DNA of 64,000 nucleotides from a bacterium (GTDB lineage: Bacteria; Zhuqueibacterota; Zhuqueibacteria; Residuimicrobiales; Krinioviventaceae), in assembly GCA_963674595.2 (NCBI GenBank), contig CAXXFV010000006.1, positions 192,001 to 256,000 on the forward strand, written 5' to 3'. The position numbers and the translations under genes were made by a program. Below are positions 1-64,000 of this stretch, piece after piece. The notes below the pieces were generated by a model. That model was not told where the DNA came from and made no database searches. It was given only the letters and a program-made list of their open reading frames with translations. Numbering within the stretch: position 1 is the stretch's first letter; every line of letters starts with the position of its first letter.

Positions 1-1
1 C

Positions 2-1804
2 AGTGTTAAAGTTATCGGCACTGATTTGCAAGACACCTTTACAGCAACGGGCATCTCCGGTCCTGCGACAAATCTGCAATATTATGCCGGCGATACACAG
101 GTTGATACGGTCGGGCAAATTTTGCCGGAACAAGTCGCTGTCCTGATTTCGGATGAGGATGAAAATCCTGTAGCTGGTGTAACGGTTGATTTTACTATCG
201 TTGAAGGAGCAGAATATAATTGTCAGATTGTCGGGGCTTCGCAGGTTGTTTCCAATGACGAGGGCATAGCCCAGGTTTCTGTAAAACTGGGAGAAAAAAC
301 CGGTGAGTACGGTTTTCGGGCAACATCTCCGGCCATTCAAGACCAGTCTGTATATTTTACTGCTCAGGCACAATCTGATAAAGGATATAAATTAAGCAAA
401 GTGTCCGGTGACTTTCAATATATGACCCGGGGGCGTGAATTGGTTTATCCTGTTGTTGTTAAAGTTACTGATAAATTTGATAATAGTGTAAAAGGAGATT
501 CCATCTCGTTTAGTGCGACTTTAAATAGTGGATCTGCGGAAAAGCAAAAATGTCCGACTGATAGTCTTGGGTTAGCCGGTGTAATGTGGACCATAGGAGG
601 GAATGATGATAATGAACTCTGGGCGATTAAGCAGGGATTAACTCCTTCTTATCAGATATTTAGAGCGTATGGTGTTGAAAATGCTTTCCCGGAATTTAAA
701 AGTGCTCCGCTGGATACTGTTATCGACTATACGAACGGACTTTATGAATTTCAGATTTCTGTTCAGGACGATGATAACGATCCCCTGCAATTTATTATCG
801 AAAATATGCCTTTTGGCGCTGTTTTTGACACGGCATTGTGTACCTTTAAATGGACGCCCACAGCGCAGCAAAAAACTATCTGGAACATTAATTTTAAAGT
901 ATATGATAATAAAACCGGGAATGAACAGGGTTTTGATGAGCAGGATATGAAAATAGAGGTTATTGGAAACTCTGCGCCTGTTATTGAGTCCTATTTTCCG
1001 ACCTCCTCATCTGTAAATATCGGCCCTGGTGATGAACAAGTATTTCAAATTACAGCTTTTGACCCGGATGATGATGACTGGTATGCCGTCTGGTATGTTG
1101 ACGGAATTGAACGGGCCAGAAACCAAACCAGTTTTACCATGACGGCTGATGAATACCCTGGTAATCATGGTGTTGAATGCGTTGTCTCTGATGAAACGGC
1201 TCAATCATCCCATGTATGGCTTTCTACTGATGTAAAGCTTGTCAGTTTTTCAGCTTCTCATGTCGCTTATCAAGGTGTTAAAGTCGAATGGGTAACCAGT
1301 CTTGAAGAAAATAATATCGGATTTAATGTTCTTCGTTCTTTAACGGAAAATGGAAAATATATCAAGATTAATGAAAATTTCATTAATTCTCGTACGGAAA
1401 AAATATATAGTTATATAGATTCTACGGCCAGTCAAAAATTGAGTTATTATTATAAACTGGTTGATATTGATAGAAATGGGCGCACCATGGAACATGGCCC
1501 GATTTTTATTCAGCCCGATTTGCCAAAAGATTTTATCGTTCATCAAAATTTCCCAAATCCGTTTAACCCGGAAACCAAAATTCGTTTTGAAACTCCGGAA
1601 ACAGAATATGTAACTATAAATATTTACAATATCACGGGACAACTGGTAAAAAGTCTTGTAAACAATACATTATTTGCCGGGTATCACGAAATTGTTTGGG
1701 ATGCTAAAGATAATTTGGGATACAATGTCGGCTCCGGTGTTTACTATTATCACATCACTGCCGGGTCCCATAAATCAGTTCGCAAAATGGTTTTGTTACG
1801 TTAG
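2..1804 (+). CDS. 5'-truncated secreted protein: Big_1/Ig-like repeats, putative Ig domain and C-terminal FlgD-Ig/T9SS type A-like sorting domain
   Basis: The frame is open from base 2 (agt gtt aaa ...), so the gene starts before the window. Ig-like motifs (VLISDEDENPVAGVTVDF; VKVTDKFDNSV). C-terminus QNFPNPFNPET...IYNITGQLVK...WDAKDN...SGVYYY...RKMVLLR. Confidence 0.85.
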   Translation, partial: SVKVIGTDLQDTFTATGISGPATNLQYYAGDTQVDTVGQILPEQVAVLISDEDENPVAGVTVDFTIVEGAEYNCQIVGASQVVSNDEGIAQVSVKLGEKTGEYGFRATSPAIQDQSVYFTAQAQSDKGYKLSKVSGDFQYMTRGRELVYPVVVKVTDKFDNSVKGDSISFSATLNSGSAEKQKCPTDSLGLAGVMWTIGGNDDNELWAIKQGLTPSYQIFRAYGVENAFPEFKSAPLDTVIDYTNGLYEFQISVQDDDNDPLQFIIENMPFGAVFDTALCTFKWTPTAQQKTIWNINFKVYDNKTGNEQGFDEQDMKIEVIGNSAPVIESYFPTSSSVNIGPGDEQVFQITAFDPDDDDWYAVWYVDGIERARNQTSFTMTADEYPGNHGVECVVSDETAQSSHVWLSTDVKLVSFSASHVAYQGVKVEWVTSLEENNIGFNVLRSLTENGKYIKINENFINSRTEKIYSYIDSTASQKLSYYYKLVDIDRNGRTMEHGPIFIQPDLPKDFIVHQNFPNPFNPETKIRFETPETEYVTINIYNITGQLVKSLVNNTLFAGYHEIVWDAKDNLGYNVGSGVYYYHITAGSHKSVRKMVLLR

Positions 1805-1828
1805 ACAAGTGTGAAATACGTTTTTTAT

Positions 1829-1860
1829 AAAGCCTTATTTTTAAATAAGGCTTTTTTATT
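1829..1860 (+). terminator. Rho-independent terminator
   Basis: Perfect inverted repeat AAAGCCTTATTT / AAATAAGGCTTT followed by a T-run, 25 bp after the stop codon. Confidence 0.8.
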
Positions 1861-1970
1861 TGTAATAAAAATACTATTTTTATTACAACAAATATCGTGT
1901 TGTTCCGATATTTTACAAGCCGATCTGTTTATGTTAACTGGTATTAAAATTTTTGGGAGTATTGTTTGAG

Positions 1971-2375
1971 ATGAAAATCGATGAAATTATGACGACCAAA
2001 ATTGTTACTGTTGAGATGGACGATACATTGCAAACTATATCTGATATATTTCAACATGTTGAATTTCACCATCTTCCTGTTGTTGATAATAACAAATTAC
2101 ACGGTATTATTTCTGATCGTGACCTTCTCAAAGCAACAAGCCCCTTTTTGCATACCTTAGCTGAACAATCCAGAGATTATGCCGTGCTAAATAAAAAAGC
2201 ACATCAAATAATGACGCGTAATCCTATTACTGTTTCACCTGATACAGAAATTGATCAGGCTGTAAAAATTTTACTGGAAAATAGTGTTTCCTGTTTACCT
2301 ATTGTTGATGATAATTTCCATATTATCGGCATTGTTACATGGAAAGACCTCGTTCGTATTATTATTAAATACTGA
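1971..2375 (+). CDS. CBS domain pair protein (AcuB-like)
   Basis: MKIDEIMT...HHLPVVD...GIISDRD...IMTRNPITV...SCLPIVD...GIVTWKD. ATG at 1971 after GGGAG is preferred to the TTG at 1953. Confidence 0.88.
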   Translation: MKIDEIMTTKIVTVEMDDTLQTISDIFQHVEFHHLPVVDNNKLHGIISDRDLLKATSPFLHTLAEQSRDYAVLNKKAHQIMTRNPITVSPDTEIDQAVKILLENSVSCLPIVDDNFHIIGIVTWKDLVRIIIKY

Positions 2376-2408
2376 TTATTTTTCAATTAAAAAATACAGA
2401 GGAAGGCT

Positions 2409-4626
2409 ATGAAGATTTTTTTAACTACTTTTCTCCTGTTTATGTTATTATGGGGTATTCCTGCACATGCAGTTGAACCCTACCATGATCGTGCGTTTCC
2501 TCAGGAATATCATCAAATTTTTCAGATATCAGGCAAAGACAACTTGAACGCCTGTGCCGTTGTTGTAACCAATGACAATCGTGTTTGGGCTGCGGCTGAG
2601 GATGGTTTATATGTTCTTGCTAAAGATGAACAAATCTGGAAACCCTATGCAAATGAAAAAATTACCGGTCCGTTATTCAGTTTAATTGCGGACTCGACTG
2701 ATAATATATGGGTTGGTGCCTGGAACGGACTTTTACATATTTCCGGCGATCAGGTACGAAAAATGCCTGTTTGCGGAATTATAACCGCTATGACATTTCA
2801 TCAAAATTCCTTATATGCAGCCGGCCCGGATGGTTTTTGGCAAATTACGAACGATAAAGTTGAACAACTTGATATGCCCTTTTCGCGATCTGTTAAAAGT
2901 CTTTTATCCGATAAAAAGGGCGGTTTGTGGATTTCAACAGCGAACGGGCTTTATTATTCAAGTCCTTCGCAGTTCTATATAATTCAGGATCCTGATATAT
3001 TACCGAGTTTGAATGTTTCTGAAGCGGTTTACGATACTAATGGCAAATTGTGGGTTGCCTGTTTGGGAGGTATCGGTGTTTTGAATCACGCTCAACCCGT
3101 ACAAATGTATACAACCAAAGACGGTTTGCCGGGCGTTTACCTGAATTGTGTTGCAAAGGCGCCGGATGGAAAAATCTGGATCGGTACGGATAAGGGTGTT
3201 GTTCAAACAGATGGAAAGGACTGGTCATTGCGTCACAGTCGGCGCTGGCTTTTGAGTGATGATGTGCGGGACATTGCTTTTGATAAGCAGAGTACGGCAT
3301 GGATTGCCACATCCAAAGGAGTCAGTGCGATAAAAACAAAAAATATGACATTGGCTGATAAAGATCAATTTTTTCACCGTATTTGTATGGCACGTCACAG
3401 ACGTGAACCGGGCTTGATAGAAAAATGCCGGTTAACAACTCCCGGAGACACGACCTCATGGCAGCCCATGGATGATGATAATGACGGACAATATACCGGT
3501 ATGTATCTGGTCATGGAAAGTTACCGATTTGCCGCTACCCAGGACCCCCAGGCCAGGTTGAACGCACAAAACGCCTATAATGCTTTGGAACATTTGCAGC
3601 ATGTTACGCAAACAGACGGATTTGTTGCGAGGACTGTCATTCCAAAAGATTGGAACAGGATGGGAGACCCGAACAGAACATATACACCGCAACAGTGGGC
3701 AAAAAGCCGTGTTGAAAATCCCCGTGATAAAAAGGTAGAAAGCTTGTGGCGGTCATCCAAAGACGGGAAATGGCTGTGGAAAGGGGATACCAGCAGTGAT
3801 GAAATGACCGGTCACATGTACGGTTATTTGTTTTATTATGATCTGGTTGCAGATAAAACTGAAAAGAAACGTATTTCCAAACATGTATGCGCGATCATGG
3901 ATTATATTATTGATAACGGTTATGTTCTCACAGATATTGACGGCACCCATACGCAGTGGGGTGTTTGGTCACCGGAAAAACTTAATCATGATCCGGACTG
4001 GCAGGCAGAGCGGGGTATTAATTCTATAGAAATTCTTTCCTATTTAAAACTTGCCTATCACGTCAGCGGAGATGAAAAGTATCAGCGGGAATATAACAAG
4101 CTGTTGTATAAAGAAAATTATATAGTTAATATTCTGATTGCCAAAAGAACAAATCCTGCCTGGCGTACCCATATAGATGATGAGCTACTCGCGCTTGCAT
4201 ATCCGTGTCTTTTACTGTATGAGGATGATCCGGCGCTCCGGGAATTGTATGAAAAAAGTTTTGAGATGTGGTATGAAAATGTTAAATATGATAACAGTCC
4301 GTTTTTTGAATTTACCTATGGCGCTTTTAAAGGCAAGCTGCCCCGTTTTCAGAAAGCCATAGAATTTCTCATTGACACCCCGTTGGACCTGGTAAGATGG
4401 CAGATTGATAATTCCCAGCGTGAAGACATAAATCTTGTTCGTTTTCCTGAAATGGAAAACCTGCAATTGAACCGAATGTTTACCCATCAGCGAACGCAGT
4501 TTTTTTCGCTGGGACAGGAATCCCTGGAATGTTATAGCCGGTGACGGCGGTTATACTGAAAGCGACGGTGTTTTCTGGATGCTCCCATATTGGATGGGGC
4601 GCTATTACGGTTTTATAAAAAATTAA
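2409..4626 (+). CDS. Secreted protein with two-component-regulator-type beta-propeller repeats and a helical, probably (alpha/alpha)-barrel, C-terminal domain; +1 frameshift near 4480
   Basis: Signal peptide and repeats D..G.(I/L)W(I/V)GT..G. Acidic motifs DDDNDG and WKGDTSSDE. Removing one T at 4479-4481 gives ...RMLPISERSFFRWDRNPW...VFWMLPYWMGRYYGFIKN* ending at 4626. Confidence 0.75.
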
Positions 4627-4647
4627 TGTGAGGAAAGATACAATACG

Positions 4648-5363
4648 ATGCGAATGGTCGATAAATACCGGTTATACTGTTGGATATGTGCAATACCTTT
4701 ATGACGAATTTTGATCGTTTTGGTGCTGAGCAGGATTTTTCGAAAACATATCGAAAGATGGGTGGAAAATTATTTGATGATGATACGATAAATAAGCTTA
4801 TTTCAAGATTATATCATGATGTTGTTGATGTTTATGACCATCAAAAAGGTATAGAAAAATTGGCTCCGCTTGATTATTTCATAAGACAGCGGCAGCAAGA
4901 GTTTGAAATTCCTGAACTGGAAATACCATTGGTCCATCAGGTTTTTGCCGAGCATGAGTGCGGGACCGTGCCACAGGAACATGTGCAGGTGATCCAGTCA
5001 TTGAGTAAAACAAACAAACTGGGAATTGTTTCCAACATTTGGGCGGATAGCGGCCGGTTTCGAAATGAGTTGATTAAGTGCGATATTGAGCAATGTTTTG
5101 ATGTGCTTGTTTTTTCTTCTGATATTGAATTTATCAAACCTTCAAAACAAATATTTGACATAACACTGCAACAGATAACCGAGTCTCCCGACCAAATTTT
5201 GTTTGTCGGTGACAGCCTGTCCCGTGATGTTGCCGGGGCACAGGCTGTTGGTTTAAGAACAGCCTGGCTAAGTTATGGCAAAGATTTTTCCGGTAATGGT
5301 TATGTAAAACCGGATTATACTATACGGGCTTTTACTGATTTGCCGAATCATGTTCCGTCATAA
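4648..5363 (+). CDS. HAD-superfamily hydrolase; -1 frameshift near 4663-4671
   Basis: Motif I region VILLDMCNT begins upstream of the ORF-track start. Also IVSN, KP and FVGDSLSRDVAGA motifs. ATG at 4648 after GAGG joins this frame if one base is added. Confidence 0.82.
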
Positions 5364-7585
5364 TAATGACGTCTTTTTTACGATGATTTGGTGTTACAAT
5401 CAAGTTTTCAACCTGACCATTAATAAATGAACCCTGTATTATGGTTTGTTCCGGGGCATGCAGTTTAAATTCCACGTTCCAGTCTTTGGGCCATGCCGGA
5501 AATAATAATATCTTGCCATCATCTGTCTGCAAAATCATCCTCTGCAATGCAATCATACTAACCGAACCGTGATCCTGGTCCGGTGTCCAGTCATAATTCG
5601 GACCCCAAAAAGCAGGAAACCTGTACCTGTCATCCTTTGTTGTAAAATTTTTTACAACCATAGATTCTGCTTCTGATACCAAGCCCAGTAGGGCCGCTTG
5701 TATCGGCGTCTGGTACCATCCACCGGTGCCTCTATGAATTCGATGCTCAAATGTTTTGCGTGCATAATCTAAATCAGGTTTTTCTGCTCCATATAAACGA
5801 TAGGGGAAAATTGTATATAATTCCGGATTTTCCTGATTATGTTTTGGTCCGGGTATTTCAGCAAATCCTATAACGGTTTCACCATTTACGATCCGCTGCG
5901 GTATCTCCGGCAACTGTTTTTCAAGCTTTTGACACAGTTTTTTAAAATTTTTATCAATCGTTTTGAGTTTGTACAATTTTGGTAAAATAAACCCGAGTCC
6001 GGCTATTTCCGGAGTCGGATTAACGGAATCCCAATAGGTTTCCAATGACTGTCCCGGCCAGATTTTTAACTTGCCGTTTTCATCGCGTTGATAATGCTGG
6101 TCATAAAAAGTGATAATTTCGTTGGCAACCGGTAACAGATATGTTTTTAAAAACTCTTTATTGGCTGTCATATCATAATAATCGAGCATAAGCGTGACAA
6201 GCTCAATACCATCCTGCCAGTAGTAGCGAATGTATTGATTAAGCGTCGTTCCAAGCGGCAAATTTTCTCTTTCCCAGCCGTAATTGGAATCCGTATAGGT
6301 CCCCCCAAAAGTACATGGTTTCCGGGTAGATGGCCCCGTCATGCTGGTAATAAGTTTTAACCCTGTTTTTTGCAAGAGGAAGCGTATTCAGAAACATATC
6401 AAAAAGCGGTTTCATCAGTGAAAAATCACCGCTGTATAACATGGACCAATAGGGGAGACGTGTGTTTTGCCACCAGTAGGGACCGCCCCAGCGACGGAAA
6501 TCGGCATCATAATGCACACCGTTAAAATAAGTGTCGACTGTAAAAATCGTACCGTTGAATTTAATCGGAGAGTTTCCGCGTCCGGCACAGGCATTAATAA
6601 ACCGCTGCAGCAAATAGCCCTGGGTGATTGTTTTAGATTCTTTAAATCCGTCCAAAAATATCCAGCTTTTGTCCCAGAAATTTTTCCAATATGAATAATG
6701 TTGTTCCTTTGTATCCGTTTCATTTAACTGTTTGGCATTATTTACAGCCGTTTCCAGTTTATTATTCCATTCGGTCAGCGTTTCGGTTTGTGATGTCAGG
6801 GCAACTATTTTTAAACAATGTTTTTTACCCAAAGTGGACAAAAGGGTGGAGGCATCTTGTTTTAGAAAATTTTCTCCAAACATGCGGCAGCCGAATGTTC
6901 TGTTCATTAACGGATCAGTGCCTTTGTTCACCCAGTTGTCCAGTCCCTGTAATTCAAGGTTTGCCTGCCAGATCGATCTGGAATTGCGATGACACCAGCC
7001 CAGTTCGTCTTTTTGCAGGTCTAAAAGAGTATCCGGTTCAACAAAAATGGCGTTGGGTCCATTATTTAAACCATAGGCCGAATGTGCTTCATCACCCTTG
7101 ATCTCACGGGGAAAAGTTCTCCATAATTCCACACTGGCTTTAACCTGAACATCTTTGGCCGCATCGGATTCAACATATATAACAGGATGATTGGCATCAA
7201 CCCGAATGGTTATACGGGCGGCGTTTTCCTTTTCACCGAGTTGTATGGTCATTTCACCTTTTGAAACATCGAGCGTTTGCGAAAATTTTGGATCAGAATA
7301 AAAAGGATTGGGCATAATCTGTATACGGACCCGGCCCAGTTTTAACAAACGTGCATTTTCGCTCCAGGCATCGGTTTTTGAAATATAGAATAAAATGTCA
7401 TCATTTTCAGCGACCCAAACATTCAAGCCGATGTCGCCGTTTCCCAGCGGCATCGAATTTAAAGCCGTATTACCAGGAGTGTCCCACGTTACTTGATATT
7501 CTTGTAAAGCTTTGGTTGCATCAAATGCATAAAGTGTTACATGAGGTAAAATAACAATAAATAGGATATAAATGAATTTTCGCAT
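5332..7585 (-). CDS. DUF5703 / GH95-like glycoside hydrolase (secreted); +1 frameshift in the C6 run at 6301-6306
   Basis: SMPLGNGDIG, ISKTDAW, RRWGGPYWWQNTRLPYW, ENPELY, LLFPAWPKDWNVEFKLHAP. The two track ORFs join as YPETMYFWGTYTDSNYGW. Start MRKFIYILF follows GAGGAG. Confidence 0.8.
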
Positions 7586-7607
7586 TTTTTTGCTCCTCAT
7601 AATAGTT

Positions 7608-8705
7608 TTATGGATCTGCATGTCCGGTTTTGTAGAGGTGATCTTTAATTTGACAGGCTCTATCATAATTCCCGGACTGGATTATTATTCTGGAAAATCC
7701 GGTTTTAATCATTTCCTGATGTTTTTTATCAACAGGGACCGTCCACTGGACGATGGGAATTTTACTTTCCCTGCATTTTTCATACATATCATCCAACTGG
7801 TAAAATTCTCCCTGATAGGGATTAATGCCTTTTAAATTCTCCAGTGTTAATAACTCGGGATACCATTGGTGGGCCTTGCCGCAAAAGTGTATCCAACCCT
7901 GCCAATTGTTCAGCAGCATTTCATCAAAAGGTTTGATGAGAGTTTTATATTGTTCTCCACTTAGATTAACGGTAGAGTCGTTTCGTATACATAATCCGCC
8001 CAGATAATTCCATGCGCCATCATGTTCGGAAATATCTTTGCCGTCTATTGTGCGGTGCTTTTTGACAATATCAATAATCGTATTACATATAATCGTCATC
8101 AAATCTTTCAACTTTTCCGGCTCATCAAGTACGGCCAGATAGATGCTGGACCCCCAGATAATACTTGCGTTATCAAAAGGTCCCTGAATGTCCAGGCATT
8201 GTGAACCGACAACCTGATTGAGTTTTTCATAGGGAGCCAATGTTTCTCTGTACCAGGCAACCGTTTCCAACGATTTTTGCACCAGTCCGGATGAAATATC
8301 TACCGTACCTTTTTTTAAAATGGAGTCGATTTCTGACTGTGATATTTCCTTGGAAATGGGCAGCTCTGTTTCAAAAACATGGACCGGGCATCTGAACGCC
8401 GATGCTATAATACCGGTACCATAATTGGCACGAATACCATAAAGTCTGTCGTCCTGAAGTTTGGCCCCCATATAAACCTGCTTTAATTCATTTAATAATA
8501 ATTTTTCGCGGTTATAAAAGATTTCATTAAAGTTAAAGCACGGCCATTCATCTTCCGGTATGTTATAATTTATTACTGTTGGAATGTGATCGATTTCCTT
8601 GAACTGAAAAGCATTCTGTTGCAATGAACGTGTTTTTTCAACATGTTCCAGGTCGATCATCTTTTCGAGTTTTTCGAGATAGGGATGTACATTTATAGCT
8701 GTCAT
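7608..8705 (-). CDS. UroD/MtaA-CmuA (URO-D_CIMS-like) superfamily protein, paralog 1 (HxCG type)
   Basis: DIQGPFDNA..IWG, DEPEKL..LM, NDSTVNLSGEQY..LIKPFD, WIHFCG. Coupled to GH2 by a TAATG overlap. Confidence 0.78.
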   Translation of the reverse strand: MTAINVHPYLEKLEKMIDLEHVEKTRSLQQNAFQFKEIDHIPTVINYNIPEDEWPCFNFNEIFYNREKLLLNELKQVYMGAKLQDDRLYGIRANYGTGIIASAFRCPVHVFETELPISKEISQSEIDSILKKGTVDISSGLVQKSLETVAWYRETLAPYEKLNQVVGSQCLDIQGPFDNASIIWGSSIYLAVLDEPEKLKDLMTIICNTIIDIVKKHRTIDGKDISEHDGAWNYLGGLCIRNDSTVNLSGEQYKTLIKPFDEMLLNNWQGWIHFCGKAHQWYPELLTLENLKGINPYQGEFYQLDDMYEKCRESKIPIVQWTVPVDKKHQEMIKTGFSRIIIQSGNYDRACQIKDHLYKTGHADP

Positions 8706-11700
8706 TATCGTTCCATTAATAAACGTTTTGCAAAGATGGAAGCAATTGGATTATCATTCGTTCTGCCGGACAATTCGACCTGGCATATTCGCCACATTCC
8801 TTTTTCATCTGTTTTTTCGGCCGCAGCAAAGACCGGTTTCCATCCGGCGGTCCAGTCTCCGTTACCGCTTTTTAAAATTGCTTGCCAGTTTTTCGTATCA
8901 AACGTTGTATGTAATATGGGAGAAGGGCAATCTGTTTTAGGATCATACCAGAACCAAAAGTCATCCGGATCAAAATCTGCTACCAAATGGTGCCCCGTAT
9001 CTCTTGATACAAAATGGCGGTCACCCATGCCGCACACAGAAACCGTAATTTCAGAATCGGCAATTTTATATTCACCGGGGTCGAGTTCCAGAAAGACGGC
9101 TAGTGCCCCGCGACGAACAGCTTTTTCTATTTCTTCTTTTTGTTTATGAAACGTTTGAAAATTATCTATTAATATGATCAAACTTTCTTTGGGTAATTGC
9201 ACCTTGTTCCTGGACAAACCAAGATCATCAAGCAAACGCCAGGCTTTGTCCTTTGATGAAGAACTTGTTATATAAATCGGCAGATTGGATGTGGTCGTGT
9301 CCTGCGGGAGAATATCAACTGTGATATCACCGGTATTGAAACATTTTTCAGAGGAGACCAGACGGGTTGTTATGTACAGTTTTTCACGATCTGAGCAGGC
9401 CGGTGCTTTAAATTTTATATATCCGCAAAACTGACTGCTGTTCACAGGAATTTTTACCTTTTCATTACCGCTGTAAATAACGCTGCCGTTTTTATTTGAT
9501 ATGGAATAGGATAAAAGAACATCTTTTAAAGATTCATTCGTATCGTTGCAGACCCACGTTTCAATTTGGATTTCATCATTTTCAAAATATATCCATTTAT
9601 CGGTGCGCAAACTTGTCATAACCGGTGATAAGGCATTTCGGTAGGTAAAGTAAGCCGGTTTGGGCTGTCGCTCCACATCCATGATTGTTTTCATCCAACC
9701 GGATGGAAAGGCATCGATGAACAAATGAATGGCAAATGAAACCATTCTGCTGTCCCGGCGAAAAGCTTCGGTTACAAGGCGTGTAATACGCACCTGGTGT
9801 TTTTGAGAGGCATGAATCCAGTTTTGTAATGAATACTGGGAATCATACCACATGTAATGAAACCGGCCCGATTGAGCGTTGACAATGCTGTTTGGGGACC
9901 AGTTTTTTTCTTCTGATTCGGATTGCGGAAGCCACTCTTTTGGATAGTATTTGCGCATAACACTTTCGGACTCTAATCCCTCAGAACCGAATTCTCCACA
10001 GGCATAATACCACCCCTTTTTAACAGGCTGCCAGTAACCTTTGTGCAGTTTTCCCAGGTCAAGACCATGACCGTTGTACCAGCCGTTGTAACAATGATTG
10101 TCCGGCAAGCCCGGTCCGGGCGGATCGTAATCCCCGTCAACAGCCTTGATGACACGGTCCGGATTGTTTAGTTTAACAACCAAATCGGCTGCCTCAAAAA
10201 AGTTTTCCAGTTCCTTGCGTAAAAGGTGCCGGTGCGGCTTGTCCATAGCATTGGGAAAGGGCTCATTTATATACGACATTAATACATTACAGGGATGATT
10301 TCGGACCAGTTTTTCCATTTCTTCGGTTTGACGAACAGCTTCGCAAAACTGGTTTTTCCTTAACACGCCGAATAACGGCAAATCCGTTTGCACCATTAAA
10401 CCCAAACGATCACAATATTCGTAAATTTCCGGTTGAACCGGACGTTGTGTCAACCGCAGAAAATTCATATTACAAATTTTTGCCAAGAGAATATCATCGA
10501 TTAATTGAGACCAGTCTTTTTTAATAACACACTGCTGTAAATGACCCATCGTGTTGGCGCCACGTAGCCGAACGGCTTGTTTATTCAGATAAAACATACC
10601 TTTTGGTTCAGACTCTGTATCCTGAGTAAAAGAGCGGATGCCGAACTGCTTTGCAAATGTATCTATTTTCTGTTGATGGTTGTCCAGCAAACTGATATGC
10701 ATCTGATATAGCCAGGGTTCCGTGAGACTCCAGATTTTCGGATTATCGACGGCAACTGTGAATTTATAAGTATTTACTCCCGGTCCAGCCGGCAGGGGTA
10801 TGTTTTTGTCGTCTCTTTTGGCCACATCTCCCAGTCCCGGCACATGGATGCTGGACGGAACAATGTGATTGTCCTGACAAATACATGTTTTAAAATTTTG
10901 TCCGTAAATAGACAGATTGAATTCTATTTCGCGCGGCTGTATATCGCAGTGAAAGATATCGAGCCAGATTTCAATCTGCTTAGCGTCCATCATCGGGCGT
11001 ACAAAAATATCTTTAATAAAAATTCGCGGCCGGGTTTCCAGAAAAACATCCTGATAGATGCCCATTCCCGGAGGACAGTGGTGCCAGCCAACCTGCGGAT
11101 CATCATAACCGCATCCTGTTGCTGCGTATATTTTATCGCCTTCAAACCGTTCTTCGCTTTCCTGGGTACGGCTTCCCATGCAGATGAAATCATTTTCAAC
11201 TTTTATGAGCAGCGAGTTGGCGCCTTTATTAACATAATCGGTAATTTCAAATTCAAAAGGGGCAAAAAATCCTTCATGGGACCCGATAAAGGAACCGTTT
11301 ATAAAGATATGCGCCTTGTAATCCACACCTTTAAAACAGATGAAAAGAGACTGATCTTTTACCGGTTTTTCCTGAACTTGAAACTCTGTTTTATACCACG
11401 TGGCTGCTTTGCCAAGGGGCGGGCCATAATGAGGAATAGTCACTTTTTCCCAGTTACCTTTTCCTTGCAGGATATTGAGAAAATTGTTTTTATCGGTATC
11501 TGTTTCTATTTTCCAGTCAAATTCCTCAAGATTTTTACGGCTTCGCAAGGACTTGTATTCGGGGGCTAGATTTTGTAAAAACGGCTCATATTGTTTTCGA
11601 AATTTTTCCAGTTCCTGTTGTAATTCCTCTGCCGAATCCATTTGTTTCGGGATTTCCTGTTGGACGCATTTATCTCCAGTGGTTAAAGGTAATATTTTAT

Positions 11701-11806
11701 CCGGCAGTTCAGGTGGTTCGGGTGTATGCAGTTCTTTATTTCGCAGTTGTAAACGTTGAGTTGCAATACCGGCAAAAATATCCGGTTGTTTATTTTTATT
11801 AGTCAT
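8705..11806 (-). CDS. Glycoside hydrolase family 2 (no signal peptide)
   Basis: FKGVDYKA.IFING.FIGSHEGFFAPFEF, IWSL.EPWLY, FGIRSF, LRGAN, YEYCDRLGL, RNHP..LMSYINEP, CGEFGSE. Confidence 0.88.
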   Translation of the reverse strand: MTNKNKQPDIFAGIATQRLQLRNKELHTPEPPELPDKILPLTTGDKCVQQEIPKQMDSAEELQQELEKFRKQYEPFLQNLAPEYKSLRSRKNLEEFDWKIETDTDKNNFLNILQGKGNWEKVTIPHYGPPLGKAATWYKTEFQVQEKPVKDQSLFICFKGVDYKAHIFINGSFIGSHEGFFAPFEFEITDYVNKGANSLLIKVENDFICMGSRTQESEERFEGDKIYAATGCGYDDPQVGWHHCPPGMGIYQDVFLETRPRIFIKDIFVRPMMDAKQIEIWLDIFHCDIQPREIEFNLSIYGQNFKTCICQDNHIVPSSIHVPGLGDVAKRDDKNIPLPAGPGVNTYKFTVAVDNPKIWSLTEPWLYQMHISLLDNHQQKIDTFAKQFGIRSFTQDTESEPKGMFYLNKQAVRLRGANTMGHLQQCVIKKDWSQLIDDILLAKICNMNFLRLTQRPVQPEIYEYCDRLGLMVQTDLPLFGVLRKNQFCEAVRQTEEMEKLVRNHPCNVLMSYINEPFPNAMDKPHRHLLRKELENFFEAADLVVKLNNPDRVIKAVDGDYDPPGPGLPDNHCYNGWYNGHGLDLGKLHKGYWQPVKKGWYYACGEFGSEGLESESVMRKYYPKEWLPQSESEEKNWSPNSIVNAQSGRFHYMWYDSQYSLQNWIHASQKHQVRITRLVTEAFRRDSRMVSFAIHLFIDAFPSGWMKTIMDVERQPKPAYFTYRNALSPVMTSLRTDKWIYFENDEIQIETWVCNDTNESLKDVLLSYSISNKNGSVIYSGNEKVKIPVNSSQFCGYIKFKAPACSDREKLYITTRLVSSEKCFNTGDITVDILPQDTTTSNLPIYITSSSSKDKAWRLLDDLGLSRNKVQLPKESLIILIDNFQTFHKQKEEIEKAVRRGALAVFLELDPGEYKIADSEITVSVCGMGDRHFVSRDTGHHLVADFDPDDFWFWYDPKTDCPSPILHTTFDTKNWQAILKSGNGDWTAGWKPVFAAAEKTDEKGMWRICQVELSGRTNDNPIASIFAKRLLMER

Positions 11807-11809
11807 GAT

Positions 11810-13992
11810 TTAATTTCCCAAAGTCGCAATTACATAAACCAGGAACAGGATAAATATGCCGCCAATGGTAAAAACGATAATTCCTTTTATATCTGTTTTA
11901 TCCAGTTTTTCAAATTCCCAGTTTGAATTTTTAAACATTTTCAGATGATCAAACCTTTGCGGGTTTTTATAGGAAAGTTCAAGTTCTTTTGCATCGATCT
12001 GTTTATCTGCTTGAACAGGTGTTTTCATTTTAACAAAAAACCGGTCCAGTTGTTTTTTATCATCCGGTTTTGATAAAAGGGAAACGATAATAATGACAAG
12101 AAAGGGGAGAAAGGTGCGGATTAAGGCACGAATGGTTTCATTCATGGCATAGGGATTTTTTGACAAATCAAACCCGGCAAAATCAACAAGCACCAATTCA
12201 AGGCTGAGCATGCCTGAGCCGCGAACTGTTCCATTTTCATCCGTTTTTAATCCCTGGTTCCAAAAGATGGACTTTTGCGGCGTGTTATAGGTTTTACTAA
12301 ATTTTTGTCCTGCTTGCAGTTTTTCAGGCTTTTCTCCGTTTGTAATGCCTGCCTGATTCAACGTTTCCCATTTTTCAATGGCTTTGTTACGTTCTTCAAC
12401 ATCAATATCTCTGGCGGTATAGGTCCTGTTAACCGTAATTGGCCGGACGGTTTTGCACAGATATTTATTGGTCTTAACTCCCGGAATAAGCGGGAGCGCA
12501 ACCTGCAAAACAACAAAGAACACGATGGCACTAACCATGGAAACCCAGGCACCTTTTTTATTGGCACGCCTCCATTTTAAACCCATCCAAAAGCTTGCCG
12601 CCATAACAATGTTGAATTCCCATATCATTTTTAACATTTGAAAAACATTGTCAAACTGACTTGCAATGAGCACACCCCCGATAACGACAAACAAACCGAT
12701 GATACGACCGGCGTATATATAAGTTTTTTCACCATAGCTTGGAAAAAACGGACGAAAAAAGTTGTGCGTCAACAGACTGGAAGAGGTGATCATCATCATA
12801 TCTGCTGTAGACATGAGTGCCGCCATTAAACAGGCGATCATTAAACCGACTAGTCCCATACCTACTGAACCTAACAAGTCCCGGCAAGCATAACCCCATA
12901 GATAATCCGGATTTTTTACAACGCTGCCATATAATATCACAAGCAGGAAAGCGCTGACACCCCACAAAAGTGTGGTGGCTCGTTTTATAAAAATACCGGT
13001 CGTAAATCCGAATCGGGCCGTATATTCATCTTTGGCCGAACCGCATGCCGTCAACTGGTTTGCCTGGATGGCAACATTAATTTGACTCATTACCATAATT
13101 GTAATCATATAATACCATGTAAAATCAACCAGTGCCGGTGAGCCCCAAATTTCAAAGGCTGTTTCAGGTAACCTGGAATGGGCCGTTGCGACGATACCTG
13201 CCAATCCCTGACCGCCATAAACACTGTTGATTTTGAATATGGCAAAAGGAAAAAGGAGGAGGGACAGGATGAGGATAAAAATTCCCTGAATCGTATCGGT
13301 TAGGAAGGCCGCTTCGAGTCCTCCCAAGGCGGCATAGCAAATTACAATTAAAGCAACGATCCACATCAACAAATTTTCGTTAATGTATGAAAATTCTTTT
13401 TGTGGATTTTGTATTCTTAGATATTCCAGTCGTTCAAGCTGTTCTGAATTTAGCAACCGGCTGTCAGCTTGTTCCAGTTTTTCCAGTTCAATTGCTTTAT
13501 TGTATTCTTCCCGTTCAGTAACCGTTAGTTGCTCGACCGGTTTTGCGGTGATACCGGTAATGGTTTTAGTCATAGCTGTAAAACCCAGACCGACAACAAT
13601 CATAAAAAATATTGTGCTGATAATAGCGTATAATCCGGCAAGACCTTTGGAATTAAACCGCTCTTCAAAAAAATCACCAAGAGTTAATAACCGCATTCGC
13701 CGATACCAGATTGAAGTGATCCAGTAAATCGGCAGTCCGAACACACTTGTCAGATTTTGCCAGATTCCGGCAATACCGTTACGGGCTACCAGAACGGACA
13801 TGCCCACAGCGCTCTCTGCTGATGTCCCTTGTCCGAATGCAGCAAAAGTTTGCACAAATTTCCAAAACGTCTGCCGCCAAGAAAATAGTCTTCCTGGTTT
13901 TTGATACGACGGGAGGCCCATATACCTATTATTAGAACAACTGCAAAATATAAAATAATCGTAATAACATCTACAAATGGCAAACCAAACAT
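11810..13992 (-). CDS. Sodium:solute symporter (SSS) family transporter; -1 frameshift near 13860
   Basis: N-terminal D..II.LYF..V..IG.WA...EDYFLGGR, GGLEAAFLTD.IQG, AALMSTAD and many TM helices. One added A restores RFGKFVQTFAAFG. Confidence 0.88.
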
Positions 13993-13995
13993 AAT

Positions 13996-15541
13996 TTACT
14001 CACATTTTTCTATTTCAATTCCGCCTATTAACGTTCTTGCTTTAACGAGTGCATTGGCACGTTTTTCATATTCATCCGGATGCAGCGTTTTGCTATTCCT
14101 TGCTTTTAAAGAATCCATATTTTGTGCGTCCAAAATAAGGCTTTTAGCTTTCAAGGCCTTTTCTTTTAAATTTTCATCCGTACCCCCGGCAATTATTTCA
14201 CATTTTTCCAAAACCAGCGTCTGCTGGGGGCCTAAAATCGTCTGAATCGTTTTTTCAGGATCTGTTTCCAGACGTGAATAATCAACACCCTGCACCAGTT
14301 GTTCGGCTTTTAACAGGTTATCGTAACAATAACGATAATTAAAAGGATGAATGATATGTGGTGATTCCGGCAACGTCGGCGGCCATTGTCCGTCGGAATT
14401 GTAGGAATTGGTCAGATGGTACCAGGCGTTTACTAACGACGGTTTGTCTAAAGAGTCCGCCAAATCGGATAATTTTTCACGAACAAGGTCCTGCCAGGGA
14501 CGTAATAATTGCGCCATCGGCGTACCCGCCCAGGTTGATGCTTTGGCGCCGTGCCATGCTGAATCATCATCAAAGGTAATCACTTCTTGCAGGGCAGGAA
14601 GTTCATTACATGCATAATCAAAAGTTGTAAAGGAGCCGATTTCATTACATCCGGAAATGAGATCGATTAGCTTTTGTCTGGAATCCGGGGTTTCCTCAAA
14701 AACATTATCCGGTTTGTTTTGATATTTCAGGCGGAACCAGCCGTTTGTACCGATATATTCCGCATCATCCGCAAAAATGACTAATGCCGCTTCGGGTTCA
14801 TCCGGATTCTGCTGAGAATATTTTTTGATTATATTCATATATTCTTCAAGAGAATAGCCTTCCATTCCCATAAAGTAACGAACGCCATACTGGGCAATAC
14901 GGTCGGTCCTTAAAAACATTTTCAGGTTATTGCCTTCACATCCTTTAATTTTTAAAAATGGAAAGTGAATTGATTTTTCCGTACCCGGTAAATCGTATTT
15001 GAAACCAAAGTTATAAAACGCCGGTTCTTTACTATACTCTTTTTCATATATTTCCGGGCGTAGCGGATGACCGTTTTCGTCGCAGGAACGGCTGTATGCT
15101 TCAAAATCACCGATCATATTTTTATAACCGCAGGCGCTGACCTGCTGCGGGACATAACTTCTCCAGCCGCATTCCGGGTTCCAAAAACTCTTGGGAATGA
15201 TACCAAGATAATCTTCATACACTTTATTTGAAAATTGAATGGACCACATCCCGTCTTCTTTGGGAAAGTTCGGCAGCATAGGATGGGCATAGGGTGAACC
15301 CATAAATTCACATTGACCGCGTTTAATAGCATCTTTTAGTTTTTCCAAAACATCCGGTGTTTTTTTCGGCCATCTGTTCAATTGTATAACCGGATGCTTC
15401 AAAAACATAGGGTGTACCCGGAAAATAGTCGCGCATCACATCAATCGTCATTTCATAGGCTTTACGTATAACAAATTCATATTTATCCGGGGTTAAATAG
15501 GCATAATTCAGGTTTGCATGAAAAATGGAAATGTACTTCAT
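13996..15541 (-). CDS. GH57-like glycoside hydrolase (alpha-galactosidase-type N-terminal motif); +1 frameshift in the T7 run at 15360-15366
   Basis: FHANLNYA..., FEASGYTIE, EFMGSPYAHPMLP, FWNPEC (nucleophile region), FADDAE (acid/base region), NSDGQW. Confidence 0.72.
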
Positions 15542-15560
15542 ATAAATCCTTTCCTGGGTA

Positions 15561-16610
15561 TTAAAAAAAATGATAATATTTTTCAGATAACATGTTCATT
15601 TCATCATGAGAAATATTAGGGCAAATTATCAGCAAGCCTTTGGGACCGACGTTTTTTATCAAATCATCAATCTCAGACGGTTGGGCATAAACCTGTACAG
15701 ATTTCCCATGATCAATTATTTTTTGTAGCAGCCAATACCACTCGGACAGCCTTTCATGCCCGGCCCCGGGCTGCCATTGAACAGCTTTGATTGTCTCCAC
15801 CGATAATATCGAATCAAGATGGGCTATGGCTCCGATACCGTCCAAATGATAAAATGGATAATCAAGAACCGCTGCCAGGTCAATAATACGTGGCAGGCAA
15901 AACGTATCAAACATTTCAGGTGAGATCATGTATGAAAAATCTTCCTGCAAAGGAAAAGTCGTTCCCGTCGCCCAGATTCCGGCCCAGCCAATGCCGCCCT
16001 CATTATTTGCTGATTTTATTATTTTTTGGATTTCCTGAAAAGACTCAATCCAGATGTTTTTTAAATGGTCCATAGCAAGATGGACTTTTTCCGGTTGTGA
16101 AATCATATCGATCAGGAGGTTTTCAGTTCCGTAAAGATTTGCCAAAGTATCTCCCGGCGCTCCATGAGCAAAGGGGGCTACAAAATGATGATTATTGGAA
16201 CTGGCTGCTGACTGTGTTGTCAGATCAATTATTTTTTTATAAAAAAACGAATCTGTATTTAATTCAATATTCATTATTTGGTCGATTGAATCAAAGCAGG
16301 GATGTGCCCAAATTGTTTCCTTGTCAACATATTCAACTTTTGCCCCTAAAGCACAGGCCATGGCGCTGGCTCCGAAATCAATATAATGATAGGGGAGGGC
16401 CTGACCAAAATATGTTGTAGAATCCATGGTTTCAAGGACACGGTTCATGGTACTTTCCGTATCCATCCAAAAGGATTCCAGATCATCATCCTGCGAAGGA
16501 TCGGTTTGATTTTGTGTCCAAGCGATAATGTACGGATATTTTTGATCTTTATGGTCCCACCAGTCAGTAAGTTTTGGAGCAATATTTTTTATTCTTTTTT
16601 TTAAATCCAT
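15561..16610 (-). CDS. UroD/MtaA-CmuA superfamily protein, paralog 2 (HLDG type)
   Basis: DTLANLYGTENLLIDM..QPEKV, LQEDFSYMISPEMFDTF.LP, YHLDGIGA..HLD, AVQWQPGAG, GKSVQ. Confidence 0.8.
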   Translation of the reverse strand: MDLKKRIKNIAPKLTDWWDHKDQKYPYIIAWTQNQTDPSQDDDLESFWMDTESTMNRVLETMDSTTYFGQALPYHYIDFGASAMACALGAKVEYVDKETIWAHPCFDSIDQIMNIELNTDSFFYKKIIDLTTQSAASSNNHHFVAPFAHGAPGDTLANLYGTENLLIDMISQPEKVHLAMDHLKNIWIESFQEIQKIIKSANNEGGIGWAGIWATGTTFPLQEDFSYMISPEMFDTFCLPRIIDLAAVLDYPFYHLDGIGAIAHLDSILSVETIKAVQWQPGAGHERLSEWYWLLQKIIDHGKSVQVYAQPSEIDDLIKNVGPKGLLIICPNISHDEMNMLSEKYYHFF

Positions 16611-16613
16611 AGA

Positions 16614-17712
16614 TCAAATAACCCGGTATTTTTTCAATAATTCAATCGCTTTTTTCATCTGTGAAATATCGGCATCGATCATATAAACAAGGTTGTTGAT
16701 ACTTCCGACCTGGTCCATGAGAATATCCGGTAGTTCAAATGGATCACCCTGATATTGACTGCTGAAAATTTGCGTGAGTTTCCCGGCTTTATTTATTTTT
16801 CGATAAATATCAGCCCAATTTGAAACGTCAGGAGCACCATCTCCAGGGACCCATTGTATCCCCTTTATATCTTTGCATGCAAGAAGAGAATCAAGATGGG
16901 GGAGTTGACCGGCCCCATCCAGATGATAAAAGGCATTATCCAGTCTTTTGGCTGTCTCTGATAGTTCCGGTAAAACAAACGTATCGAACATTTGCGGACT
17001 GATCATATAGCTGAAATCACATTGCAGCATATAAGAGGATTTTTCACTAAAAATGGGCGCCCATGATGAATAGCCCGGGTTAACACGAGAAAGAATTTGA
17101 TTAAATTGCTGGAAAAATTGCCACCACAAATGATGCGCCTGCCAGGTGAGTTTATTTACACGTTCGGAATGATCATATAAATTAAGTAGTAATTTTTCAG
17201 AAGGGAAAAAAAGTAGAAACGATATCCAGATTACCGCCCAGGTCTGTCATACCAAGTTGTACGGAACCTTCCCATCTTTTTATGGCCGCTTTGTAAATGT
17301 TTTCAATTCTTGAGAACCATTTGTTATAAGGATTTATTTTAAATTCAAAAGATTGAATATCCAGGTCTTTGTCAGGATGAAACCAAACCGTATTTTCTCC
17401 GTTTTCAAGCTTTGCGCCAAGAAATGCCGCAATAACACCTGGTCCAAAATTGGGCCAGACATGAGGGAATGCGTCACCTAAATGGATTGTGTGTTCCAGT
17501 TCATTGTGCCAGTTTTCAATAATCAATTCTTCAGGTATGGACAAATCATAAAATGAGGTAAACTCGTAAGAAGGACAATCAGGTTTTAATTTATCGATTG
17601 ACTTTTGGTCTTTTAAACGAATTTGTATTAACGGACGTTCAAGTTCACCCTGCCACCATAAATTCGAATCATTTTTAATTTTATTCCATTTTTCAGAGCT
17701 AAAAAATTTCAT
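16614..17712 (-). CDS. UroD/MtaA-CmuA superfamily protein, paralog 3 (HLDG type); +1 frameshift in the A7 run at 17206-17212
   Basis: PNFGPGVIAAFLGA and MTDLGGNLDI. After frame repair: SEKLLLNLYDHSERV, LQCDFSYMISPQMFDTFVLPEL, YHLDGAGQLPHLD, GIQWVPGDG. Confidence 0.8.
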
Positions 17713-17719
17713 GCTTTTT

Positions 17720-18864
17720 TTATCCTCCCAATTCCATACATCGTTTTCGGTAATGTAAATAGTCTTTCCATTTTACTTCAGGGGGGACACCGTGGTCACA
17801 TGTTGGTATATATCCCCCTCGTTTTCGCATAAATGGTAATATCCTGTCCAGTTCGCGGTCAATAGCATCCGGGCCTTGTGCGAGTATCCGTTTATCAATG
17901 CCGCCGCTTATAATCAGATCCGGATGGTTTTTGGCTATTTGTACAACATCACAACCGGAAGCTACTTCAAACGGACTCATTACATCCATTCCAAGCCCTT
18001 TACGGTACACATCAATAACAGAAACAGCAAAGCCGTCTGTGTCGATTTGAACATATAAATGCCTTTTTTTATCAAGTTGACGGTCTTGTGTATTTTTTAA
18101 CAGTTGTTGATAATAGGGCATAAGAAATTCATTGATCATGTCAGGCGAAATAAGCGGACCTACGTTGTAACAAATATCTTCAGCCAGATAAAGTTCGTCA
18201 AGAGTGACATATTGCTGATGTTTTGAAATAACAGCATCAGACAATTCCAGCCAGGTTTTCATACAATCATGGATAAGCTTTGGATTGTCGTAAAAGAAAT
18301 ACAACAGATTCTCAGGACCAATCAGGCTGCGCAAATACATATAGCCGCCGATAAGGTTTTGCTGGATCATCAATCCCTGTGATGCTTTTTGCAAAGCTAT
18401 ATTCATACGGTCATGCAGGTTCAAATAACGATTTTCATCCGCCGGGTTTAAACGCCATTTTACGTTCTCCTCCCAGGTGGCCTGATCTTTTACAGGATGG
18501 TCCAGATATTCCGGCATAAATCCCTGGCGTTTTCCGGTAAAGTAGAGAACATATCGCCCGGCTATATCCTGAACAATTTCCTGGTTGCCCCGTGTTTCAA
18601 TGATCTTTTCTTCAAACCCGGAGAGAACGCGGCTTCACACCAACCCAATTCACCCAGTTCATGGTGTCCGGGAGGATCAAAGTGAAAAAAATCATCAAGG
18701 TTAAGGGCAGGGTCCAGGCCCTGTTCATACCAGGTATCCAGACAAAACCAAAGTCCGAATGTTTTATGGAAAAAGGGAGCATCCGGTTTTTTTGCATAAA
18801 TGTCACGTAATTTTACGCCTGAAGGATGCCATTGTTCTCTTGGTGGAAGACTGTTATTTTTCAT
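17720..18864 (-). CDS. UroD/MtaA-CmuA superfamily protein, paralog 4 (DxDG / C-terminal DH type); -1 frameshift near 18614-18619
   Basis: LRSLIGPENLLY.FYDNP, AEDICYNVGPLISP, IDTDG, SPFEVASG, GGIDK, GGYIPTCDHGVPPEV. One added base restores FSP.FEEKIIETRGNQEIVQD. Confidence 0.82.
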
Positions 18865-18873
18865 TTTGCCTCG

Positions 18874-21800
18874 TTATTCGCCCGTAACCGGAAGCTGTGT
18901 GCGGTAATTATCAATGTATAATCCTATTTCATCAAAGGGAATTTTTTGAAAATCAGGAACTTTTTCATAAACAACAGAATCGTCTTTCAATTTGAAATCC
19001 ATATTTTCTGCATCGATAAAACCGGGATCCTCTTTGGTGACATAGTTGTTTTTAAATTTAAATTGTGTGTTTAATCCTACCAGCCGATATGTTTCATCAT
19101 ATTTTACAGAAACATTATTTTCAAAAGTATTTCTGGCCGGCAGCATGCCATAGTAAATATCACTGCCGGGTATAAGGTCCAGCCAGTTTACCAGATTCGG
19201 ATATGCTGACCGATAGGGCTCTTTTTTTATATCAATATGTTTTGTTAATCTGTTTCGATAAATACCGTCGTCGCCAAAATAATATTCTTTTGAATCCAGG
19301 GCAAAGTCCCACCACATGGATTTTTGCTGAAGTACCGGACCATAGCCTTCGATAAAGATATTATTCCGAACGGTTATATCCTGTCCGCCATTACTGTAGA
19401 CGGTGCCGAAAGAACCGGCTTTGTAAAATACGTTTCCTTCTACAAGACCATCACAGGCCGCATCATCAAAATAGACGCACATTGTCCATTTGCGATCAAC
19501 ACGCCCGACATGATGGAAAAAATTATAACGGATGACGTTACCCCTGTCACTTGGATTTCTGCCGATATACCATGCAGAGGCATCGTTTGAATTGAGCGTA
19601 ACATGGTGAATGTGGTTGTATTCAAAAAGGTGCTCATTACCGGCCACCATAATTGCCTGCAGCGCCGCATTAAACACTTCACAATGAGAAACACGATTAC
19701 CACATCCATATACTTTGATTCCGGGCCACTGGGACCTGTTTCTTAACTGAAAGTCATAAACTCTGCAATTTTCTACAAAACAGTTTCCGGGAACCAGCTC
19801 TTTTTTGCTGCCGCCGTCCAATAAAATACCGCCGCTGCCGGTATTATAAACATCACAACTGAGAATACCGTGATTCTTGCCGGGATGCCGGTCCCAAGTC
19901 GTATTCATATAAGAGTAAGACGTTAAGCTGCCTATTTCTCTGGAAACAGGAACACCGGTATAATCGACACCGGTAATGTGCGGAAAAGTTTGCATTGCCC
20001 CTTTTCCCATCATAATACCGATTGTGCCGCAATTTCGAATCGTGCAACCGGCAATCAGGTTATTCTGTCCGCCTTCAATATAGATACCCATTCCCCTGGT
20101 CACCTGGAAAAATACATTTTCAAAATTGACATACGAGGCGTTATCAAGGACAAGCATGGGTGTTTCCAGTTCCGAAACTTCAATCTCTGCATTTTCAAAG
20201 TTTTCAGGCGGCCATATATAAAGCATGCCCGTATTTTTGTCAACATACCATTCACCCGGACTGTCAATTTCAGCCAGAATGTTTAACGCCACATATTGTT
20301 GATAGGGAGCTCCGCTTCCCAAACCATACATGTGCGGTGTGGTCAGTTTTACCTGTCCAGCCTCTGGATTAATCCATTCAACTTTAATTTTATCATCCGC
20401 ATATCCCCATTTAAAAGTGCCCTGGAACCATATATCATCGATTCCGACCCACTTTTCATGGCGTTTGTCCGTGTATTCAAAAATACCGCCGCGTATATTT
20501 TCATAATCTCCCCAACGGGGAATGGAACCGGTATCAATAATTTTACCAATTAATATGGCGCTGTTATTCGGATACCGGGCGAGGGGCATTTTTTCGTTGT
20601 TTATAAATACTTCCAATGGCGCTGTAACAACCGGTAAACCATGACCGAATTTTTTATGCTCTCCGAAATTCGAAATTCCGAAACTTTTCAAATTGACCTG
20701 GTAAAGGTTATTTTGAGCCTCAGTAGAAATTATTTGTTTTAACACATTATTGTCAGATACTTTTTCAAAAGCATTTGTCGGTATTTTTTGTCCGCCGGAA
20801 ATATAGACTTTTTCACCTGGCCAGGCACTGTATATGATGGGAGAGTCTTTCGTGCCGGAATCTTTCTCCAGTAATTCAAAGGATTGTTTTAAAGGATAAT
20901 AACCTCCGCGCAACCATACCGTTAAACTGTCTCGGTGTTGTGCCGGTATAGTTCGAATGGCGTCCCTGGCTTTTTCCAGAGATTTAAACGGTTCTGAAAA
21001 AGTGCCGGGATTATTATCATTACCTTCGGGTGAAATGAAAAATTCACTGGCATAATGTATATCATCTTCCGGCAAGGTGGTACGAAATTCATCTCTATAG
21101 AGTCCCATTTCTTCAAATGGTATTTTTTGAAATTCAGGGATCTTTTTGTAAACAATCGAATTGTCTCTAAGCTGAAAATCCATGGTTTCATAATTGACAA
21201 AACCGGGGTCCTGATTGGTTATATAATTGTTTTTAAAATCAAATTGTGCATGTTCACCTACCAGGCGAAACGTTTCGCCGTATTTATAAATAACATTGTT
21301 TTCAAAAAGATTGTTTTTAGGCCGCATTCCTACATAGGTGACCCCGTCATCCATTAAATCCAGCCAGTTAACGAGTTCCGGATAGGTTGTGCTGTAAGGA
21401 GGTTTTGTTATATCCAGCGATTCCATCAGCCTGGTGCGATAAACACTATTTTCACCGAAATAATAATCAATTTGATACTGTCCAAAATCATACCACATGG
21501 ATTTTAATGTTAGTGCAGGCCCATAGCCTTCAATAAGAATATTATTTCTAACCGTTATATCATGACCGGCATTGCTGTAAATCGTTCCAAAGGATCCGAC
21601 TTTATAAAGAATGTTTCCTTCAACAAGTCCGCCTCCGGCCGCATCATCAAAATAGATACCCATGGTCCATTCCCGGTCCGGGTTCCCGCAATGATGAAAA
21701 AAGTTGTTACGAATAACTAAACCACGATCACTGGGGTCCCGTCCGTTATACCAGGGTGAGGTGTCATTTGAATTTAGTGTCAAATGATGGAGATGATTGT

Positions 21801-23286
21801 ATTCAAAAACATGTTCATTACCATGAACGTATATTCCCTGAAAGTCACTGTTGAAAATTTCATTATGCCGGATTTTGTTACCGCATCCGTCAACAATAAT
21901 ACCGGCCCATAAAAATTTATTACGACGGTTGTAATCATGGACCCGGCAGTTTTCCACAAGGCAATTTCCATTTATCAGATTTTTTTTATCTCCGCCGCTG
22001 AGGTAAATCCCGCCGCAACCGGTATTATAAACATCACAACTGATGATCCAATGATTATTGCCGCCGTCCCTGTCCCATGTTGTGTATTTGTATAATTGAG
22101 GTATTAAAGTACCGATTGTTCGTGAAACAGGTACACCGTCATAATCATCATGGGTAATATGTGGAAAGGTTTGTTTGGCTCCCTTTCCCATTAAAATACC
22201 AATCGTCCCCATATTACGGATCGTACATCCGGCAATGGTATTATAACCGCCACCTTCGATATAGATTCCCATATCGCGGGCATTCTCAAAAATCAGTCCC
22301 TGTATATTTACAAAAGAGACATGATCAAGGACAAACATAGGTTCATCAACAATGGAAATAGAAATTTTAGAATTTGAAATGTCTTCCGGCGGCCAGAAAT
22401 ACAACATTCCGGTATTTTTATCAACATACCATTCGCCGGGTGAATCCAGTTCTTCAAGAATGTTAAGAGCATAATAATGACGATAATTTTTGCCTGTGTC
22501 AATCCCATACATGTGCGGTGTGGCTAGCTTGACAAGGTGTTTATCCGGATCAATCCAATCAACTTTAATTTTGTCATCTGCATAACCCCATTTAAATGTT
22601 CCCTGAAACCACACATCATCCAATCCCTGCCATTTTTCATGACGGTCATCTGTGTATTCAAAAATGCCGCCGCGAATATTTTCATAATCTTTAATTCTTG
22701 GAATAGAACCGGTATCATGCACTTTACCGATCAGCATATAACCATCGTTGGGATAACGGGCAAGTGTCATCACCTCGTTGTTAAAATAAAGCTCCATAGG
22801 CGCTGTAACAACCGGCAGTGCGTGCCCGTATTGCTGGTGTTTGCCGAAATTTGTTACTCCCAGCTTTTTGAGATTTATCTCCAATATATGAGGCCGGGCA
22901 TTTTCTTCCAGCCTTTTTAATATTTTTTTGTCTGTTACCTGAGAAAATAAGGACGGGTTCAGGTCCATACCGCCGCTGATAATTACCTTTTCGTCCGGAT
23001 AATTTCGATAAACAACAGGAAAGCTGTCAACTCCGGAGTCCTGTTCGAGTAATTCAAATGATTTGGATAAATTATAGGTTCCTTCACGCAGCCAAACATT
23101 AACATCGGTTTCAGATGAGAAAGGTTTTTCGGCACGAATCGCATCTCGTGCTTTTTCAAGGGTGGCAAATGGTTCTTCAAACGTTCCCGGGTTATCGTCT
23201 GAACCATTGGGAGAGATGTAATAATCAAGTGAATAGGAGGTGGACGTCAAAAAAAAACAAACAAGAAATAGATATATTTTTTTCAT
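18874..23286 (-). CDS. Secreted right-handed parallel beta-helix protein (GH141-like/pectate-lyase fold) made of two tandem homologous modules
   Basis: Signal peptide MKKIYLFL after GAGG. Each half carries ISP.G.D.NPGT..EPF..LEKARDAIR, LARYPN, E(L/I)DSPGEWY, G..IR.NFFHH and (I/V)YFDD. Confidence 0.85.
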   Translation of the reverse strand: MKKIYLFLVCFFLTSTSYSLDYYISPNGSDDNPGTFEEPFATLEKARDAIRAEKPFSSETDVNVWLREGTYNLSKSFELLEQDSGVDSFPVVYRNYPDEKVIISGGMDLNPSLFSQVTDKKILKRLEENARPHILEINLKKLGVTNFGKHQQYGHALPVVTAPMELYFNNEVMTLARYPNDGYMLIGKVHDTGSIPRIKDYENIRGGIFEYTDDRHEKWQGLDDVWFQGTFKWGYADDKIKVDWIDPDKHLVKLATPHMYGIDTGKNYRHYYALNILEELDSPGEWYVDKNTGMLYFWPPEDISNSKISISIVDEPMFVLDHVSFVNIQGLIFENARDMGIYIEGGGYNTIAGCTIRNMGTIGILMGKGAKQTFPHITHDDYDGVPVSRTIGTLIPQLYKYTTWDRDGGNNHWIISCDVYNTGCGGIYLSGGDKKNLINGNCLVENCRVHDYNRRNKFLWAGIIVDGCGNKIRHNEIFNSDFQGIYVHGNEHVFEYNHLHHLTLNSNDTSPWYNGRDPSDRGLVIRNNFFHHCGNPDREWTMGIYFDDAAGGGLVEGNILYKVGSFGTIYSNAGHDITVRNNILIEGYGPALTLKSMWYDFGQYQIDYYFGENSVYRTRLMESLDITKPPYSTTYPELVNWLDLMDDGVTYVGMRPKNNLFENNVIYKYGETFRLVGEHAQFDFKNNYITNQDPGFVNYETMDFQLRDNSIVYKKIPEFQKIPFEEMGLYRDEFRTTLPEDDIHYASEFFISPEGNDNNPGTFSEPFKSLEKARDAIRTIPAQHRDSLTVWLRGGYYPLKQSFELLEKDSGTKDSPIIYSAWPGEKVYISGGQKIPTNAFEKVSDNNVLKQIISTEAQNNLYQVNLKSFGISNFGEHKKFGHGLPVVTAPLEVFINNEKMPLARYPNNSAILIGKIIDTGSIPRWGDYENIRGGIFEYTDKRHEKWVGIDDIWFQGTFKWGYADDKIKVEWINPEAGQVKLTTPHMYGLGSGAPYQQYVALNILAEIDSPGEWYVDKNTGMLYIWPPENFENAEIEVSELETPMLVLDNASYVNFENVFFQVTRGMGIYIEGGQNNLIAGCTIRNCGTIGIMMGKGAMQTFPHITGVDYTGVPVSREIGSLTSYSYMNTTWDRHPGKNHGILSCDVYNTGSGGILLDGGSKKELVPGNCFVENCRVYDFQLRNRSQWPGIKVYGCGNRVSHCEVFNAALQAIMVAGNEHLFEYNHIHHVTLNSNDASAWYIGRNPSDRGNVIRYNFFHHVGRVDRKWTMCVYFDDAACDGLVEGNVFYKAGSFGTVYSNGGQDITVRNNIFIEGYGPVLQQKSMWWDFALDSKEYYFGDDGIYRNRLTKHIDIKKEPYRSAYPNLVNWLDLIPGSDIYYGMLPARNTFENNVSVKYDETYRLVGLNTQFKFKNNYVTKEDPGFIDAENMDFKLKDDSVVYEKVPDFQKIPFDEIGLYIDNYRTQLPVTGE

Positions 23287-23305
23287 GATATTCCTCAAGT
23301 TAGAT

Positions 23306-24334
23306 TCAAATCAGGGGTGTATAATGTCCAAAGTTTCTGAATGCCCGGCACATAACTCTTAGTTTATCCTGGTCTAAACTAATTGCCTCGGGTGTTGTAT
23401 AGGCCATACTGACCAATCCTCCGTTAAACCCGCCGAGTGTTTTAACCATTTTTTGAACATAATTTTCTATATCCTTAGCAGAACCGTGGACCATTATATT
23501 TTGTATATCAACCGGGCACCAAAAGGCAAGTTTGCCTCCTGCTTTGTCAGCCAGATTTTCGAGTCCCATATTTTGCTGCTGGTCCATTTGCACAACGTTT
23601 AATCCTGCATTAATCAAATCAGGCAACAAGTCTATAATATAGCCACAGGAATGCATCCATACATCCATACCAAGAGAATGGGCAAGTGTCCAGTTTTCCC
23701 TATAGTGAGGAATGAAAAACTCGTTAATGAGTTCTCTGGAAATCATTAACCGGTTTTGCAAACCCCAGTCGTCATAAGCCATAACACCATCGCAACCCAG
23801 TCCGGCGAGCAGTTTTATGGATTGCCGCTGCTGTTCGGCAAACCGGGCAATCAATTCTTTTAAAAAATTCGGATGTTCATAATAACTCATGAACATATTT
23901 TCCAGTCCGATGATGTTATGAATGCCCTCATTCAAAGAACTGAATCCCATGACTCCCAAAACATATTTTGGATTATCGCTGTTTTGGTTTTCCTGTATGG
24001 CTTGTTTTGTATGAATATAATAAGACGGATTATTCCGGTCCGGAAATTTATATAAATGGTGCTGCGTTAAATCGCTGATAGGATAAGACTTTGCCTGGCC
24101 CATGTCTGTTTCGTTTCCTGCCCGGCGTTCCCATGTAACTCCCCAGGCATCTATGCGCTGGTCGATTTGACCTTTGTTTTTCCACGATTGAATATCTGCC
24201 GGACCAAGGTTTTTCCCGGTTGTCCAGGGAGCTGCCCAAAGTACATCGTTTGGTTGACCATCGGGTAAATAATGGGGGACATGGTCGGGATTTTCAAAGT
24301 GGATAGCGCGTTTAACTCGCTCTCGTGATGTCAT
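23306..24334 (-). CDS. UroD/MtaA-CmuA superfamily protein, paralog 5 (HSCG type)
   Basis: MTSRERV.RAI.F..PD.VP, DAWGVTW, IIGLEN, YDDWGLQNRLMIS, WMHSCG, F.CPVDIQ. Confidence 0.85.
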   Translation of the reverse strand: MTSRERVKRAIHFENPDHVPHYLPDGQPNDVLWAAPWTTGKNLGPADIQSWKNKGQIDQRIDAWGVTWERRAGNETDMGQAKSYPISDLTQHHLYKFPDRNNPSYYIHTKQAIQENQNSDNPKYVLGVMGFSSLNEGIHNIIGLENMFMSYYEHPNFLKELIARFAEQQRQSIKLLAGLGCDGVMAYDDWGLQNRLMISRELINEFFIPHYRENWTLAHSLGMDVWMHSCGYIIDLLPDLINAGLNVVQMDQQQNMGLENLADKAGGKLAFWCPVDIQNIMVHGSAKDIENYVQKMVKTLGGFNGGLVSMAYTTPEAISLDQDKLRVMCRAFRNFGHYTPLI

Positions 24335-24460
24335 GTCGTTTGTATTGGTAATATTTAGATTTCTATTGATTTTAGGTGTATATCAGATAATCATTTTTCA
24401 GGATATTTCCAAGTGTTTTCTATAGAAGTTTGTTGATGGATAATATTATGAAAAGAATTT

Positions 24461-25744
24461 TTAAAATAACGGAAAATGATCCTTGTTCGCTTTTTTTAAT
24501 GCCGCCCACACTTTTTCAAGTTGTGATTCTTTTGGTCCCAAAGGATGGGTGAGCATAGCTTTTTTAATCAGGGATTCATCCCTGTTCATATATCCTTCAA
24601 TCGTCAGCCGTTCAAAGTTTTTAATTGTATGAATCAAACCGAGGGTTGCCTTGTTTGCTCCGCCGATTGATTTTGTAACAGGCCCGCTTTTCGTAAGAAA
24701 GGCCGGAATTTCCAGTACATAATCCGAAGGGATATTGTCAACCGTGTCTTTATTCAACGTATTTATAATATGAATTTTGTTAGCATCTGTTTCAATGTCA
24801 TGAATCAATTCTGTTGCAACGGTTGAATACATAAATCCGCCGCGCTGACTGAGCTGCTCCGGTTTTTCCGTCAGGGTTTCCTGTTTGTACAACTCTAACA
24901 ATTCGTCTTCAATTTTTAATATGACCTGTCCCCGTGTTCCTTTAGAGTCGCGGTCTATGTATTCACTTTCCAGCATTTTGTCGGTCATGTAAAAATAACG
25001 CAAATAGGGATTGGGCAAAAGTCGCAGTTTTTTCAAAAAATCAGGTTCATAATCGGTAGCCGGAATATTTTTCATGTTGAGATTAAAACGCTGCCACATT
25101 TCATCGGTACGGTCTTTTTCGTTAATAAACACCTGTTCGGCCCAGCTTAAATGGTTCAAGCCGTAATATTTTAAAAACACATCATCTCTGGTCACGTCAA
25201 ATGATTTGGCCGATTCAAGAACAAACTCTATAGGCACATTACACAGTCCGATACATTTTTCATAATGGAGATAGTTTAACATGAATTCGGAAAGCATGCC
25301 GGACGGGTTGGAAAAACTGATGATCCAGGGATTGTTGCCATATTTTCGTGCCAGCTCAACATATTTTTCAACAATGGGAAATGCACGAAGACCGCAGGCC
25401 ATTCCTCCCATACCGGTTGTTTCCTGTCCGATTAATCCGAATTCCAGGGGAATTGTTTCATCGTTTATGCGTCCCGGCATAAGCCCGGCCCGGAACTGGA
25501 ACAGCAGATAATCCGCACCCTTGATGGCCTGTTCAGGATCATAACCTGTTTTTAAAACAATAGATGACTTGCTTGAAGTCAACATTCGTTGTGCAAACGC
25601 AGAGACGATTGCAAATTTTTCACGACTCTCCTCAATATCCAGCATATATATTTCATCGATGCGGACTATATTTGAGATATGCACCAGTCCTTCGATTAGT
25701 TCCGGTGTATAGGTGCTGCCGCCGCCAATGATACAAATTTTCAT
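24461..25744 (-). CDS. GH4 6-phospho-beta-glucosidase (NAD+/metal dependent)
   Basis: MKICIIGGGSTYTPEL, DETIPL.FGLIGQETTGMGG, NPSG, IGLCNVP, YGLNHL, PNPYLRYFY, RGG..YS. Confidence 0.92.
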   Translation of the reverse strand: MKICIIGGGSTYTPELIEGLVHISNIVRIDEIYMLDIEESREKFAIVSAFAQRMLTSSKSSIVLKTGYDPEQAIKGADYLLFQFRAGLMPGRINDETIPLEFGLIGQETTGMGGMACGLRAFPIVEKYVELARKYGNNPWIISFSNPSGMLSEFMLNYLHYEKCIGLCNVPIEFVLESAKSFDVTRDDVFLKYYGLNHLSWAEQVFINEKDRTDEMWQRFNLNMKNIPATDYEPDFLKKLRLLPNPYLRYFYMTDKMLESEYIDRDSKGTRGQVILKIEDELLELYKQETLTEKPEQLSQRGGFMYSTVATELIHDIETDANKIHIINTLNKDTVDNIPSDYVLEIPAFLTKSGPVTKSIGGANKATLGLIHTIKNFERLTIEGYMNRDESLIKKAMLTHPLGPKESQLEKVWAALKKANKDHFPLF

Positions 25745-26724
25745 GACAACTGCTCCGCTGTTTGGTAGGATTGTATAATTTTTTCGGCAAAGGAATCACT
25801 TATGTTGACGCCGCTGCCTTTTAAAGCTAAAAAGACCGCACCAAGGACTGCGTCGTGATCGGGGATAACAATATCAAGATCATATTTTTGATGCAGGGCC
25901 AATTCTATCATCTTGGTAAATGGCTGGTAACGCTCTTTAAAAACCGAACCTTCCAAAACAAGGGTAAATTTTTGATCACGAAACATGGCGTTGTAAAATT
26001 CATTTACAATTTTTAAAACCTCTTTAACCATGTTCCAGCAAATTTCCAGGGCCTTGCCGTCATATTCGAGCGCACAGGAAAATAATATCGGTAATATTTT
26101 GCGGACCTGATTATCGTCGATTTCCATGTTGACAAGCTCGCTCAAACTTTTAACGGAATAAGCTTTACTTATTCTGCTCGTCAGGATGGTCGGTTCGTCG
26201 CGACCGTCTTCCGAACGCATGGCGGCAATGAGGGTATACGAGGCAATAGCATGGCCGCCCAATACGTCTCCTAAAAATTCGCATAATCCTCCAATTCGCA
26301 TGTGTTTACCGGACGGACTCTGAACACAATTTGTATTCGCCGTACCGCATGTTACCACCATACCTGGATTGCCAAAAGTTCCGTTATGAAGGGCTATCCA
26401 GCCGTCATTTTCAAAATCAAAAGGGCGGTCCGGCAGTACCTGGGCAAAACTTTTATTAAGAATTATAAAGTCTTCCGGCGAGTCGGCTCCGGCAGCGCCG
26501 AAATAAATAAAAGAAATTTGTTCTGCAGAAATGTTAAACTTTTTTAACAGTTTTTGGACGGCGGTCTGTAACTGATGACGCATTTCCGCTTCACCGATGT
26601 TTTGATAATTGGTCCCCTTGTCTTTAAGTTTCGCCAGGACCTGACCTGAATGCTCTACAAGCGCATAGGAAGTTTTGGTGTTTCCGATATCAACGCCGAT
26701 GACGTATTGTTTTTCTTTATTCAT
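25741..26724 (-). CDS. BadF/BadG/BcrA/BcrD (ASKHA) family sugar kinase, N-acetylglucosamine-kinase-like
   Basis: IGVDIGNTKT, GAAGAD, ENDG..AL, VVTCGTA, LGD..GG, LEGSVF, AVLGA. ATGA overlap with GH4. Confidence 0.85.
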   Translation of the reverse strand: MNKEKQYVIGVDIGNTKTSYALVEHSGQVLAKLKDKGTNYQNIGEAEMRHQLQTAVQKLLKKFNISAEQISFIYFGAAGADSPEDFIILNKSFAQVLPDRPFDFENDGWIALHNGTFGNPGMVVTCGTANTNCVQSPSGKHMRIGGLCEFLGDVLGGHAIASYTLIAAMRSEDGRDEPTILTSRISKAYSVKSLSELVNMEIDDNQVRKILPILFSCALEYDGKALEICWNMVKEVLKIVNEFYNAMFRDQKFTLVLEGSVFKERYQPFTKMIELALHQKYDLDIVIPDHDAVLGAVFLALKGSGVNISDSFAEKIIQSYQTAEQLS

Positions 26725-26932
26725 TATTTTTCTCCATGTATATTGTAGTTAATTTACAAAATTATCAAAATATATCAAAACCGAAACAACAGGAGATTGT
26801 TTGTTTATCCGAATTATAAGATTAATTATGTTTTTATCCATAAAATTCTGATTATGTATTTACTTTTTTCTGTAAAATTAATATGTTTAATTGAATCAAT
26901 GGTTAATGAATTCCTAAAACAGAGGTGTCATC

Positions 26933-28200
26933 ATGACTGACTGTATAACCCGAAGAGAGTTTATTGCCTCAGCAACTGCCGGAAGCGCCGGCCTGGCCCT
27001 GTCATGTGCTTCCACGCAGCCTGTATCCAGTTACAAACGTATCATCGGTGCAAATGACCGTATTTCCATAGGCATGATCGGCTGCGGCAGCCGGGCCCTT
27101 TATGGGCACATGCCCGGTGTGTATAAACATAATGAAACACAAAATATAGAATTTACCGCCTTGTGTGATCCCTGGTCTGTGGCACGCGACGAAGCAAATG
27201 CCCAGGTTAAAGAGTGGTATGGCCGCGATGCCCGTCAGGCGGTTTCCTACCGGCAATTACTGGAATTTAAAAACCTTGATGCGGTTATGATCGCTTCCTG
27301 CGACCATCAGCATACCACCCACTTACAGGCTGTTGCTCAGGCCGGACTTGATGTTTATGTTGAAAAACCTCTGGGAATGGAACTGGAACGGGCTAAAAAG
27401 GCTGTAAAAGCTGTTAAAGATGCAGGGATCATCTGTCAGGTGGGCACCCAGTTGCGGAGTATGGGGTCTTTTACCGGATGCCGTGATCTTTATAAAACCG
27501 GTATTCTCGGAACAGTCAGCCGGATTGAACAGTGCCGAAATGCCGAAAAACCCTATTGGTATAGTCGTTTAAAAGAAGTCAGAGAGCAGGATGTGGACTG
27601 GAAAGAGTTTCTCATGCACCGGACAATGCGTCCGTTTAATCCGGATGTCTATTCCGGCTGGTATGGCTATCGGGAATTTTCCGACGGCACCATACCCGGA
27701 TGGGGAAGTCATTACATCGATCTGGTGCACTATATCACCGGCGCTCAATTTCCGGATAGCTGCGTTTGCTCAGGAGGGACTTATACATGGCAAGACCAGT
27801 ACAACTTTACCTGTCCGGACCATGTTCAGGCACTGTGGACCTATCCGGAAGGGTTTATGGTGAGTTATTCGACAAACTGCGGCAACAGTTACGGTGATTC
27901 ATTTAAAATGTTCGGCGATCAGGGCGTGTTGAAACTGGACCACTGGAGCCAACCCGTTTTAACAGCAGAAGGAGGGAGCAAAAATAAAGGTGTTATTGGG
28001 GTGAAAACATTGTTGAAGAAGTGCCGCGACCGGACCATTTTCTGAACTGGCTGCAGTGTATCCGCAATCGTAAAACACCCCATGCGCCCATAGAAGCCGG
28101 TTATCAGCATGCTGTGACTGTGATTATGGCCATGCTGGCCTATGATAAAGGACGTAAGGTTTTCTACGATCCGATAAAGCAGAAATTCAATTTGAGCTAG
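26933..28200 (+). CDS. Tat-exported Gfo/Idh/MocA family oxidoreductase; -1 frameshift near 27998-28001
   Basis: TRREFI Tat motif, GANDRI.IGMIGCG, DAVMIASCDHQH, YVEKP, WGSHYID. The repaired frame continues DHFLNWLQCIR...IEAGYQH to TAG at 28200. Confidence 0.88.
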
Positions 28201-28270
28201 TTTATATATAAAAAAGCCCTGATAAAAATTTTCAGGACTTTTAATTTTTAATATAGCGTATTGTAAAAAA

Positions 28271-28693
28271 TCAGGATTCCGGAATAACCATAAAAGTTGC
28301 ACTATTGCGGGAAATATTTTTTCCTTTTTCGTTACGAACAATGGTGTCGACGATGATAAGACGGCGTCCTCTTTTAAATACTGTTGCTTCTGCGGTCAGT
28401 CGTCCTTCAGAAGCCATGGAAAGAAAATTGTTTTTAAGCTCAATGGTGGTGACCGTTTCTCCCGGAGAGAGTGTGGTCATAGCTGCATGGGCAGCCGTCT
28501 CGTCGGACAAGGCTACATAGAGACCACCCTGAACAACGCCTGCTTCCTGAAGAAATTCGGGACGAATGTCCATGCCGAAACGGGCATATCCTTCTTTGAG
28601 TTCTTCAACACAAATTCCCATAAAATCAAGAAAGGGATTGGCTACATTTTCCCCGGCCCTAAGTTTTTGTAAATATAAGCTAATATCAACCAT
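28271..28693 (-). CDS. PaaI family hotdog-fold thioesterase
   Basis: PF.DFMGI, GVVQGG..VALSDE, TIELK.NFL, KRGRR. Confidence 0.85.
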   Translation of the reverse strand: MVDISLYLQKLRAGENVANPFLDFMGICVEELKEGYARFGMDIRPEFLQEAGVVQGGLYVALSDETAAHAAMTTLSPGETVTTIELKNNFLSMASEGRLTAEATVFKRGRRLIIVDTIVRNEKGKNISRNSATFMVIPES

Positions 28694-28853
28694 CGTTTGT
28701 CTCCGTCTGTCTGTTTGTCAAAATACTGGTAGAAAAGATTGTAAGAGAAATTCAGAAAAATATATAAATCCATAACGATTCTATAATACAGATTATAGAA
28801 AACCAAGGCAAGCTATTTTTTAGAGGAAAGGAAGGATTCACAAAATGATTTAT

Positions 28854-28880
28854 ACAGGGATTAAAATTTCTAATCCCTGT
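28854..28880. terminator. Hairpin, probable terminator downstream of the flavodoxin-like gene
   Basis: Perfect 10-bp stem ACAGGGATTA / TAATCCCTGT with a 7-nt loop. Confidence 0.6.
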
Positions 28881-28916
28881 AAATAGCAAATAGAAAATAC
28901 TTGAAAGCTAAACGCT

Positions 28917-29759
28917 TTATTTGGCAATTTCAGTTTCAAATGAATTGAGGGGTTCGGCAAACATGGCGGAGAAAGCCTGCGGGCCAACCTTTTTTTTCAT
29001 GACAATTTTTATGATCTTAACCGGCAGTCTGCCAATAAATTTTTTAACAGGATTTATTTTAATCGGGTAAAAGAAATCGTTATTTAACCATCCTTTTTCT
29101 TTCCAATATTCATAGTCATAAGGCAATTTTTCACGATGGATAATAACTTTTGTTTTGAGTTTATTAAAAAATTGTAATGCCGGTACGGAAGGTTCGGGGG
29201 TTGTTTGAGAATTCAGACACTCTAAAAATTTTGAAACACTTTTTTCAACTTTGTGTAATACTTTATCACGATAAGGACCTTTCACTTTGAAAGCATCCGG
29301 GATGATTCCGATTTTATCAATGACATGAAATCCCCAACAGGTAATAGGGAAAGCCATATATTTCATGGTTTCTCCCATACCACTCAATTCTGTAGAACTG
29401 ATGATTAAAGCGGGTTTATTATGAAAAGCCGGACGATGCATGAGAAAAACAAAACGGTCGAAAAAGTTTTTTAGCACGGCTGAAACCTGATGTTCGTAGA
29501 CCGGTGAACAGAAAATCATGCCGTCTGCTGTAAGGATTTTATCTCTAATGATCGGGACATCATCTTTTATCGGGCATTTCTGTTCGCCTTTTTTCATACA
29601 AAGCATACACCCACGGCAAAATTCAATGTTATGCTCACGTAGAAAAATGTATTCAAATTGAATTTCATGCGGGGCCATTTGAGCTTCGATCTCTTTAACG
29701 AATTTTGATGTGTCACCGTTTTTCCTGGGACTTCCTGAAATGACGAATACTTTTTTCAT
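28917..29759 (-). CDS. Flavodoxin-like NADPH-dependent FMN reductase / iron-sulfur flavoprotein family
   Basis: ISGSPRKNG.T, CRGCMLC...C.IKDD, ADG.IF.SPVY, LKNFFDR. Confidence 0.88.
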   Translation of the reverse strand: MKKVFVISGSPRKNGDTSKFVKEIEAQMAPHEIQFEYIFLREHNIEFCRGCMLCMKKGEQKCPIKDDVPIIRDKILTADGMIFCSPVYEHQVSAVLKNFFDRFVFLMHRPAFHNKPALIISSTELSGMGETMKYMAFPITCWGFHVIDKIGIIPDAFKVKGPYRDKVLHKVEKSVSKFLECLNSQTTPEPSVPALQFFNKLKTKVIIHREKLPYDYEYWKEKGWLNNDFFYPIKINPVKKFIGRLPVKIIKIVMKKKVGPQAFSAMFAEPLNSFETEIAK

Positions 29760-29885
29760 GTTCCACCTTTGGCTTTAAACCGATTTTTTTCTGACTGGTA
29801 ATATTTTTTTTATTGGATTTAATTAGAATAATAAAGCTTTTTCTATTTTGTGGATTTGAAAAATGATTTTATTAATTATAACAAA

Positions 29886-31004
29886 TCAATTATTTATTTC
29901 CAATTCATATATTCTGTAACGCCGTGTTTGTTTAGCGCCCAGCTTTTTGATGGCGTTAACCATTGGTAGATTGTCTTCCAATACATAATTGATCTCCATC
30001 CAAAAGTCCTGAGTATAAAGCGATTCATGTAAGGCCCGGTATAGAAGACTGTCTATTGCCTTGCCCTGAAATTCCGGAATGACTCCCAGGGCAAACATAC
30101 GGTATCGTTTTAATCTGGGTATACCCCATAATAATTTAATGAATCCAAAAGGAAGCAATCGGCCATTCATTCCTTTTAATAAATGATTGATATCTGGTAA
30201 TGCGATGGCAAAACCAACAGGCCGTCCGTTTTTATCTTCAGCAAAAAGCACACCTTTAGGTTGAATGACTGCCTTTAAATCATGCGCCATGGTTTTTACT
30301 TCTTCTCCGGTTACAGGAGAGTAGCCCCAATTTTCAATAATACTGGCATTGGAAAGTTCCATGACTGTCTGTACTTCCTGATCGTATTGTTTCATATTAA
30401 TTTTCCGAATTCGAATACCGTATCTGTCGGCAACTGAGTTGGTCAGCTCTAAAATACGGTCCGGGATTTTGTAATCATCTTTTGCTGATATATTCCAGCA
30501 CAAAAGGTCCTTTGCTTTGTGCATGCCAAAATCAACAAGAAAATTATTGTAATATGAAGGATTATAAGGAGCCATCAGCACCGGTGAAGGTTCAAATCCT
30601 TCCAATACCATACCCCATTCCTGCGATACAAAACTCCAGGGTCCCCGGATTTTCGTGCATCCTGAGGCTTTTAACCAATCTTTTGCCGCCTCAAGTAGTA
30701 AATGTGCCGCTTTTTTATTTTGAATACATTCAAAGTAACCAAACAGGCCGATTGGTTCTTTCCAAAAGTCTATGGCCAGATTATCAATAAAGGCAGCAAT
30801 ACGACCAATAATTTTGCCATTATCTTTTAATAAAAAAAGCTGCCTTTTGCAATGTTTTAAAAAAGGATTGGACCCCGGATAAAACTGTTTTTTCTGTTCT
30901 GTTCGCAGGGGAGGGACCCACATTTTATCATTTTTGTAGAGTTTGTAGGGCAAGTCGATAAAGGCATGTAAATCACGATGTGAGTCTATTGGGAAAATAT
31001 CCAT
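29886..31004 (-). CDS. GNAT-fold N-acetyltransferase (YghO-like)
   Basis: FIDLPY.LY..D..WVPPL, GRIAA, FGYFEC, PYNP.YY, LPDIN, LGV.PEFQGK, VLEDN.PM. Confidence 0.82.
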   Translation of the reverse strand: MDIFPIDSHRDLHAFIDLPYKLYKNDKMWVPPLRTEQKKQFYPGSNPFLKHCKRQLFLLKDNGKIIGRIAAFIDNLAIDFWKEPIGLFGYFECIQNKKAAHLLLEAAKDWLKASGCTKIRGPWSFVSQEWGMVLEGFEPSPVLMAPYNPSYYNNFLVDFGMHKAKDLLCWNISAKDDYKIPDRILELTNSVADRYGIRIRKINMKQYDQEVQTVMELSNASIIENWGYSPVTGEEVKTMAHDLKAVIQPKGVLFAEDKNGRPVGFAIALPDINHLLKGMNGRLLPFGFIKLLWGIPRLKRYRMFALGVIPEFQGKAIDSLLYRALHESLYTQDFWMEINYVLEDNLPMVNAIKKLGAKQTRRYRIYELEINN

Positions 31005-31152
31005 GGTTTTTTAGATTTCCTGAGTAATAGATTCAGTGTTGATGATAATACAATCAAACAGTCATTTTGTTATTCCCCTTTGGTTGATTTAATATAGTAA
31101 ATTTTGATAATATATCTAAAATAGTTTATCTATTTTTTTTAAGAATCGTAAA

Positions 31153-33462
31153 TTATATAATTTGGATATCTACTTTTTTTTGGGTTTTTTGACCGCTTAT
31201 TTTGTCTCTGACCTCTATAATAATTTCATAATTACCAGAATTTATATTTTGTGTGTCCAGATTATTGAATATTATTTCGTCTCTTATTCTACCCCGGGTT
31301 TCATAACTAAGGGCTATATTTTTTTTATTACTCTTAAAAAGTGATCGTAAAAAACCGGCTTTATCGTTTTTGTCTTTTGGTTGAATTGCATAGGTAATTT
31401 CATATTTTGTTGTTCCGCCTTGATTGTAAGCTAGGTTATATATTTCGAAATAGAGTCCAATAACTGCATTTTTATTAAAAGGAGAGAACATGTGCGGTTC
31501 ATAGGACAAATCACCTTTCCGAAAACGGGCCGTACTGTCGGAGGATTTAATTATATCTGAAACGAGGATATCACTTATTATGAGCTCATCTTGATGGTAA
31601 TTAACCAATTGTGTGGTGCCTTTGTAAGCACCCAATTTATCGGCTACTTTATCATGCAATTGAAACTCTATATGATACTTTCCTGGTAGTATGCTAACCT
31701 GTCTTTTCGCAATAAATGAACTCGAAAGCCACTCTGTTTTAGATAAATGACCCAATGCAATTCTTTCATCATTTTTTTCTTTGGTAATTTGATGCCATGT
31801 GCTGTCATAGATACCTAAAAAAGAGTCAAGTTCTAAGTAACTGCTTTTACCGGAGGTTTCTATTTGTGCCTGGTTCCCGTCAACACCATAATATACTTCA
31901 ACCAAAGTTTTTCTCTGCTTACCTTTAAAACATAGAATATTTAATGGAAATTTTAAAAGTTCTTTTTTTACTTTAAACTCTGTTGTTTCCTTATGCAGCC
32001 CAACCTGTACATATTTTTCATTCTCTATTGCCAGTCTATGAGGAATTTCAATAGCATCAAATTGGCCGATTATATACGATTCTTCATGAACATAGGGGTC
32101 CATGACTGCATATTTGGGATCAAGTTCAGCTCGATTTGAAAAAGTAATTGGTATCAGGGTCATTACCCATCCCCTGGCTCCGCTGCCTTTGGAAAAATGA
32201 AAAATCATTTTAGGAGTTTTATTTTTTGCATAATAGAGCCATGACAGGTTAAACATATCCGCCTCAGCACTAGTGACCCATTTGTCCGGGTTTCCATGAC
32301 GTACATATATGAGTCCCATATCATCCAATTCTCTTTTTTCAGGTAGTGCATTGGTTTGGTACTCATTGATCAATTCTTGTCCTGCTTTACTTTTAGTTTT
32401 CCATTTATGATAAAATTCATATTCTGAGCTGCCGACCACATAACGTCTAAAATTTTTACGTGCAAAAGCTAATCGGTTATAGTGTTCACTCATTCTTTCA
32501 TTCAATTCAGTTGATAAAGCAGGATCACGGGACAGCCAAAAGCGTTGATAAAATTGTTCAATCTCTTCCGGTTTTAAGGTCACTAGTTCTTTGTACTCGT
32601 TATTATTCATGATGTAACATAGATCAGGATAAAATAAATCCGCATCAGCTTTATCTTTAACAAGTGCCAATGCCTTATTATAATGTTCATTACCCAATTT
32701 GTTTTTATTAAGATTAAAATATAGCTTTGCTTTTAAATAATGAAATTGACATTCGGAAATGCCCATGCATTTTGAATCGTATTTATCTAAAATAAAAAGA
32801 CTTTGCTGATATTTTTCCAGTGCAAAATATAGCTTTGCCAAATGAAATTGAAATGTACAATTTTTAGGATATTTTTTTATTAAGTTTAAAAGAAAAATTT
32901 TTCCGGTTTCTTCTTGGGAATACCAGAAAACACTTTCGAGAAATGTATTAAATAGATCTTTGTCAAAGGGTATATATGAAAATGCTTTTCCTTGTGTTGT
33001 AATTGCTTTATTTATATTTTGACGATTTTTATAAAAATCAGACAAAGCCTTCCATGCAGGCGAAAAACTGGAATCAAGTTCAATGGCTTTTTCATAATAT
33101 TTGGGGGCTGTATATCGTTCGGAAAAATTTCTGTTATTGTTAATTGTTTTTCCCAAATAATAATAGGCCTCTGCAAAATCCGGTTTATGTTTTATAGCTT
33201 TTTTAAAAAGTTTTTTTGCTTCAGGATTTCCGGGTTTTTCCTGCTCTGCTATAATTCCCAGTCCATAATAAGCTTCTGCAATATTTTTATCTGTTTCTAA
33301 AATCTTTTCAAAAGTAACTTTTGCAGAATCAAGTTGCCCGGTTTCTATGTATTTGGTCCCTCTATCATAAAGTGGTTGCCAGGGTTGATGTGAAGAAGAT
33401 TGCGAAATTGGAAGGAGAATAAAAATGATAAATATACCTGTTAAATGATATTTTTTTAACAT
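31153..33462 (-). CDS. Secreted TPR-repeat protein with a GWxTD-like domain
   Basis: Signal peptide and TPRs (AEAYYGLG, AEAYYYLG). FW..RDP..STELNER..EHY.RL.FA..NF followed by LDDMGLIYVRHGNPD. Confidence 0.78.
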   Translation of the reverse strand: MLKKYHLTGIFIIFILLPISQSSSHQPWQPLYDRGTKYIETGQLDSAKVTFEKILETDKNIAEAYYGLGIIAEQEKPGNPEAKKLFKKAIKHKPDFAEAYYYLGKTINNNRNFSERYTAPKYYEKAIELDSSFSPAWKALSDFYKNRQNINKAITTQGKAFSYIPFDKDLFNTFLESVFWYSQEETGKIFLLNLIKKYPKNCTFQFHLAKLYFALEKYQQSLFILDKYDSKCMGISECQFHYLKAKLYFNLNKNKLGNEHYNKALALVKDKADADLFYPDLCYIMNNNEYKELVTLKPEEIEQFYQRFWLSRDPALSTELNERMSEHYNRLAFARKNFRRYVVGSSEYEFYHKWKTKSKAGQELINEYQTNALPEKRELDDMGLIYVRHGNPDKWVTSAEADMFNLSWLYYAKNKTPKMIFHFSKGSGARGWVMTLIPITFSNRAELDPKYAVMDPYVHEESYIIGQFDAIEIPHRLAIENEKYVQVGLHKETTEFKVKKELLKFPLNILCFKGKQRKTLVEVYYGVDGNQAQIETSGKSSYLELDSFLGIYDSTWHQITKEKNDERIALGHLSKTEWLSSSFIAKRQVSILPGKYHIEFQLHDKVADKLGAYKGTTQLVNYHQDELIISDILVSDIIKSSDSTARFRKGDLSYEPHMFSPFNKNAVIGLYFEIYNLAYNQGGTTKYEITYAIQPKDKNDKAGFLRSLFKSNKKNIALSYETRGRIRDEIIFNNLDTQNINSGNYEIIIEVRDKISGQKTQKKVDIQII

Positions 33463-33608
33463 CAGAGACTCCTGATTTCAAAACGTCTTTAACATTTAAT
33501 TATACTCTGTTTTTAAGACGCCGTTTTCCCAATTACTGTTTACATTTTGTTTTTTTGAACAACAGATCATTTAGCATTTTGTAATCGAATTTCATTTAAT
33601 TTTTCAAG

Positions 33609-35132
33609 TTATTTTAGCACCAAAAGTTTTTTCATCAATGTCTGATTTCCCGTTTTAAGTATATAAAAATAAACACCGGATGTTAATTCCCGGCTTGATA
33701 ATTTTATTGAATGCACACCTTTTGATTGATTTCCGGAGTATAATATTTGGAGTTTTTCACCAATAATGTTATATAGTGATAATTCAATTGGTTGTGATTT
33801 TGGAAGGTAGTAATTTATAATCGTACTGGAATTAAAGGGATTCGGATGGTTTTGCAATAACCTGAAATCTGTTGATACTATCTGCTTGTCTGATTGCTCA
33901 ACATCTACACCAACTTTTATAAAATTTATTTTGAGATAAATATCTGATTGTTTACCATCAAACTCTTCCCAACTCTGAACAAAATATTGATTGTTAAAAC
34001 CCGACATTGCCAGATTTGGGACACTGTTTTCTGTTGAATGAAAAAGTTCAGAGTACCAAGGATCTTGACATCTATTTAAATGCGTAACACCTTGTTGCTT
34101 ATATGAATAGAAATAATAAGGACTAAATGTAATAACACAGCCGCCAGGTAGTAAACTGTTTGATATAAATTTAAAATCAGATTCAGGTTGACTAAAAAAG
34201 CTATTTAAAGGTCCAATGTTTATGGAATCTTGCTGGAACGTAATAGATGCGCCAAGAAATTTATTTTCATCAACCCAGTTTAACAACATGATTGGTTTTT
34301 CAGCACAATCATAATGGAAATTCAAACATGCTTGAGAAATATTTCCATGGATTTTAAGTAAGGAATATGGGCCTTTCCACGTTGTACTGTCTTTTGGTAA
34401 AATCATTAATTTAACTGATAATGAATCATCCGGTCCTTTTTCTTCAAACAAAAGCCAAATATTTTCAAACCAATCGATTCTGGCGCTCAATGCTTTAACT
34501 GAATCCTGAAAAGTATATATTGTTTTTATATTGTGCCATTGAAAATTATTAAATTCTGCGGTATAGATAAAGCTGTCCGACACCCAGAACAGGCGGTTCA
34601 ATGAATCGCTCTTGTCTTCGGCATCAAGAGCATCCATCGTAGTAAAAACTGGTAGAGAAGCTGTTGTTTGTCCGAAATTCAGTTTTTGGGCCGGGAGCCA
34701 TTGATCATTATAAAGCCGGGTATACATCAGACAACTCGAATCAGCGTCACTTTCAATCCAAACAGCAACCGGATTTAACAGATAATTTTCCAAAAGAGGA
34801 CTGGAACGTTTTTTTTGAACGGTGGTATCTGAAAGAATTTGTTTCTCAGTTATTTGATAGTCTTGATTATAGTACAGTTTAAAGTTGCGGGCAATAACTT
34901 TGTCATTTTCAGTGGAGGTTTCTATGTATGTCAACCAAATTGGATGAGTATTTGGATCAAGAGAGCGCCACTCATGACTGAGTAAACCATCGTACCAGAA
35001 ATGGGTGAGATAGGGAGAGTGTTCATGTAACAATGAGTCATTGGCAGCAGGAACAACAGGATAAGAACTTGTTGCGAACGCCATACCTGTTGTCATCAAG
35101 ATTACTGCAAAGAAAAAGATTTTCGTTTTCAT
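33609..35132 (-). CDS. Secreted protein with T9SS type A-like C-terminal sorting domain
   Basis: Signal peptide. C-terminus F.LLQNHPNPFNSST.INY.LP...LYNIIGE...SGVYFY.L...KKLLVLK. Confidence 0.82.
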   Translation of the reverse strand: MKTKIFFFAVILMTTGMAFATSSYPVVPAANDSLLHEHSPYLTHFWYDGLLSHEWRSLDPNTHPIWLTYIETSTENDKVIARNFKLYYNQDYQITEKQILSDTTVQKKRSSPLLENYLLNPVAVWIESDADSSCLMYTRLYNDQWLPAQKLNFGQTTASLPVFTTMDALDAEDKSDSLNRLFWVSDSFIYTAEFNNFQWHNIKTIYTFQDSVKALSARIDWFENIWLLFEEKGPDDSLSVKLMILPKDSTTWKGPYSLLKIHGNISQACLNFHYDCAEKPIMLLNWVDENKFLGASITFQQDSINIGPLNSFFSQPESDFKFISNSLLPGGCVITFSPYYFYSYKQQGVTHLNRCQDPWYSELFHSTENSVPNLAMSGFNNQYFVQSWEEFDGKQSDIYLKINFIKVGVDVEQSDKQIVSTDFRLLQNHPNPFNSSTIINYYLPKSQPIELSLYNIIGEKLQILYSGNQSKGVHSIKLSSRELTSGVYFYILKTGNQTLMKKLLVLK

Positions 35133-35176
35133 TTTGCATACCCCTTTTTTTGTTTTAACTTTTTACATTTATTCAA

Positions 35177-36373
35177 TCACAATTTTTCATAGTCAAAAAT
35201 ATATGTCTGTGTTTTTCCAAAAGTAAAGTTCCAGACTATTTTTGTTAAATTTTGATTTTCATCATAACTGAAATCTATTTCAGCATCAAATCCGTCTTTA
35301 CCCTTAAAATGGCCTTTGTTCAGGTTTCCGTTGTCATGACAGGTAAAATTAATGGTACCGGAAAGCCATGTATCAAAATTGTCCCAATAGGCCCTGATTA
35401 ATCTCGAATTTTCATCATATTCATACATTTCGTTTCCGGTCACGCCGTCGGTGCGTTTAAAAGACCTTTTAATCAGTTTCACGTTTTTATTATACTCGTA
35501 GGTGAATATACCGCACAAACCATTTGAATATTGCCGATAGGACTTGATCAGTCTTCCCAGATGATCGTACAGATAATTTGTTTCTGTATGGAAATTATCC
35601 GATCGTTCAAATCGTTTTTTGACAAGTTTGTTATTTTCATAATAATAATAGGAGGGACCGCCGGTTTTTCCGGCATAATCATATTGTTCTTTGCTGACCC
35701 GGAATTTATCGTTTTGAGAAATAAATACATTTGAACCGGTATAATGAACCGGTCCCTGCCGGCATTTTTCATAGACGTATTCAAAGGTTTGGCCCCACTT
35801 GCCGTTAAAATCCCAGTGCTCTTTTATAAGTAGTCCGTTTTCATTATAGCTGTATAAAATTACGCCGGTATTTTTGCCTTTTTGTTCAATGATTGCTTTT
35901 TGTTGATTACCTTCATTATCGTAGACATACGTCAGTTCACCGTAAAACCACCCGTTCAGGCCCATACAATGAGCTTTAAGCAGTTTTCCGTTGTTATCAT
36001 ATTTATAGGTTGTTTTGCCGGTAATGCTGTCGGAACGCTGAAAATGGCGGGCTGTCATGTTACCATTATCATCAAATTCAAATCTTTGAACAGATATTAA
36101 ACTGTCGGAAAATTCACGATATTTTTCAATGATATTGCCCTTTTCATCATGACGATAAAAATTGATTGAGGCCCGGCTGCCGTCTTCAAGTTCCCATATT
36201 GCTTTTTCCAGGACCCCCTCATCATTATAATCAAATGTGGTAACTCCGTTTTCGCCGCTTGTGTTTACGTAATAAAGCTGGAATAATTGATATTCCGGGT
36301 TGTGCGGGTTTTTACAAAAAAGAAAAGATGACAGAGCTAAAAGGAGAATTAAAAAACAGCTATTTTTTTTCAT
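35177..36373 (-). CDS. Putative lipoprotein with YD-like beta-hairpin repeats and an internal duplication
   Basis: Hydrophobic leader ending LFC. Repeated Y.YD.NG.L.K units, and the two halves align. Confidence 0.7.
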   Translation of the reverse strand: MKKNSCFLILLLALSSFLFCKNPHNPEYQLFQLYYVNTSGENGVTTFDYNDEGVLEKAIWELEDGSRASINFYRHDEKGNIIEKYREFSDSLISVQRFEFDDNGNMTARHFQRSDSITGKTTYKYDNNGKLLKAHCMGLNGWFYGELTYVYDNEGNQQKAIIEQKGKNTGVILYSYNENGLLIKEHWDFNGKWGQTFEYVYEKCRQGPVHYTGSNVFISQNDKFRVSKEQYDYAGKTGGPSYYYYENNKLVKKRFERSDNFHTETNYLYDHLGRLIKSYRQYSNGLCGIFTYEYNKNVKLIKRSFKRTDGVTGNEMYEYDENSRLIRAYWDNFDTWLSGTINFTCHDNGNLNKGHFKGKDGFDAEIDFSYDENQNLTKIVWNFTFGKTQTYIFDYEKL

Positions 36374-36448
36374 AATGTGTCCCGGGAATTGGTTGGTATG
36401 TTTAAATGATCTTGATCAGTTGTTTTGTAATTTTAAAAAGTAACTATT

Positions 36449-37093
36449 CTATTTAATCACAACGCCCCATTCCGCAACTGTAAAACCTAACCTTTCAAAT
36501 TGATCGATTTGCGGGCATTGTAAAGAATAGCTCTCATCTACCGTTTTAATAATGTAAAACAATCTCAGGATTGAATTCGGTTTAATTGAAAAATTGAGTT
36601 TTATTATTTGTTCAATGGTTTGTTCTGTTTGAGGATAGATGGCAAACATGTTGGAGTTGTTTAACAAGGGTATCCAATAAGTGATAAAATCCTTAATTTC
36701 TTTTTCATTAAAACCGTATTCCGTCATATTTTCCGTGAAAAAGTTTGTTAACTGCTCCTTTTCGATGATCCAGCCATATTGATATTGATAAAGATCGGGC
36801 GTCAGACTTTCGTAAAACAGATATTCAAATTCCTTATCAATAAGCCCGGATTCATCTACAAATATATCCCAGCCGGTTTTATAGGGTGGTATGGATTCTG
36901 TTATTTCTCCGCCATTCGGAAAGGAAATGTTTACTGTCAGGTTTATCGGTTCTGGAGGATAAATGTAAATGTTGGGTTTTCTTACATGTTCACCAAAGTG
37001 GCAACATGTATCGTTGTATTCAAACGGAGAAAAATCTTTTTCGCAATTAAGTAAAAATAAAAACGCTAATAAAGAGAACATCTGTTTTTTCAT
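36449..37093 (-). CDS. Hypothetical lipoprotein (KPxIYxYP...YLFYE...EWG family)
   Basis: Leader ending LLNC. Motifs KPNIYIYP, YLFYE, DFITYW.P, GFTVAEWG. Confidence 0.7.
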   Translation of the reverse strand: MKKQMFSLLAFLFLLNCEKDFSPFEYNDTCCHFGEHVRKPNIYIYPPEPINLTVNISFPNGGEITESIPPYKTGWDIFVDESGLIDKEFEYLFYESLTPDLYQYQYGWIIEKEQLTNFFTENMTEYGFNEKEIKDFITYWIPLLNNSNMFAIYPQTEQTIEQIIKLNFSIKPNSILRLFYIIKTVDESYSLQCPQIDQFERLGFTVAEWGVVIK

Positions 37094-37350
37094 AATCTTA
37101 ACCCCAATTGTTTAGTGATTATGTTACATAAAGACTATTTATAGTGTTATTAGTGTATCTAAAATAACAGAATTTTAGTAAATTAAATTCAGTTTGTTTT
37201 TGTATAGTCAACAACCCATATTTATAAGTATGATAGCCGGTTTTGTATTTTGAAAATCCCGATTGCATAAAAATCGAACCATTAATGAATAATACAAATT
37301 AAATAAAATCATGGCAAGTTATTTTTACTAATACACTTTTCCAAAAGAGT

Positions 37351-37977
37351 TTAATCGGACTTGACATTTCCGTTTTCATCAAACTCGATTGTTTTGCCTT
37401 TTTTAAACGTTTTGCCGTTTGTTTGATAATCTCCGGCCAGTTTGCATTTTTTAATCTTTCCGTTTTCATATAAATTGACATTAACCAGCAGGCTTGCATC
37501 ACAATAAACACTATCGACCATAACGTTTTCAGACGGAAAAAAACTGCGCAATTTCCCGCTTTCGTAAAATCCGGTATGAGTACCTTTGTAACCGCCGCTG
37601 CCGCCGCAGAGATAACCCTGTACCTGATAGTCATGGGGGAAAGAGCAAATATATCCGGTTCGTCCTTCTTGAAAAGGAAAATGGATCCATGTATGGGCCG
37701 GAAGAAGAGTGCCCTTGTACATAAAATCCTGGCTCAACTGAAAAGAGAGCAATTCCCAGTTTTTATTAAAATGTATCCAACCTTTTTCACAGGGAAATTC
37801 CTGAATATTAAGGTTATCAGGCATATACCCCATGTAATTTCCTGCTCCGGATTGAGAAATTTTTTTAAAATAGATACCGTTTTTTTGGATGTTATATTCC
37901 CAATGTTTGCAGTTGTTCAAAAAAATCAAAATCATGAAAAAGAGGGTGATCCGTATTAACAGTTTTATATTTTTCAA
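37351..37977 (-). CDS. Hypothetical lipoprotein with MORN-variant-like repeats
   Basis: Leader ending LNNC. Repeats FYESGKLRSF, LYENGKIKKC, FDENGNV. Confidence 0.6.
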   Translation of the reverse strand: MKNIKLLIRITLFFMILIFLNNCKHWEYNIQKNGIYFKKISQSGAGNYMGYMPDNLNIQEFPCEKGWIHFNKNWELLSFQLSQDFMYKGTLLPAHTWIHFPFQEGRTGYICSFPHDYQVQGYLCGGSGGYKGTHTGFYESGKLRSFFPSENVMVDSVYCDASLLVNVNLYENGKIKKCKLAGDYQTNGKTFKKGKTIEFDENGNVKSD

Positions 37978-38028
37978 TGTATTAACCTCAATATTTTGTA
38001 TAGAATTTTGTGTAAAAACAGTTTGTAC

Positions 38029-38916
38029 CTATTCTGTTTTTAGCATATCTTTTAATATTTTACTGCTGACCCAATAGTACTGCCCTTTACTCATAAAGAT
38101 GATATATTTCCCGTCCGGTGTTAGTGAAGGGAAATTACTTGTTTGGTCAAAATTTATTATTTTATTCAGGTTATGTGGTTCCGACCAGACATCATTCTCG
38201 TTACGAAAACTAACATAAATTCTCTGGTCCTGTTCATTTTCACCGGGTCGTGATGATGAAAACAACAGAAAAGATTCATCCGGAGCAATAAAAGGGGTAT
38301 AATCTATATATTTAGAGTTGATGGTTTCCGGTAATAGTTCCGGTGTTTCATATTGACCATTTTGATAGCGTGATCTGAAAATTCCACGGTTCCATGTTAA
38401 GCCTTCATGTACACCGGTAAAATAGAGTGTGCCGCTGTTTGTTAGTGTCGGTTGAGATTCCATTTTATCAGAGTTTGGCGGTGAACCCAGGTTTTGTTTA
38501 GAACCCCATCCGGAGTCATTTTTTTCAACATACCAGATATCCAGACTTCCATAACCTGTCGAGTCGAATAATTGAAAATAGAGTTTTTGGCCGTTTGTTG
38601 ACAGAAACGGCGCTTGAATATTTGTCTGGGAAAAAGCTGTCTTTTTGGGGGTGGACCATACATTGTCTTTAAATTCCATATATAATATTTGTGGCGGAAT
38701 GACAGGCCAGTAAACCTGCTTGCCGTCCGGCGTAAAGCTTGGAAAACCGTGTATTCTTTGTTTTTGATGAGAGAAAAAATCGGGAGCCAGCAATTGCGGT
38801 GTGCTGTCAGGCGGCTTTTGACTAAAATAGGGGAGGGACTTTGACGGTGCCGGTCTGTTACATTGGATCGTCACTAAAAAGGAAAATATAAACGGGATAA
38901 TTAATATTTTTCGCAC
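38029..38916 (-). CDS. PD40 (WD40-like, TolB-type) beta-propeller lipoprotein
   Basis: PSFTPDGK, PFLSTNGQKLYF, GYGSLDIWY, PFIAPDESFLLFSS, PSLTPDGKY. GTG start. Confidence 0.82.
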   Translation of the reverse strand: MRKILIIPFIFSFLVTIQCNRPAPSKSLPYFSQKPPDSTPQLLAPDFFSHQKQRIHGFPSFTPDGKQVYWPVIPPQILYMEFKDNVWSTPKKTAFSQTNIQAPFLSTNGQKLYFQLFDSTGYGSLDIWYVEKNDSGWGSKQNLGSPPNSDKMESQPTLTNSGTLYFTGVHEGLTWNRGIFRSRYQNGQYETPELLPETINSKYIDYTPFIAPDESFLLFSSSRPGENEQDQRIYVSFRNENDVWSEPHNLNKIINFDQTSNFPSLTPDGKYIIFMSKGQYYWVSSKILKDMLKTE

Positions 38917-39034
38917 AGAGATATCCTTTCCAGTTTTTTTTAAACGTATGATTCTGGTTTACGTAATTGTTCCGGTAATGTTACTCTGGTTTTGAATATT
39001 ATATTTATTTACCTGTAAATTAAATTAGAGTTGT

Positions 39035-39835
39035 TTACAGTTTTTTCCACAACTGCAATACGGCACTTTCATTCAACCTTTTTAACCGGTTCTTTTTCAG
39101 ATTCTCCCGAACAATTTTTCGTATTATTGGATTATTAATAGTTATTAAATGATCAAGATAATCGAATCCCTGTTCTTTATTTCCCAGGATGATGACACTT
39201 AATGTATAGCATAGTCCTTTAACCAGGGCTTTATATTCGGGTGTTTTAATATCTTTTTCGTTCCCTACTTTTTCTATAATAATTTTGTGAATTAAAAAGG
39301 CAGCTTGTGCAATCTGCGGGTCCTTCATCAAATAGGGTTCTGCCAGTCCGGCAGCGACTGCCCGATACACAAAATAGTTCTCATCTTCCAGCCATTTATT
39401 TAACTGTTCCAGTGTTTGTGACGAGTCTACAGCTACAATTTCCTGGATTGCCATTGCAACAGCTTCCCGGATTCGCCATCTGTCATCCTGAGCATTTTTT
39501 CTTAATAGCAGCAATATTTCATTTCTGCGATTAAAATCGATTTTAGCGATTCGGCCTAATCCGACAATTCCGCAAAAAGGTAAAAATTCTTCATTTCCAA
39601 TTTTCGCTTTGCGTGCCGGGTTTTCATTAACCAGTCTGAGGCAGTTATTAAAAGCGGCTTCTTTAGCAGGAAGATAGATTTTTTCAATATAATCTCTAAA
39701 CGAAAACGCCAGTTCCAGATTACCTCTTTTTCCCGGCAAGTTTGAATTTTCAAGCAGGTAATTTTCCAGTTCTTTTTCAACAAGAGTATATTTTTTAAAT
39801 TCGTCAAGATAGATTTCTTTTTTACTGTTAGCCAT
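39035..39835 (-). CDS. HEAT/ARM-repeat hypothetical protein
   Basis: SNLPGKRGNLELA, A.D.RWRIREAVAMAIQ, ENLKKNRL; predicted all-helical. Confidence 0.7.
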   Translation of the reverse strand: MANSKKEIYLDEFKKYTLVEKELENYLLENSNLPGKRGNLELAFSFRDYIEKIYLPAKEAAFNNCLRLVNENPARKAKIGNEEFLPFCGIVGLGRIAKIDFNRRNEILLLLRKNAQDDRWRIREAVAMAIQEIVAVDSSQTLEQLNKWLEDENYFVYRAVAAGLAEPYLMKDPQIAQAAFLIHKIIIEKVGNEKDIKTPEYKALVKGLCYTLSVIILGNKEQGFDYLDHLITINNPIIRKIVRENLKKNRLKRLNESAVLQLWKKL

Positions 39836-39883
39836 ATTTTATTCTTTTGTTTTTAAGAGCCAGGTGTTATAAAAAATTATCTG

Positions 39884-42150
39884 TTAGTTTTGAAAACACA
39901 TTTTGTTTGGTTTGTCTCGCATTTCAAAAATAATTTTTCCGCCTTTGGTTATTTCCGAATGTGTCATCCAGGATTCTGTTAAATTTCTGATAAAATTACC
40001 ATTTGAATCATACAATTTAGCGGATTGTATATAAATATTTTTAGCGGATACATTAGGAGCTTCTATTACAAATGTTTTACCGGTATAAATCTTTCTGTTC
40101 AAATTGATCTCAACTTTTTAAAAATGGGCGCCGTGATTTGATAAACAGGTTGTCCGGGACATATCTGATAAAGTCCGATACTGCTAAGATTGTACCATGC
40201 CGCCATACAACCATAATCACCGTCCATCTCTTCAAGGTAGCCGTCCGGAGTGGTTTTGTAAATACGATCAAAAATAGGTGTTTTGAAAAAGTTATGTGTG
40301 CCGTAGCGTTGGACCATTGGTTCAGTGAGAATTTTCCGTACCCATTTTTGCGTCAACCAGGGTGCGCCGGCAAAATTAAACAAAAAAGGTGTATGCAGGT
40401 CAATTTGGTTGCCGGCTGTATACAGATCATTGTTGAAAAAATAGTCAAGCTTGTTAATGAAATTTTCCCGACCGCCAAAAAGTTCAATCATTCCATTCAC
40501 ATCATGAACCGCGTTCCAGCGCCAGTGCCATTTGCTGCCTTCATAGGTGTATTTTTCACGATTCACCGTAGGATCGTCCGGAAAGTCCAGCCAGGTACCG
40601 TCTGCTGCACGCGCACGATTAAATTTAATGGACGGGTCCCAGGTGTTCTTCCAATATTGGGCGCGTTTCATAAAATAATTATAGTCACTTTCATTACCTA
40701 TACCCCTGGCGGCTTGAGCAACACACCAACTGTCCCAACTGTATTCGCCGGTTTGGTCCGGTCTGGCAGGGATATAACCAATTTTATCATATTTCTCAGG
40801 CATTTGCACCAAAGCTTCCCGCCGCAAATAGGGATAGACAGAGTTCATGTCCACATTATCAATACCTTTCACCCAGGCGTCTGTCATTACCATCAACATG
40901 TGTTCATGTCGACACGTGCCGTAAGGCTGATAACCATTAACACCCCGATTTAAAAACAGGTAGCCGTGTGGAGCGTGGTCACAATCCGGGAAGGGTTTCC
41001 AGTTATCGGCCTGCTGATAAATGTCATAAAGCGAATGATAAACATTTTGGTAAACATCGGGAAAAGCCAGGCTGTAAAGCGGGTATTTGGTGCGAAATGA
41101 ATCCCAAAAGGCATAATCATCAAAATGGATATACCCTTTAGCTTTATGTACTTGTTCATCGAGTCCGGGATACGAACCGTCCACATCTGTAATAATCACC
41201 GGTAAAAAGCATGTATGGTACAAAGCTGTATAAAAAATTGTTTTATACTCTTTATCACCTTCTACCATAATAGTGCTCAATCTGCTGTTCCACTGTTTCT
41301 TTGCATCTTGACGACATTTAATAAAATCCCAATGATCAAGTTCTGCCGCCAGATTAATTTTTGCATTTTCCAGGCTTGTTAATGAAACACCCACCTTCAC
41401 AAGTAAGGGTTGTGTGCTTTTTTCAAATTCGAGAATCAGCCCGCCTTTCCCGTCCAATTTGTCGGTATCGGTCATTTCATTGTTTTGAAAAACAGAAATA
41501 CTTTTTATCGGATCATTAAATTGCATGATAAAATAAGTATTTGATGGACCTCTTTTCAGAAATCCGGACAATTGTGTCGAGTCATCCTGTTCAACATCAA
41601 GTCCACTGGTGCGCTGCCAATTTCCCGGATTGATATATAATTTTCTTGATGAATCGGATGGGAACGTATAACTGTGAAACCCGGCATGAACAGTTGCCGT
41701 CAACTGCACCAAAATATGGTTTTCCAGTTCAACCTCATAATAGCCGGGTTGTGCTTTTTGGTTTTTTTTGTCAAATTTTTCTACTGGATTTGTAAAATCC
41801 ATTTTATTGTTGGCTTTTGTAAATGGAAAGATAGAGAGTAGTCCTGCACGGTCTTTAATGCCGCCACCGCCGGAACTGCCTTTGCGAAAATGACTGAAAC
41901 CGCGAACATGGTCGTCGCTATAGTTGTAACCGCTATGTGCAAAATCTCCATTACCTGTCAGACTGCTGGGCCAGCTATCCGGACCCAGTTTAACCAGTCC
42001 AAATGGTACCAACGCCGAAGGATGCCATTGTCCGTGATCACCCTGGGTGCAAATAAACGGATCGACAAAATCTGCCGGTGTATTATTTGTTTCGAGTGAA
42101 CTACATGCAAAAAACATTAAAAGAACAAATACAGGTAATTTAAATTTCAT
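39884..42150 (-). CDS. GH92 alpha-mannosidase family lipoprotein; -1 frameshift in the T5 run at 40115-40119
   Basis: VDPFICT, VPFGLVKLGPD, FYTALYH, WDSFRT, YEG..W, GNQ..LH, DGDYG.M.AWY. One added A joins the C-terminal ORF (NIYIQSAKL...GG...F.M..KPN). Confidence 0.88.
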
Positions 42151-42254
42151 AGTATACTCGCGATTTTAATATTAACTTGATGATCACATTTTATAAACAA
42201 CAAATAAACTGATTTATTGAATAGGGGATATCTATTCATTATTATTGTCTGTTT

Positions 42255-44204
42255 TTATTTTTTTTTCAAAATAGCAACCCATCCACCGCCATTGGCAAGA
42301 ACCGCCTTAAATGTGTCATCCTTTTTTACAGTAATAGTTGAAAATTTATAATCTTCTGCAAATCTGTCAGCATTACAACCGTCCTGCATAATCTGAGCTG
42401 TGTATTCGCCTTCCGGAATAAAATTCAGGGTTATGTCAAAATCGCGAGGCGTCCAGTCGGTCATGGCTGCAATGTACCAGTTTTCTCCGCTTCTTCTAGC
42501 AACAACCATGTAATCTGAAATTTTTGCTTCCAATACTTTTGTTTCATCCCATATAACCGGAATCTGTGCTATAAAATCGACGGTCTCTTGTTCTCTTTTG
42601 TACCTGCTGGGAGAATCGCACAACATTTGTAATGGACTTTCAAAAATTACATATTTTGATAATTCATGGCATCGGGTGCCTAAACTCATGGGGCGTTGAA
42701 AACAAATGTTAAAATTCTTTTTCTGTGCGTTTTCCATGGACCCCGGTGTATAATCCATCGGACCGGCAACCATTCGTGTAAATGGAATTGTCAGATTATG
42801 GTCCGGTGTTATATCCTTACTCCATTTATTATTCTCGTTTCCTTTAACACCCTCAAATGTAAGCACATTGGGATATTCTCTGTATAACCCGGATGGTTTA
42901 TAGGCACCGTGAAAATCGACTAATAACTGTCTTTTAGCTGCTTCCTGTCCAACTTTTTCATAATAATTGACCATTTGCTGATCGGCGCGCTGCATAAAAT
43001 CGACTTTAATGCCCACAATACCCCAACTTTTGTAAATATCCAGAATTCCGGGTATATCCTGATTCAGCGGTTTCCACAGTACCCATGCAATGATGCCCAC
43101 GCCTTTTTCTTTACCATATTTGACCAGTTCCTCCACATCAAGAATATCACTGGAGCTTTTTATGTCGGTTGTACTTTTTGACCAGCCCTCATCAAGTATA
43201 ATATATTCGATATTGTTTTCTGCTGCAAAGTCGATATAGTATTTATATGTTTGCGTATTCAAACCTGATTTAAAATCGACATTGTATATATTATTGGCAT
43301 TGTACCAATCCCAGGCTATTTGACCCGGTTTTATCCAGCTTGTATCTTTTAACTTGTTTGGACTTGCTAATTGATAAACCAGGGTGCTGGCAAATATATC
43401 TTTATCATCGCCGATAATCAAAACTCTCCAGGGAAAAGTACGATCACCTGTGGTTTTTGCTATATAATCAGCCTCTTTCACAATGACTTCATCCCGGTCT
43501 TCTTTGCCGGCAGCCGGTTGTGTTTCCAGTACATATTTGGGAAACAAGGCGCCAAAAGAATTTTCCCCGGATTTTTCCATGAATAAATTGGGATAATCTT
43601 TGACATCAGATTCTGTGAATAAAACTTTAGTCTTTTTATCGGGTTCCGTTAAAAATGGAAGGGAACAGAATTTATTTTTTTCAATGTCTTTAATACCGGA
43701 ATACTTGTAAACACGTTCATAATGAGAAATAAGCGACTCTTCTTCCGGAAAGTAAACAAATGAACCGTCATTAAAATCCAGATCAACGGTTTCTGATTTT
43801 ATGATGACCTGTTTTTTAATTGATGTAACAAACCTGTAGGCAAAGCCGTTATTATAGACTTTCATTTCAATGGCATAGTTGTTAAAATTTAAGGTCAACA
43901 GGTTGTATTCGTCTGTAATGACTGAAAATTTGGTTGAGAGTGGCGCCTCAATTTTATTTTTAATATATTGTTCAGACTTTGTAACTATCTTTGCATTTTC
44001 ACCGAATACAGTCCCGTCTTCAAGTTCCATTGCCATTTTGACTTTAGTTGCTATGCTGTTATTAAAAGCAACAGAGCATGAAATATCCTTTTCTGTGCTG
44101 ATTGTTACAACCAAATTTTGATCAGGAGATTTCAATTCCAATGGCTGTGCCATTACAGAAATGCCAAGAGCCAGCATTAAAACAGACAAAATTTTACATT
44201 TCAT
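42255..44204 (-). CDS. GH97 glycoside hydrolase
   Basis: RTFPWR, SWIKPG..AWDW, YIDFAA, YIILDEGW, GIKVDF, VDFHG, EGVKGNE, PFTRMVAGPMDYTPG, ESPLQM..DSP, WDET. Confidence 0.93.
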   Translation of the reverse strand: MKCKILSVLMLALGISVMAQPLELKSPDQNLVVTISTEKDISCSVAFNNSIATKVKMAMELEDGTVFGENAKIVTKSEQYIKNKIEAPLSTKFSVITDEYNLLTLNFNNYAIEMKVYNNGFAYRFVTSIKKQVIIKSETVDLDFNDGSFVYFPEEESLISHYERVYKYSGIKDIEKNKFCSLPFLTEPDKKTKVLFTESDVKDYPNLFMEKSGENSFGALFPKYVLETQPAAGKEDRDEVIVKEADYIAKTTGDRTFPWRVLIIGDDKDIFASTLVYQLASPNKLKDTSWIKPGQIAWDWYNANNIYNVDFKSGLNTQTYKYYIDFAAENNIEYIILDEGWSKSTTDIKSSSDILDVEELVKYGKEKGVGIIAWVLWKPLNQDIPGILDIYKSWGIVGIKVDFMQRADQQMVNYYEKVGQEAAKRQLLVDFHGAYKPSGLYREYPNVLTFEGVKGNENNKWSKDITPDHNLTIPFTRMVAGPMDYTPGSMENAQKKNFNICFQRPMSLGTRCHELSKYVIFESPLQMLCDSPSRYKREQETVDFIAQIPVIWDETKVLEAKISDYMVVARRSGENWYIAAMTDWTPRDFDITLNFIPEGEYTAQIMQDGCNADRFAEDYKFSTITVKKDDTFKAVLANGGGWVAILKKK

Positions 44205-45318
44205 TGTTGTTTCCCTTTTCTTTTAAAACAAGTTTTGAAAATTCGCCACGTATTTCAGGATTTTTTCCTCTTACATTGTTTGATAAAATAACGATTAATA
44301 TACCTTTGTCCGGATACCTTTCAATTAACGAACTAAATCCGGGTACACCTCCTGTGTGAAAAGTCCTGAAAACAGAGTCTGATTTTGTGACGTGCCATCC
44401 GTATGCATAGTCTACAAGTTCCGGTGTAAACATTTTATTTTTTGTTTCAGGTGTTATCAGGGTATTATTGAAAAGAGCACGGTCCCAGGCTAAAAGGTCG
44501 TCCAAAGTTGAATAAAGATTGCCTCCGCCGGTGAGGATCGGCATATAAATGTATGGTGCATTACACGTACCTGTGCTGTCTGTTACATAACCCATTGCTC
44601 TGTTTTTCAAAACAGGTTCGGGCTCATCACATCCGGAATTCGGCATTCCGGCTTTATCAAATATTTCTTCTTTTAAAAAGGTACAATAGGATTGACCAGA
44701 TACTTTTTCAATTAATGTAGAAAGAAGAAAATAGCCCACACCGCTGTATTGATATTTTTCTCCTGGTTTGGCAACCAACTCTTGATCGCGGAAGCGATCT
44801 ATCGTTTGATCAATAGAATTATGAAGCATCATTGTTTGTTTAAAGTCTGTCAAAGCCCAGGAATGCATAATTCCCGAAGTATGTGTCAATAATTGGTGAA
44901 CAGTAATATTTTGCCATTTTTTTGGTAAATCCGGTAAATAATTCGAAATTTTGTCGTCTATATTTATCTTACCTTGTTCTACCAGTATCATAACTGCCAT
45001 TGAAGTAAACTGCTTTGTAAGAGAACCAATTCTGAATTTGGTATCGGGTGTATTTTTAACATCTAACTCAAGGTCCGCATGTCCAAAGCTCTTTTTATAA
45101 ATGGGTTTACCATGAATGGCCACAAGAACATTACCACTGAAATTTTTGAGACTGTTAAAATAATAAGTAAAACGGGGGACGTTAATTTCTTTTTGATTAG
45201 AATCAATTTTGTCCCCACCAAAATTACAGCCTGACATTGTCAGGATGATGAGGAGAAGTGTAAATAAAGCAGTTATGTTTCTGATTACAAATCCTTGATG
45301 CAAGTTTTTAAATGGCAT
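44194..45318 (-). CDS. Serine hydrolase, beta-lactamase class C-like family
   Basis: FRIGSLTKQF (SxxK), LLTHTSG, YQYSG.GY, GG.LYST..DL..W, HTGG. ATG at 45318 follows AAAGGA. Confidence 0.85.
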   Translation of the reverse strand: MPFKNLHQGFVIRNITALFTLLLIILTMSGCNFGGDKIDSNQKEINVPRFTYYFNSLKNFSGNVLVAIHGKPIYKKSFGHADLELDVKNTPDTKFRIGSLTKQFTSMAVMILVEQGKINIDDKISNYLPDLPKKWQNITVHQLLTHTSGIMHSWALTDFKQTMMLHNSIDQTIDRFRDQELVAKPGEKYQYSGVGYFLLSTLIEKVSGQSYCTFLKEEIFDKAGMPNSGCDEPEPVLKNRAMGYVTDSTGTCNAPYIYMPILTGGGNLYSTLDDLLAWDRALFNNTLITPETKNKMFTPELVDYAYGWHVTKSDSVFRTFHTGGVPGFSSLIERYPDKGILIVILSNNVRGKNPEIRGEFSKLVLKEKGNNNEM

Positions 45319-45395
45319 ACTATATCCTTTTAATTTATGCACAAGTTAAATGTCTCTCTTTTGAATTTGTTGTTTTTGTAAGAATAACTCGGGTT

Positions 45396-45920
45396 TCATT
45401 TTAGTAAAAGTTGCAGTATTACTGAATTTTCAGTCTGACTGATTTTTTTGAAATTGTTGCGCTCCAATACCCGTATTGAGGATATATTTGTACTTTTTGT
45501 TTCTGCTTTTATTGCTTTAATGTTTTTATTTTCTCTGGTCCATTCAATCAGGCCGGAGATAGTTTCGGTCATATAGCCTTTATTTCGAAATTCTTCGTCG
45601 GTTCCATATCCTATCTCTACCTGTCCATTTTCATCCGGTTCTCCGTGAAAACAAATTCCGCCAATAATGGCTTTATTGCTTTTTTCAATCACTATCCACA
45701 TTGTATAAAATAAAGGATCTTTGTTTTTATCCTCAAGATTGGGCAATAAATCGTTTAAAATAGCTTCCTGCGTTTCTGCATCAACGAGTGCTTTTGATGG
45801 TGCCAGTCCGAGGTCTTTTGCCAACTCGTCCGGCGATTTTATGTGCTTTGTTAATTCATCAAGAGATAACGGTCTTAGTATCAGTCTTTTGGTTTCTATC
45901 ATATTGTTGTTCTTTAGCAT
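45396..45920 (-). CDS. GNAT N-acetyltransferase (RimJ/RimL-like)
   Basis: IETKRLILRP, EIGYG....FRNKGYMTE, N.SS.RVLE.N.F. Confidence 0.88.
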   Translation of the reverse strand: MLKNNNMIETKRLILRPLSLDELTKHIKSPDELAKDLGLAPSKALVDAETQEAILNDLLPNLEDKNKDPLFYTMWIVIEKSNKAIIGGICFHGEPDENGQVEIGYGTDEEFRNKGYMTETISGLIEWTRENKNIKAIKAETKSTNISSIRVLERNNFKKISQTENSVILQLLLK

Positions 45921-45930
45921 TGGAATATAA

Positions 45931-46536
45931 TCAAGTATTTTTGATTGTTTTTACGGCTATAAATTTTGTTATAAAAAATTGAGAAACAATCAAACCCAGA
46001 CCACCTGTAAAAATAATTGCATAAACCATTTCTTTTGTAATTTCAAAACTCAGTCCAAACATTAATTGTATATTTTCCCCGGTGGTGGGGTCAGTTAACG
46101 CGATGAGTGCGGATATATAACAAATTAGTGCCATTATAAACCCGGTAAATAAAGACACCCGGTTTATGATTTTTGTATGTTCATCCGGCTGGATTTTATT
46201 ATACAATATTCTTTTACCATAATAATATCCTGCCGGTATTCCCATTATAATGTTAAATACAGGTACACCCATAAAGAATCCAAAAATACACAGGTTATAA
46301 AAAGTATAAATTAAAAATAAAAACCATAGAGGCAATGAATATCTTTGGGCAATCCAGTTTTTGAAAAATATAAGATTAATAACTAGTCCAAGTAATATAC
46401 CAACGACAGGATAAATGAATACGCTGTTTTCTGATTTATCAAATAAAAACCAAATAACGATTGATAACATAAAAAAGAATATAGGAAATATAGCTCCGAG
46501 GATCAATCCTATAAGCTTTTTTTCAAAATTTCTCAT
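45931..46536 (-). CDS. Hypothetical integral membrane protein
   Basis: About 5-6 hydrophobic segments; motif GFFMGVPVFN. Confidence 0.7.
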   Translation of the reverse strand: MRNFEKKLIGLILGAIFPIFFFMLSIVIWFLFDKSENSVFIYPVVGILLGLVINLIFFKNWIAQRYSLPLWFLFLIYTFYNLCIFGFFMGVPVFNIIMGIPAGYYYGKRILYNKIQPDEHTKIINRVSLFTGFIMALICYISALIALTDPTTGENIQLMFGLSFEITKEMVYAIIFTGGLGLIVSQFFITKFIAVKTIKNT

Positions 46537-46640
46537 ATCCTACCAGGTATATTTTAAATAAGCCAATAATACAGATATTGTAACATTAATTTTTCGTAAA
46601 GTTAAAAGTATATTTTTTATTTGTAAAAAGGCCAAGTCCG

Positions 46641-47621
46641 CTATTTTCTGCGTATATATTGATAAATGATTTCGCCTTCTTTATTGACAAATGTCATGAT
46701 TAATTCCGTTTCCCTGACCGTACAAATTGAAAATCCGGAATCCGTGCTACCGAACAGGGTACCGTCGAAATCATCCACTTTTCTGGTGAGTGAAGCTGAA
46801 CTGTTGACAAAATAATCCACATCAGAGTTGGTAACACGAACATGCTGAAAATTGTGTATATGACCGCAAACAGAAAAATCAACTTTATATTTATCTAAAA
46901 TAGGTTTCAGTCGTGTTTGCAGGTCTGTGCGCTCACTTTTTGATTTGTAGGTTCCTGCATAAACAGGATGATGGCCCATAACAATTTTCCACCCGGCATC
47001 AGAAACACTTAACGTAGAATCGATCCAGCCAAGCTGCTTTTCCATGGATTGTTTTTCTGCATCAGGAAATGTTTTCGGATTTTTTCGATATTTATCGATT
47101 AATGTAGGGGTGTCGATGAACACCATTAATACGTCCACGTTTTTACTAATAGATTTTGTTTTGGCATAATATCGATCATGGAATTCCCAGCGACGACTTG
47201 TTTTTGAATAATCGAGAACAGCCTGTGTGTTACCACGATATTCGTGATTTCCCAAAACAGGATACCAGGGTATCATTAATTTCGGGTGTTTATATATCCA
47301 TTCGAAATTTGTTTGCCAAAGAGGATCATTGACCGATTCAACGCCGTTAAAATGGTGTACGTCACCCAGTGTTGCAACAAAATCCGGTCCTGTGATTGTG
47401 GCAACCACACCCATCATCTCTGCAACAGGTTTTTGATCATAATATCCGTTTCGACCCAAGTCGTTTGCAATTATAAAATTAAAAGGTTTTTTTAAAAGAG
47501 CTAATTGTTCGGCACTTTTGGGTACAACACTTTCGGTTTGACCATAAGAGCATGCTGATAAAAAAACATTAAAAAGTACAACCAGAGTGATAATAGACAT
47601 AAAGAATTTTTTAATGTTCAT
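46641..47621 (-). CDS. Metallophosphoesterase (purple/tartrate-resistant acid phosphatase-like)
   Basis: NDLG, LGDVHH, VLGNHEY, VMGHHP, CGHIH. Confidence 0.9.
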   Translation of the reverse strand: MNIKKFFMSIITLVVLFNVFLSACSYGQTESVVPKSAEQLALLKKPFNFIIANDLGRNGYYDQKPVAEMMGVVATITGPDFVATLGDVHHFNGVESVNDPLWQTNFEWIYKHPKLMIPWYPVLGNHEYRGNTQAVLDYSKTSRRWEFHDRYYAKTKSISKNVDVLMVFIDTPTLIDKYRKNPKTFPDAEKQSMEKQLGWIDSTLSVSDAGWKIVMGHHPVYAGTYKSKSERTDLQTRLKPILDKYKVDFSVCGHIHNFQHVRVTNSDVDYFVNSSASLTRKVDDFDGTLFGSTDSGFSICTVRETELIMTFVNKEGEIIYQYIRRK

Positions 47622-48192
47622 GAATTTCCCTATATGTGTTAATTAAATGTATAAAGTGATTTAATAGTATTATAAATATATAAATTCAAAAAAGATGTTT
47701 TTCATTTTACAAGTTTGTATCAAGTAAGCTCTGTTTGACACTCTGAAAAATACTCTCTGCTAAACGAATGCCGGCGTGATACTTGCGATTTGAGGTATTT
47801 AGAATGAGTACTGCTTTACTCTGGATTGATGTTTGGGATTATAGTGGTTTTATTTTTAACCAGGGAATAAGAATTCTTTATGTCGATTTGAATTCCAGCA
47901 TTCAATTTTGTGCATGGGAAATGATTTAAATACTAACAAAATGTGACCTCAATGTCAAGATAAAATAACCGGGTTAACACTAATTATTTAAAATAGATTT
48001 GCAAAGTATGAGGATTTATCAAGGAAAACCGGATAATCTTTGGCTGGAAAATGAATTAATGAAAACGCTCAGATCAATTAGGCGAATTCAACAATTTGTA
48101 AATAAACGTTGTTTATCATTCAATTTGTATTATATTAAAAACTAATCAAGCATACGTTAATATTATATAATAAACAAAAAGCCGGAATTTTT

Positions 48193-48894
48193 ATGAGTAA
48201 ATATATTGACTTGAAGCAAAAAGTTTTTGAATGTAATATGGAATTACCGCAAAAAAGGGTGGTTATTTACACCTTTGGTAATGTCAGCGCCATAGACCGT
48301 AAAGAAGGTATAATTGCCATTAAACCAAGTGGCGTCAGTTATGAAAAAATGACGGTTAATGATATGGTGATTGTTGACCTGGATGGTAAGGTTGTCGAAG
48401 GCACGTTACGTCCATCATCGGATACGAAAACCCACCTGGTTTTATATAAAAATTTTCCGGACATAGGAGGGGTGGCTCATACTCATTCGACTTATGCTGT
48501 AGCATGGGCACAGGCCGCTAAAGACATCCCTGTGTTGGGAACCACCCATGCAGATCATTTGCATCTAAGCATTCCCTGTACTGAATTTATGTCTGAGGAA
48601 ATGGTTAAAGGTGATTATGAAATCGAAACCGGAAATCAGATCATTGACTGTTTTAAAGATATTTCTCCGGATGAGGTTGAAATGGTCCTTGTTGCCGGAC
48701 ACGGCCCCTTTACCTGGGGAAAAACACCTGAAAAAGCGGTGTATAACAGCGTTGTCCTTGAAGAACTGGCAAAAATGGCTTTTCTGACTTTACAAATAAA
48801 TCCCCAAACCCCGGAGCTGGACCGGCACTTGATTCAAAAACACTATTCCAGGAAACATGGTCCCAATGCCTATTACGGTCAAAAAGAATCGTGA
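48193..48894 (+). CDS. araD: L-ribulose-5-phosphate 4-epimerase
   Basis: TFGNVS, IKPSGV.Y, PSSDT.TH, HTHS..A.AWAQ, GTTHAD, HGPFTWG, HY.RKHG.NAYYGQ. Confidence 0.95.
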   Translation: MSKYIDLKQKVFECNMELPQKRVVIYTFGNVSAIDRKEGIIAIKPSGVSYEKMTVNDMVIVDLDGKVVEGTLRPSSDTKTHLVLYKNFPDIGGVAHTHSTYAVAWAQAAKDIPVLGTTHADHLHLSIPCTEFMSEEMVKGDYEIETGNQIIDCFKDISPDEVEMVLVAGHGPFTWGKTPEKAVYNSVVLEELAKMAFLTLQINPQTPELDRHLIQKHYSRKHGPNAYYGQKES

Positions 48895-48982
48895 GGATTT
48901 ACTAACTTGACATTTAACGCGACCTTGTTTCCGGTCGTTCCTGTTATGAAACTATAACTAATGCCCAATCAGGAGTAACATT

Positions 48983-50482
48983 ATGGATTTAAAACAATTA
49001 AATATTTGGTTTGTTACCGGCAGTCAGAATTTATATGGTCTGGAAATTTTACAACAAGTTTCCGATCATTCCAAAGAAATAGCTTCCTTTTTAAATGTCT
49101 CTCAGGATATTCCTGTTAATATTGTTTGCAAACCCACATTAAAAACAATCGATGAAATTACAAATCTTTGTATTGATGCAAATGCGGATAAAAAATGTAT
49201 CGGCATTATTACCTGGTGTCATACGTTTTCTCCCTCCAAAATGTGGATTAACGGTCTTAAGATTTTAAACAAACCCATACTGCATTTGCACACACAATAT
49301 AACCGGGACATTCCCTGGAACGATATTGATATGAATTTTATGAATTTAAATCAATCCGCTCATGGAGACCGGGAGCATGGTTTTATTATGACACGGCTGC
49401 GTCTTGAACGCAAAGTTGTAGTTGGACATTGGCAGGAACATGATGTGCAACAGCAAATCGGCATCTGGACCCGCAGTGCTGCTGCCTGGTATGATATGCA
49501 AAATATGAAAATCGCCCGTTTTGGTGATAACATGAGAGAAGTGGCCGTAACCGAAGGTGATAAAGTTGAAGCCCAGATTAAGTTCGGTGTTTCCGTCAAC
49601 AGCTATGGAATCGGTGATATTGTAAAAATTATCGACAGCATCAGTGATGCCGAGGTCGATAAGCTCGTTCGGGAATATGATGATCTGTATACGATCTCTC
49701 CTGAAGGACGCGCCGGCGGAGAATATCATGAAAACGTTCGTTACCAGGCGCGAATTGAATTGGGTTTGAAGGAATTTTTAACGGATGGCGGTTTTAGCGC
49801 CTATACCGATACTTTTGAAGACCTTCATGGTATGCAGCAACTTCCCGGACTCGCCACGCAACGATTAATGGATATGGGATTCGGGTTCGGTGCAGAAGGC
49901 GACTGGAAACACGCCGCTATGGTACGTGCTTTAAAAGTAATGGGTACCGGACTTGATGGCGGATGTTCTTTTATGGAAGATTATACCTATCATTTGGATC
50001 CATCCGGGTCCAAGGTTTTGGGTGCTCACATGCTGGAAGTCTGTCCATCTATAGCGGCCGATAAACCACGATTGGAAGTCCATCCCTTGGGTATTGGCGG
50101 CAAAGAAGCCCCGGCACGTCTTGTTTTCGACACGGCCCTTGGTAAAGCCGTTAACGCGAGTTTAATTGATATGGGGAACCGTTTCCGGATGATTGTTAAT
50201 TCGGTTGAATGTGTTAAATCCGAACCTTTGCCCAAATTACCTGTTGCCCGTGTTTTATGGGTTCCTGAACCGGACCTTAAAACCGCTGCTGCATCATGGA
50301 TCTATGCGGGCGGGGCTCACCATACGGCATTCAGTCAAGCCATTACTCCCGAATACATTGAAAATTTTTGTGAAATGGCCGGAATCGAGTACGTCCTTAT
50401 TGATAAAAATAGCAACATCAGCGATCTTAAAAAGGAACTACGCTGGAACGAAGTTTATTATCATCTGGCAAAGGGATTTTAA
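48983..50482 (+). CDS. araA: L-arabinose isomerase
   Basis: [75 protein letters not shown]. Confidence 0.96.
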
Positions 50483-50530
50483 GTTATATTTTAGGATATT
50501 ATGTGTGGGAGATCATCTATATTTATAATA

Positions 50531-50567
50531 AAAGATGGGCCGAATTATACGGCCCATTTTTGTTTTT
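50531..50567. terminator. Rho-independent (probably bidirectional) terminator between convergent araA and a sulfatase
   Basis: ATGGGCCG / CGGCCCAT stem with an A-run before and a T-run after. Confidence 0.75.
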
Positions 50568-50585
50568 ACTAAAACTTTTCGTCTA

Positions 50586-51953
50586 TTAATAATTCAACGT
50601 CACGTCCTTTTCCCATTGTAAATATTCATCGGTCAATTGTTTCAAGAGTTCAGGGTGTTCATCCGCCAGATTCGTTGTTTCACCAATGTCTTTTGACAGG
50701 TCATACAACTCGGGTTCACTCTCACCGATCATACACAATTTCCATTTCCCTTTGCGAATGGCTTTTTCATCGTCCATTTTCCAGCAGACTGCCCGTTTCG
50801 GCAGAGGTTTACTATTGAATAACAACGGACCAATATCAGTACCATCGAATTTGAGATTATTGGGAATGTCTGCCTTTGTCAGTTGTGCGCAGGTGGGTAA
50901 CATATCCATGGTCATCACAATTTCATCAGAGGTCGTACCGGCTTTAATTTTTCCGGGCCACCAGGCAATAAAAGGCACACGATGACCGCCTTCATACACT
51001 TCTGTTTTTTGTCCTCTGAGCGGACCGTTACTTGATATGTTAAAATGGGTATCACTATAGTGAATATAGCCGCCATTGTCGGAGGTAAAAATAACCAGCG
51101 TGTTATCCTGTAAATTTAAACGCTTTAACGTATTTATAATTTTTCCCACGCCTGTGTCGACTGATTCAACCATTGCTTTAATATGCGGGCTTATATTATT
51201 TCTATCAGGGATGATACCCCACTTGTCCTGCGAATATTCTTTACCTTCAACCCGGTGCGGCGGATCATCCGGTCCCTGCCACGGAAAATGGATGGAGAGG
51301 TGGGCAACATATAGAAAAAAGGGTCCGCCTTTATGCCTTTTTATAAAATCAATACTATGGTCTGTAATCAGTTCCGTACTGTAGCCCTGTTCCATTTTGA
51401 GTGTATCCTTGTTCCACCAGTCTTTGCGGCCCCAGCGGTCGATATGCGTGTGGTGATCTCCGTCGCCGGCCCCTAATCCTATAAACTCGTCGAATCCCTG
51501 ATTTGACGGCAAAAAAGGCTGGTGATAACCCAAATGCCATTTACCGTACATGCCGGTTGCATAGCCTGCCTGTTTTAAAACTTCCGCAATGGTAACAGCC
51601 TCCAAAGGTAAACCATCATCATAATCGGTTTTACCGGATATGGCACTTTCAAATTTTTTCCCAAACCGGTGCTGATACATTCCGGTCATTAAGGAAGCGC
51701 GTGTGGGTGTGCACATGGGACCGTTGGAATGATAATCAGTAAACAAAACACCTTCATGTGCCAGTTTATCAATATTCGGGGTTTTGTTTATTTGGGAACC
51801 ATAACAGCCAATATCACCATAGCCCAAATCATCGATCATGATAAATACGATGTTTGGCTTTTGAGAATTGTTTTTTTTACTGCATCCCGGCAGGGCCAGT
51901 GAAAGGGAGGATAAACCAATTTGTTTGAGAAAATTTCGACGCGTAGAATACAT
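50586..51953 (-). CDS. Tat-exported arylsulfatase (S1, Cys-type)
   Basis: Start MYSTRRNFLK follows CAGGAG. PNIVFIMIDDLGYGD, CTPTRASLMTG, GKWHLG, FTSDNG. Confidence 0.92.
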   Translation of the reverse strand: MYSTRRNFLKQIGLSSLSLALPGCSKKNNSQKPNIVFIMIDDLGYGDIGCYGSQINKTPNIDKLAHEGVLFTDYHSNGPMCTPTRASLMTGMYQHRFGKKFESAISGKTDYDDGLPLEAVTIAEVLKQAGYATGMYGKWHLGYHQPFLPSNQGFDEFIGLGAGDGDHHTHIDRWGRKDWWNKDTLKMEQGYSTELITDHSIDFIKRHKGGPFFLYVAHLSIHFPWQGPDDPPHRVEGKEYSQDKWGIIPDRNNISPHIKAMVESVDTGVGKIINTLKRLNLQDNTLVIFTSDNGGYIHYSDTHFNISSNGPLRGQKTEVYEGGHRVPFIAWWPGKIKAGTTSDEIVMTMDMLPTCAQLTKADIPNNLKFDGTDIGPLLFNSKPLPKRAVCWKMDDEKAIRKGKWKLCMIGESEPELYDLSKDIGETTNLADEHPELLKQLTDEYLQWEKDVTLNY

Positions 51954-52029
51954 ACATTTCTCCTGTAGCTGCTGGTAATATTTTTTTACCTGTTTAACAG
52001 GATGAGTATAGTTTATTAGTCGTAAAGAA

Positions 52030-53424
52030 TTATTGCTTTTTCCATATAGGGCCGCCGGTGTATTTTTTGCCGACCGGATAACGTTCACTGGGAACAGTGG
52101 CTGTTTGCATGATTTTTTCAATTTGTTGAACGATATCAGGGTGTTTGTCAGCGATATTGTGATTTTCTCCGATATCATTATCCAAATCATAAAGTTGTAC
52201 AGGATTTCCCTGACCTTCACAAATACCTTTCCATTTTCCCATACGTACGGCCTGGTCGTAGCGGTCCCGGCAAAAACCATAATCCCAATATAAATATGGA
52301 TGCGGATTTTTCACTTTTCCACCCAAAAGCGCACTGACAACAGATGTACCGTCGATCCTGTCCGGAGCCTGTACACCCGCCAGTTCTGCAAATGAAGACA
52401 TCATGTCCTGAAAAGTTATAATTTCGTTGCTTACTGTACCGGCTGGTACTGTTCCCGGCCAACGGGCAATAAAAGGCACACGAATGCCTCCTTCGGTCAG
52501 ATTGCGTTTATATCCACAAAGAGGGCCGTTGGTATCAAATTCTTTCCAGATTGTTTCATGTCCGCCGTTGTCGCTGGTGAAAATAATCAGTGTATTTTTT
52601 GTTAATCCCAGGTCGTCAACACGTTTCACAATACGGCCAACGTCACGGTCCAGCATGTGTACCATGGCAGCATATTTTTTGGATTTCTCGTCCCAGTTTT
52701 TATCGCTATAGGGTTCGGTAGACGGCACGGCAAATCCATCTTTGTCCTCTTCCTCTGAGGAAAAGTGGGGTAATGTATAAGCAGCATACAGAAAAAAGGG
52801 GCCGTCTTTTGATTCATTAATGAATTGCAGAGCGCGTTCAGTCATCAAGTTATGACTGTAATGTTCACGGGATTGGCTGTTGCCTGTAAGCTCAAGGCGG
52901 CCATCATTATCATCCAGATATTCTGTGTAATAATAATGAGCGTGGTCCTGGTTCAGATAACCGAACCACATATCAAATCCCTTGTTTGTTGCACGTCCGA
53001 CAGTCCCGGCGTCTCCCAAAGACCATTTACCGACGCCGCCGCAGCGGTAACCTGCCTGTTTTAAGAGCTCGGCAATGGTCAGATCATTCTCCTGAAGATA
53101 GGTATGATAATGCGGAATATTGTCGCGGGCCGCCCCGTGGCCGTTATGCAGGCCTGTCATGAGCACACAACGCGATGGTGCGCATACCGGCGCCCCGGCA
53201 TAGGCCTGCGTGAAGCGTATGCCTTCACCGGCCAGTTTGTCGATATTGGGCGTTTTTATAAGCTTTTGTCCGTAACTCCCCAAATCACCATAGCCCAAAT
53301 CATCTGCCATGATAAAAATGATATTTGGTTTGGAATTTAATGTCCCGGATTTATTGGAAACCTGACAGGCAGCCGGCAAAACAGACAGGCCGGGTAATGT
53401 TTTTAAAAATTTTCTGCGGTCCAT
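52030..53424 (-). CDS. Tat-exported arylsulfatase (S1, Cys-type)
   Basis: MDRRKFLK, PNIIFIMADDLGYGD, CAPSRCVLMTG, FTSDNG, EGGIRVP. Confidence 0.92.
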   Translation of the reverse strand: MDRRKFLKTLPGLSVLPAACQVSNKSGTLNSKPNIIFIMADDLGYGDLGSYGQKLIKTPNIDKLAGEGIRFTQAYAGAPVCAPSRCVLMTGLHNGHGAARDNIPHYHTYLQENDLTIAELLKQAGYRCGGVGKWSLGDAGTVGRATNKGFDMWFGYLNQDHAHYYYTEYLDDNDGRLELTGNSQSREHYSHNLMTERALQFINESKDGPFFLYAAYTLPHFSSEEEDKDGFAVPSTEPYSDKNWDEKSKKYAAMVHMLDRDVGRIVKRVDDLGLTKNTLIIFTSDNGGHETIWKEFDTNGPLCGYKRNLTEGGIRVPFIARWPGTVPAGTVSNEIITFQDMMSSFAELAGVQAPDRIDGTSVVSALLGGKVKNPHPYLYWDYGFCRDRYDQAVRMGKWKGICEGQGNPVQLYDLDNDIGENHNIADKHPDIVQQIEKIMQTATVPSERYPVGKKYTGGPIWKKQ

Positions 53425-53720
53425 GTTATACTCTCTTGTTTAAAAAAGGTTAACGGGTCCGGTTAATGGAGAGGGGAGACCTGTAAATTTTTCCCAATAT
53501 TATCATTCCATTGTAGGAAAATACCTGAAAAAAATCAAGGTGAAAGAGATATTTATTATTGCTCTAATCTTATAAATGTGATTTTTTATTTTACTCTATT
53601 TATCCAATTAGGGGACAATTTTCTCAAATAAAAAATTATAATAAAACTATTTTGATAAACAATAATAAATATTTATTTTAACAAAACGGGAACGCTCAGA
53701 ACAGTTATGAGGTTAATGAC

Positions 53721-55298
53721 ATGTTTAAATTGACTCTCCGCCCTGAATTGTCTTTTCCAAATGCTATTATTATGACGATTTTGTTTTTGGGATTTTGTAC
53801 TTTTTGCGGATGGCTTTGGCAGCGATATGGACCCAAAAAATACGCACATCTTTTCCTTAACCTTCTTTTGACTTTGCTTGGCATCATCTTTATCGTCGGG
53901 ATGATTTTCGGCAGTGCCCTGACCCATGATGAAATTGAACATGCCCATGCGGGCTGGCTTGTATATAAAGGACTGATCCCGTTTACCGATTTTTTCCAAC
54001 ATCACAATCCGGTTTTGTGGATCATCCTCGCCCCGTTGTTCAAAAGCTCATTCATTTCCAATAATATATTTTTATTCGTACGAATTTTAGCCACATGCTG
54101 CAGTCTGGTTTCTGTTCTTATTCTGGTACAAATGACAAAATATGTCTGGCAGGATAAAAAGGCTGTTTTGCTCATGTTCCTGTTTGTTATGAGCATTACC
54201 TTTTATCATAACCTGAATCTTTTTCGTCCGGATGTTTTTAGCAATGTTTTTAATCTGGCCGCTTTTTACTTGCTGCTTACAAGAAACCAAAAATATTGGG
54301 CCTGTTTTTTAGCCGGTTTGTGTTTGGGAATTTCCCTGTCCTTTTCTCCAAAATCTTTACCGCTTGTCGTCGTCTTGCCCCTGCTGAGTGTCATTGATTA
54401 TAAAAAGTTTGTGTATTTCATCCCCCGAAATATTGTTCATTTTTCCGGAATCCTGGCAGGGCTGGCACCATTGATTCTATGGCTAAAAAGTCATCAGTTA
54501 TTTCAATCGTTTTATTATTGGGTGTTTCACTTTAATTTGGAAGGAAAGGACCTGCTAGGAAAAAAGATCCAGTTAGATGTGGACATTCTTTTTCTGTTAA
54601 TCACACTGGTTGGAATTTATTTTTTATTTAAATCAAACGAACAGAGGAAAAAACAGTCAGGGAAAATTCTTTCTATTTTTCTAATTGTTTCCGCAATCAC
54701 CTTTTTAAAACCATACCAGTACCCCTGTGAATATTATCAACAGATGTTTTTTCTGGTGGCGGCTGTTGCTGCATCCGGCGCTTTGCTTGTTATCATAAGG
54801 ACCTGGTTTACAGGTAAAAAAGCGTTCCTGTTATTTCCTCTTATCGGACTGTTGATTTGGCCGAGTTTGCATAATCTGCAAGCCGGATTACGGTCAAAGC
54901 GTTTTTTTATTTTTAACAAACAATTTCAAAACCTTCAAAAAATAGCCCGGGATGAAACGGTGATATGCTGTCCGCCGGCACACCCGGTAACAAATTTTGA
55001 CGCTGTTGATGTTACCAATGGCTGGGAATTTATACGCTGGTTGTCCATTCCGGTTATTCAGGAAAGAGTGAGGCCAAATTTCATTGAAAAAGTTATCTTA
55101 TCTAAACCGGCTGTTATTATGAACAAACCCCAGGACATCGGCATTGTTCAACATCTGCAAAAGAATAAAATCATTACGCCTGAAGAAGCTGCTTTTTTAA
55201 AAGAATATTTATCGACGAATTACCATTTAACCCATTTCGATGAACACCTTATGTGGGTCAGAAATGACAGGTATGAATGGTATCAATTAAATAAATGA
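53721..55298 (+). CDS. ArnT/PMT-like (GT-C fold) membrane glycosyltransferase
   Basis: About 12 TM segments; loop motif DEIEHAHAGW...G.IPF.DFFQHHNP; RPD. Confidence 0.72.
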   Translation: MFKLTLRPELSFPNAIIMTILFLGFCTFCGWLWQRYGPKKYAHLFLNLLLTLLGIIFIVGMIFGSALTHDEIEHAHAGWLVYKGLIPFTDFFQHHNPVLWIILAPLFKSSFISNNIFLFVRILATCCSLVSVLILVQMTKYVWQDKKAVLLMFLFVMSITFYHNLNLFRPDVFSNVFNLAAFYLLLTRNQKYWACFLAGLCLGISLSFSPKSLPLVVVLPLLSVIDYKKFVYFIPRNIVHFSGILAGLAPLILWLKSHQLFQSFYYWVFHFNLEGKDLLGKKIQLDVDILFLLITLVGIYFLFKSNEQRKKQSGKILSIFLIVSAITFLKPYQYPCEYYQQMFFLVAAVAASGALLVIIRTWFTGKKAFLLFPLIGLLIWPSLHNLQAGLRSKRFFIFNKQFQNLQKIARDETVICCPPAHPVTNFDAVDVTNGWEFIRWLSIPVIQERVRPNFIEKVILSKPAVIMNKPQDIGIVQHLQKNKIITPEEAAFLKEYLSTNYHLTHFDEHLMWVRNDRYEWYQLNK

Positions 55299-55307
55299 TA
55301 TGATTTT

Positions 55308-55335
55308 GTAGAGGCGTAAAATATTATGTCTCTAC
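55308..55335. repeat. GTAG-type REP-like palindrome, copy 1
   Basis: GTAGAGGCGTAAAATATTATGTCTCTAC forms a 12-bp stem with G:T wobbles. Confidence 0.7.
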
Positions 55336-55415
55336 CGGGATGCCATCTCTGTGCACCGGTAGTGTAATCTGATATATATTTTTATTATGGGTAAAAATTT
55401 TACAGCGTGTAAATT

Positions 55416-56030
55416 TTAATAGGAAACCCGGTACCAATTTTCTTCCAGTTTTTTATTGGTATCCATATTTAGTGGCGATAATGTTCTTTCATCCAATTCT
55501 TTAATTTCTTTTGGATCATTGGTATATACAAACGCTGAATAATGATCCAGAAATCCATTGTTTATATAAAACTCTATTTTATATTTGTTGTCAGGGGTTT
55601 TGTCTATGGATATTATATTTCCCCCGTTTGATATTGGAGGAAACTTCCAGGAGTCTAATTTACAACCAGAATTACTATCAACCATATTGGGTGTTAGTTC
55701 ACCTGACATTACTTTATAAACGATCTCTTTTCGTGTATCTTTCCGCAAATGCCAATCGATTTTTTCAATCAAATCTGGACCCCAAAACAGCGTTAAAGTT
55801 CCAATGAGGATAATTAAAACCACGCGTGTTATATGGAATTTTGATCTTACCTTACCATTGTCGCTTAATGCTACAATTAATAAAAAATATGTAATAATCA
55901 CCCCAACAGCAATGTACAGCATCATTATGATGAATACTAATCCAAATGAAGAATAATACATGACAGGCGCCTGGATTATAACGGAAATGAGTAAAATAAT
56001 CGTCAGTATATTGTATATTTTTGTTTTCAT
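55416..56030 (-). CDS. Hypothetical membrane protein (3 TM plus a soluble domain)
   Basis: Three N-terminal hydrophobic segments; C-terminal GFLDHYSAFVYTND...NWYRV. Confidence 0.7.
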   Translation of the reverse strand: MKTKIYNILTIILLISVIIQAPVMYYSSFGLVFIIMMLYIAVGVIITYFLLIVALSDNGKVRSKFHITRVVLIILIGTLTLFWGPDLIEKIDWHLRKDTRKEIVYKVMSGELTPNMVDSNSGCKLDSWKFPPISNGGNIISIDKTPDNKYKIEFYINNGFLDHYSAFVYTNDPKEIKELDERTLSPLNMDTNKKLEENWYRVSY

Positions 56031-56070
56031 TTAATGTTCTATTGTTTATTCACTTTTTAATAGGTTGGGG

Positions 56071-56098
56071 TTAGAGACGCGATTCATCTTGTCTATAC
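56071..56098. repeat. GTAG-type REP-like palindrome, copy 2 (degenerate)
   Basis: TTAGAGACGCGATTCATCTTGTCTATAC. The downstream CGGGAAACCATTTCAGTG resembles the CGGGATGCCATCTCTGTG that follows copy 1. Confidence 0.6.
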
Positions 56099-56200
56099 CG
56101 GGAAACCATTTCAGTGTATCATTAATCGGGTGTTTGCCCCGATATTGTATGTTAATATTAATTTTTTTTATGATTTGGACCAGGGTATCCGGTCAAATTA

Positions 56201-56223
56201 GTAGATGCACGGCCGTGCGTCTC
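56201..56223. repeat. GTAG-type REP-like palindrome, copy 3
   Basis: GTAGATGCACGGCCGTGCGTCTC; stem AGATGCACGG / CCGTGCGTCT. Confidence 0.6.
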
Positions 56224-56368
56224 AATCACGATATTGTAATTAATATTAGGTTTGAACTTGATTGTATTATTATTGTAACGTATCGTTTGATAATGATGGT
56301 TTATATCTGTAAAGGAAGTTTTTTCTCTTTTTAAACCTGATGTCGGAATCTCTAAGTGATAAATTTTG

Positions 56369-57337
56369 TTAATTTCTATTTTGATTATAATTTATGTTTA
56401 AAATATCATTAAAACTTCCTCTTAATTCTAATCCAGGATTTATCATTTTATTTTTACCAGCTTTTTCAATTAAATTCGAAAGATCAATTATAATTTTTTC
56501 ATTATTAATTAACTCACCACTTTTTTTACCATTAATGTAAAATTCGATTTGAAATTCTTCAAAAATAATTGATTTTTTAACTAATCTGCCTGGATCAGTA
56601 AAAGGAATACAAAATTTTATCTGATTATAATATGCTAATTTATCAAGTTGTTCGCCTAGGGGAGCAGTACCTGGTTGAACTTCTAAGGTATTTTCAAATA
56701 TTGCTGTATAATTATTTAAAGTTTTAAAATTAATTTTAAAAGCACAAAAATTTATATCAGGTAATCTATGCATGTTGTCACTCCACCTAAGATAAATTAA
56801 AGCATTTGGAGAGTTTAAAAATCCTGGATATGGACTTCCAGTCCAATTGCCAGAGAATTTAATCCTAACTGAAGCATGAAAGCTTCTAATTGTTTTTTGT
56901 TCATATAACAAATCATTACTCAATGTTTCTAATTTTCGTCCTCCAGATAGGATTTTTTTATCTAACTCATCTAACCTTATTTTTAATTTGTTTAGTGCTT
57001 GATTATTATCCAAATTGGGATAAATGTCTCTAGCTAAATCGAGAAAAGGCTTAATTTGAAATTTTAAAGTGTCACTGTTAGATTTAATATATTCAAGAGT
57101 CGTATAAGCTTCATTTAGTTGATTATTGAGATTTGAAATTTTTTCATTTTTATCTATTTCATCTATCCAAGTAATATAGACACCCAAAATTAATATAAAG
57201 ATGGTTATAACAATTAGTATATTTCTTGCATATTTAAACGATTTTTTTCGTTTATCTTGCCATTTGTATTCTATAAATAAGGCTAATAAGGCTGAGCCAC
57301 CAATTAAAAATTGAGTTATTATTTTTAAACTGATCAT
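56369..57337 (-). CDS. AT-rich hypothetical protein: 2 TM helices, coiled coil, C-terminal beta-rich domain
   Basis: ATG at 57337 is preferred over the TTG at 57406, which lies in a hairpin. Two hydrophobic segments are followed by a heptad-like region. Confidence 0.68.
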   Translation of the reverse strand: MISLKIITQFLIGGSALLALFIEYKWQDKRKKSFKYARNILIVITIFILILGVYITWIDEIDKNEKISNLNNQLNEAYTTLEYIKSNSDTLKFQIKPFLDLARDIYPNLDNNQALNKLKIRLDELDKKILSGGRKLETLSNDLLYEQKTIRSFHASVRIKFSGNWTGSPYPGFLNSPNALIYLRWSDNMHRLPDINFCAFKINFKTLNNYTAIFENTLEVQPGTAPLGEQLDKLAYYNQIKFCIPFTDPGRLVKKSIIFEEFQIEFYINGKKSGELINNEKIIIDLSNLIEKAGKNKMINPGLELRGSFNDILNINYNQNRN

Positions 57338-57457
57338 TTGTGTTGTTAATAGTTTTTGTAGTAAATTAACGAAATAGTTTTCCGCATAGATTTCGTGGAT
57401 AATCAATGCAGATATTTAGTATGCTAATATTATCAACTCAACTATTTCATTCTTAAT

Positions 57458-58156
57458 TCATTCCTTGTAATAATTTTTATAGCTTTGTTCAAAATCGTAT
57501 AACGTGCCTGCTGTTGTTCTATCTTTAAAGTACCTAATAATCCATTGATAGTTATTCCAATTATTATAATTGTAAGTTCTTGAACAATCTTCGATTTTAT
57601 CAATTTTGTTCAAACATTTAAAGATAAAGTCAAACATTTCTTGTCCATGAATATATTTGAACTTACATCCGTCCCATTCTTCAAGTGATGGGCAAAAAAA
57701 GACAAATTTTATATTAAATCGTGCATATGAAGTTTCTAATTCTATTGTTGGAAATCCAACAAAATTTCTATTTCTGTGAATATTCAAATATGATTCGAAT
57801 TTTTCAAGAAAAGAATTATCATATTTATCTTGAAGGCCAATCCAGTTTATTAGTTTTTCAATACATTCCCTATTTTTTCTTATCGGACTGAATTTTATAT
57901 CGTTTCTCTTTTTATAATTTTTGCAATCACCAATTATCATTTGAATTTTATCTTTGGAAACTTCAAGAATCGGACTTGTTCCAACTTTTCTATCATTTTG
58001 TGAATGATATGGCAATCTGATTCCTATAATATCCAATTCCCCACAAGACTGACCGTTTTTATCTGAATGAATAATAAGGTTTTGAACTATAAAGCCGTTT
58101 AGTCTAAGATACAGACGGGATAATTCTTCTAATACGCTGTCAAATTCTTTATCCAT
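57458..58156 (-). CDS. AT-rich protein with a PD-(D/E)xK restriction-endonuclease-like motif
   Basis: N-terminal helix E...RLYLRLNGF, then GELDIIGIR and MIIGDCK, matching the E..D..(D/E)xK arrangement. Confidence 0.6.
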   Translation of the reverse strand: MDKEFDSVLEELSRLYLRLNGFIVQNLIIHSDKNGQSCGELDIIGIRLPYHSQNDRKVGTSPILEVSKDKIQMIIGDCKNYKKRNDIKFSPIRKNRECIEKLINWIGLQDKYDNSFLEKFESYLNIHRNRNFVGFPTIELETSYARFNIKFVFFCPSLEEWDGCKFKYIHGQEMFDFIFKCLNKIDKIEDCSRTYNYNNWNNYQWIIRYFKDRTTAGTLYDFEQSYKNYYKE

Positions 58157-58405
58157 AATTTTAGAGCTAACCTTTTTAGTCCAGATAATAGGTAGTTTAG
58201 AATTAATTGTTTAAATTGTGAAAATACAAATGAAGTATCTATTATCAAAAACCCAAAGATAAAAATTGTAAATCCATCCAGATTTCTTTCAGAACATCCC
58301 ACAAATTTCCGACAATTCTGAAAACAAAACTTTATGTGTTGTAATAAATTAATAATACAAAAAAATCGACACCACCGCAAGTGCTATTTACGAAAAATGA
58401 AAATA

Positions 58406-58433
58406 GCAGAGACGCGATTTATCGCGCCTCTGC
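58406..58433. repeat. GTAG-type REP-like palindrome, copy 4
   Basis: GCAGAGACGCGATTTATCGCGCCTCTGC forms a 13-bp stem with one mismatch. Confidence 0.72.
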
Positions 58434-58476
58434 CAAAATATATTCAACATATTGTAATTATTAGAATTGATTTGTG

Positions 58477-60483
58477 CTATTTAATCCACTTGTTATTGAT
58501 CGGGCCCATTTCGTTTAATGGAATGGGCTGCAGACCGTATTGCTTCAGGACATCTTTATTACATAAATCCTTAATACTTTTACCATCTGCCTGAATAGTT
58601 GTATTGTTTTTGTAGCGGTTGACCCGGTCTTCGTCCCGGATAATCTCCTGGTTGCAATCCACAACCAGGTTGTTTTGCACGGTATTGACATTCAGGTTTG
58701 CATTTATGTCCCGTAAAACCGGATACCTTTGCTGATAGAGCGGGGAATTAATGTCCACCTCTTCATATAATCTTTTTTGGGTTACAGGATCATTCATATG
58801 ATTCAACCAGCGTTCCATGTCCCATCTGGAAAAACTATAGGCTCCATAACAATTGTAGAAGAGGTTGTTTTCGATCAAATTTTCTTTGCCGCCGTGGACC
58901 TGCACAGCGCCGAAAATAACACTGCCGCAATTTTCAAACACGTTGCCGTATATCAGTACCCCGGAGATCATATCGTCCAGCCGCACCCCGGCTGATCCGC
59001 AAATTCCGTCTTTGCCGTTTATGTCGGTCCATCGGTTATAGCGAATAATATTACCCTGATAGGACAAGTTATACCACATATCCAGACCGCCCTGATCGTC
59101 TGATTCGTTCACCACATCACTGATTTCATTATATTCGATTACATGTTCGTTACCTTCCACACGCAGGGCAGAGGAGGAAGAGTGCCGGAAACGATTGTGG
59201 CTCATTCGGTGTCCGCATCCATTAACAAGAATAGCCGGTTCATAGGTGCGTCTGAAAAGTGAAAAATTTTCTATCACTGTGTTTTCAACAAACGTGCCGG
59301 AGGGCGTGAGCGTTCTGCGGTCGCCGCCGTCAAGCACAACACCGCCGTTTCCAAAAGAGTTTAAAAAACAACCCTGAATACCGTGTCCGGTACCGCCGTC
59401 GATATGAATACCTTCGTTGCCGAACCGTTCCAGGCGGCAGTCCGCTATCAGACAATTTTCTCCGCCTTTGATCAATATGCCGTTGCCCCGGCTCTCCAGA
59501 AATGATAAACCTTTGAGTGTCAGATTTTTGACGTTTTTAATTTCAACCATATAGGGCGCATTAAAAATTGTCAACGTTACTTTAGCCTGTTCCGGATTTA
59601 TACCTTCCGGCGGGTACCAGTACAACTTACTTTCACTCCGGTCCAGATACCACTCTGTGGGTTGGTCGATTTCACAAAACAGGTTTACCCCGTAATAACG
59701 GAGTGAATCTTTATAGCCGTAATTATGATAAGGCTCTTGCAGGTATATTGTATTTTTTACCGGGTCGATTTTATCGATTTTCTGGTACTCTTCTTTCCAG
59801 TCCCAATACCAGTAACCTTCGGCACATGGTTCTTTTTCCTGTGCCCAGCGGTCCTGACGTGCATCCATATATTCGAAAATACCTTCTTTTGTTCTTCTTT
59901 CTTTAGTATAGCCTAAGGGCATTGGCGTTTTGCCGCGTATTTCACCTGATCTGGTAAAACCTGAATTGGGCCAGTGGGCCAGGGTTTGCAATTGTCCGTT
60001 GCAGACAAGGTCGGGCCTGTTGCCGTCCACAACCGGATCACCAAAATCAGATATTTCGGCCTTACTCAGGTCTGTTACATAAATTTTATCCTTAACAGCC
60101 GGATCGAGCAGGCTGAGTTTATTCTCATCTTTCAGGACCTGCCAATTTTGGAGCGCTTTACTTCCCGTAAAAACCGGCTCTTCATTTTTATAAGCCCTGT
60201 AAACAACCGGAGTTTTGCCGCTGTCCGTATCCATTGCATTAAACAACATGGCATTGTTTAAGGTATAAACACCGCCCCGGATATTCACAATAATGGGTTC
60301 ACCGGGCTTTTGTTTTTGCATGGTTTGTACTAATTCCTGTGCTTTTGCAATCGTTAATAGTGGGTGCCCCTTGGTCCCGTCGTTGGAATCGTTTCCCGAT
60401 GCAGAGATGTAAATATTATTTTTCTGACTACAAGAGGTAATCAGAAAGAGACCCAACACGAACAACAGCCATCTGATTTTCAT
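58477..60483 (-). CDS. Right-handed beta-helix lipoprotein (single-module homolog of 18874-23286)
   Basis: Lipobox ITSC; ISASGNDSNDGT..HP, LAHWPN, EIDQPTEWY, DQGG, GNIIRYN, VRLDD. Confidence 0.85.
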   Translation of the reverse strand: MKIRWLLFVLGLFLITSCSQKNNIYISASGNDSNDGTKGHPLLTIAKAQELVQTMQKQKPGEPIIVNIRGGVYTLNNAMLFNAMDTDSGKTPVVYRAYKNEEPVFTGSKALQNWQVLKDENKLSLLDPAVKDKIYVTDLSKAEISDFGDPVVDGNRPDLVCNGQLQTLAHWPNSGFTRSGEIRGKTPMPLGYTKERRTKEGIFEYMDARQDRWAQEKEPCAEGYWYWDWKEEYQKIDKIDPVKNTIYLQEPYHNYGYKDSLRYYGVNLFCEIDQPTEWYLDRSESKLYWYPPEGINPEQAKVTLTIFNAPYMVEIKNVKNLTLKGLSFLESRGNGILIKGGENCLIADCRLERFGNEGIHIDGGTGHGIQGCFLNSFGNGGVVLDGGDRRTLTPSGTFVENTVIENFSLFRRTYEPAILVNGCGHRMSHNRFRHSSSSALRVEGNEHVIEYNEISDVVNESDDQGGLDMWYNLSYQGNIIRYNRWTDINGKDGICGSAGVRLDDMISGVLIYGNVFENCGSVIFGAVQVHGGKENLIENNLFYNCYGAYSFSRWDMERWLNHMNDPVTQKRLYEEVDINSPLYQQRYPVLRDINANLNVNTVQNNLVVDCNQEIIRDEDRVNRYKNNTTIQADGKSIKDLCNKDVLKQYGLQPIPLNEMGPINNKWIK

Positions 60484-60551
60484 TATTATTCCTTTCGTAA
60501 AGTATTTTGTAAATGCCGGTTTGTATCATTCAGGACATTATTTTTAATATA

Positions 60552-61469
60552 TTACAACGTTCGGCGTTCCTCTGAACGTTTGTCTTTAACCAGCGTACTG
60601 CTGTGAAAGATACCCTGCATGGCCCGGTCCCGCCATGCGACTGTAGAATCGTATAATTTCTGTTCCGTATCTATCGTTGTTATCAGAATGCCGGGCGTGT
60701 TCCTGCGGAGACGGCCGGTTATCACCCCATCCGGTCTGACAAAAAAGCCCGGCCAGCAGCTTATTTTTGCGCTGGAGTTACTGCAGCTTATCCATAAGTG
60801 GCTGCCTGCACAGGCTGCCTGCACCGATGCCGGCATGGTAATTTCCGGCAGGGTAGAGCCGCGATTTATTTTATGGAATTGCGGACCGACCTGCTGTTGC
60901 ATATCCTGATATTGTTTTGGATCCATATTGGCCGCATGAAAGGAGTGAAATACGAGTTCGACGCCCTTTTTCTTGTAATCCCGATAAAGTTCCGGATAAC
61001 GGTACTCATGACAAATAAGGGCCCCGCACCGAACGCCCTGAATGTCAAATACAGAGGCATGATCACCGGGACTGAAATGCAACAATTCACCGGATTGTTC
61101 CGAAGCATCACCCGCACAAAAACGTTTATCATAACGATCTAAAATTTCGCCCTGATCACTAATGATATAAAGACTGTTATGCGGTTTATGTTGACCAGTA
61201 AGTTGATGAACAGATCCCAAAATAACCCACAATTTAAGACGACCCGCATGATGAATGATCTCACGGGTACATGATTCCAGCAGGTGCCAGTCCAAATTTT
61301 TATATGAATTAATATCATGCCCGACATAACCCGGCAGACAGGCTTCCGGGAAATGGGCTACCTGTGCACCGCGTGTCCGGGCGTTTGTCATCTGTTTCAG
61401 GATATAATTATAATTCCTGTTAATATCTGCACAGGTCGGAAACTGACATGTGGCGATGGTGAGTATCAT
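60552..61469 (-). CDS. Carbon-nitrogen hydrolase (nitrilase superfamily)
   Basis: Catalytic E-K-C triad in FPEA, YDKR and LICHE.RYPE. Confidence 0.9.
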   Translation of the reverse strand: MILTIATCQFPTCADINRNYNYILKQMTNARTRGAQVAHFPEACLPGYVGHDINSYKNLDWHLLESCTREIIHHAGRLKLWVILGSVHQLTGQHKPHNSLYIISDQGEILDRYDKRFCAGDASEQSGELLHFSPGDHASVFDIQGVRCGALICHEYRYPELYRDYKKKGVELVFHSFHAANMDPKQYQDMQQQVGPQFHKINRGSTLPEITMPASVQAACAGSHLWISCSNSSAKISCWPGFFVRPDGVITGRLRRNTPGILITTIDTEQKLYDSTVAWRDRAMQGIFHSSTLVKDKRSEERRTL

Positions 61470-61523
61470 ACACGGCCTTTTTAATGCAGTTTATATGTAT
61501 TAATTAGTAAATTCACAGTGAAT

Positions 61524-62966
61524 TTATAAATTCGGTTTCGGAGGTTCATTTTCAGTCGGTACCCACTTTTTATGATCAGTGATTACCTTTTGATACTTTT
61601 CAACACCAGCCAGGTTTGTCCATTCATTTGGGTCCGTTTGATGGTCATACAATTCTTCGGTACCATCCGCATATTGAATATAGCGCCAGCGTTCACTGCG
61701 TATGGCGTGATTTTTATAACCGTATGTCATCAAGGCCGGCTGATGCCAGTTAAGCTCGGGATTATCGACAAGTTCTGCGGCACTGCGTCCGTGTAATTTG
61801 TCATTTGTTGGCAAACCACAAAGATCAACAAGAGTCGGGTATATTGTTGTCATATCAATCGGCTGTTCGCACTTTTTCCCGGCCGTGGCTTTTTTACGCG
61901 GATCAACAATAATAAAAGGGATGTGAGTTGCCTTTTCCCACAGAGCAAACTTTTCGATATGGTCTTTTTCACCCAGGTGGAAGCCATGGTCGGACCATAG
62001 AATAATAATCGTATTATCTGCGAATCCGCTGTCGTCCAGGGCTTTTAACAGTCGTCCGACAGATGTATCAGAAAAACTACAGCAGGCTGCATAGGCGTGG
62101 ATAAAATCGCTATAGGACCCCGGTTTTTTCTTTTCCAGGGCCATCATTCCTTTCCAGAACCATTTGGTCGGATTCATGAGTTCGGCTGCCCCGGCAGGGA
62201 GATCGTCCCAGTCATCCTCTTTCCGTAGAGGGAGCGGGAGAGAGTCATCATACAGTTTATGATATTTGGGCGGAGCAAAAAAGGGAGAATGGGGTTTAAA
62301 AATACCACACGCCAGCAGAAAAGGTTCGTCTTCTCCTTTTGCCGCATCAAGCTTTTTCTGTTTTAAAACATCAATGGCATAATTAACCGATTTAAAATCG
62401 ATTGTTTTGGATTCTTCCGCGTCTTTTGGCCAGGGACCCCAGTCCGTATTTCTGGAACCGTATTCATCGGCGCCGTTTAGTTTGTTTTCCGGCATATATT
62501 GTGGGTCCATCTTTTTAAAAGAATCCCAGGATTCCGGATCGTTATAGGCCCCGTTATTAGCGTGATGATAAACTTTGCCGAAACCGGCCGTATAATAACC
62601 ATTCTCTCCAAAATATTCGGGCAGGGTAAGGTGCCCTTTGGTGGCATTACGCCAGTCTGTTTGATTGCCGTACACACCGGATTTATGAGGACGCAATCCT
62701 GTTAATGTTGCCGTACGTGACGGATTGCAGGCAGGGGAAGCACAAAAAGCGTTTGTAAAAAAAACGCCGCGTTTGGCAAGCGCTTCAATATTGGGGGTTT
62801 GGAAAGGCCTGTTTTTGCCAAATAAGCTGATACCGTCATTCATGTCATCAATGGATATAAAAAGGATATTTGGCTTTTTTACCGGTTTCATTTTTGACGC
62901 ATTACAGCCCATTGCAACAGCAGCCGCACTGCACCCCATTGTTTTTATAAAATGCCGTCTGTTCAT
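61524..62966 (-). CDS. Tat-exported sulfatase (S1, iduronate-2-/choline-sulfatase-like)
   Basis: MNRRHFIK, PNILFISIDDMN, CNPSRTATLTG, GKVYH, KPHSP, WSDHGFHLGEK. Confidence 0.92.
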   Translation of the reverse strand: MNRRHFIKTMGCSAAAVAMGCNASKMKPVKKPNILFISIDDMNDGISLFGKNRPFQTPNIEALAKRGVFFTNAFCASPACNPSRTATLTGLRPHKSGVYGNQTDWRNATKGHLTLPEYFGENGYYTAGFGKVYHHANNGAYNDPESWDSFKKMDPQYMPENKLNGADEYGSRNTDWGPWPKDAEESKTIDFKSVNYAIDVLKQKKLDAAKGEDEPFLLACGIFKPHSPFFAPPKYHKLYDDSLPLPLRKEDDWDDLPAGAAELMNPTKWFWKGMMALEKKKPGSYSDFIHAYAACCSFSDTSVGRLLKALDDSGFADNTIIILWSDHGFHLGEKDHIEKFALWEKATHIPFIIVDPRKKATAGKKCEQPIDMTTIYPTLVDLCGLPTNDKLHGRSAAELVDNPELNWHQPALMTYGYKNHAIRSERWRYIQYADGTEELYDHQTDPNEWTNLAGVEKYQKVITDHKKWVPTENEPPKPNL

Positions 62967-63088
62967 TTAATACTCCTGTTGAGGGGAATTGGCAGAGTCG
63001 TATCAGGAATTAATGATTTTATCCGTAATTGGTGACGAGTTCAATTAACATATATTTTCATCGGGTTGATTAATATATAATAATTAAT

Positions 63089-64000
63089 CTACTTGAGCAA
63101 ACCAATATTTTCGAAATCAATTTGTTTAATTCCTAAAGACCGGGCCGGAGAATTCTCGTTTAATTGAAATCCTGCATTTTCAAGTCCGATAAACTCTGGA
63201 TCAGCAACAACACTGCTGCTGTCAACGCCCTGCTTGACTCGTTTTTCCAGTTCTTCCCGACAAGAATGCGGAACACCTGTTGCAAAATACAAATTGCTGT
63301 CCATATCACAATCGCTTAGTTTGGGCGGCCATTCATCTTTATCAAAATCCAGATTAAACGGATTTATATAGGTCCAGGATACAAAAGGTTCAGCCACACC
63401 GCTGGACTGGTAATAAAGATTGTTCTTTATAATCGTTCCTTTAACCGGACCGCAGGCAATAATGTAAAGAAAGGCCAGCATATCGTGCCGTTCACCGTTA
63501 AATTTTTCCGTAGGGATATAATCAATGAAATAGTTATTGGTAATCGTATTGGGATACCTGGTCACAATCCCGTATCGGGCAAACCGGTATATTATATTTT
63601 CTGTAATTGTTATGTTTTTTGAAAAACCGTCGCCCCTGATAGCGCCATGCCGATGGGCAGAAATATTGTCGTGAATATAGTTTCGCCTGACAATATTTCC
63701 ATTTCCTGTTCCTGATAGATAAATGGCGTTACCGTCATCCAGGGTTAAAACCACATGGTGCAGTTCATTGTTTTCAATAACATTATTTTCCGAAAAAAAG
63801 TACTCGAACAGTTTGTCCCAATCATCCCAGGACCCTTTTTCAATATTGTCATGGTAAATCGTTCCGGTTAATTCGCGGCGGTTGCTCATCAGTTTTTTAT
63901 CAAAAAACATGGGACGGGGACCACTGACGGCAATGCCATTATAGGGCGCATTATAAACAAGATTATGTGCAATTTTATTATGTCCGCTTTGCCATAAAAA
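63089..64000 (-). CDS. 5'-truncated right-handed beta-helix protein (C-terminal part)
   Basis: The frame is open to the window end (FLWQSGHNKIAHNLVYNAPYNGI...). Motifs DDGNAIY..GTG.GN..R.NYIH, IRGDG, ADPEF...FQL...SPA..LGI..IDF..IG. Confidence 0.82.
   Translation of the reverse strand, partial: FLWQSGHNKIAHNLVYNAPYNGIAVSGPRPMFFDKKLMSNRRELTGTIYHDNIEKGSWDDWDKLFEYFFSENNVIENNELHHVVLTLDDGNAIYLSGTGNGNIVRRNYIHDNISAHRHGAIRGDGFSKNITITENIIYRFARYGIVTRYPNTITNNYFIDYIPTEKFNGERHDMLAFLYIIACGPVKGTIIKNNLYYQSSGVAEPFVSWTYINPFNLDFDKDEWPPKLSDCDMDSNLYFATGVPHSCREELEKRVKQGVDSSSVVADPEFIGLENAGFQLNENSPARSLGIKQIDFENIGLLK

Follow-up and report, generated by a model that had tools for sequence, protein, structure and literature searches.

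Gene Content and Organization of the Locus

The locus lies at positions 5332–26724 on the minus strand of the window, i.e., of the whole 64,000-nucleotide stretch of DNA that was analyzed. The host is an uncultured sediment-type bacterium. All 12 genes described in the initial annotation are present, run in one direction and are flanked on either side by a switch of strand. Their tight spacing holds once single-base indels are corrected, with overlaps or gaps of at most about 20 bp and one exception, the 126 bp between the GH4 gene and UroD-A.

The operon starts with g1 (25741–26724), a 327-aa sugar-kinase-like protein of the BadF/BadG/BcrA/BcrD ASKHA type (PF01869, 4.4e-35), whose match to NCBIfam NagK_SO3507 (7.2e-9) is far under the model cut-off and at whose N-terminus no signal peptide was found. 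The intergenic region upstream (26725–26932), where the strand switches to a divergent GFO/IDH/MocA gene (26933–28045), is likely the operon promoter region. A 4-bp overlap joins g1 to g2 (24461–25744), a predicted cytoplasmic 427-aa glycosidase of the NAD-dependent family GH4 (PF02056, 7.3e-35; PF11975, 3.4e-44). Then follow UroD-A (23306–24334; 342 aa; PF01208, 3.4e-10), the 1474-aa tandem beta-helix protein g4 with two GH141-like modules (18874–23298; Beta_helix, 1.2e-32; GH141_M, 3.4e-10), and three further UroD-like genes: UroD-B (17720–18864; PF01208, 1.8e-11 on a 265-aa piece), UroD-C (16614–17712) and UroD-D (15561–16610; 349 aa; PF01208, 6.5e-6). The GH57-like protein g8 (13996–15541), probably cytoplasmic, matches PF03065 partially (5.7e-21) and gave weak matches only in the PDB search. 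It is succeeded by g9 (11810–13992), a long sodium:solute symporter (SSS) of about 720 aa (PF00474, 1.3e-24), and by g10 (8705–11806), a 1033-aa protein with GH2 and Mannosidase_ig domains and without a signal peptide, whose closest solved chains are GH2 proteins, among them the beta-mannosidase 5n6u. UroD-E (7608–8705; 365 aa; no Pfam match) and g12 (5332–7600; DUF5703_N, 1e-77), whose start is likely the Met preceding the signal peptide, complete the operon. This gene content supports the proposed setting of glycan import and degradation.

Integrity of the Reading Frames

As written in the window, UroD-B (18562–18864 and 17720–18517), UroD-C (17197–17712 and 16614–17129) and g12 (6239–7666 and 5332–6375) are each split between two frames. 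Contigs from four runs of four other public studies, aligned to positions 5300–19000, show single-base differences at 6301, 17206, 18619, 15360 and 13858/13861, each in at least three of these runs. The window carries an extra G at 6301 in g12 (absent in three runs) and an extra base of a T7 run at 17206 in UroD-C (absent in four), and it misses a base in UroD-B, where 18619 is followed by an additional G in three runs. The N-termini of two more genes are shifted: that of g8 by an extra base at 15360 (absent in four runs), the upstream frame 15323–15541 being the beginning of the protein and the corrected start about 15541, and that of g9 near 13858–13861, with a one-base insertion at 13861 in three runs and at 13858 in the fourth (corrected start about 13992). 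UroB and UroC are each in one frame in the orthologous loci L003 and L006, and the intact UroD-B orthologues of L003, L006 and L021 are 68–70% identical. Since the contigs of the other studies lack the indels and the L003 and L006 orthologues are intact, the breaks are errors of this assembly; judged by these alignments, UroD-B, UroD-C and g12 are intact in nature and, with each of the five indels absent from most or all of the other runs, the genes are presumably functional.

The Five UroD-Like Proteins

By their profile matches and predicted folds, the five UroD-like genes are all members of the UroD/MtaA/MetE superfamily and none is HemE, as had been proposed. The assignment is based on PF01208 for UroD-A, UroD-B and UroD-D, on a family HMM built without the genes of the window for UroD-E (5.7e-9) and UroD-C (2.4e-4, for its C-terminal piece), and on barrel models for UroD-A and UroD-E. 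UroD-D also matches the family HMM (1.1e-10), and UroD-C resembles this paralogue with 43% identity over 138 aa of the C-terminal half and 30% over the N-terminal part. About 45 superfamily genes occur in this genome, the top PF01208 match being a 540-aa fusion with a thioredoxin domain (205–207 bits). Public annotation labels such proteins "uroporphyrinogen decarboxylase family protein." No signal peptide was found on any of the five, in agreement with the initial annotation.

UroD-A has 638 homologues at E ≤ 1e-5, and the 119 others listed are 55–72% identical and come from several phyla; for UroD-E, a further 118 homologues at E ≤ 1e-5, nearly all 46–63% identical, are likewise spread across phyla. 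The predicted structure of UroD-A (pLDDT 89.4) has HemE and MtaA as its top fold matches (TM about 0.65), with MtaA 4ay7 second (3.2e-11), and that of UroD-E (pLDDT 95.4) matches MtaA 4ay7 best (1.1e-8); the two proteins align in register (hhalign, E 0.015). Both carry an invariant motif, His228-Ser-Cys230-Gly in UroD-A and His273-Phe-Cys275-Gly in UroD-E, and this His-x-Cys-Gly, which we take to be the zinc motif of MtaA and MetE that is absent from HemE, is kept in most of the roughly 45 paralogues. The Cys is missing from the motif in UroD-B, where Asp-x-Asp replaces His-x-Cys, and in UroD-C and UroD-D, which have His-Leu-Asp; HxC, HxD, DxD and HxH variants all occur among the paralogues. 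The homologue alignment shows that Cys273 of UroD-A, the distal zinc Cys, is not invariant, and many of the residues that are invariant in this protein are Trp, Tyr, Asp, Asn or Gln.

The barrels resemble HemE in fold and in public name, but they bear a metal motif, stand outside any haem context and match PF01208 partially at 26–44 bits; in relatives within the phylum, 29 HemE-like matches of full or nearly full length reach 376–481 bits. UroD-A and UroD-E share fold and His-x-Cys-Gly with the methylcobamide:coenzyme M methyltransferases MtaA/MtbA (TIGR01463; 4ay7), and the best NCBIfam matches of the barrels are MtaA-type models; however, these score 13–27 bits against cut-offs of 235–600, the distal zinc Cys is unconserved in UroD-A, the window shows no coenzyme M context, and the genes stand in a setting of sugar catabolism.

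An Exported GH139 Protein and a Beta-Helix Protein

The last gene had been called DUF5703/GH95-like. The DUF5703_N part of that call stands, and the family is corrected to GH139: full-length matches link both halves of g12 to the solved GH139 chains 9hmb (3.7e-77 and 3.2e-59) and 9hyq, so that by homology g12 is a GH139 protein and not merely a GH95-like one. Both entries stem from a paper on this family (PMC12282258). No other family is known to release 2-O-methyl-L-fucose. Counterparts of the Gln-Asn, Glu, Trp and Asp of the published −1 subsite are found in g12 (PMC12282258), and the position of Asn729, by inferred numbering, is Asp. The gene is the only DUF5703_N/GH139 gene of the genome and directly follows UroD-E. 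The two halves of g4 are 62% identical, its relatives are single modules of about 740 aa, and its PDB matches include 9rx2 (2.8e-20) and the GH141 protein BT_1002 (5mqp, 5.2e-13). Signal peptides on g12 and g4 indicate that both are exported, contrary to their earlier placement in the cytoplasm; the other operon products look cytoplasmic.

The GH139 2-O-methyl-alpha-L-fucosidases (BT0984; 9hyq, 9hmb) and the rhamnogalacturonan-II system of Bacteroides thetaiotaomicron offer the closest glycan-side comparison, with a full-length match to g12 and with GH141-like and GH2 proteins that are also present in the operon. GH2 enzymes occur in the rhamnogalacturonan-II system, for which we know of no UroD-like partner; in the operon, by contrast, five MtaA-fold genes accompany GH139. 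The GH139 paper counts GH141 as a fucosidase family (PMC12282258).

Conservation of the Gene Neighborhood

The expected linkage to carbohydrate-active enzyme and SSS genes extends beyond the window. A GH141-like beta-helix, GH139 or UroD-E gene is found in 12 of the 23 UroD-A ortholog loci, which span several phyla (GH139 in 4, the GH141-like beta-helix in 6), and 2 of their 74 neighbor genes encode GH29 fucosidases. The order UroA, beta-helix, UroB, UroC, SSS, GH2 is kept in L003, and most of it in L021 and in L006, which is truncated inside the SSS gene. UroA adjoins UroD-E in L008, L010 and L017, and 12 contigs are apparently common to the match lists of the two proteins. In this genome, 8 of 43 SSS genes have a UroD-like gene at a distance of 3 kb or less, compared with 5.6% under random placement, as do four of the six long genes of the g9 type; further neighbors of UroD-like genes include GFO/IDH/MocA genes, xylose-isomerase-like barrels, aldose epimerase and sugar transporters. 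Among 25 GH139 metagenome loci, a UroD-like gene occurs in just two, probably one organism twice.

Three A–E pairs have neighbors of another kind. In L010, a fusion of DUF1638 with a hydantoinase/MutL-like ATPase directly follows UroA-UroE; in L017, DUF1638 is encoded 4.7 kb upstream of the pair; and in L008, the second gene upstream belongs to the MttB family. DUF1638 and a RamA-like protein are required together for B12-dependent methionine synthesis in P. inhibens (bioRxiv 10.1101/192971).

Corrinoid Proteins in the Genome

The genome has a single free corrinoid protein; its gene lies 12 kb upstream of the window, and its DxHxxG motif is intact. Among solved structures the protein is closest to 1y80, MttC, MtmC and 4jgi (2.9e-47), the last of which we take to be the Desulfitobacterium O-demethylase corrinoid protein. 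No UroD-fold chain is among its 18 solved relatives; 2i2x and 7xcn are presumably complexes of such relatives with other barrel families. Two proteins with RACo_C_ter domains (RACo activators) and one DUF1638 protein are also encoded. MetH bears its own activation domain, so MetH alone leaves the two activators unexplained.

UroD-A, the one barrel docked, was modeled in complex with the corrinoid protein from alignments of 34 and 20 rows, respectively. The three runs scored 0.78, 0.78 and 0.79, against 0.01 for the best of three controls (58 of 80 solved complexes attain the mark set for this score, as do 2 of 110 mismatched pairs). The score measures model confidence and may stem from a docking surface inherited from the ancestor of the superfamily, not from present use. 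At least 90% of contacts are common to the runs, with partner pLDDT of at least 84. The modeled interface comprises residues 144–152, 192–202, 231, 252 and 278 of UroD-A, around the His228/Cys230 face, and residues 103–106 and 178–179 of the corrinoid protein, in or adjoining the conserved DxHxxG and GGAP stretches that presumably line the cobalamin site.

Of 41 genomes of the order, eight encode a UroD-A orthologue, all of them alongside RACo, and the 11 that lack RACo also lack UroD-A; RACo is absent from relatives with 11–12 PF01208 copies, e.g., G052, a closed genome with 11 matches. The operon contains no gene for a corrinoid protein, for RACo or for a pterin methyltransferase. A tblastn search recovered no corrinoid protein in the 23 UroD-A ortholog loci, and one beside a distant homologue of 29% identity (L066). 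B12-binding was outside the 25 most frequent families both of the 74 ortholog-locus neighbors and of 156 neighbors of UroD-like genes in this genome. The corrinoid gene has a context of its own (GHMP kinase, HAD, DegT) that recurs at 16 of the 20 loci from the order, and at none of the 20 does the corrinoid gene adjoin a UroD-like gene.

A Possible Route for Sugar O-Demethylation

Taken as a whole, the observation behind the initial annotation is confirmed and its interpretation partly supported. We tentatively favor the reading that the five barrels take part in corrinoid-dependent O-demethylation of sugars, for which anaerobic methyl stripping is plausible; this idea gains indirect support from the GH139 identity of g12, the UroD-A docking model and the corrinoid-reactivation genes near A–E in two loci, and it loses from the corrinoid gene being unlinked wherever searched, from the rarity of UroD-like genes at GH139 loci and from the missing Cys of UroD-B, UroD-C and UroD-D. 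Gene content, fold, motif, linkage and the assignment to GH139 are shown; that the substrate is a sugar, that a corrinoid is needed and which way the methyl group travels are inferred. The operon would serve the use of a methyl-etherified, fucose-containing glycan under anoxic conditions. The exported GH139, of a family that releases 2-O-methyl-L-fucose, and the duplicated GH141-like beta-helix would cleave the polymer outside the cytoplasm, the long SSS transporter would bring the products in, the cytoplasmic GH2, GH4 and GH57-like enzymes would complete the breakdown, and the ASKHA kinase would phosphorylate a sugar. The five UroD/MtaA-fold proteins would be substrate-specific methyltransferases of the corrinoid-dependent type. 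In MtaB, zinc polarizes methanol; in UroD-A, the metal held by His-x-Cys would similarly polarize the methyl-ether oxygen of the sugar, with cob(I)alamin on the single free corrinoid protein as methyl acceptor. UroD-E, the conserved partner, would accept a second substrate or relay the methyl group, the corrinoid would be kept reduced by the two RACo activators, and the methyl group could leave via canonical MtaA-like paralogues or parts of methionine synthase.

The single carrier would, however, need to serve about 45 enzymes, which speaks against this model. The same imbalance suits a less likely alternative, in which the barrels are corrinoid-independent, metal-dependent enzymes acting on imported sugars, a new carbohydrate-active class on an inherited MtaA/MetE scaffold that might catalyze isomerization, dehydration, uronic acid decarboxylation or a thiol-dependent reaction. 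The docking model, the DUF1638 and MttB genes beside three A–E pairs and the two RACo genes left over by MetH all argue against such enzymes, and we know of no superfamily member that performs isomerization, dehydration or a similar step on a sugar; the unlinked corrinoid gene in the operon and the orthologous loci, the motif variation, the likeness of the invariant UroD-A residues to sugar-binding pockets, the lack of RACo in relatives with many copies and the sugar-type neighbors are in their favor.

It is improbable that the barrels are corrinoid-dependent methyltransferases for non-sugar compounds arriving together with glycans, such as methanol derived from pectin esters, methylated amines or thiols, or methoxylated aromatics freed along with plant or algal glycans. 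The docking model and the MttB-family neighbor in L008 would suit them equally, and the characterized substrates of the superfamily are all non-sugars in one published account (PMC10418091). Against this stand the translational packing of the UroD genes among glycosidases and a sugar transporter (gaps of 1–19 bp), the UroA-to-GH2 arrangement preserved wholly or mostly in three loci, the proximity of UroD-A to GH139, GH141-like or GH29 genes in several phyla, and the five distinct paralogues, which fit several sugars better than one small C1 compound. That the genes are decaying pseudogenes or irrelevant HemE copies, as two split genes out of five and the public name might suggest, is refuted as far as the sequence evidence reaches by the assembly errors behind the splits, the intact orthologues, the conservation across phyla, the low PF01208 scores and the best NCBIfam matches being to MtaA-type models, far under their cut-offs.

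Sugar O-demethylation by the operon barrels would find its nearest analogue, compared by description, in methyltransferase I of bacterial and archaeal O-demethylases, the aryl methyl ether:corrinoid protein methyltransferases such as MtoB and those of Desulfitobacterium and Acetobacterium. Superfamily and barrel fold are common to both, and the proposed reaction is alike: cob(I)alamin, borne by a small corrinoid protein that a RACo-type activator keeps reduced, accepts the methyl group of a methyl ether. Known O-demethylase systems encode carrier and methyltransferases together, whereas the operon barrels adjoin no gene for a corrinoid protein, methyltransferase II or activator and are embedded among glycosidases and a transporter; the former cleave phenyl ethers, and the substrate here would be an aliphatic sugar ether. 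To our knowledge, no corrinoid methyltransferase cleaves an aliphatic sugar methyl ether and no UroD/MtaA-superfamily enzyme acts on a sugar ether, and full-text literature searches found no published O-demethylation of the former kind. The P450 6-O-methyl-D-galactose demethylase of marine Bacteroidota has a similar task in removing a methyl ether that blocks catabolism (PMC6292453), but it requires oxygen and yields formaldehyde, unlike the oxygen-free methyl transfer proposed for the operon. If true, the latter would represent an undescribed oxygen-free route for the removal of methyl groups from sugars.

Operon structure and assembly errors

Twelve consecutive genes on the minus strand fill positions 5332-26724. 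According to crude ORF calls named with Pfam, gene 1 encodes a BadF/BcrAD-type ASKHA kinase-like protein and gene 2 a GH4 enzyme, followed by gene 3 (UroD-A, URO-D), gene 4 (a 1474-aa beta-helix protein with two GH141_M insertions), gene 5 (UroD-B, URO-D), gene 6 (UroD-C, an ORF pair without a Pfam name), gene 7 (UroD-D, URO-D), gene 8 (a GH57-like protein), gene 9 (a sodium:solute symporter, SSS), gene 10 (GH2), gene 11 (UroD-E, 365 aa, likewise unnamed by Pfam) and gene 12 (DUF5703_N, then a weak GH95-catalytic match). As written in the window, UroD-B, UroD-C and gene 12 are each broken across two frames, at GGGTTT, a T7 run and the sole G6 run of the window. Positions 5300-19000 were compared with contigs from four public sequencing runs, each of a different study; one run equals the window apart from indels, and the other three differ by at least 73 substitutions in long pieces. 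In three or all four of the runs, one base fewer than in the window is found at 6301, 17206 and 15360, and one base more behind 18619 and near 13858-13861. The differences at 6301, 17206 and 18619 mend the three broken genes, while those at 15360 and 13858-13861 move the upstream ends of the GH57-like and SSS genes out to 15541 and 13992 and close apparent gaps. The whole 13.7 kb is covered by one unbroken contig from another study. Because the contigs of other studies mend the breaks and the UroB and UroC genes are single-frame in orthologous loci, these comparisons indicate that the operon is intact in nature and that the frame breaks are errors of this assembly. Pseudogenization of the three genes was considered and rejected, the contigs of other studies being free of the breaks. 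With the bases corrected, the tight spacing described in the initial annotation holds, with overlaps or gaps of at most about 20 bp plus one gap of 126 bp. A scan of 4500-24400 for promoter-like (79 versus 53 in shuffles) and terminator-like sites (25 versus 20) was patternless and thus of no help in defining the transcription unit.

The five single-base indels within 13.7 kb relative to the contigs of other studies lie in several cases at homopolymer runs, and the assembly probably has many more such errors. An overlapping ORF pair for a thioesterase (27919-28341 and 28271-28693) may be another.

Predicted glycan-cleaving partners

The product of gene 12, previously taken for a DUF5703/GH95-like protein, is instead a GH139 enzyme, matching solved GH139 chains over its full length (9hmb, 3.7e-77 and 3.2e-59; 9hyq, 3e-53 and 1.3e-54, for the N- and C-terminal halves, respectively). 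Both structures come from a 2025 JBC study of GH139 2-O-methyl-fucosidases (PMC12282258). In the alignment the protein has the motifs WWQNTR, LETY, GGW and DWTPD, which in our own mapping of residue numbers would correspond to Gln411/Asn412, Glu561, Trp683 and Asp723 of the BT0984 -1 subsite; at the position mapped to Asn729 the protein has Asp. Gene 12 is the sole DUF5703_N gene of the genome, and a full-text literature search returned no paper mentioning 'DUF5703'. The beta-helix protein of gene 4 consists of two modules, 62% identical to each other, of which relatives have a single one. GH141_M is found in both halves (3.4e-10), and the relation to the GH141 fucosidase BT_1002 (5mqp, 5.2e-13) is weak, with only about 90 residues aligned. 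Signal peptides are predicted on the beta-helix protein and on GH139, and none on GH2, GH4, the GH57-like protein, the kinase or any of the five UroD-like proteins, whose description as signal-less was correct. The glycan would thus be cut outside the cell, its products imported by the SSS transporter, and the breakdown finished in the cytoplasm.

Elsewhere in the window, positions 40099-62966 hold GH92, GH97, a beta-lactamase-fold protein and an L-arabinose isomerase, together with three sulfatases (50586-52280, 52030-53424 and 61524-62966) and a further beta-helix protein (58477-60483). T9SS sorting tails are found on the proteins encoded at 26-1804 and 33609-35132, and along with the glycoside hydrolase and sulfatase set they suggest that the organism is a glycan degrader of the FCB group.

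Family, fold and motif of the UroD-like proteins

The assignment of all five proteins to the UroD/MtaA/MetE superfamily stands, by PF01208 matches for UroD-A, UroD-B and UroD-D (39.9, 44.1 and 25.8 bits, all partial), by the identity between UroD-C and UroD-D (43% in the C-terminal half, 30% in the N-terminal part), by a family HMM and by structure models of UroD-A and UroD-E. UroD-C and UroD-E have no PF01208 match at E <= 0.01. The family HMM, built from 41 paralogous ORFs of the rest of the genome with the window genes left out, recognizes UroD-A (2.8e-59), UroD-B (2.7e-32), UroD-D (1.1e-10), UroD-E (5.7e-9) and the C-terminal piece of UroD-C (2.4e-4). The five are highly divergent, BLASTP detecting only the A-B (2e-5) and C-D relations, and UroD-A searched against the PDB as single sequence and as profile gave no match better than E 0.24. 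The AlphaFold models of UroD-A (pLDDT 89.4) and UroD-E (pLDDT 95.4) are (beta/alpha)8 barrels, a fold shared with MtaA/CmuA; their closest solved folds are HemE and the Methanosarcina mazei MtaA-type methyltransferase 4ay7, at TM 0.6-0.69 (Foldseek versus 4ay7: UroD-A 3.2e-11, TM 0.64; UroD-E 1.1e-8, TM 0.61-0.66). The best NCBIfam matches of the UroD-like proteins are MtaA-type models, far under their cut-offs; for MtaA/CmuA (TIGR01463), the best score in the operon is 26.8 bits against a curated cut-off of 235.4.

Most paralogues retain His-x-Cys-Gly, the zinc motif of MtaA and MetE, among them UroD-A (HSCG) and UroD-E (HFCG), whose motifs are in register in a profile-profile alignment. At this position UroD-C and UroD-D have His-Leu-Asp and UroD-B has Asp-Thr-Asp. 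Neither His228 nor Cys230 varies across 34 orthologues of UroD-A, and many of its Trp, Tyr, Asp, Asn and Gln residues are equally constant; in 28 orthologues of UroD-E the same holds for His273 and Cys275. The zinc ligands of the MtaA/CmuA type are His-x-Cys plus a distal Cys; the distal Cys273 of UroD-A is variable, being Ser or Ala in some of the 34 orthologues.

Distribution and paralogues

At E <= 1e-5, UroD-A has 638 homologues, and the best 119 others among them are 55-72% identical and carry the labels KSB1/Zhuqueibacterota, Sedimentisphaerales, Victivallales, Armatimonadota, Chloroflexota and Oceanispirochaeta. The 118 further homologues of UroD-E come from the same phyla, for the most part without a name, and almost all are 46-63% identical to it. 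Contigs labelled Hadarchaeota and Thermococci archaeon (L027, L031, L032 and L058) also carry UroD-A homologues, at 36-38% identity, which suggests transfer between domains or mis-binned contigs.

In the 6.6-Mb genome of the window, PF01208 matches 41 places, and an iterated search of the ORF calls returned 47 ORFs, corresponding to about 45 UroD-like genes. First-look counts gave 31-51 candidates in several genomes of the order and one to three in many other members of the phylum. The best PF01208 match of the genome is a 540-aa fusion (contig C16, 687321-688943; L091:9189-10811) in which a high-scoring URO-D domain (205-207 bits) is followed by a thioredoxin domain at the C-terminus; in relatives, equally long ORFs adjoin small corrinoid proteins and the corrinoid activator RACo, e.g., at 1858007-1868401 on contig C5 of genome G111.

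Genomic linkage to glycan genes

The initial annotation had placed the UroD-like genes in a glycan operon, and the linkage to such genes recurs in other genomes. Orthologues of UroD-A, 52-70% identical, are carried by 23 of the 66 genome loci compared, and 12 of these 23 have at least one of the beta-helix, GH139 and UroE genes: a beta-helix gene like gene 4 in six, GH139 in four and a UroD-E orthologue directly adjacent to UroD-A in three. Orthologues of both UroB and UroC are found in three of the 23. Locus L003 keeps the full order UroA, beta-helix, UroB, UroC, SSS, GH2, and most of it is kept in L021 and in L006, which ends inside the SSS gene. Among 74 flanking genes, Pfam names Beta_helix (8), URO-D (7), DUF5703_N (4), GH29 fucosidase (2), GH42 (2), the GH95 catalytic domain (2) and AXE1 (2). 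UroD-A and UroD-E form a conserved pair, because their match lists have 12 contigs of exactly equal size in common (a proxy for co-location) and one Chloroflexi record gives them neighbouring locus tags. Within the genome of the window, 8 of 43 SSS genes lie at most 3 kb from a UroD-like gene, versus 5.6% at random placement, and the eight include four of the six long SSS genes of the window's type. Two results speak against a tight linkage. Seen from GH139, a UroD-like gene accompanies only 2 of 25 metagenome loci, on contigs many of which are short, and these two look like one organism. In the genome of the window, the 156 neighbours of the remaining UroD-like genes are highly diverse (122 and 131 Pfam families in two sets) and, in a tally without a random-gene control, only modestly rich in sugar genes.

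In four loci from Clostridia/Bacillota (L051, L055, L056 and L057), a 32-34% identical UroD-A homologue is found about 6.5 kb from a 42-44% identical GH2 homologue, a second, distant recurrence of the pairing of GH2 with a UroD-like gene.

Corrinoid machinery in trans

For known O-demethylases, the carrier, methyltransferase II and the activator are encoded together with methyltransferase I; in contrast, none of them is found in the operon or in the 23 UroD-A orthologue loci, and the genome holds its corrinoid set in trans (one corrinoid protein, two RACo_C_ter activators and one DUF1638). B12-binding_2 matches exactly two ORFs, a MetH-like one of 958 aa and a free 210-aa corrinoid protein encoded 12 kb upstream of the window (contig C6, 179078-179710; L001:7078-7710). 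The latter has an intact DxHxxG motif, and its closest solved relatives are 1y80 (2.5e-85), MttC, MtmC and 4jgi, the corrinoid protein of a Desulfitobacterium O-demethylase. Its orthologues are 67-77% identical, with GHMP kinase, HAD and/or DegT genes alongside in 16 of 20 loci of the order and an adjoining UroD-like gene in none of the 20. The cluster of the window's genome, compared across L113-L132, comprises CYTH, PRPP synthase, the corrinoid protein, GHMP kinase, HAD and DegT aminotransferase; CYTH and PRPP synthase accompany the corrinoid protein in only some of the 20 loci. The B12 carrier thus has neighbours of a sugar-nucleotide type.

When UroD-A was modelled with this corrinoid protein, the complex scored 0.78, 0.78 and 0.79, against 0.01 for the best of three controls. 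Among 80 solved complexes, 58 reach the mark set for this score, as do 2 of 110 mismatched pairs; this calibration holds only roughly, since custom alignments were supplied. At least 90% of the contacts agree between runs, and the partner pLDDT is at least 84. In the model, UroD-A makes contact through the catalytic face of its barrel (144-152, 192-202, Gly231, Gln252 and Gln278) and the corrinoid protein through the conserved DxHxxG and GGAP stretches, which presumably line the cobalamin site. Among 18 solved relatives of the corrinoid protein there is no UroD-fold chain (2i2x and 7xcn being complexes with the MtaB and MttB barrels), so the docking score is not a simple memory of this pair; the modelled docking may reflect a general or ancestral docking mode.

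MetH carries its own activation domain and hence is not obviously in need of RACo or DUF1638, which weakens the view of these proteins as helpers of MetH only. RACo is present in 30 of 41 genomes of the order, including all eight that bear a UroD-A orthologue, and none of the 11 genomes lacking RACo bears one; this co-occurrence is only suggestive, since kin are not independent. In the taxonomic family to which the window belongs, none of the other 16 genomes has a UroD-A orthologue. Outside the phylum, five genomes with UroD-A orthologues were compared, and each has a small ORF of the size of a corrinoid protein. Several A-E pairs have further corrinoid-related neighbours: in L010 a 964-aa fusion (2376-5270) that joins DUF1638 to a hydantoinase/MutL-like (ASKHA) ATPase comes directly after the pair, L017 has a DUF1638 gene 4.7 kb upstream, and L008 has an MttB-family gene two genes upstream. 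In P. inhibens, according to a preprint, DUF1638 and a RamA-like protein are needed for B12-dependent methionine synthesis (Price et al., bioRxiv 10.1101/192971). The L010 fusion, a candidate B12-reactivating machine, has 1885 homologues at E <= 1e-10; the best 120 bear labels such as Armatimonadota, Lentisphaerae and Abditibacteriota, and in most of them the two parts are fused in the same way. Its match list has one equal-size contig (107502) in common with that of UroA, which is too little to count, and its ATPase part has no homologue in the genome of the window.

A separate cluster of that genome (contig C14, about 129300-134050; L078:7830-12581) encodes a GntR/LacI-type regulator, a 318-aa stand-alone homocysteine S-methyltransferase domain, a UroD-superfamily protein (362 aa, HCCG motif) and two CbiA/NifH-like ATPases. 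Since the 958-aa MetH-like ORF (contig C18) seems to be without a homocysteine domain, this genome may have a split methionine synthase.

Possible functions and significance

The methyl ethers of sugars block ordinary glycosidases and sugar catabolism, and they occur, e.g., in pectin (2-O-methyl-fucose and 2-O-methyl-xylose), red algae (6-O-methyl-galactose) and xylan (4-O-methyl-glucuronate). Their corrinoid-dependent removal is the likeliest function of the UroD-like barrels of the operon, a reading to which we would give somewhat less than even chances. The partnership with GH139, the docking model and the DUF1638 neighbours are its strongest points, and its weakest is that a linked corrinoid protein gene is altogether missing. 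The main rival, which is less likely, is a corrinoid-independent, metal-dependent reaction on sugars (the initial annotation had likewise considered a new class of metal-dependent carbohydrate-active enzymes); relatives with 11-12 PF01208 matches yet no RACo exist, e.g., the closed genome G052, whereas the modelled contact of UroD-A with the corrinoid protein speaks against it. Methyl transfer from non-sugar substrates is improbable. To the extent that sequence allows, HemE and pseudogenes are ruled out. The five proteins reach at most 44 bits in PF01208, against 376-481 bits for 29 full- or near-full-length HemE-like matches of phylum relatives (positions 2-345, one from 45; the tally counts an unpublished genome, G088, that none of the claims depends on), and HemE has a metal-free active site and a haem-pathway context, whereas UroD-A and UroD-E carry the invariant His-x-Cys and the operon has glycan genes only.

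Known members of the superfamily are, according to a 2023 preprint, HemE, MetE, epoxide:CoM transferase and corrinoid O-, S- and halogen-demethylases (PMC10418091), and the full-text search found no paper giving the UroD/MtaA superfamily a role in carbohydrates. The sole route of sugar demethylation described in the papers found is an oxygen-requiring P450 enzyme; the question concerned is how methylated sugars are handled in anoxic sediments, digesters and guts. Sugar demethylation by these widespread, highly conserved families of the MtaA fold, if true, would give carbohydrate degradation a new class of enzymes, explain the large and so far puzzling "uroporphyrinogen decarboxylase family" expansions in anaerobic glycan degraders and tie glycan breakdown to B12 demand and C1 metabolism. 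It would also provide a testable pairing, in which GH139 frees methyl-fucose and UroD-A/E strips the methyl group. More speculatively, the approximately 45 paralogues, with their relatives in Sedimentisphaerales, Victivallales, Armatimonadota, Chloroflexota and Clostridia, may form a repertoire of sugar demethylases, each for one methylated sugar or position and all feeding one shared corrinoid protein, with UroD-A and UroD-E as the conserved two-enzyme core. Under anaerobic conditions, such a repertoire would take the place of the oxygen-dependent P450 sugar demethylases, and its role would be comparable to that of the sulfatase repertoires of marine glycan degraders.
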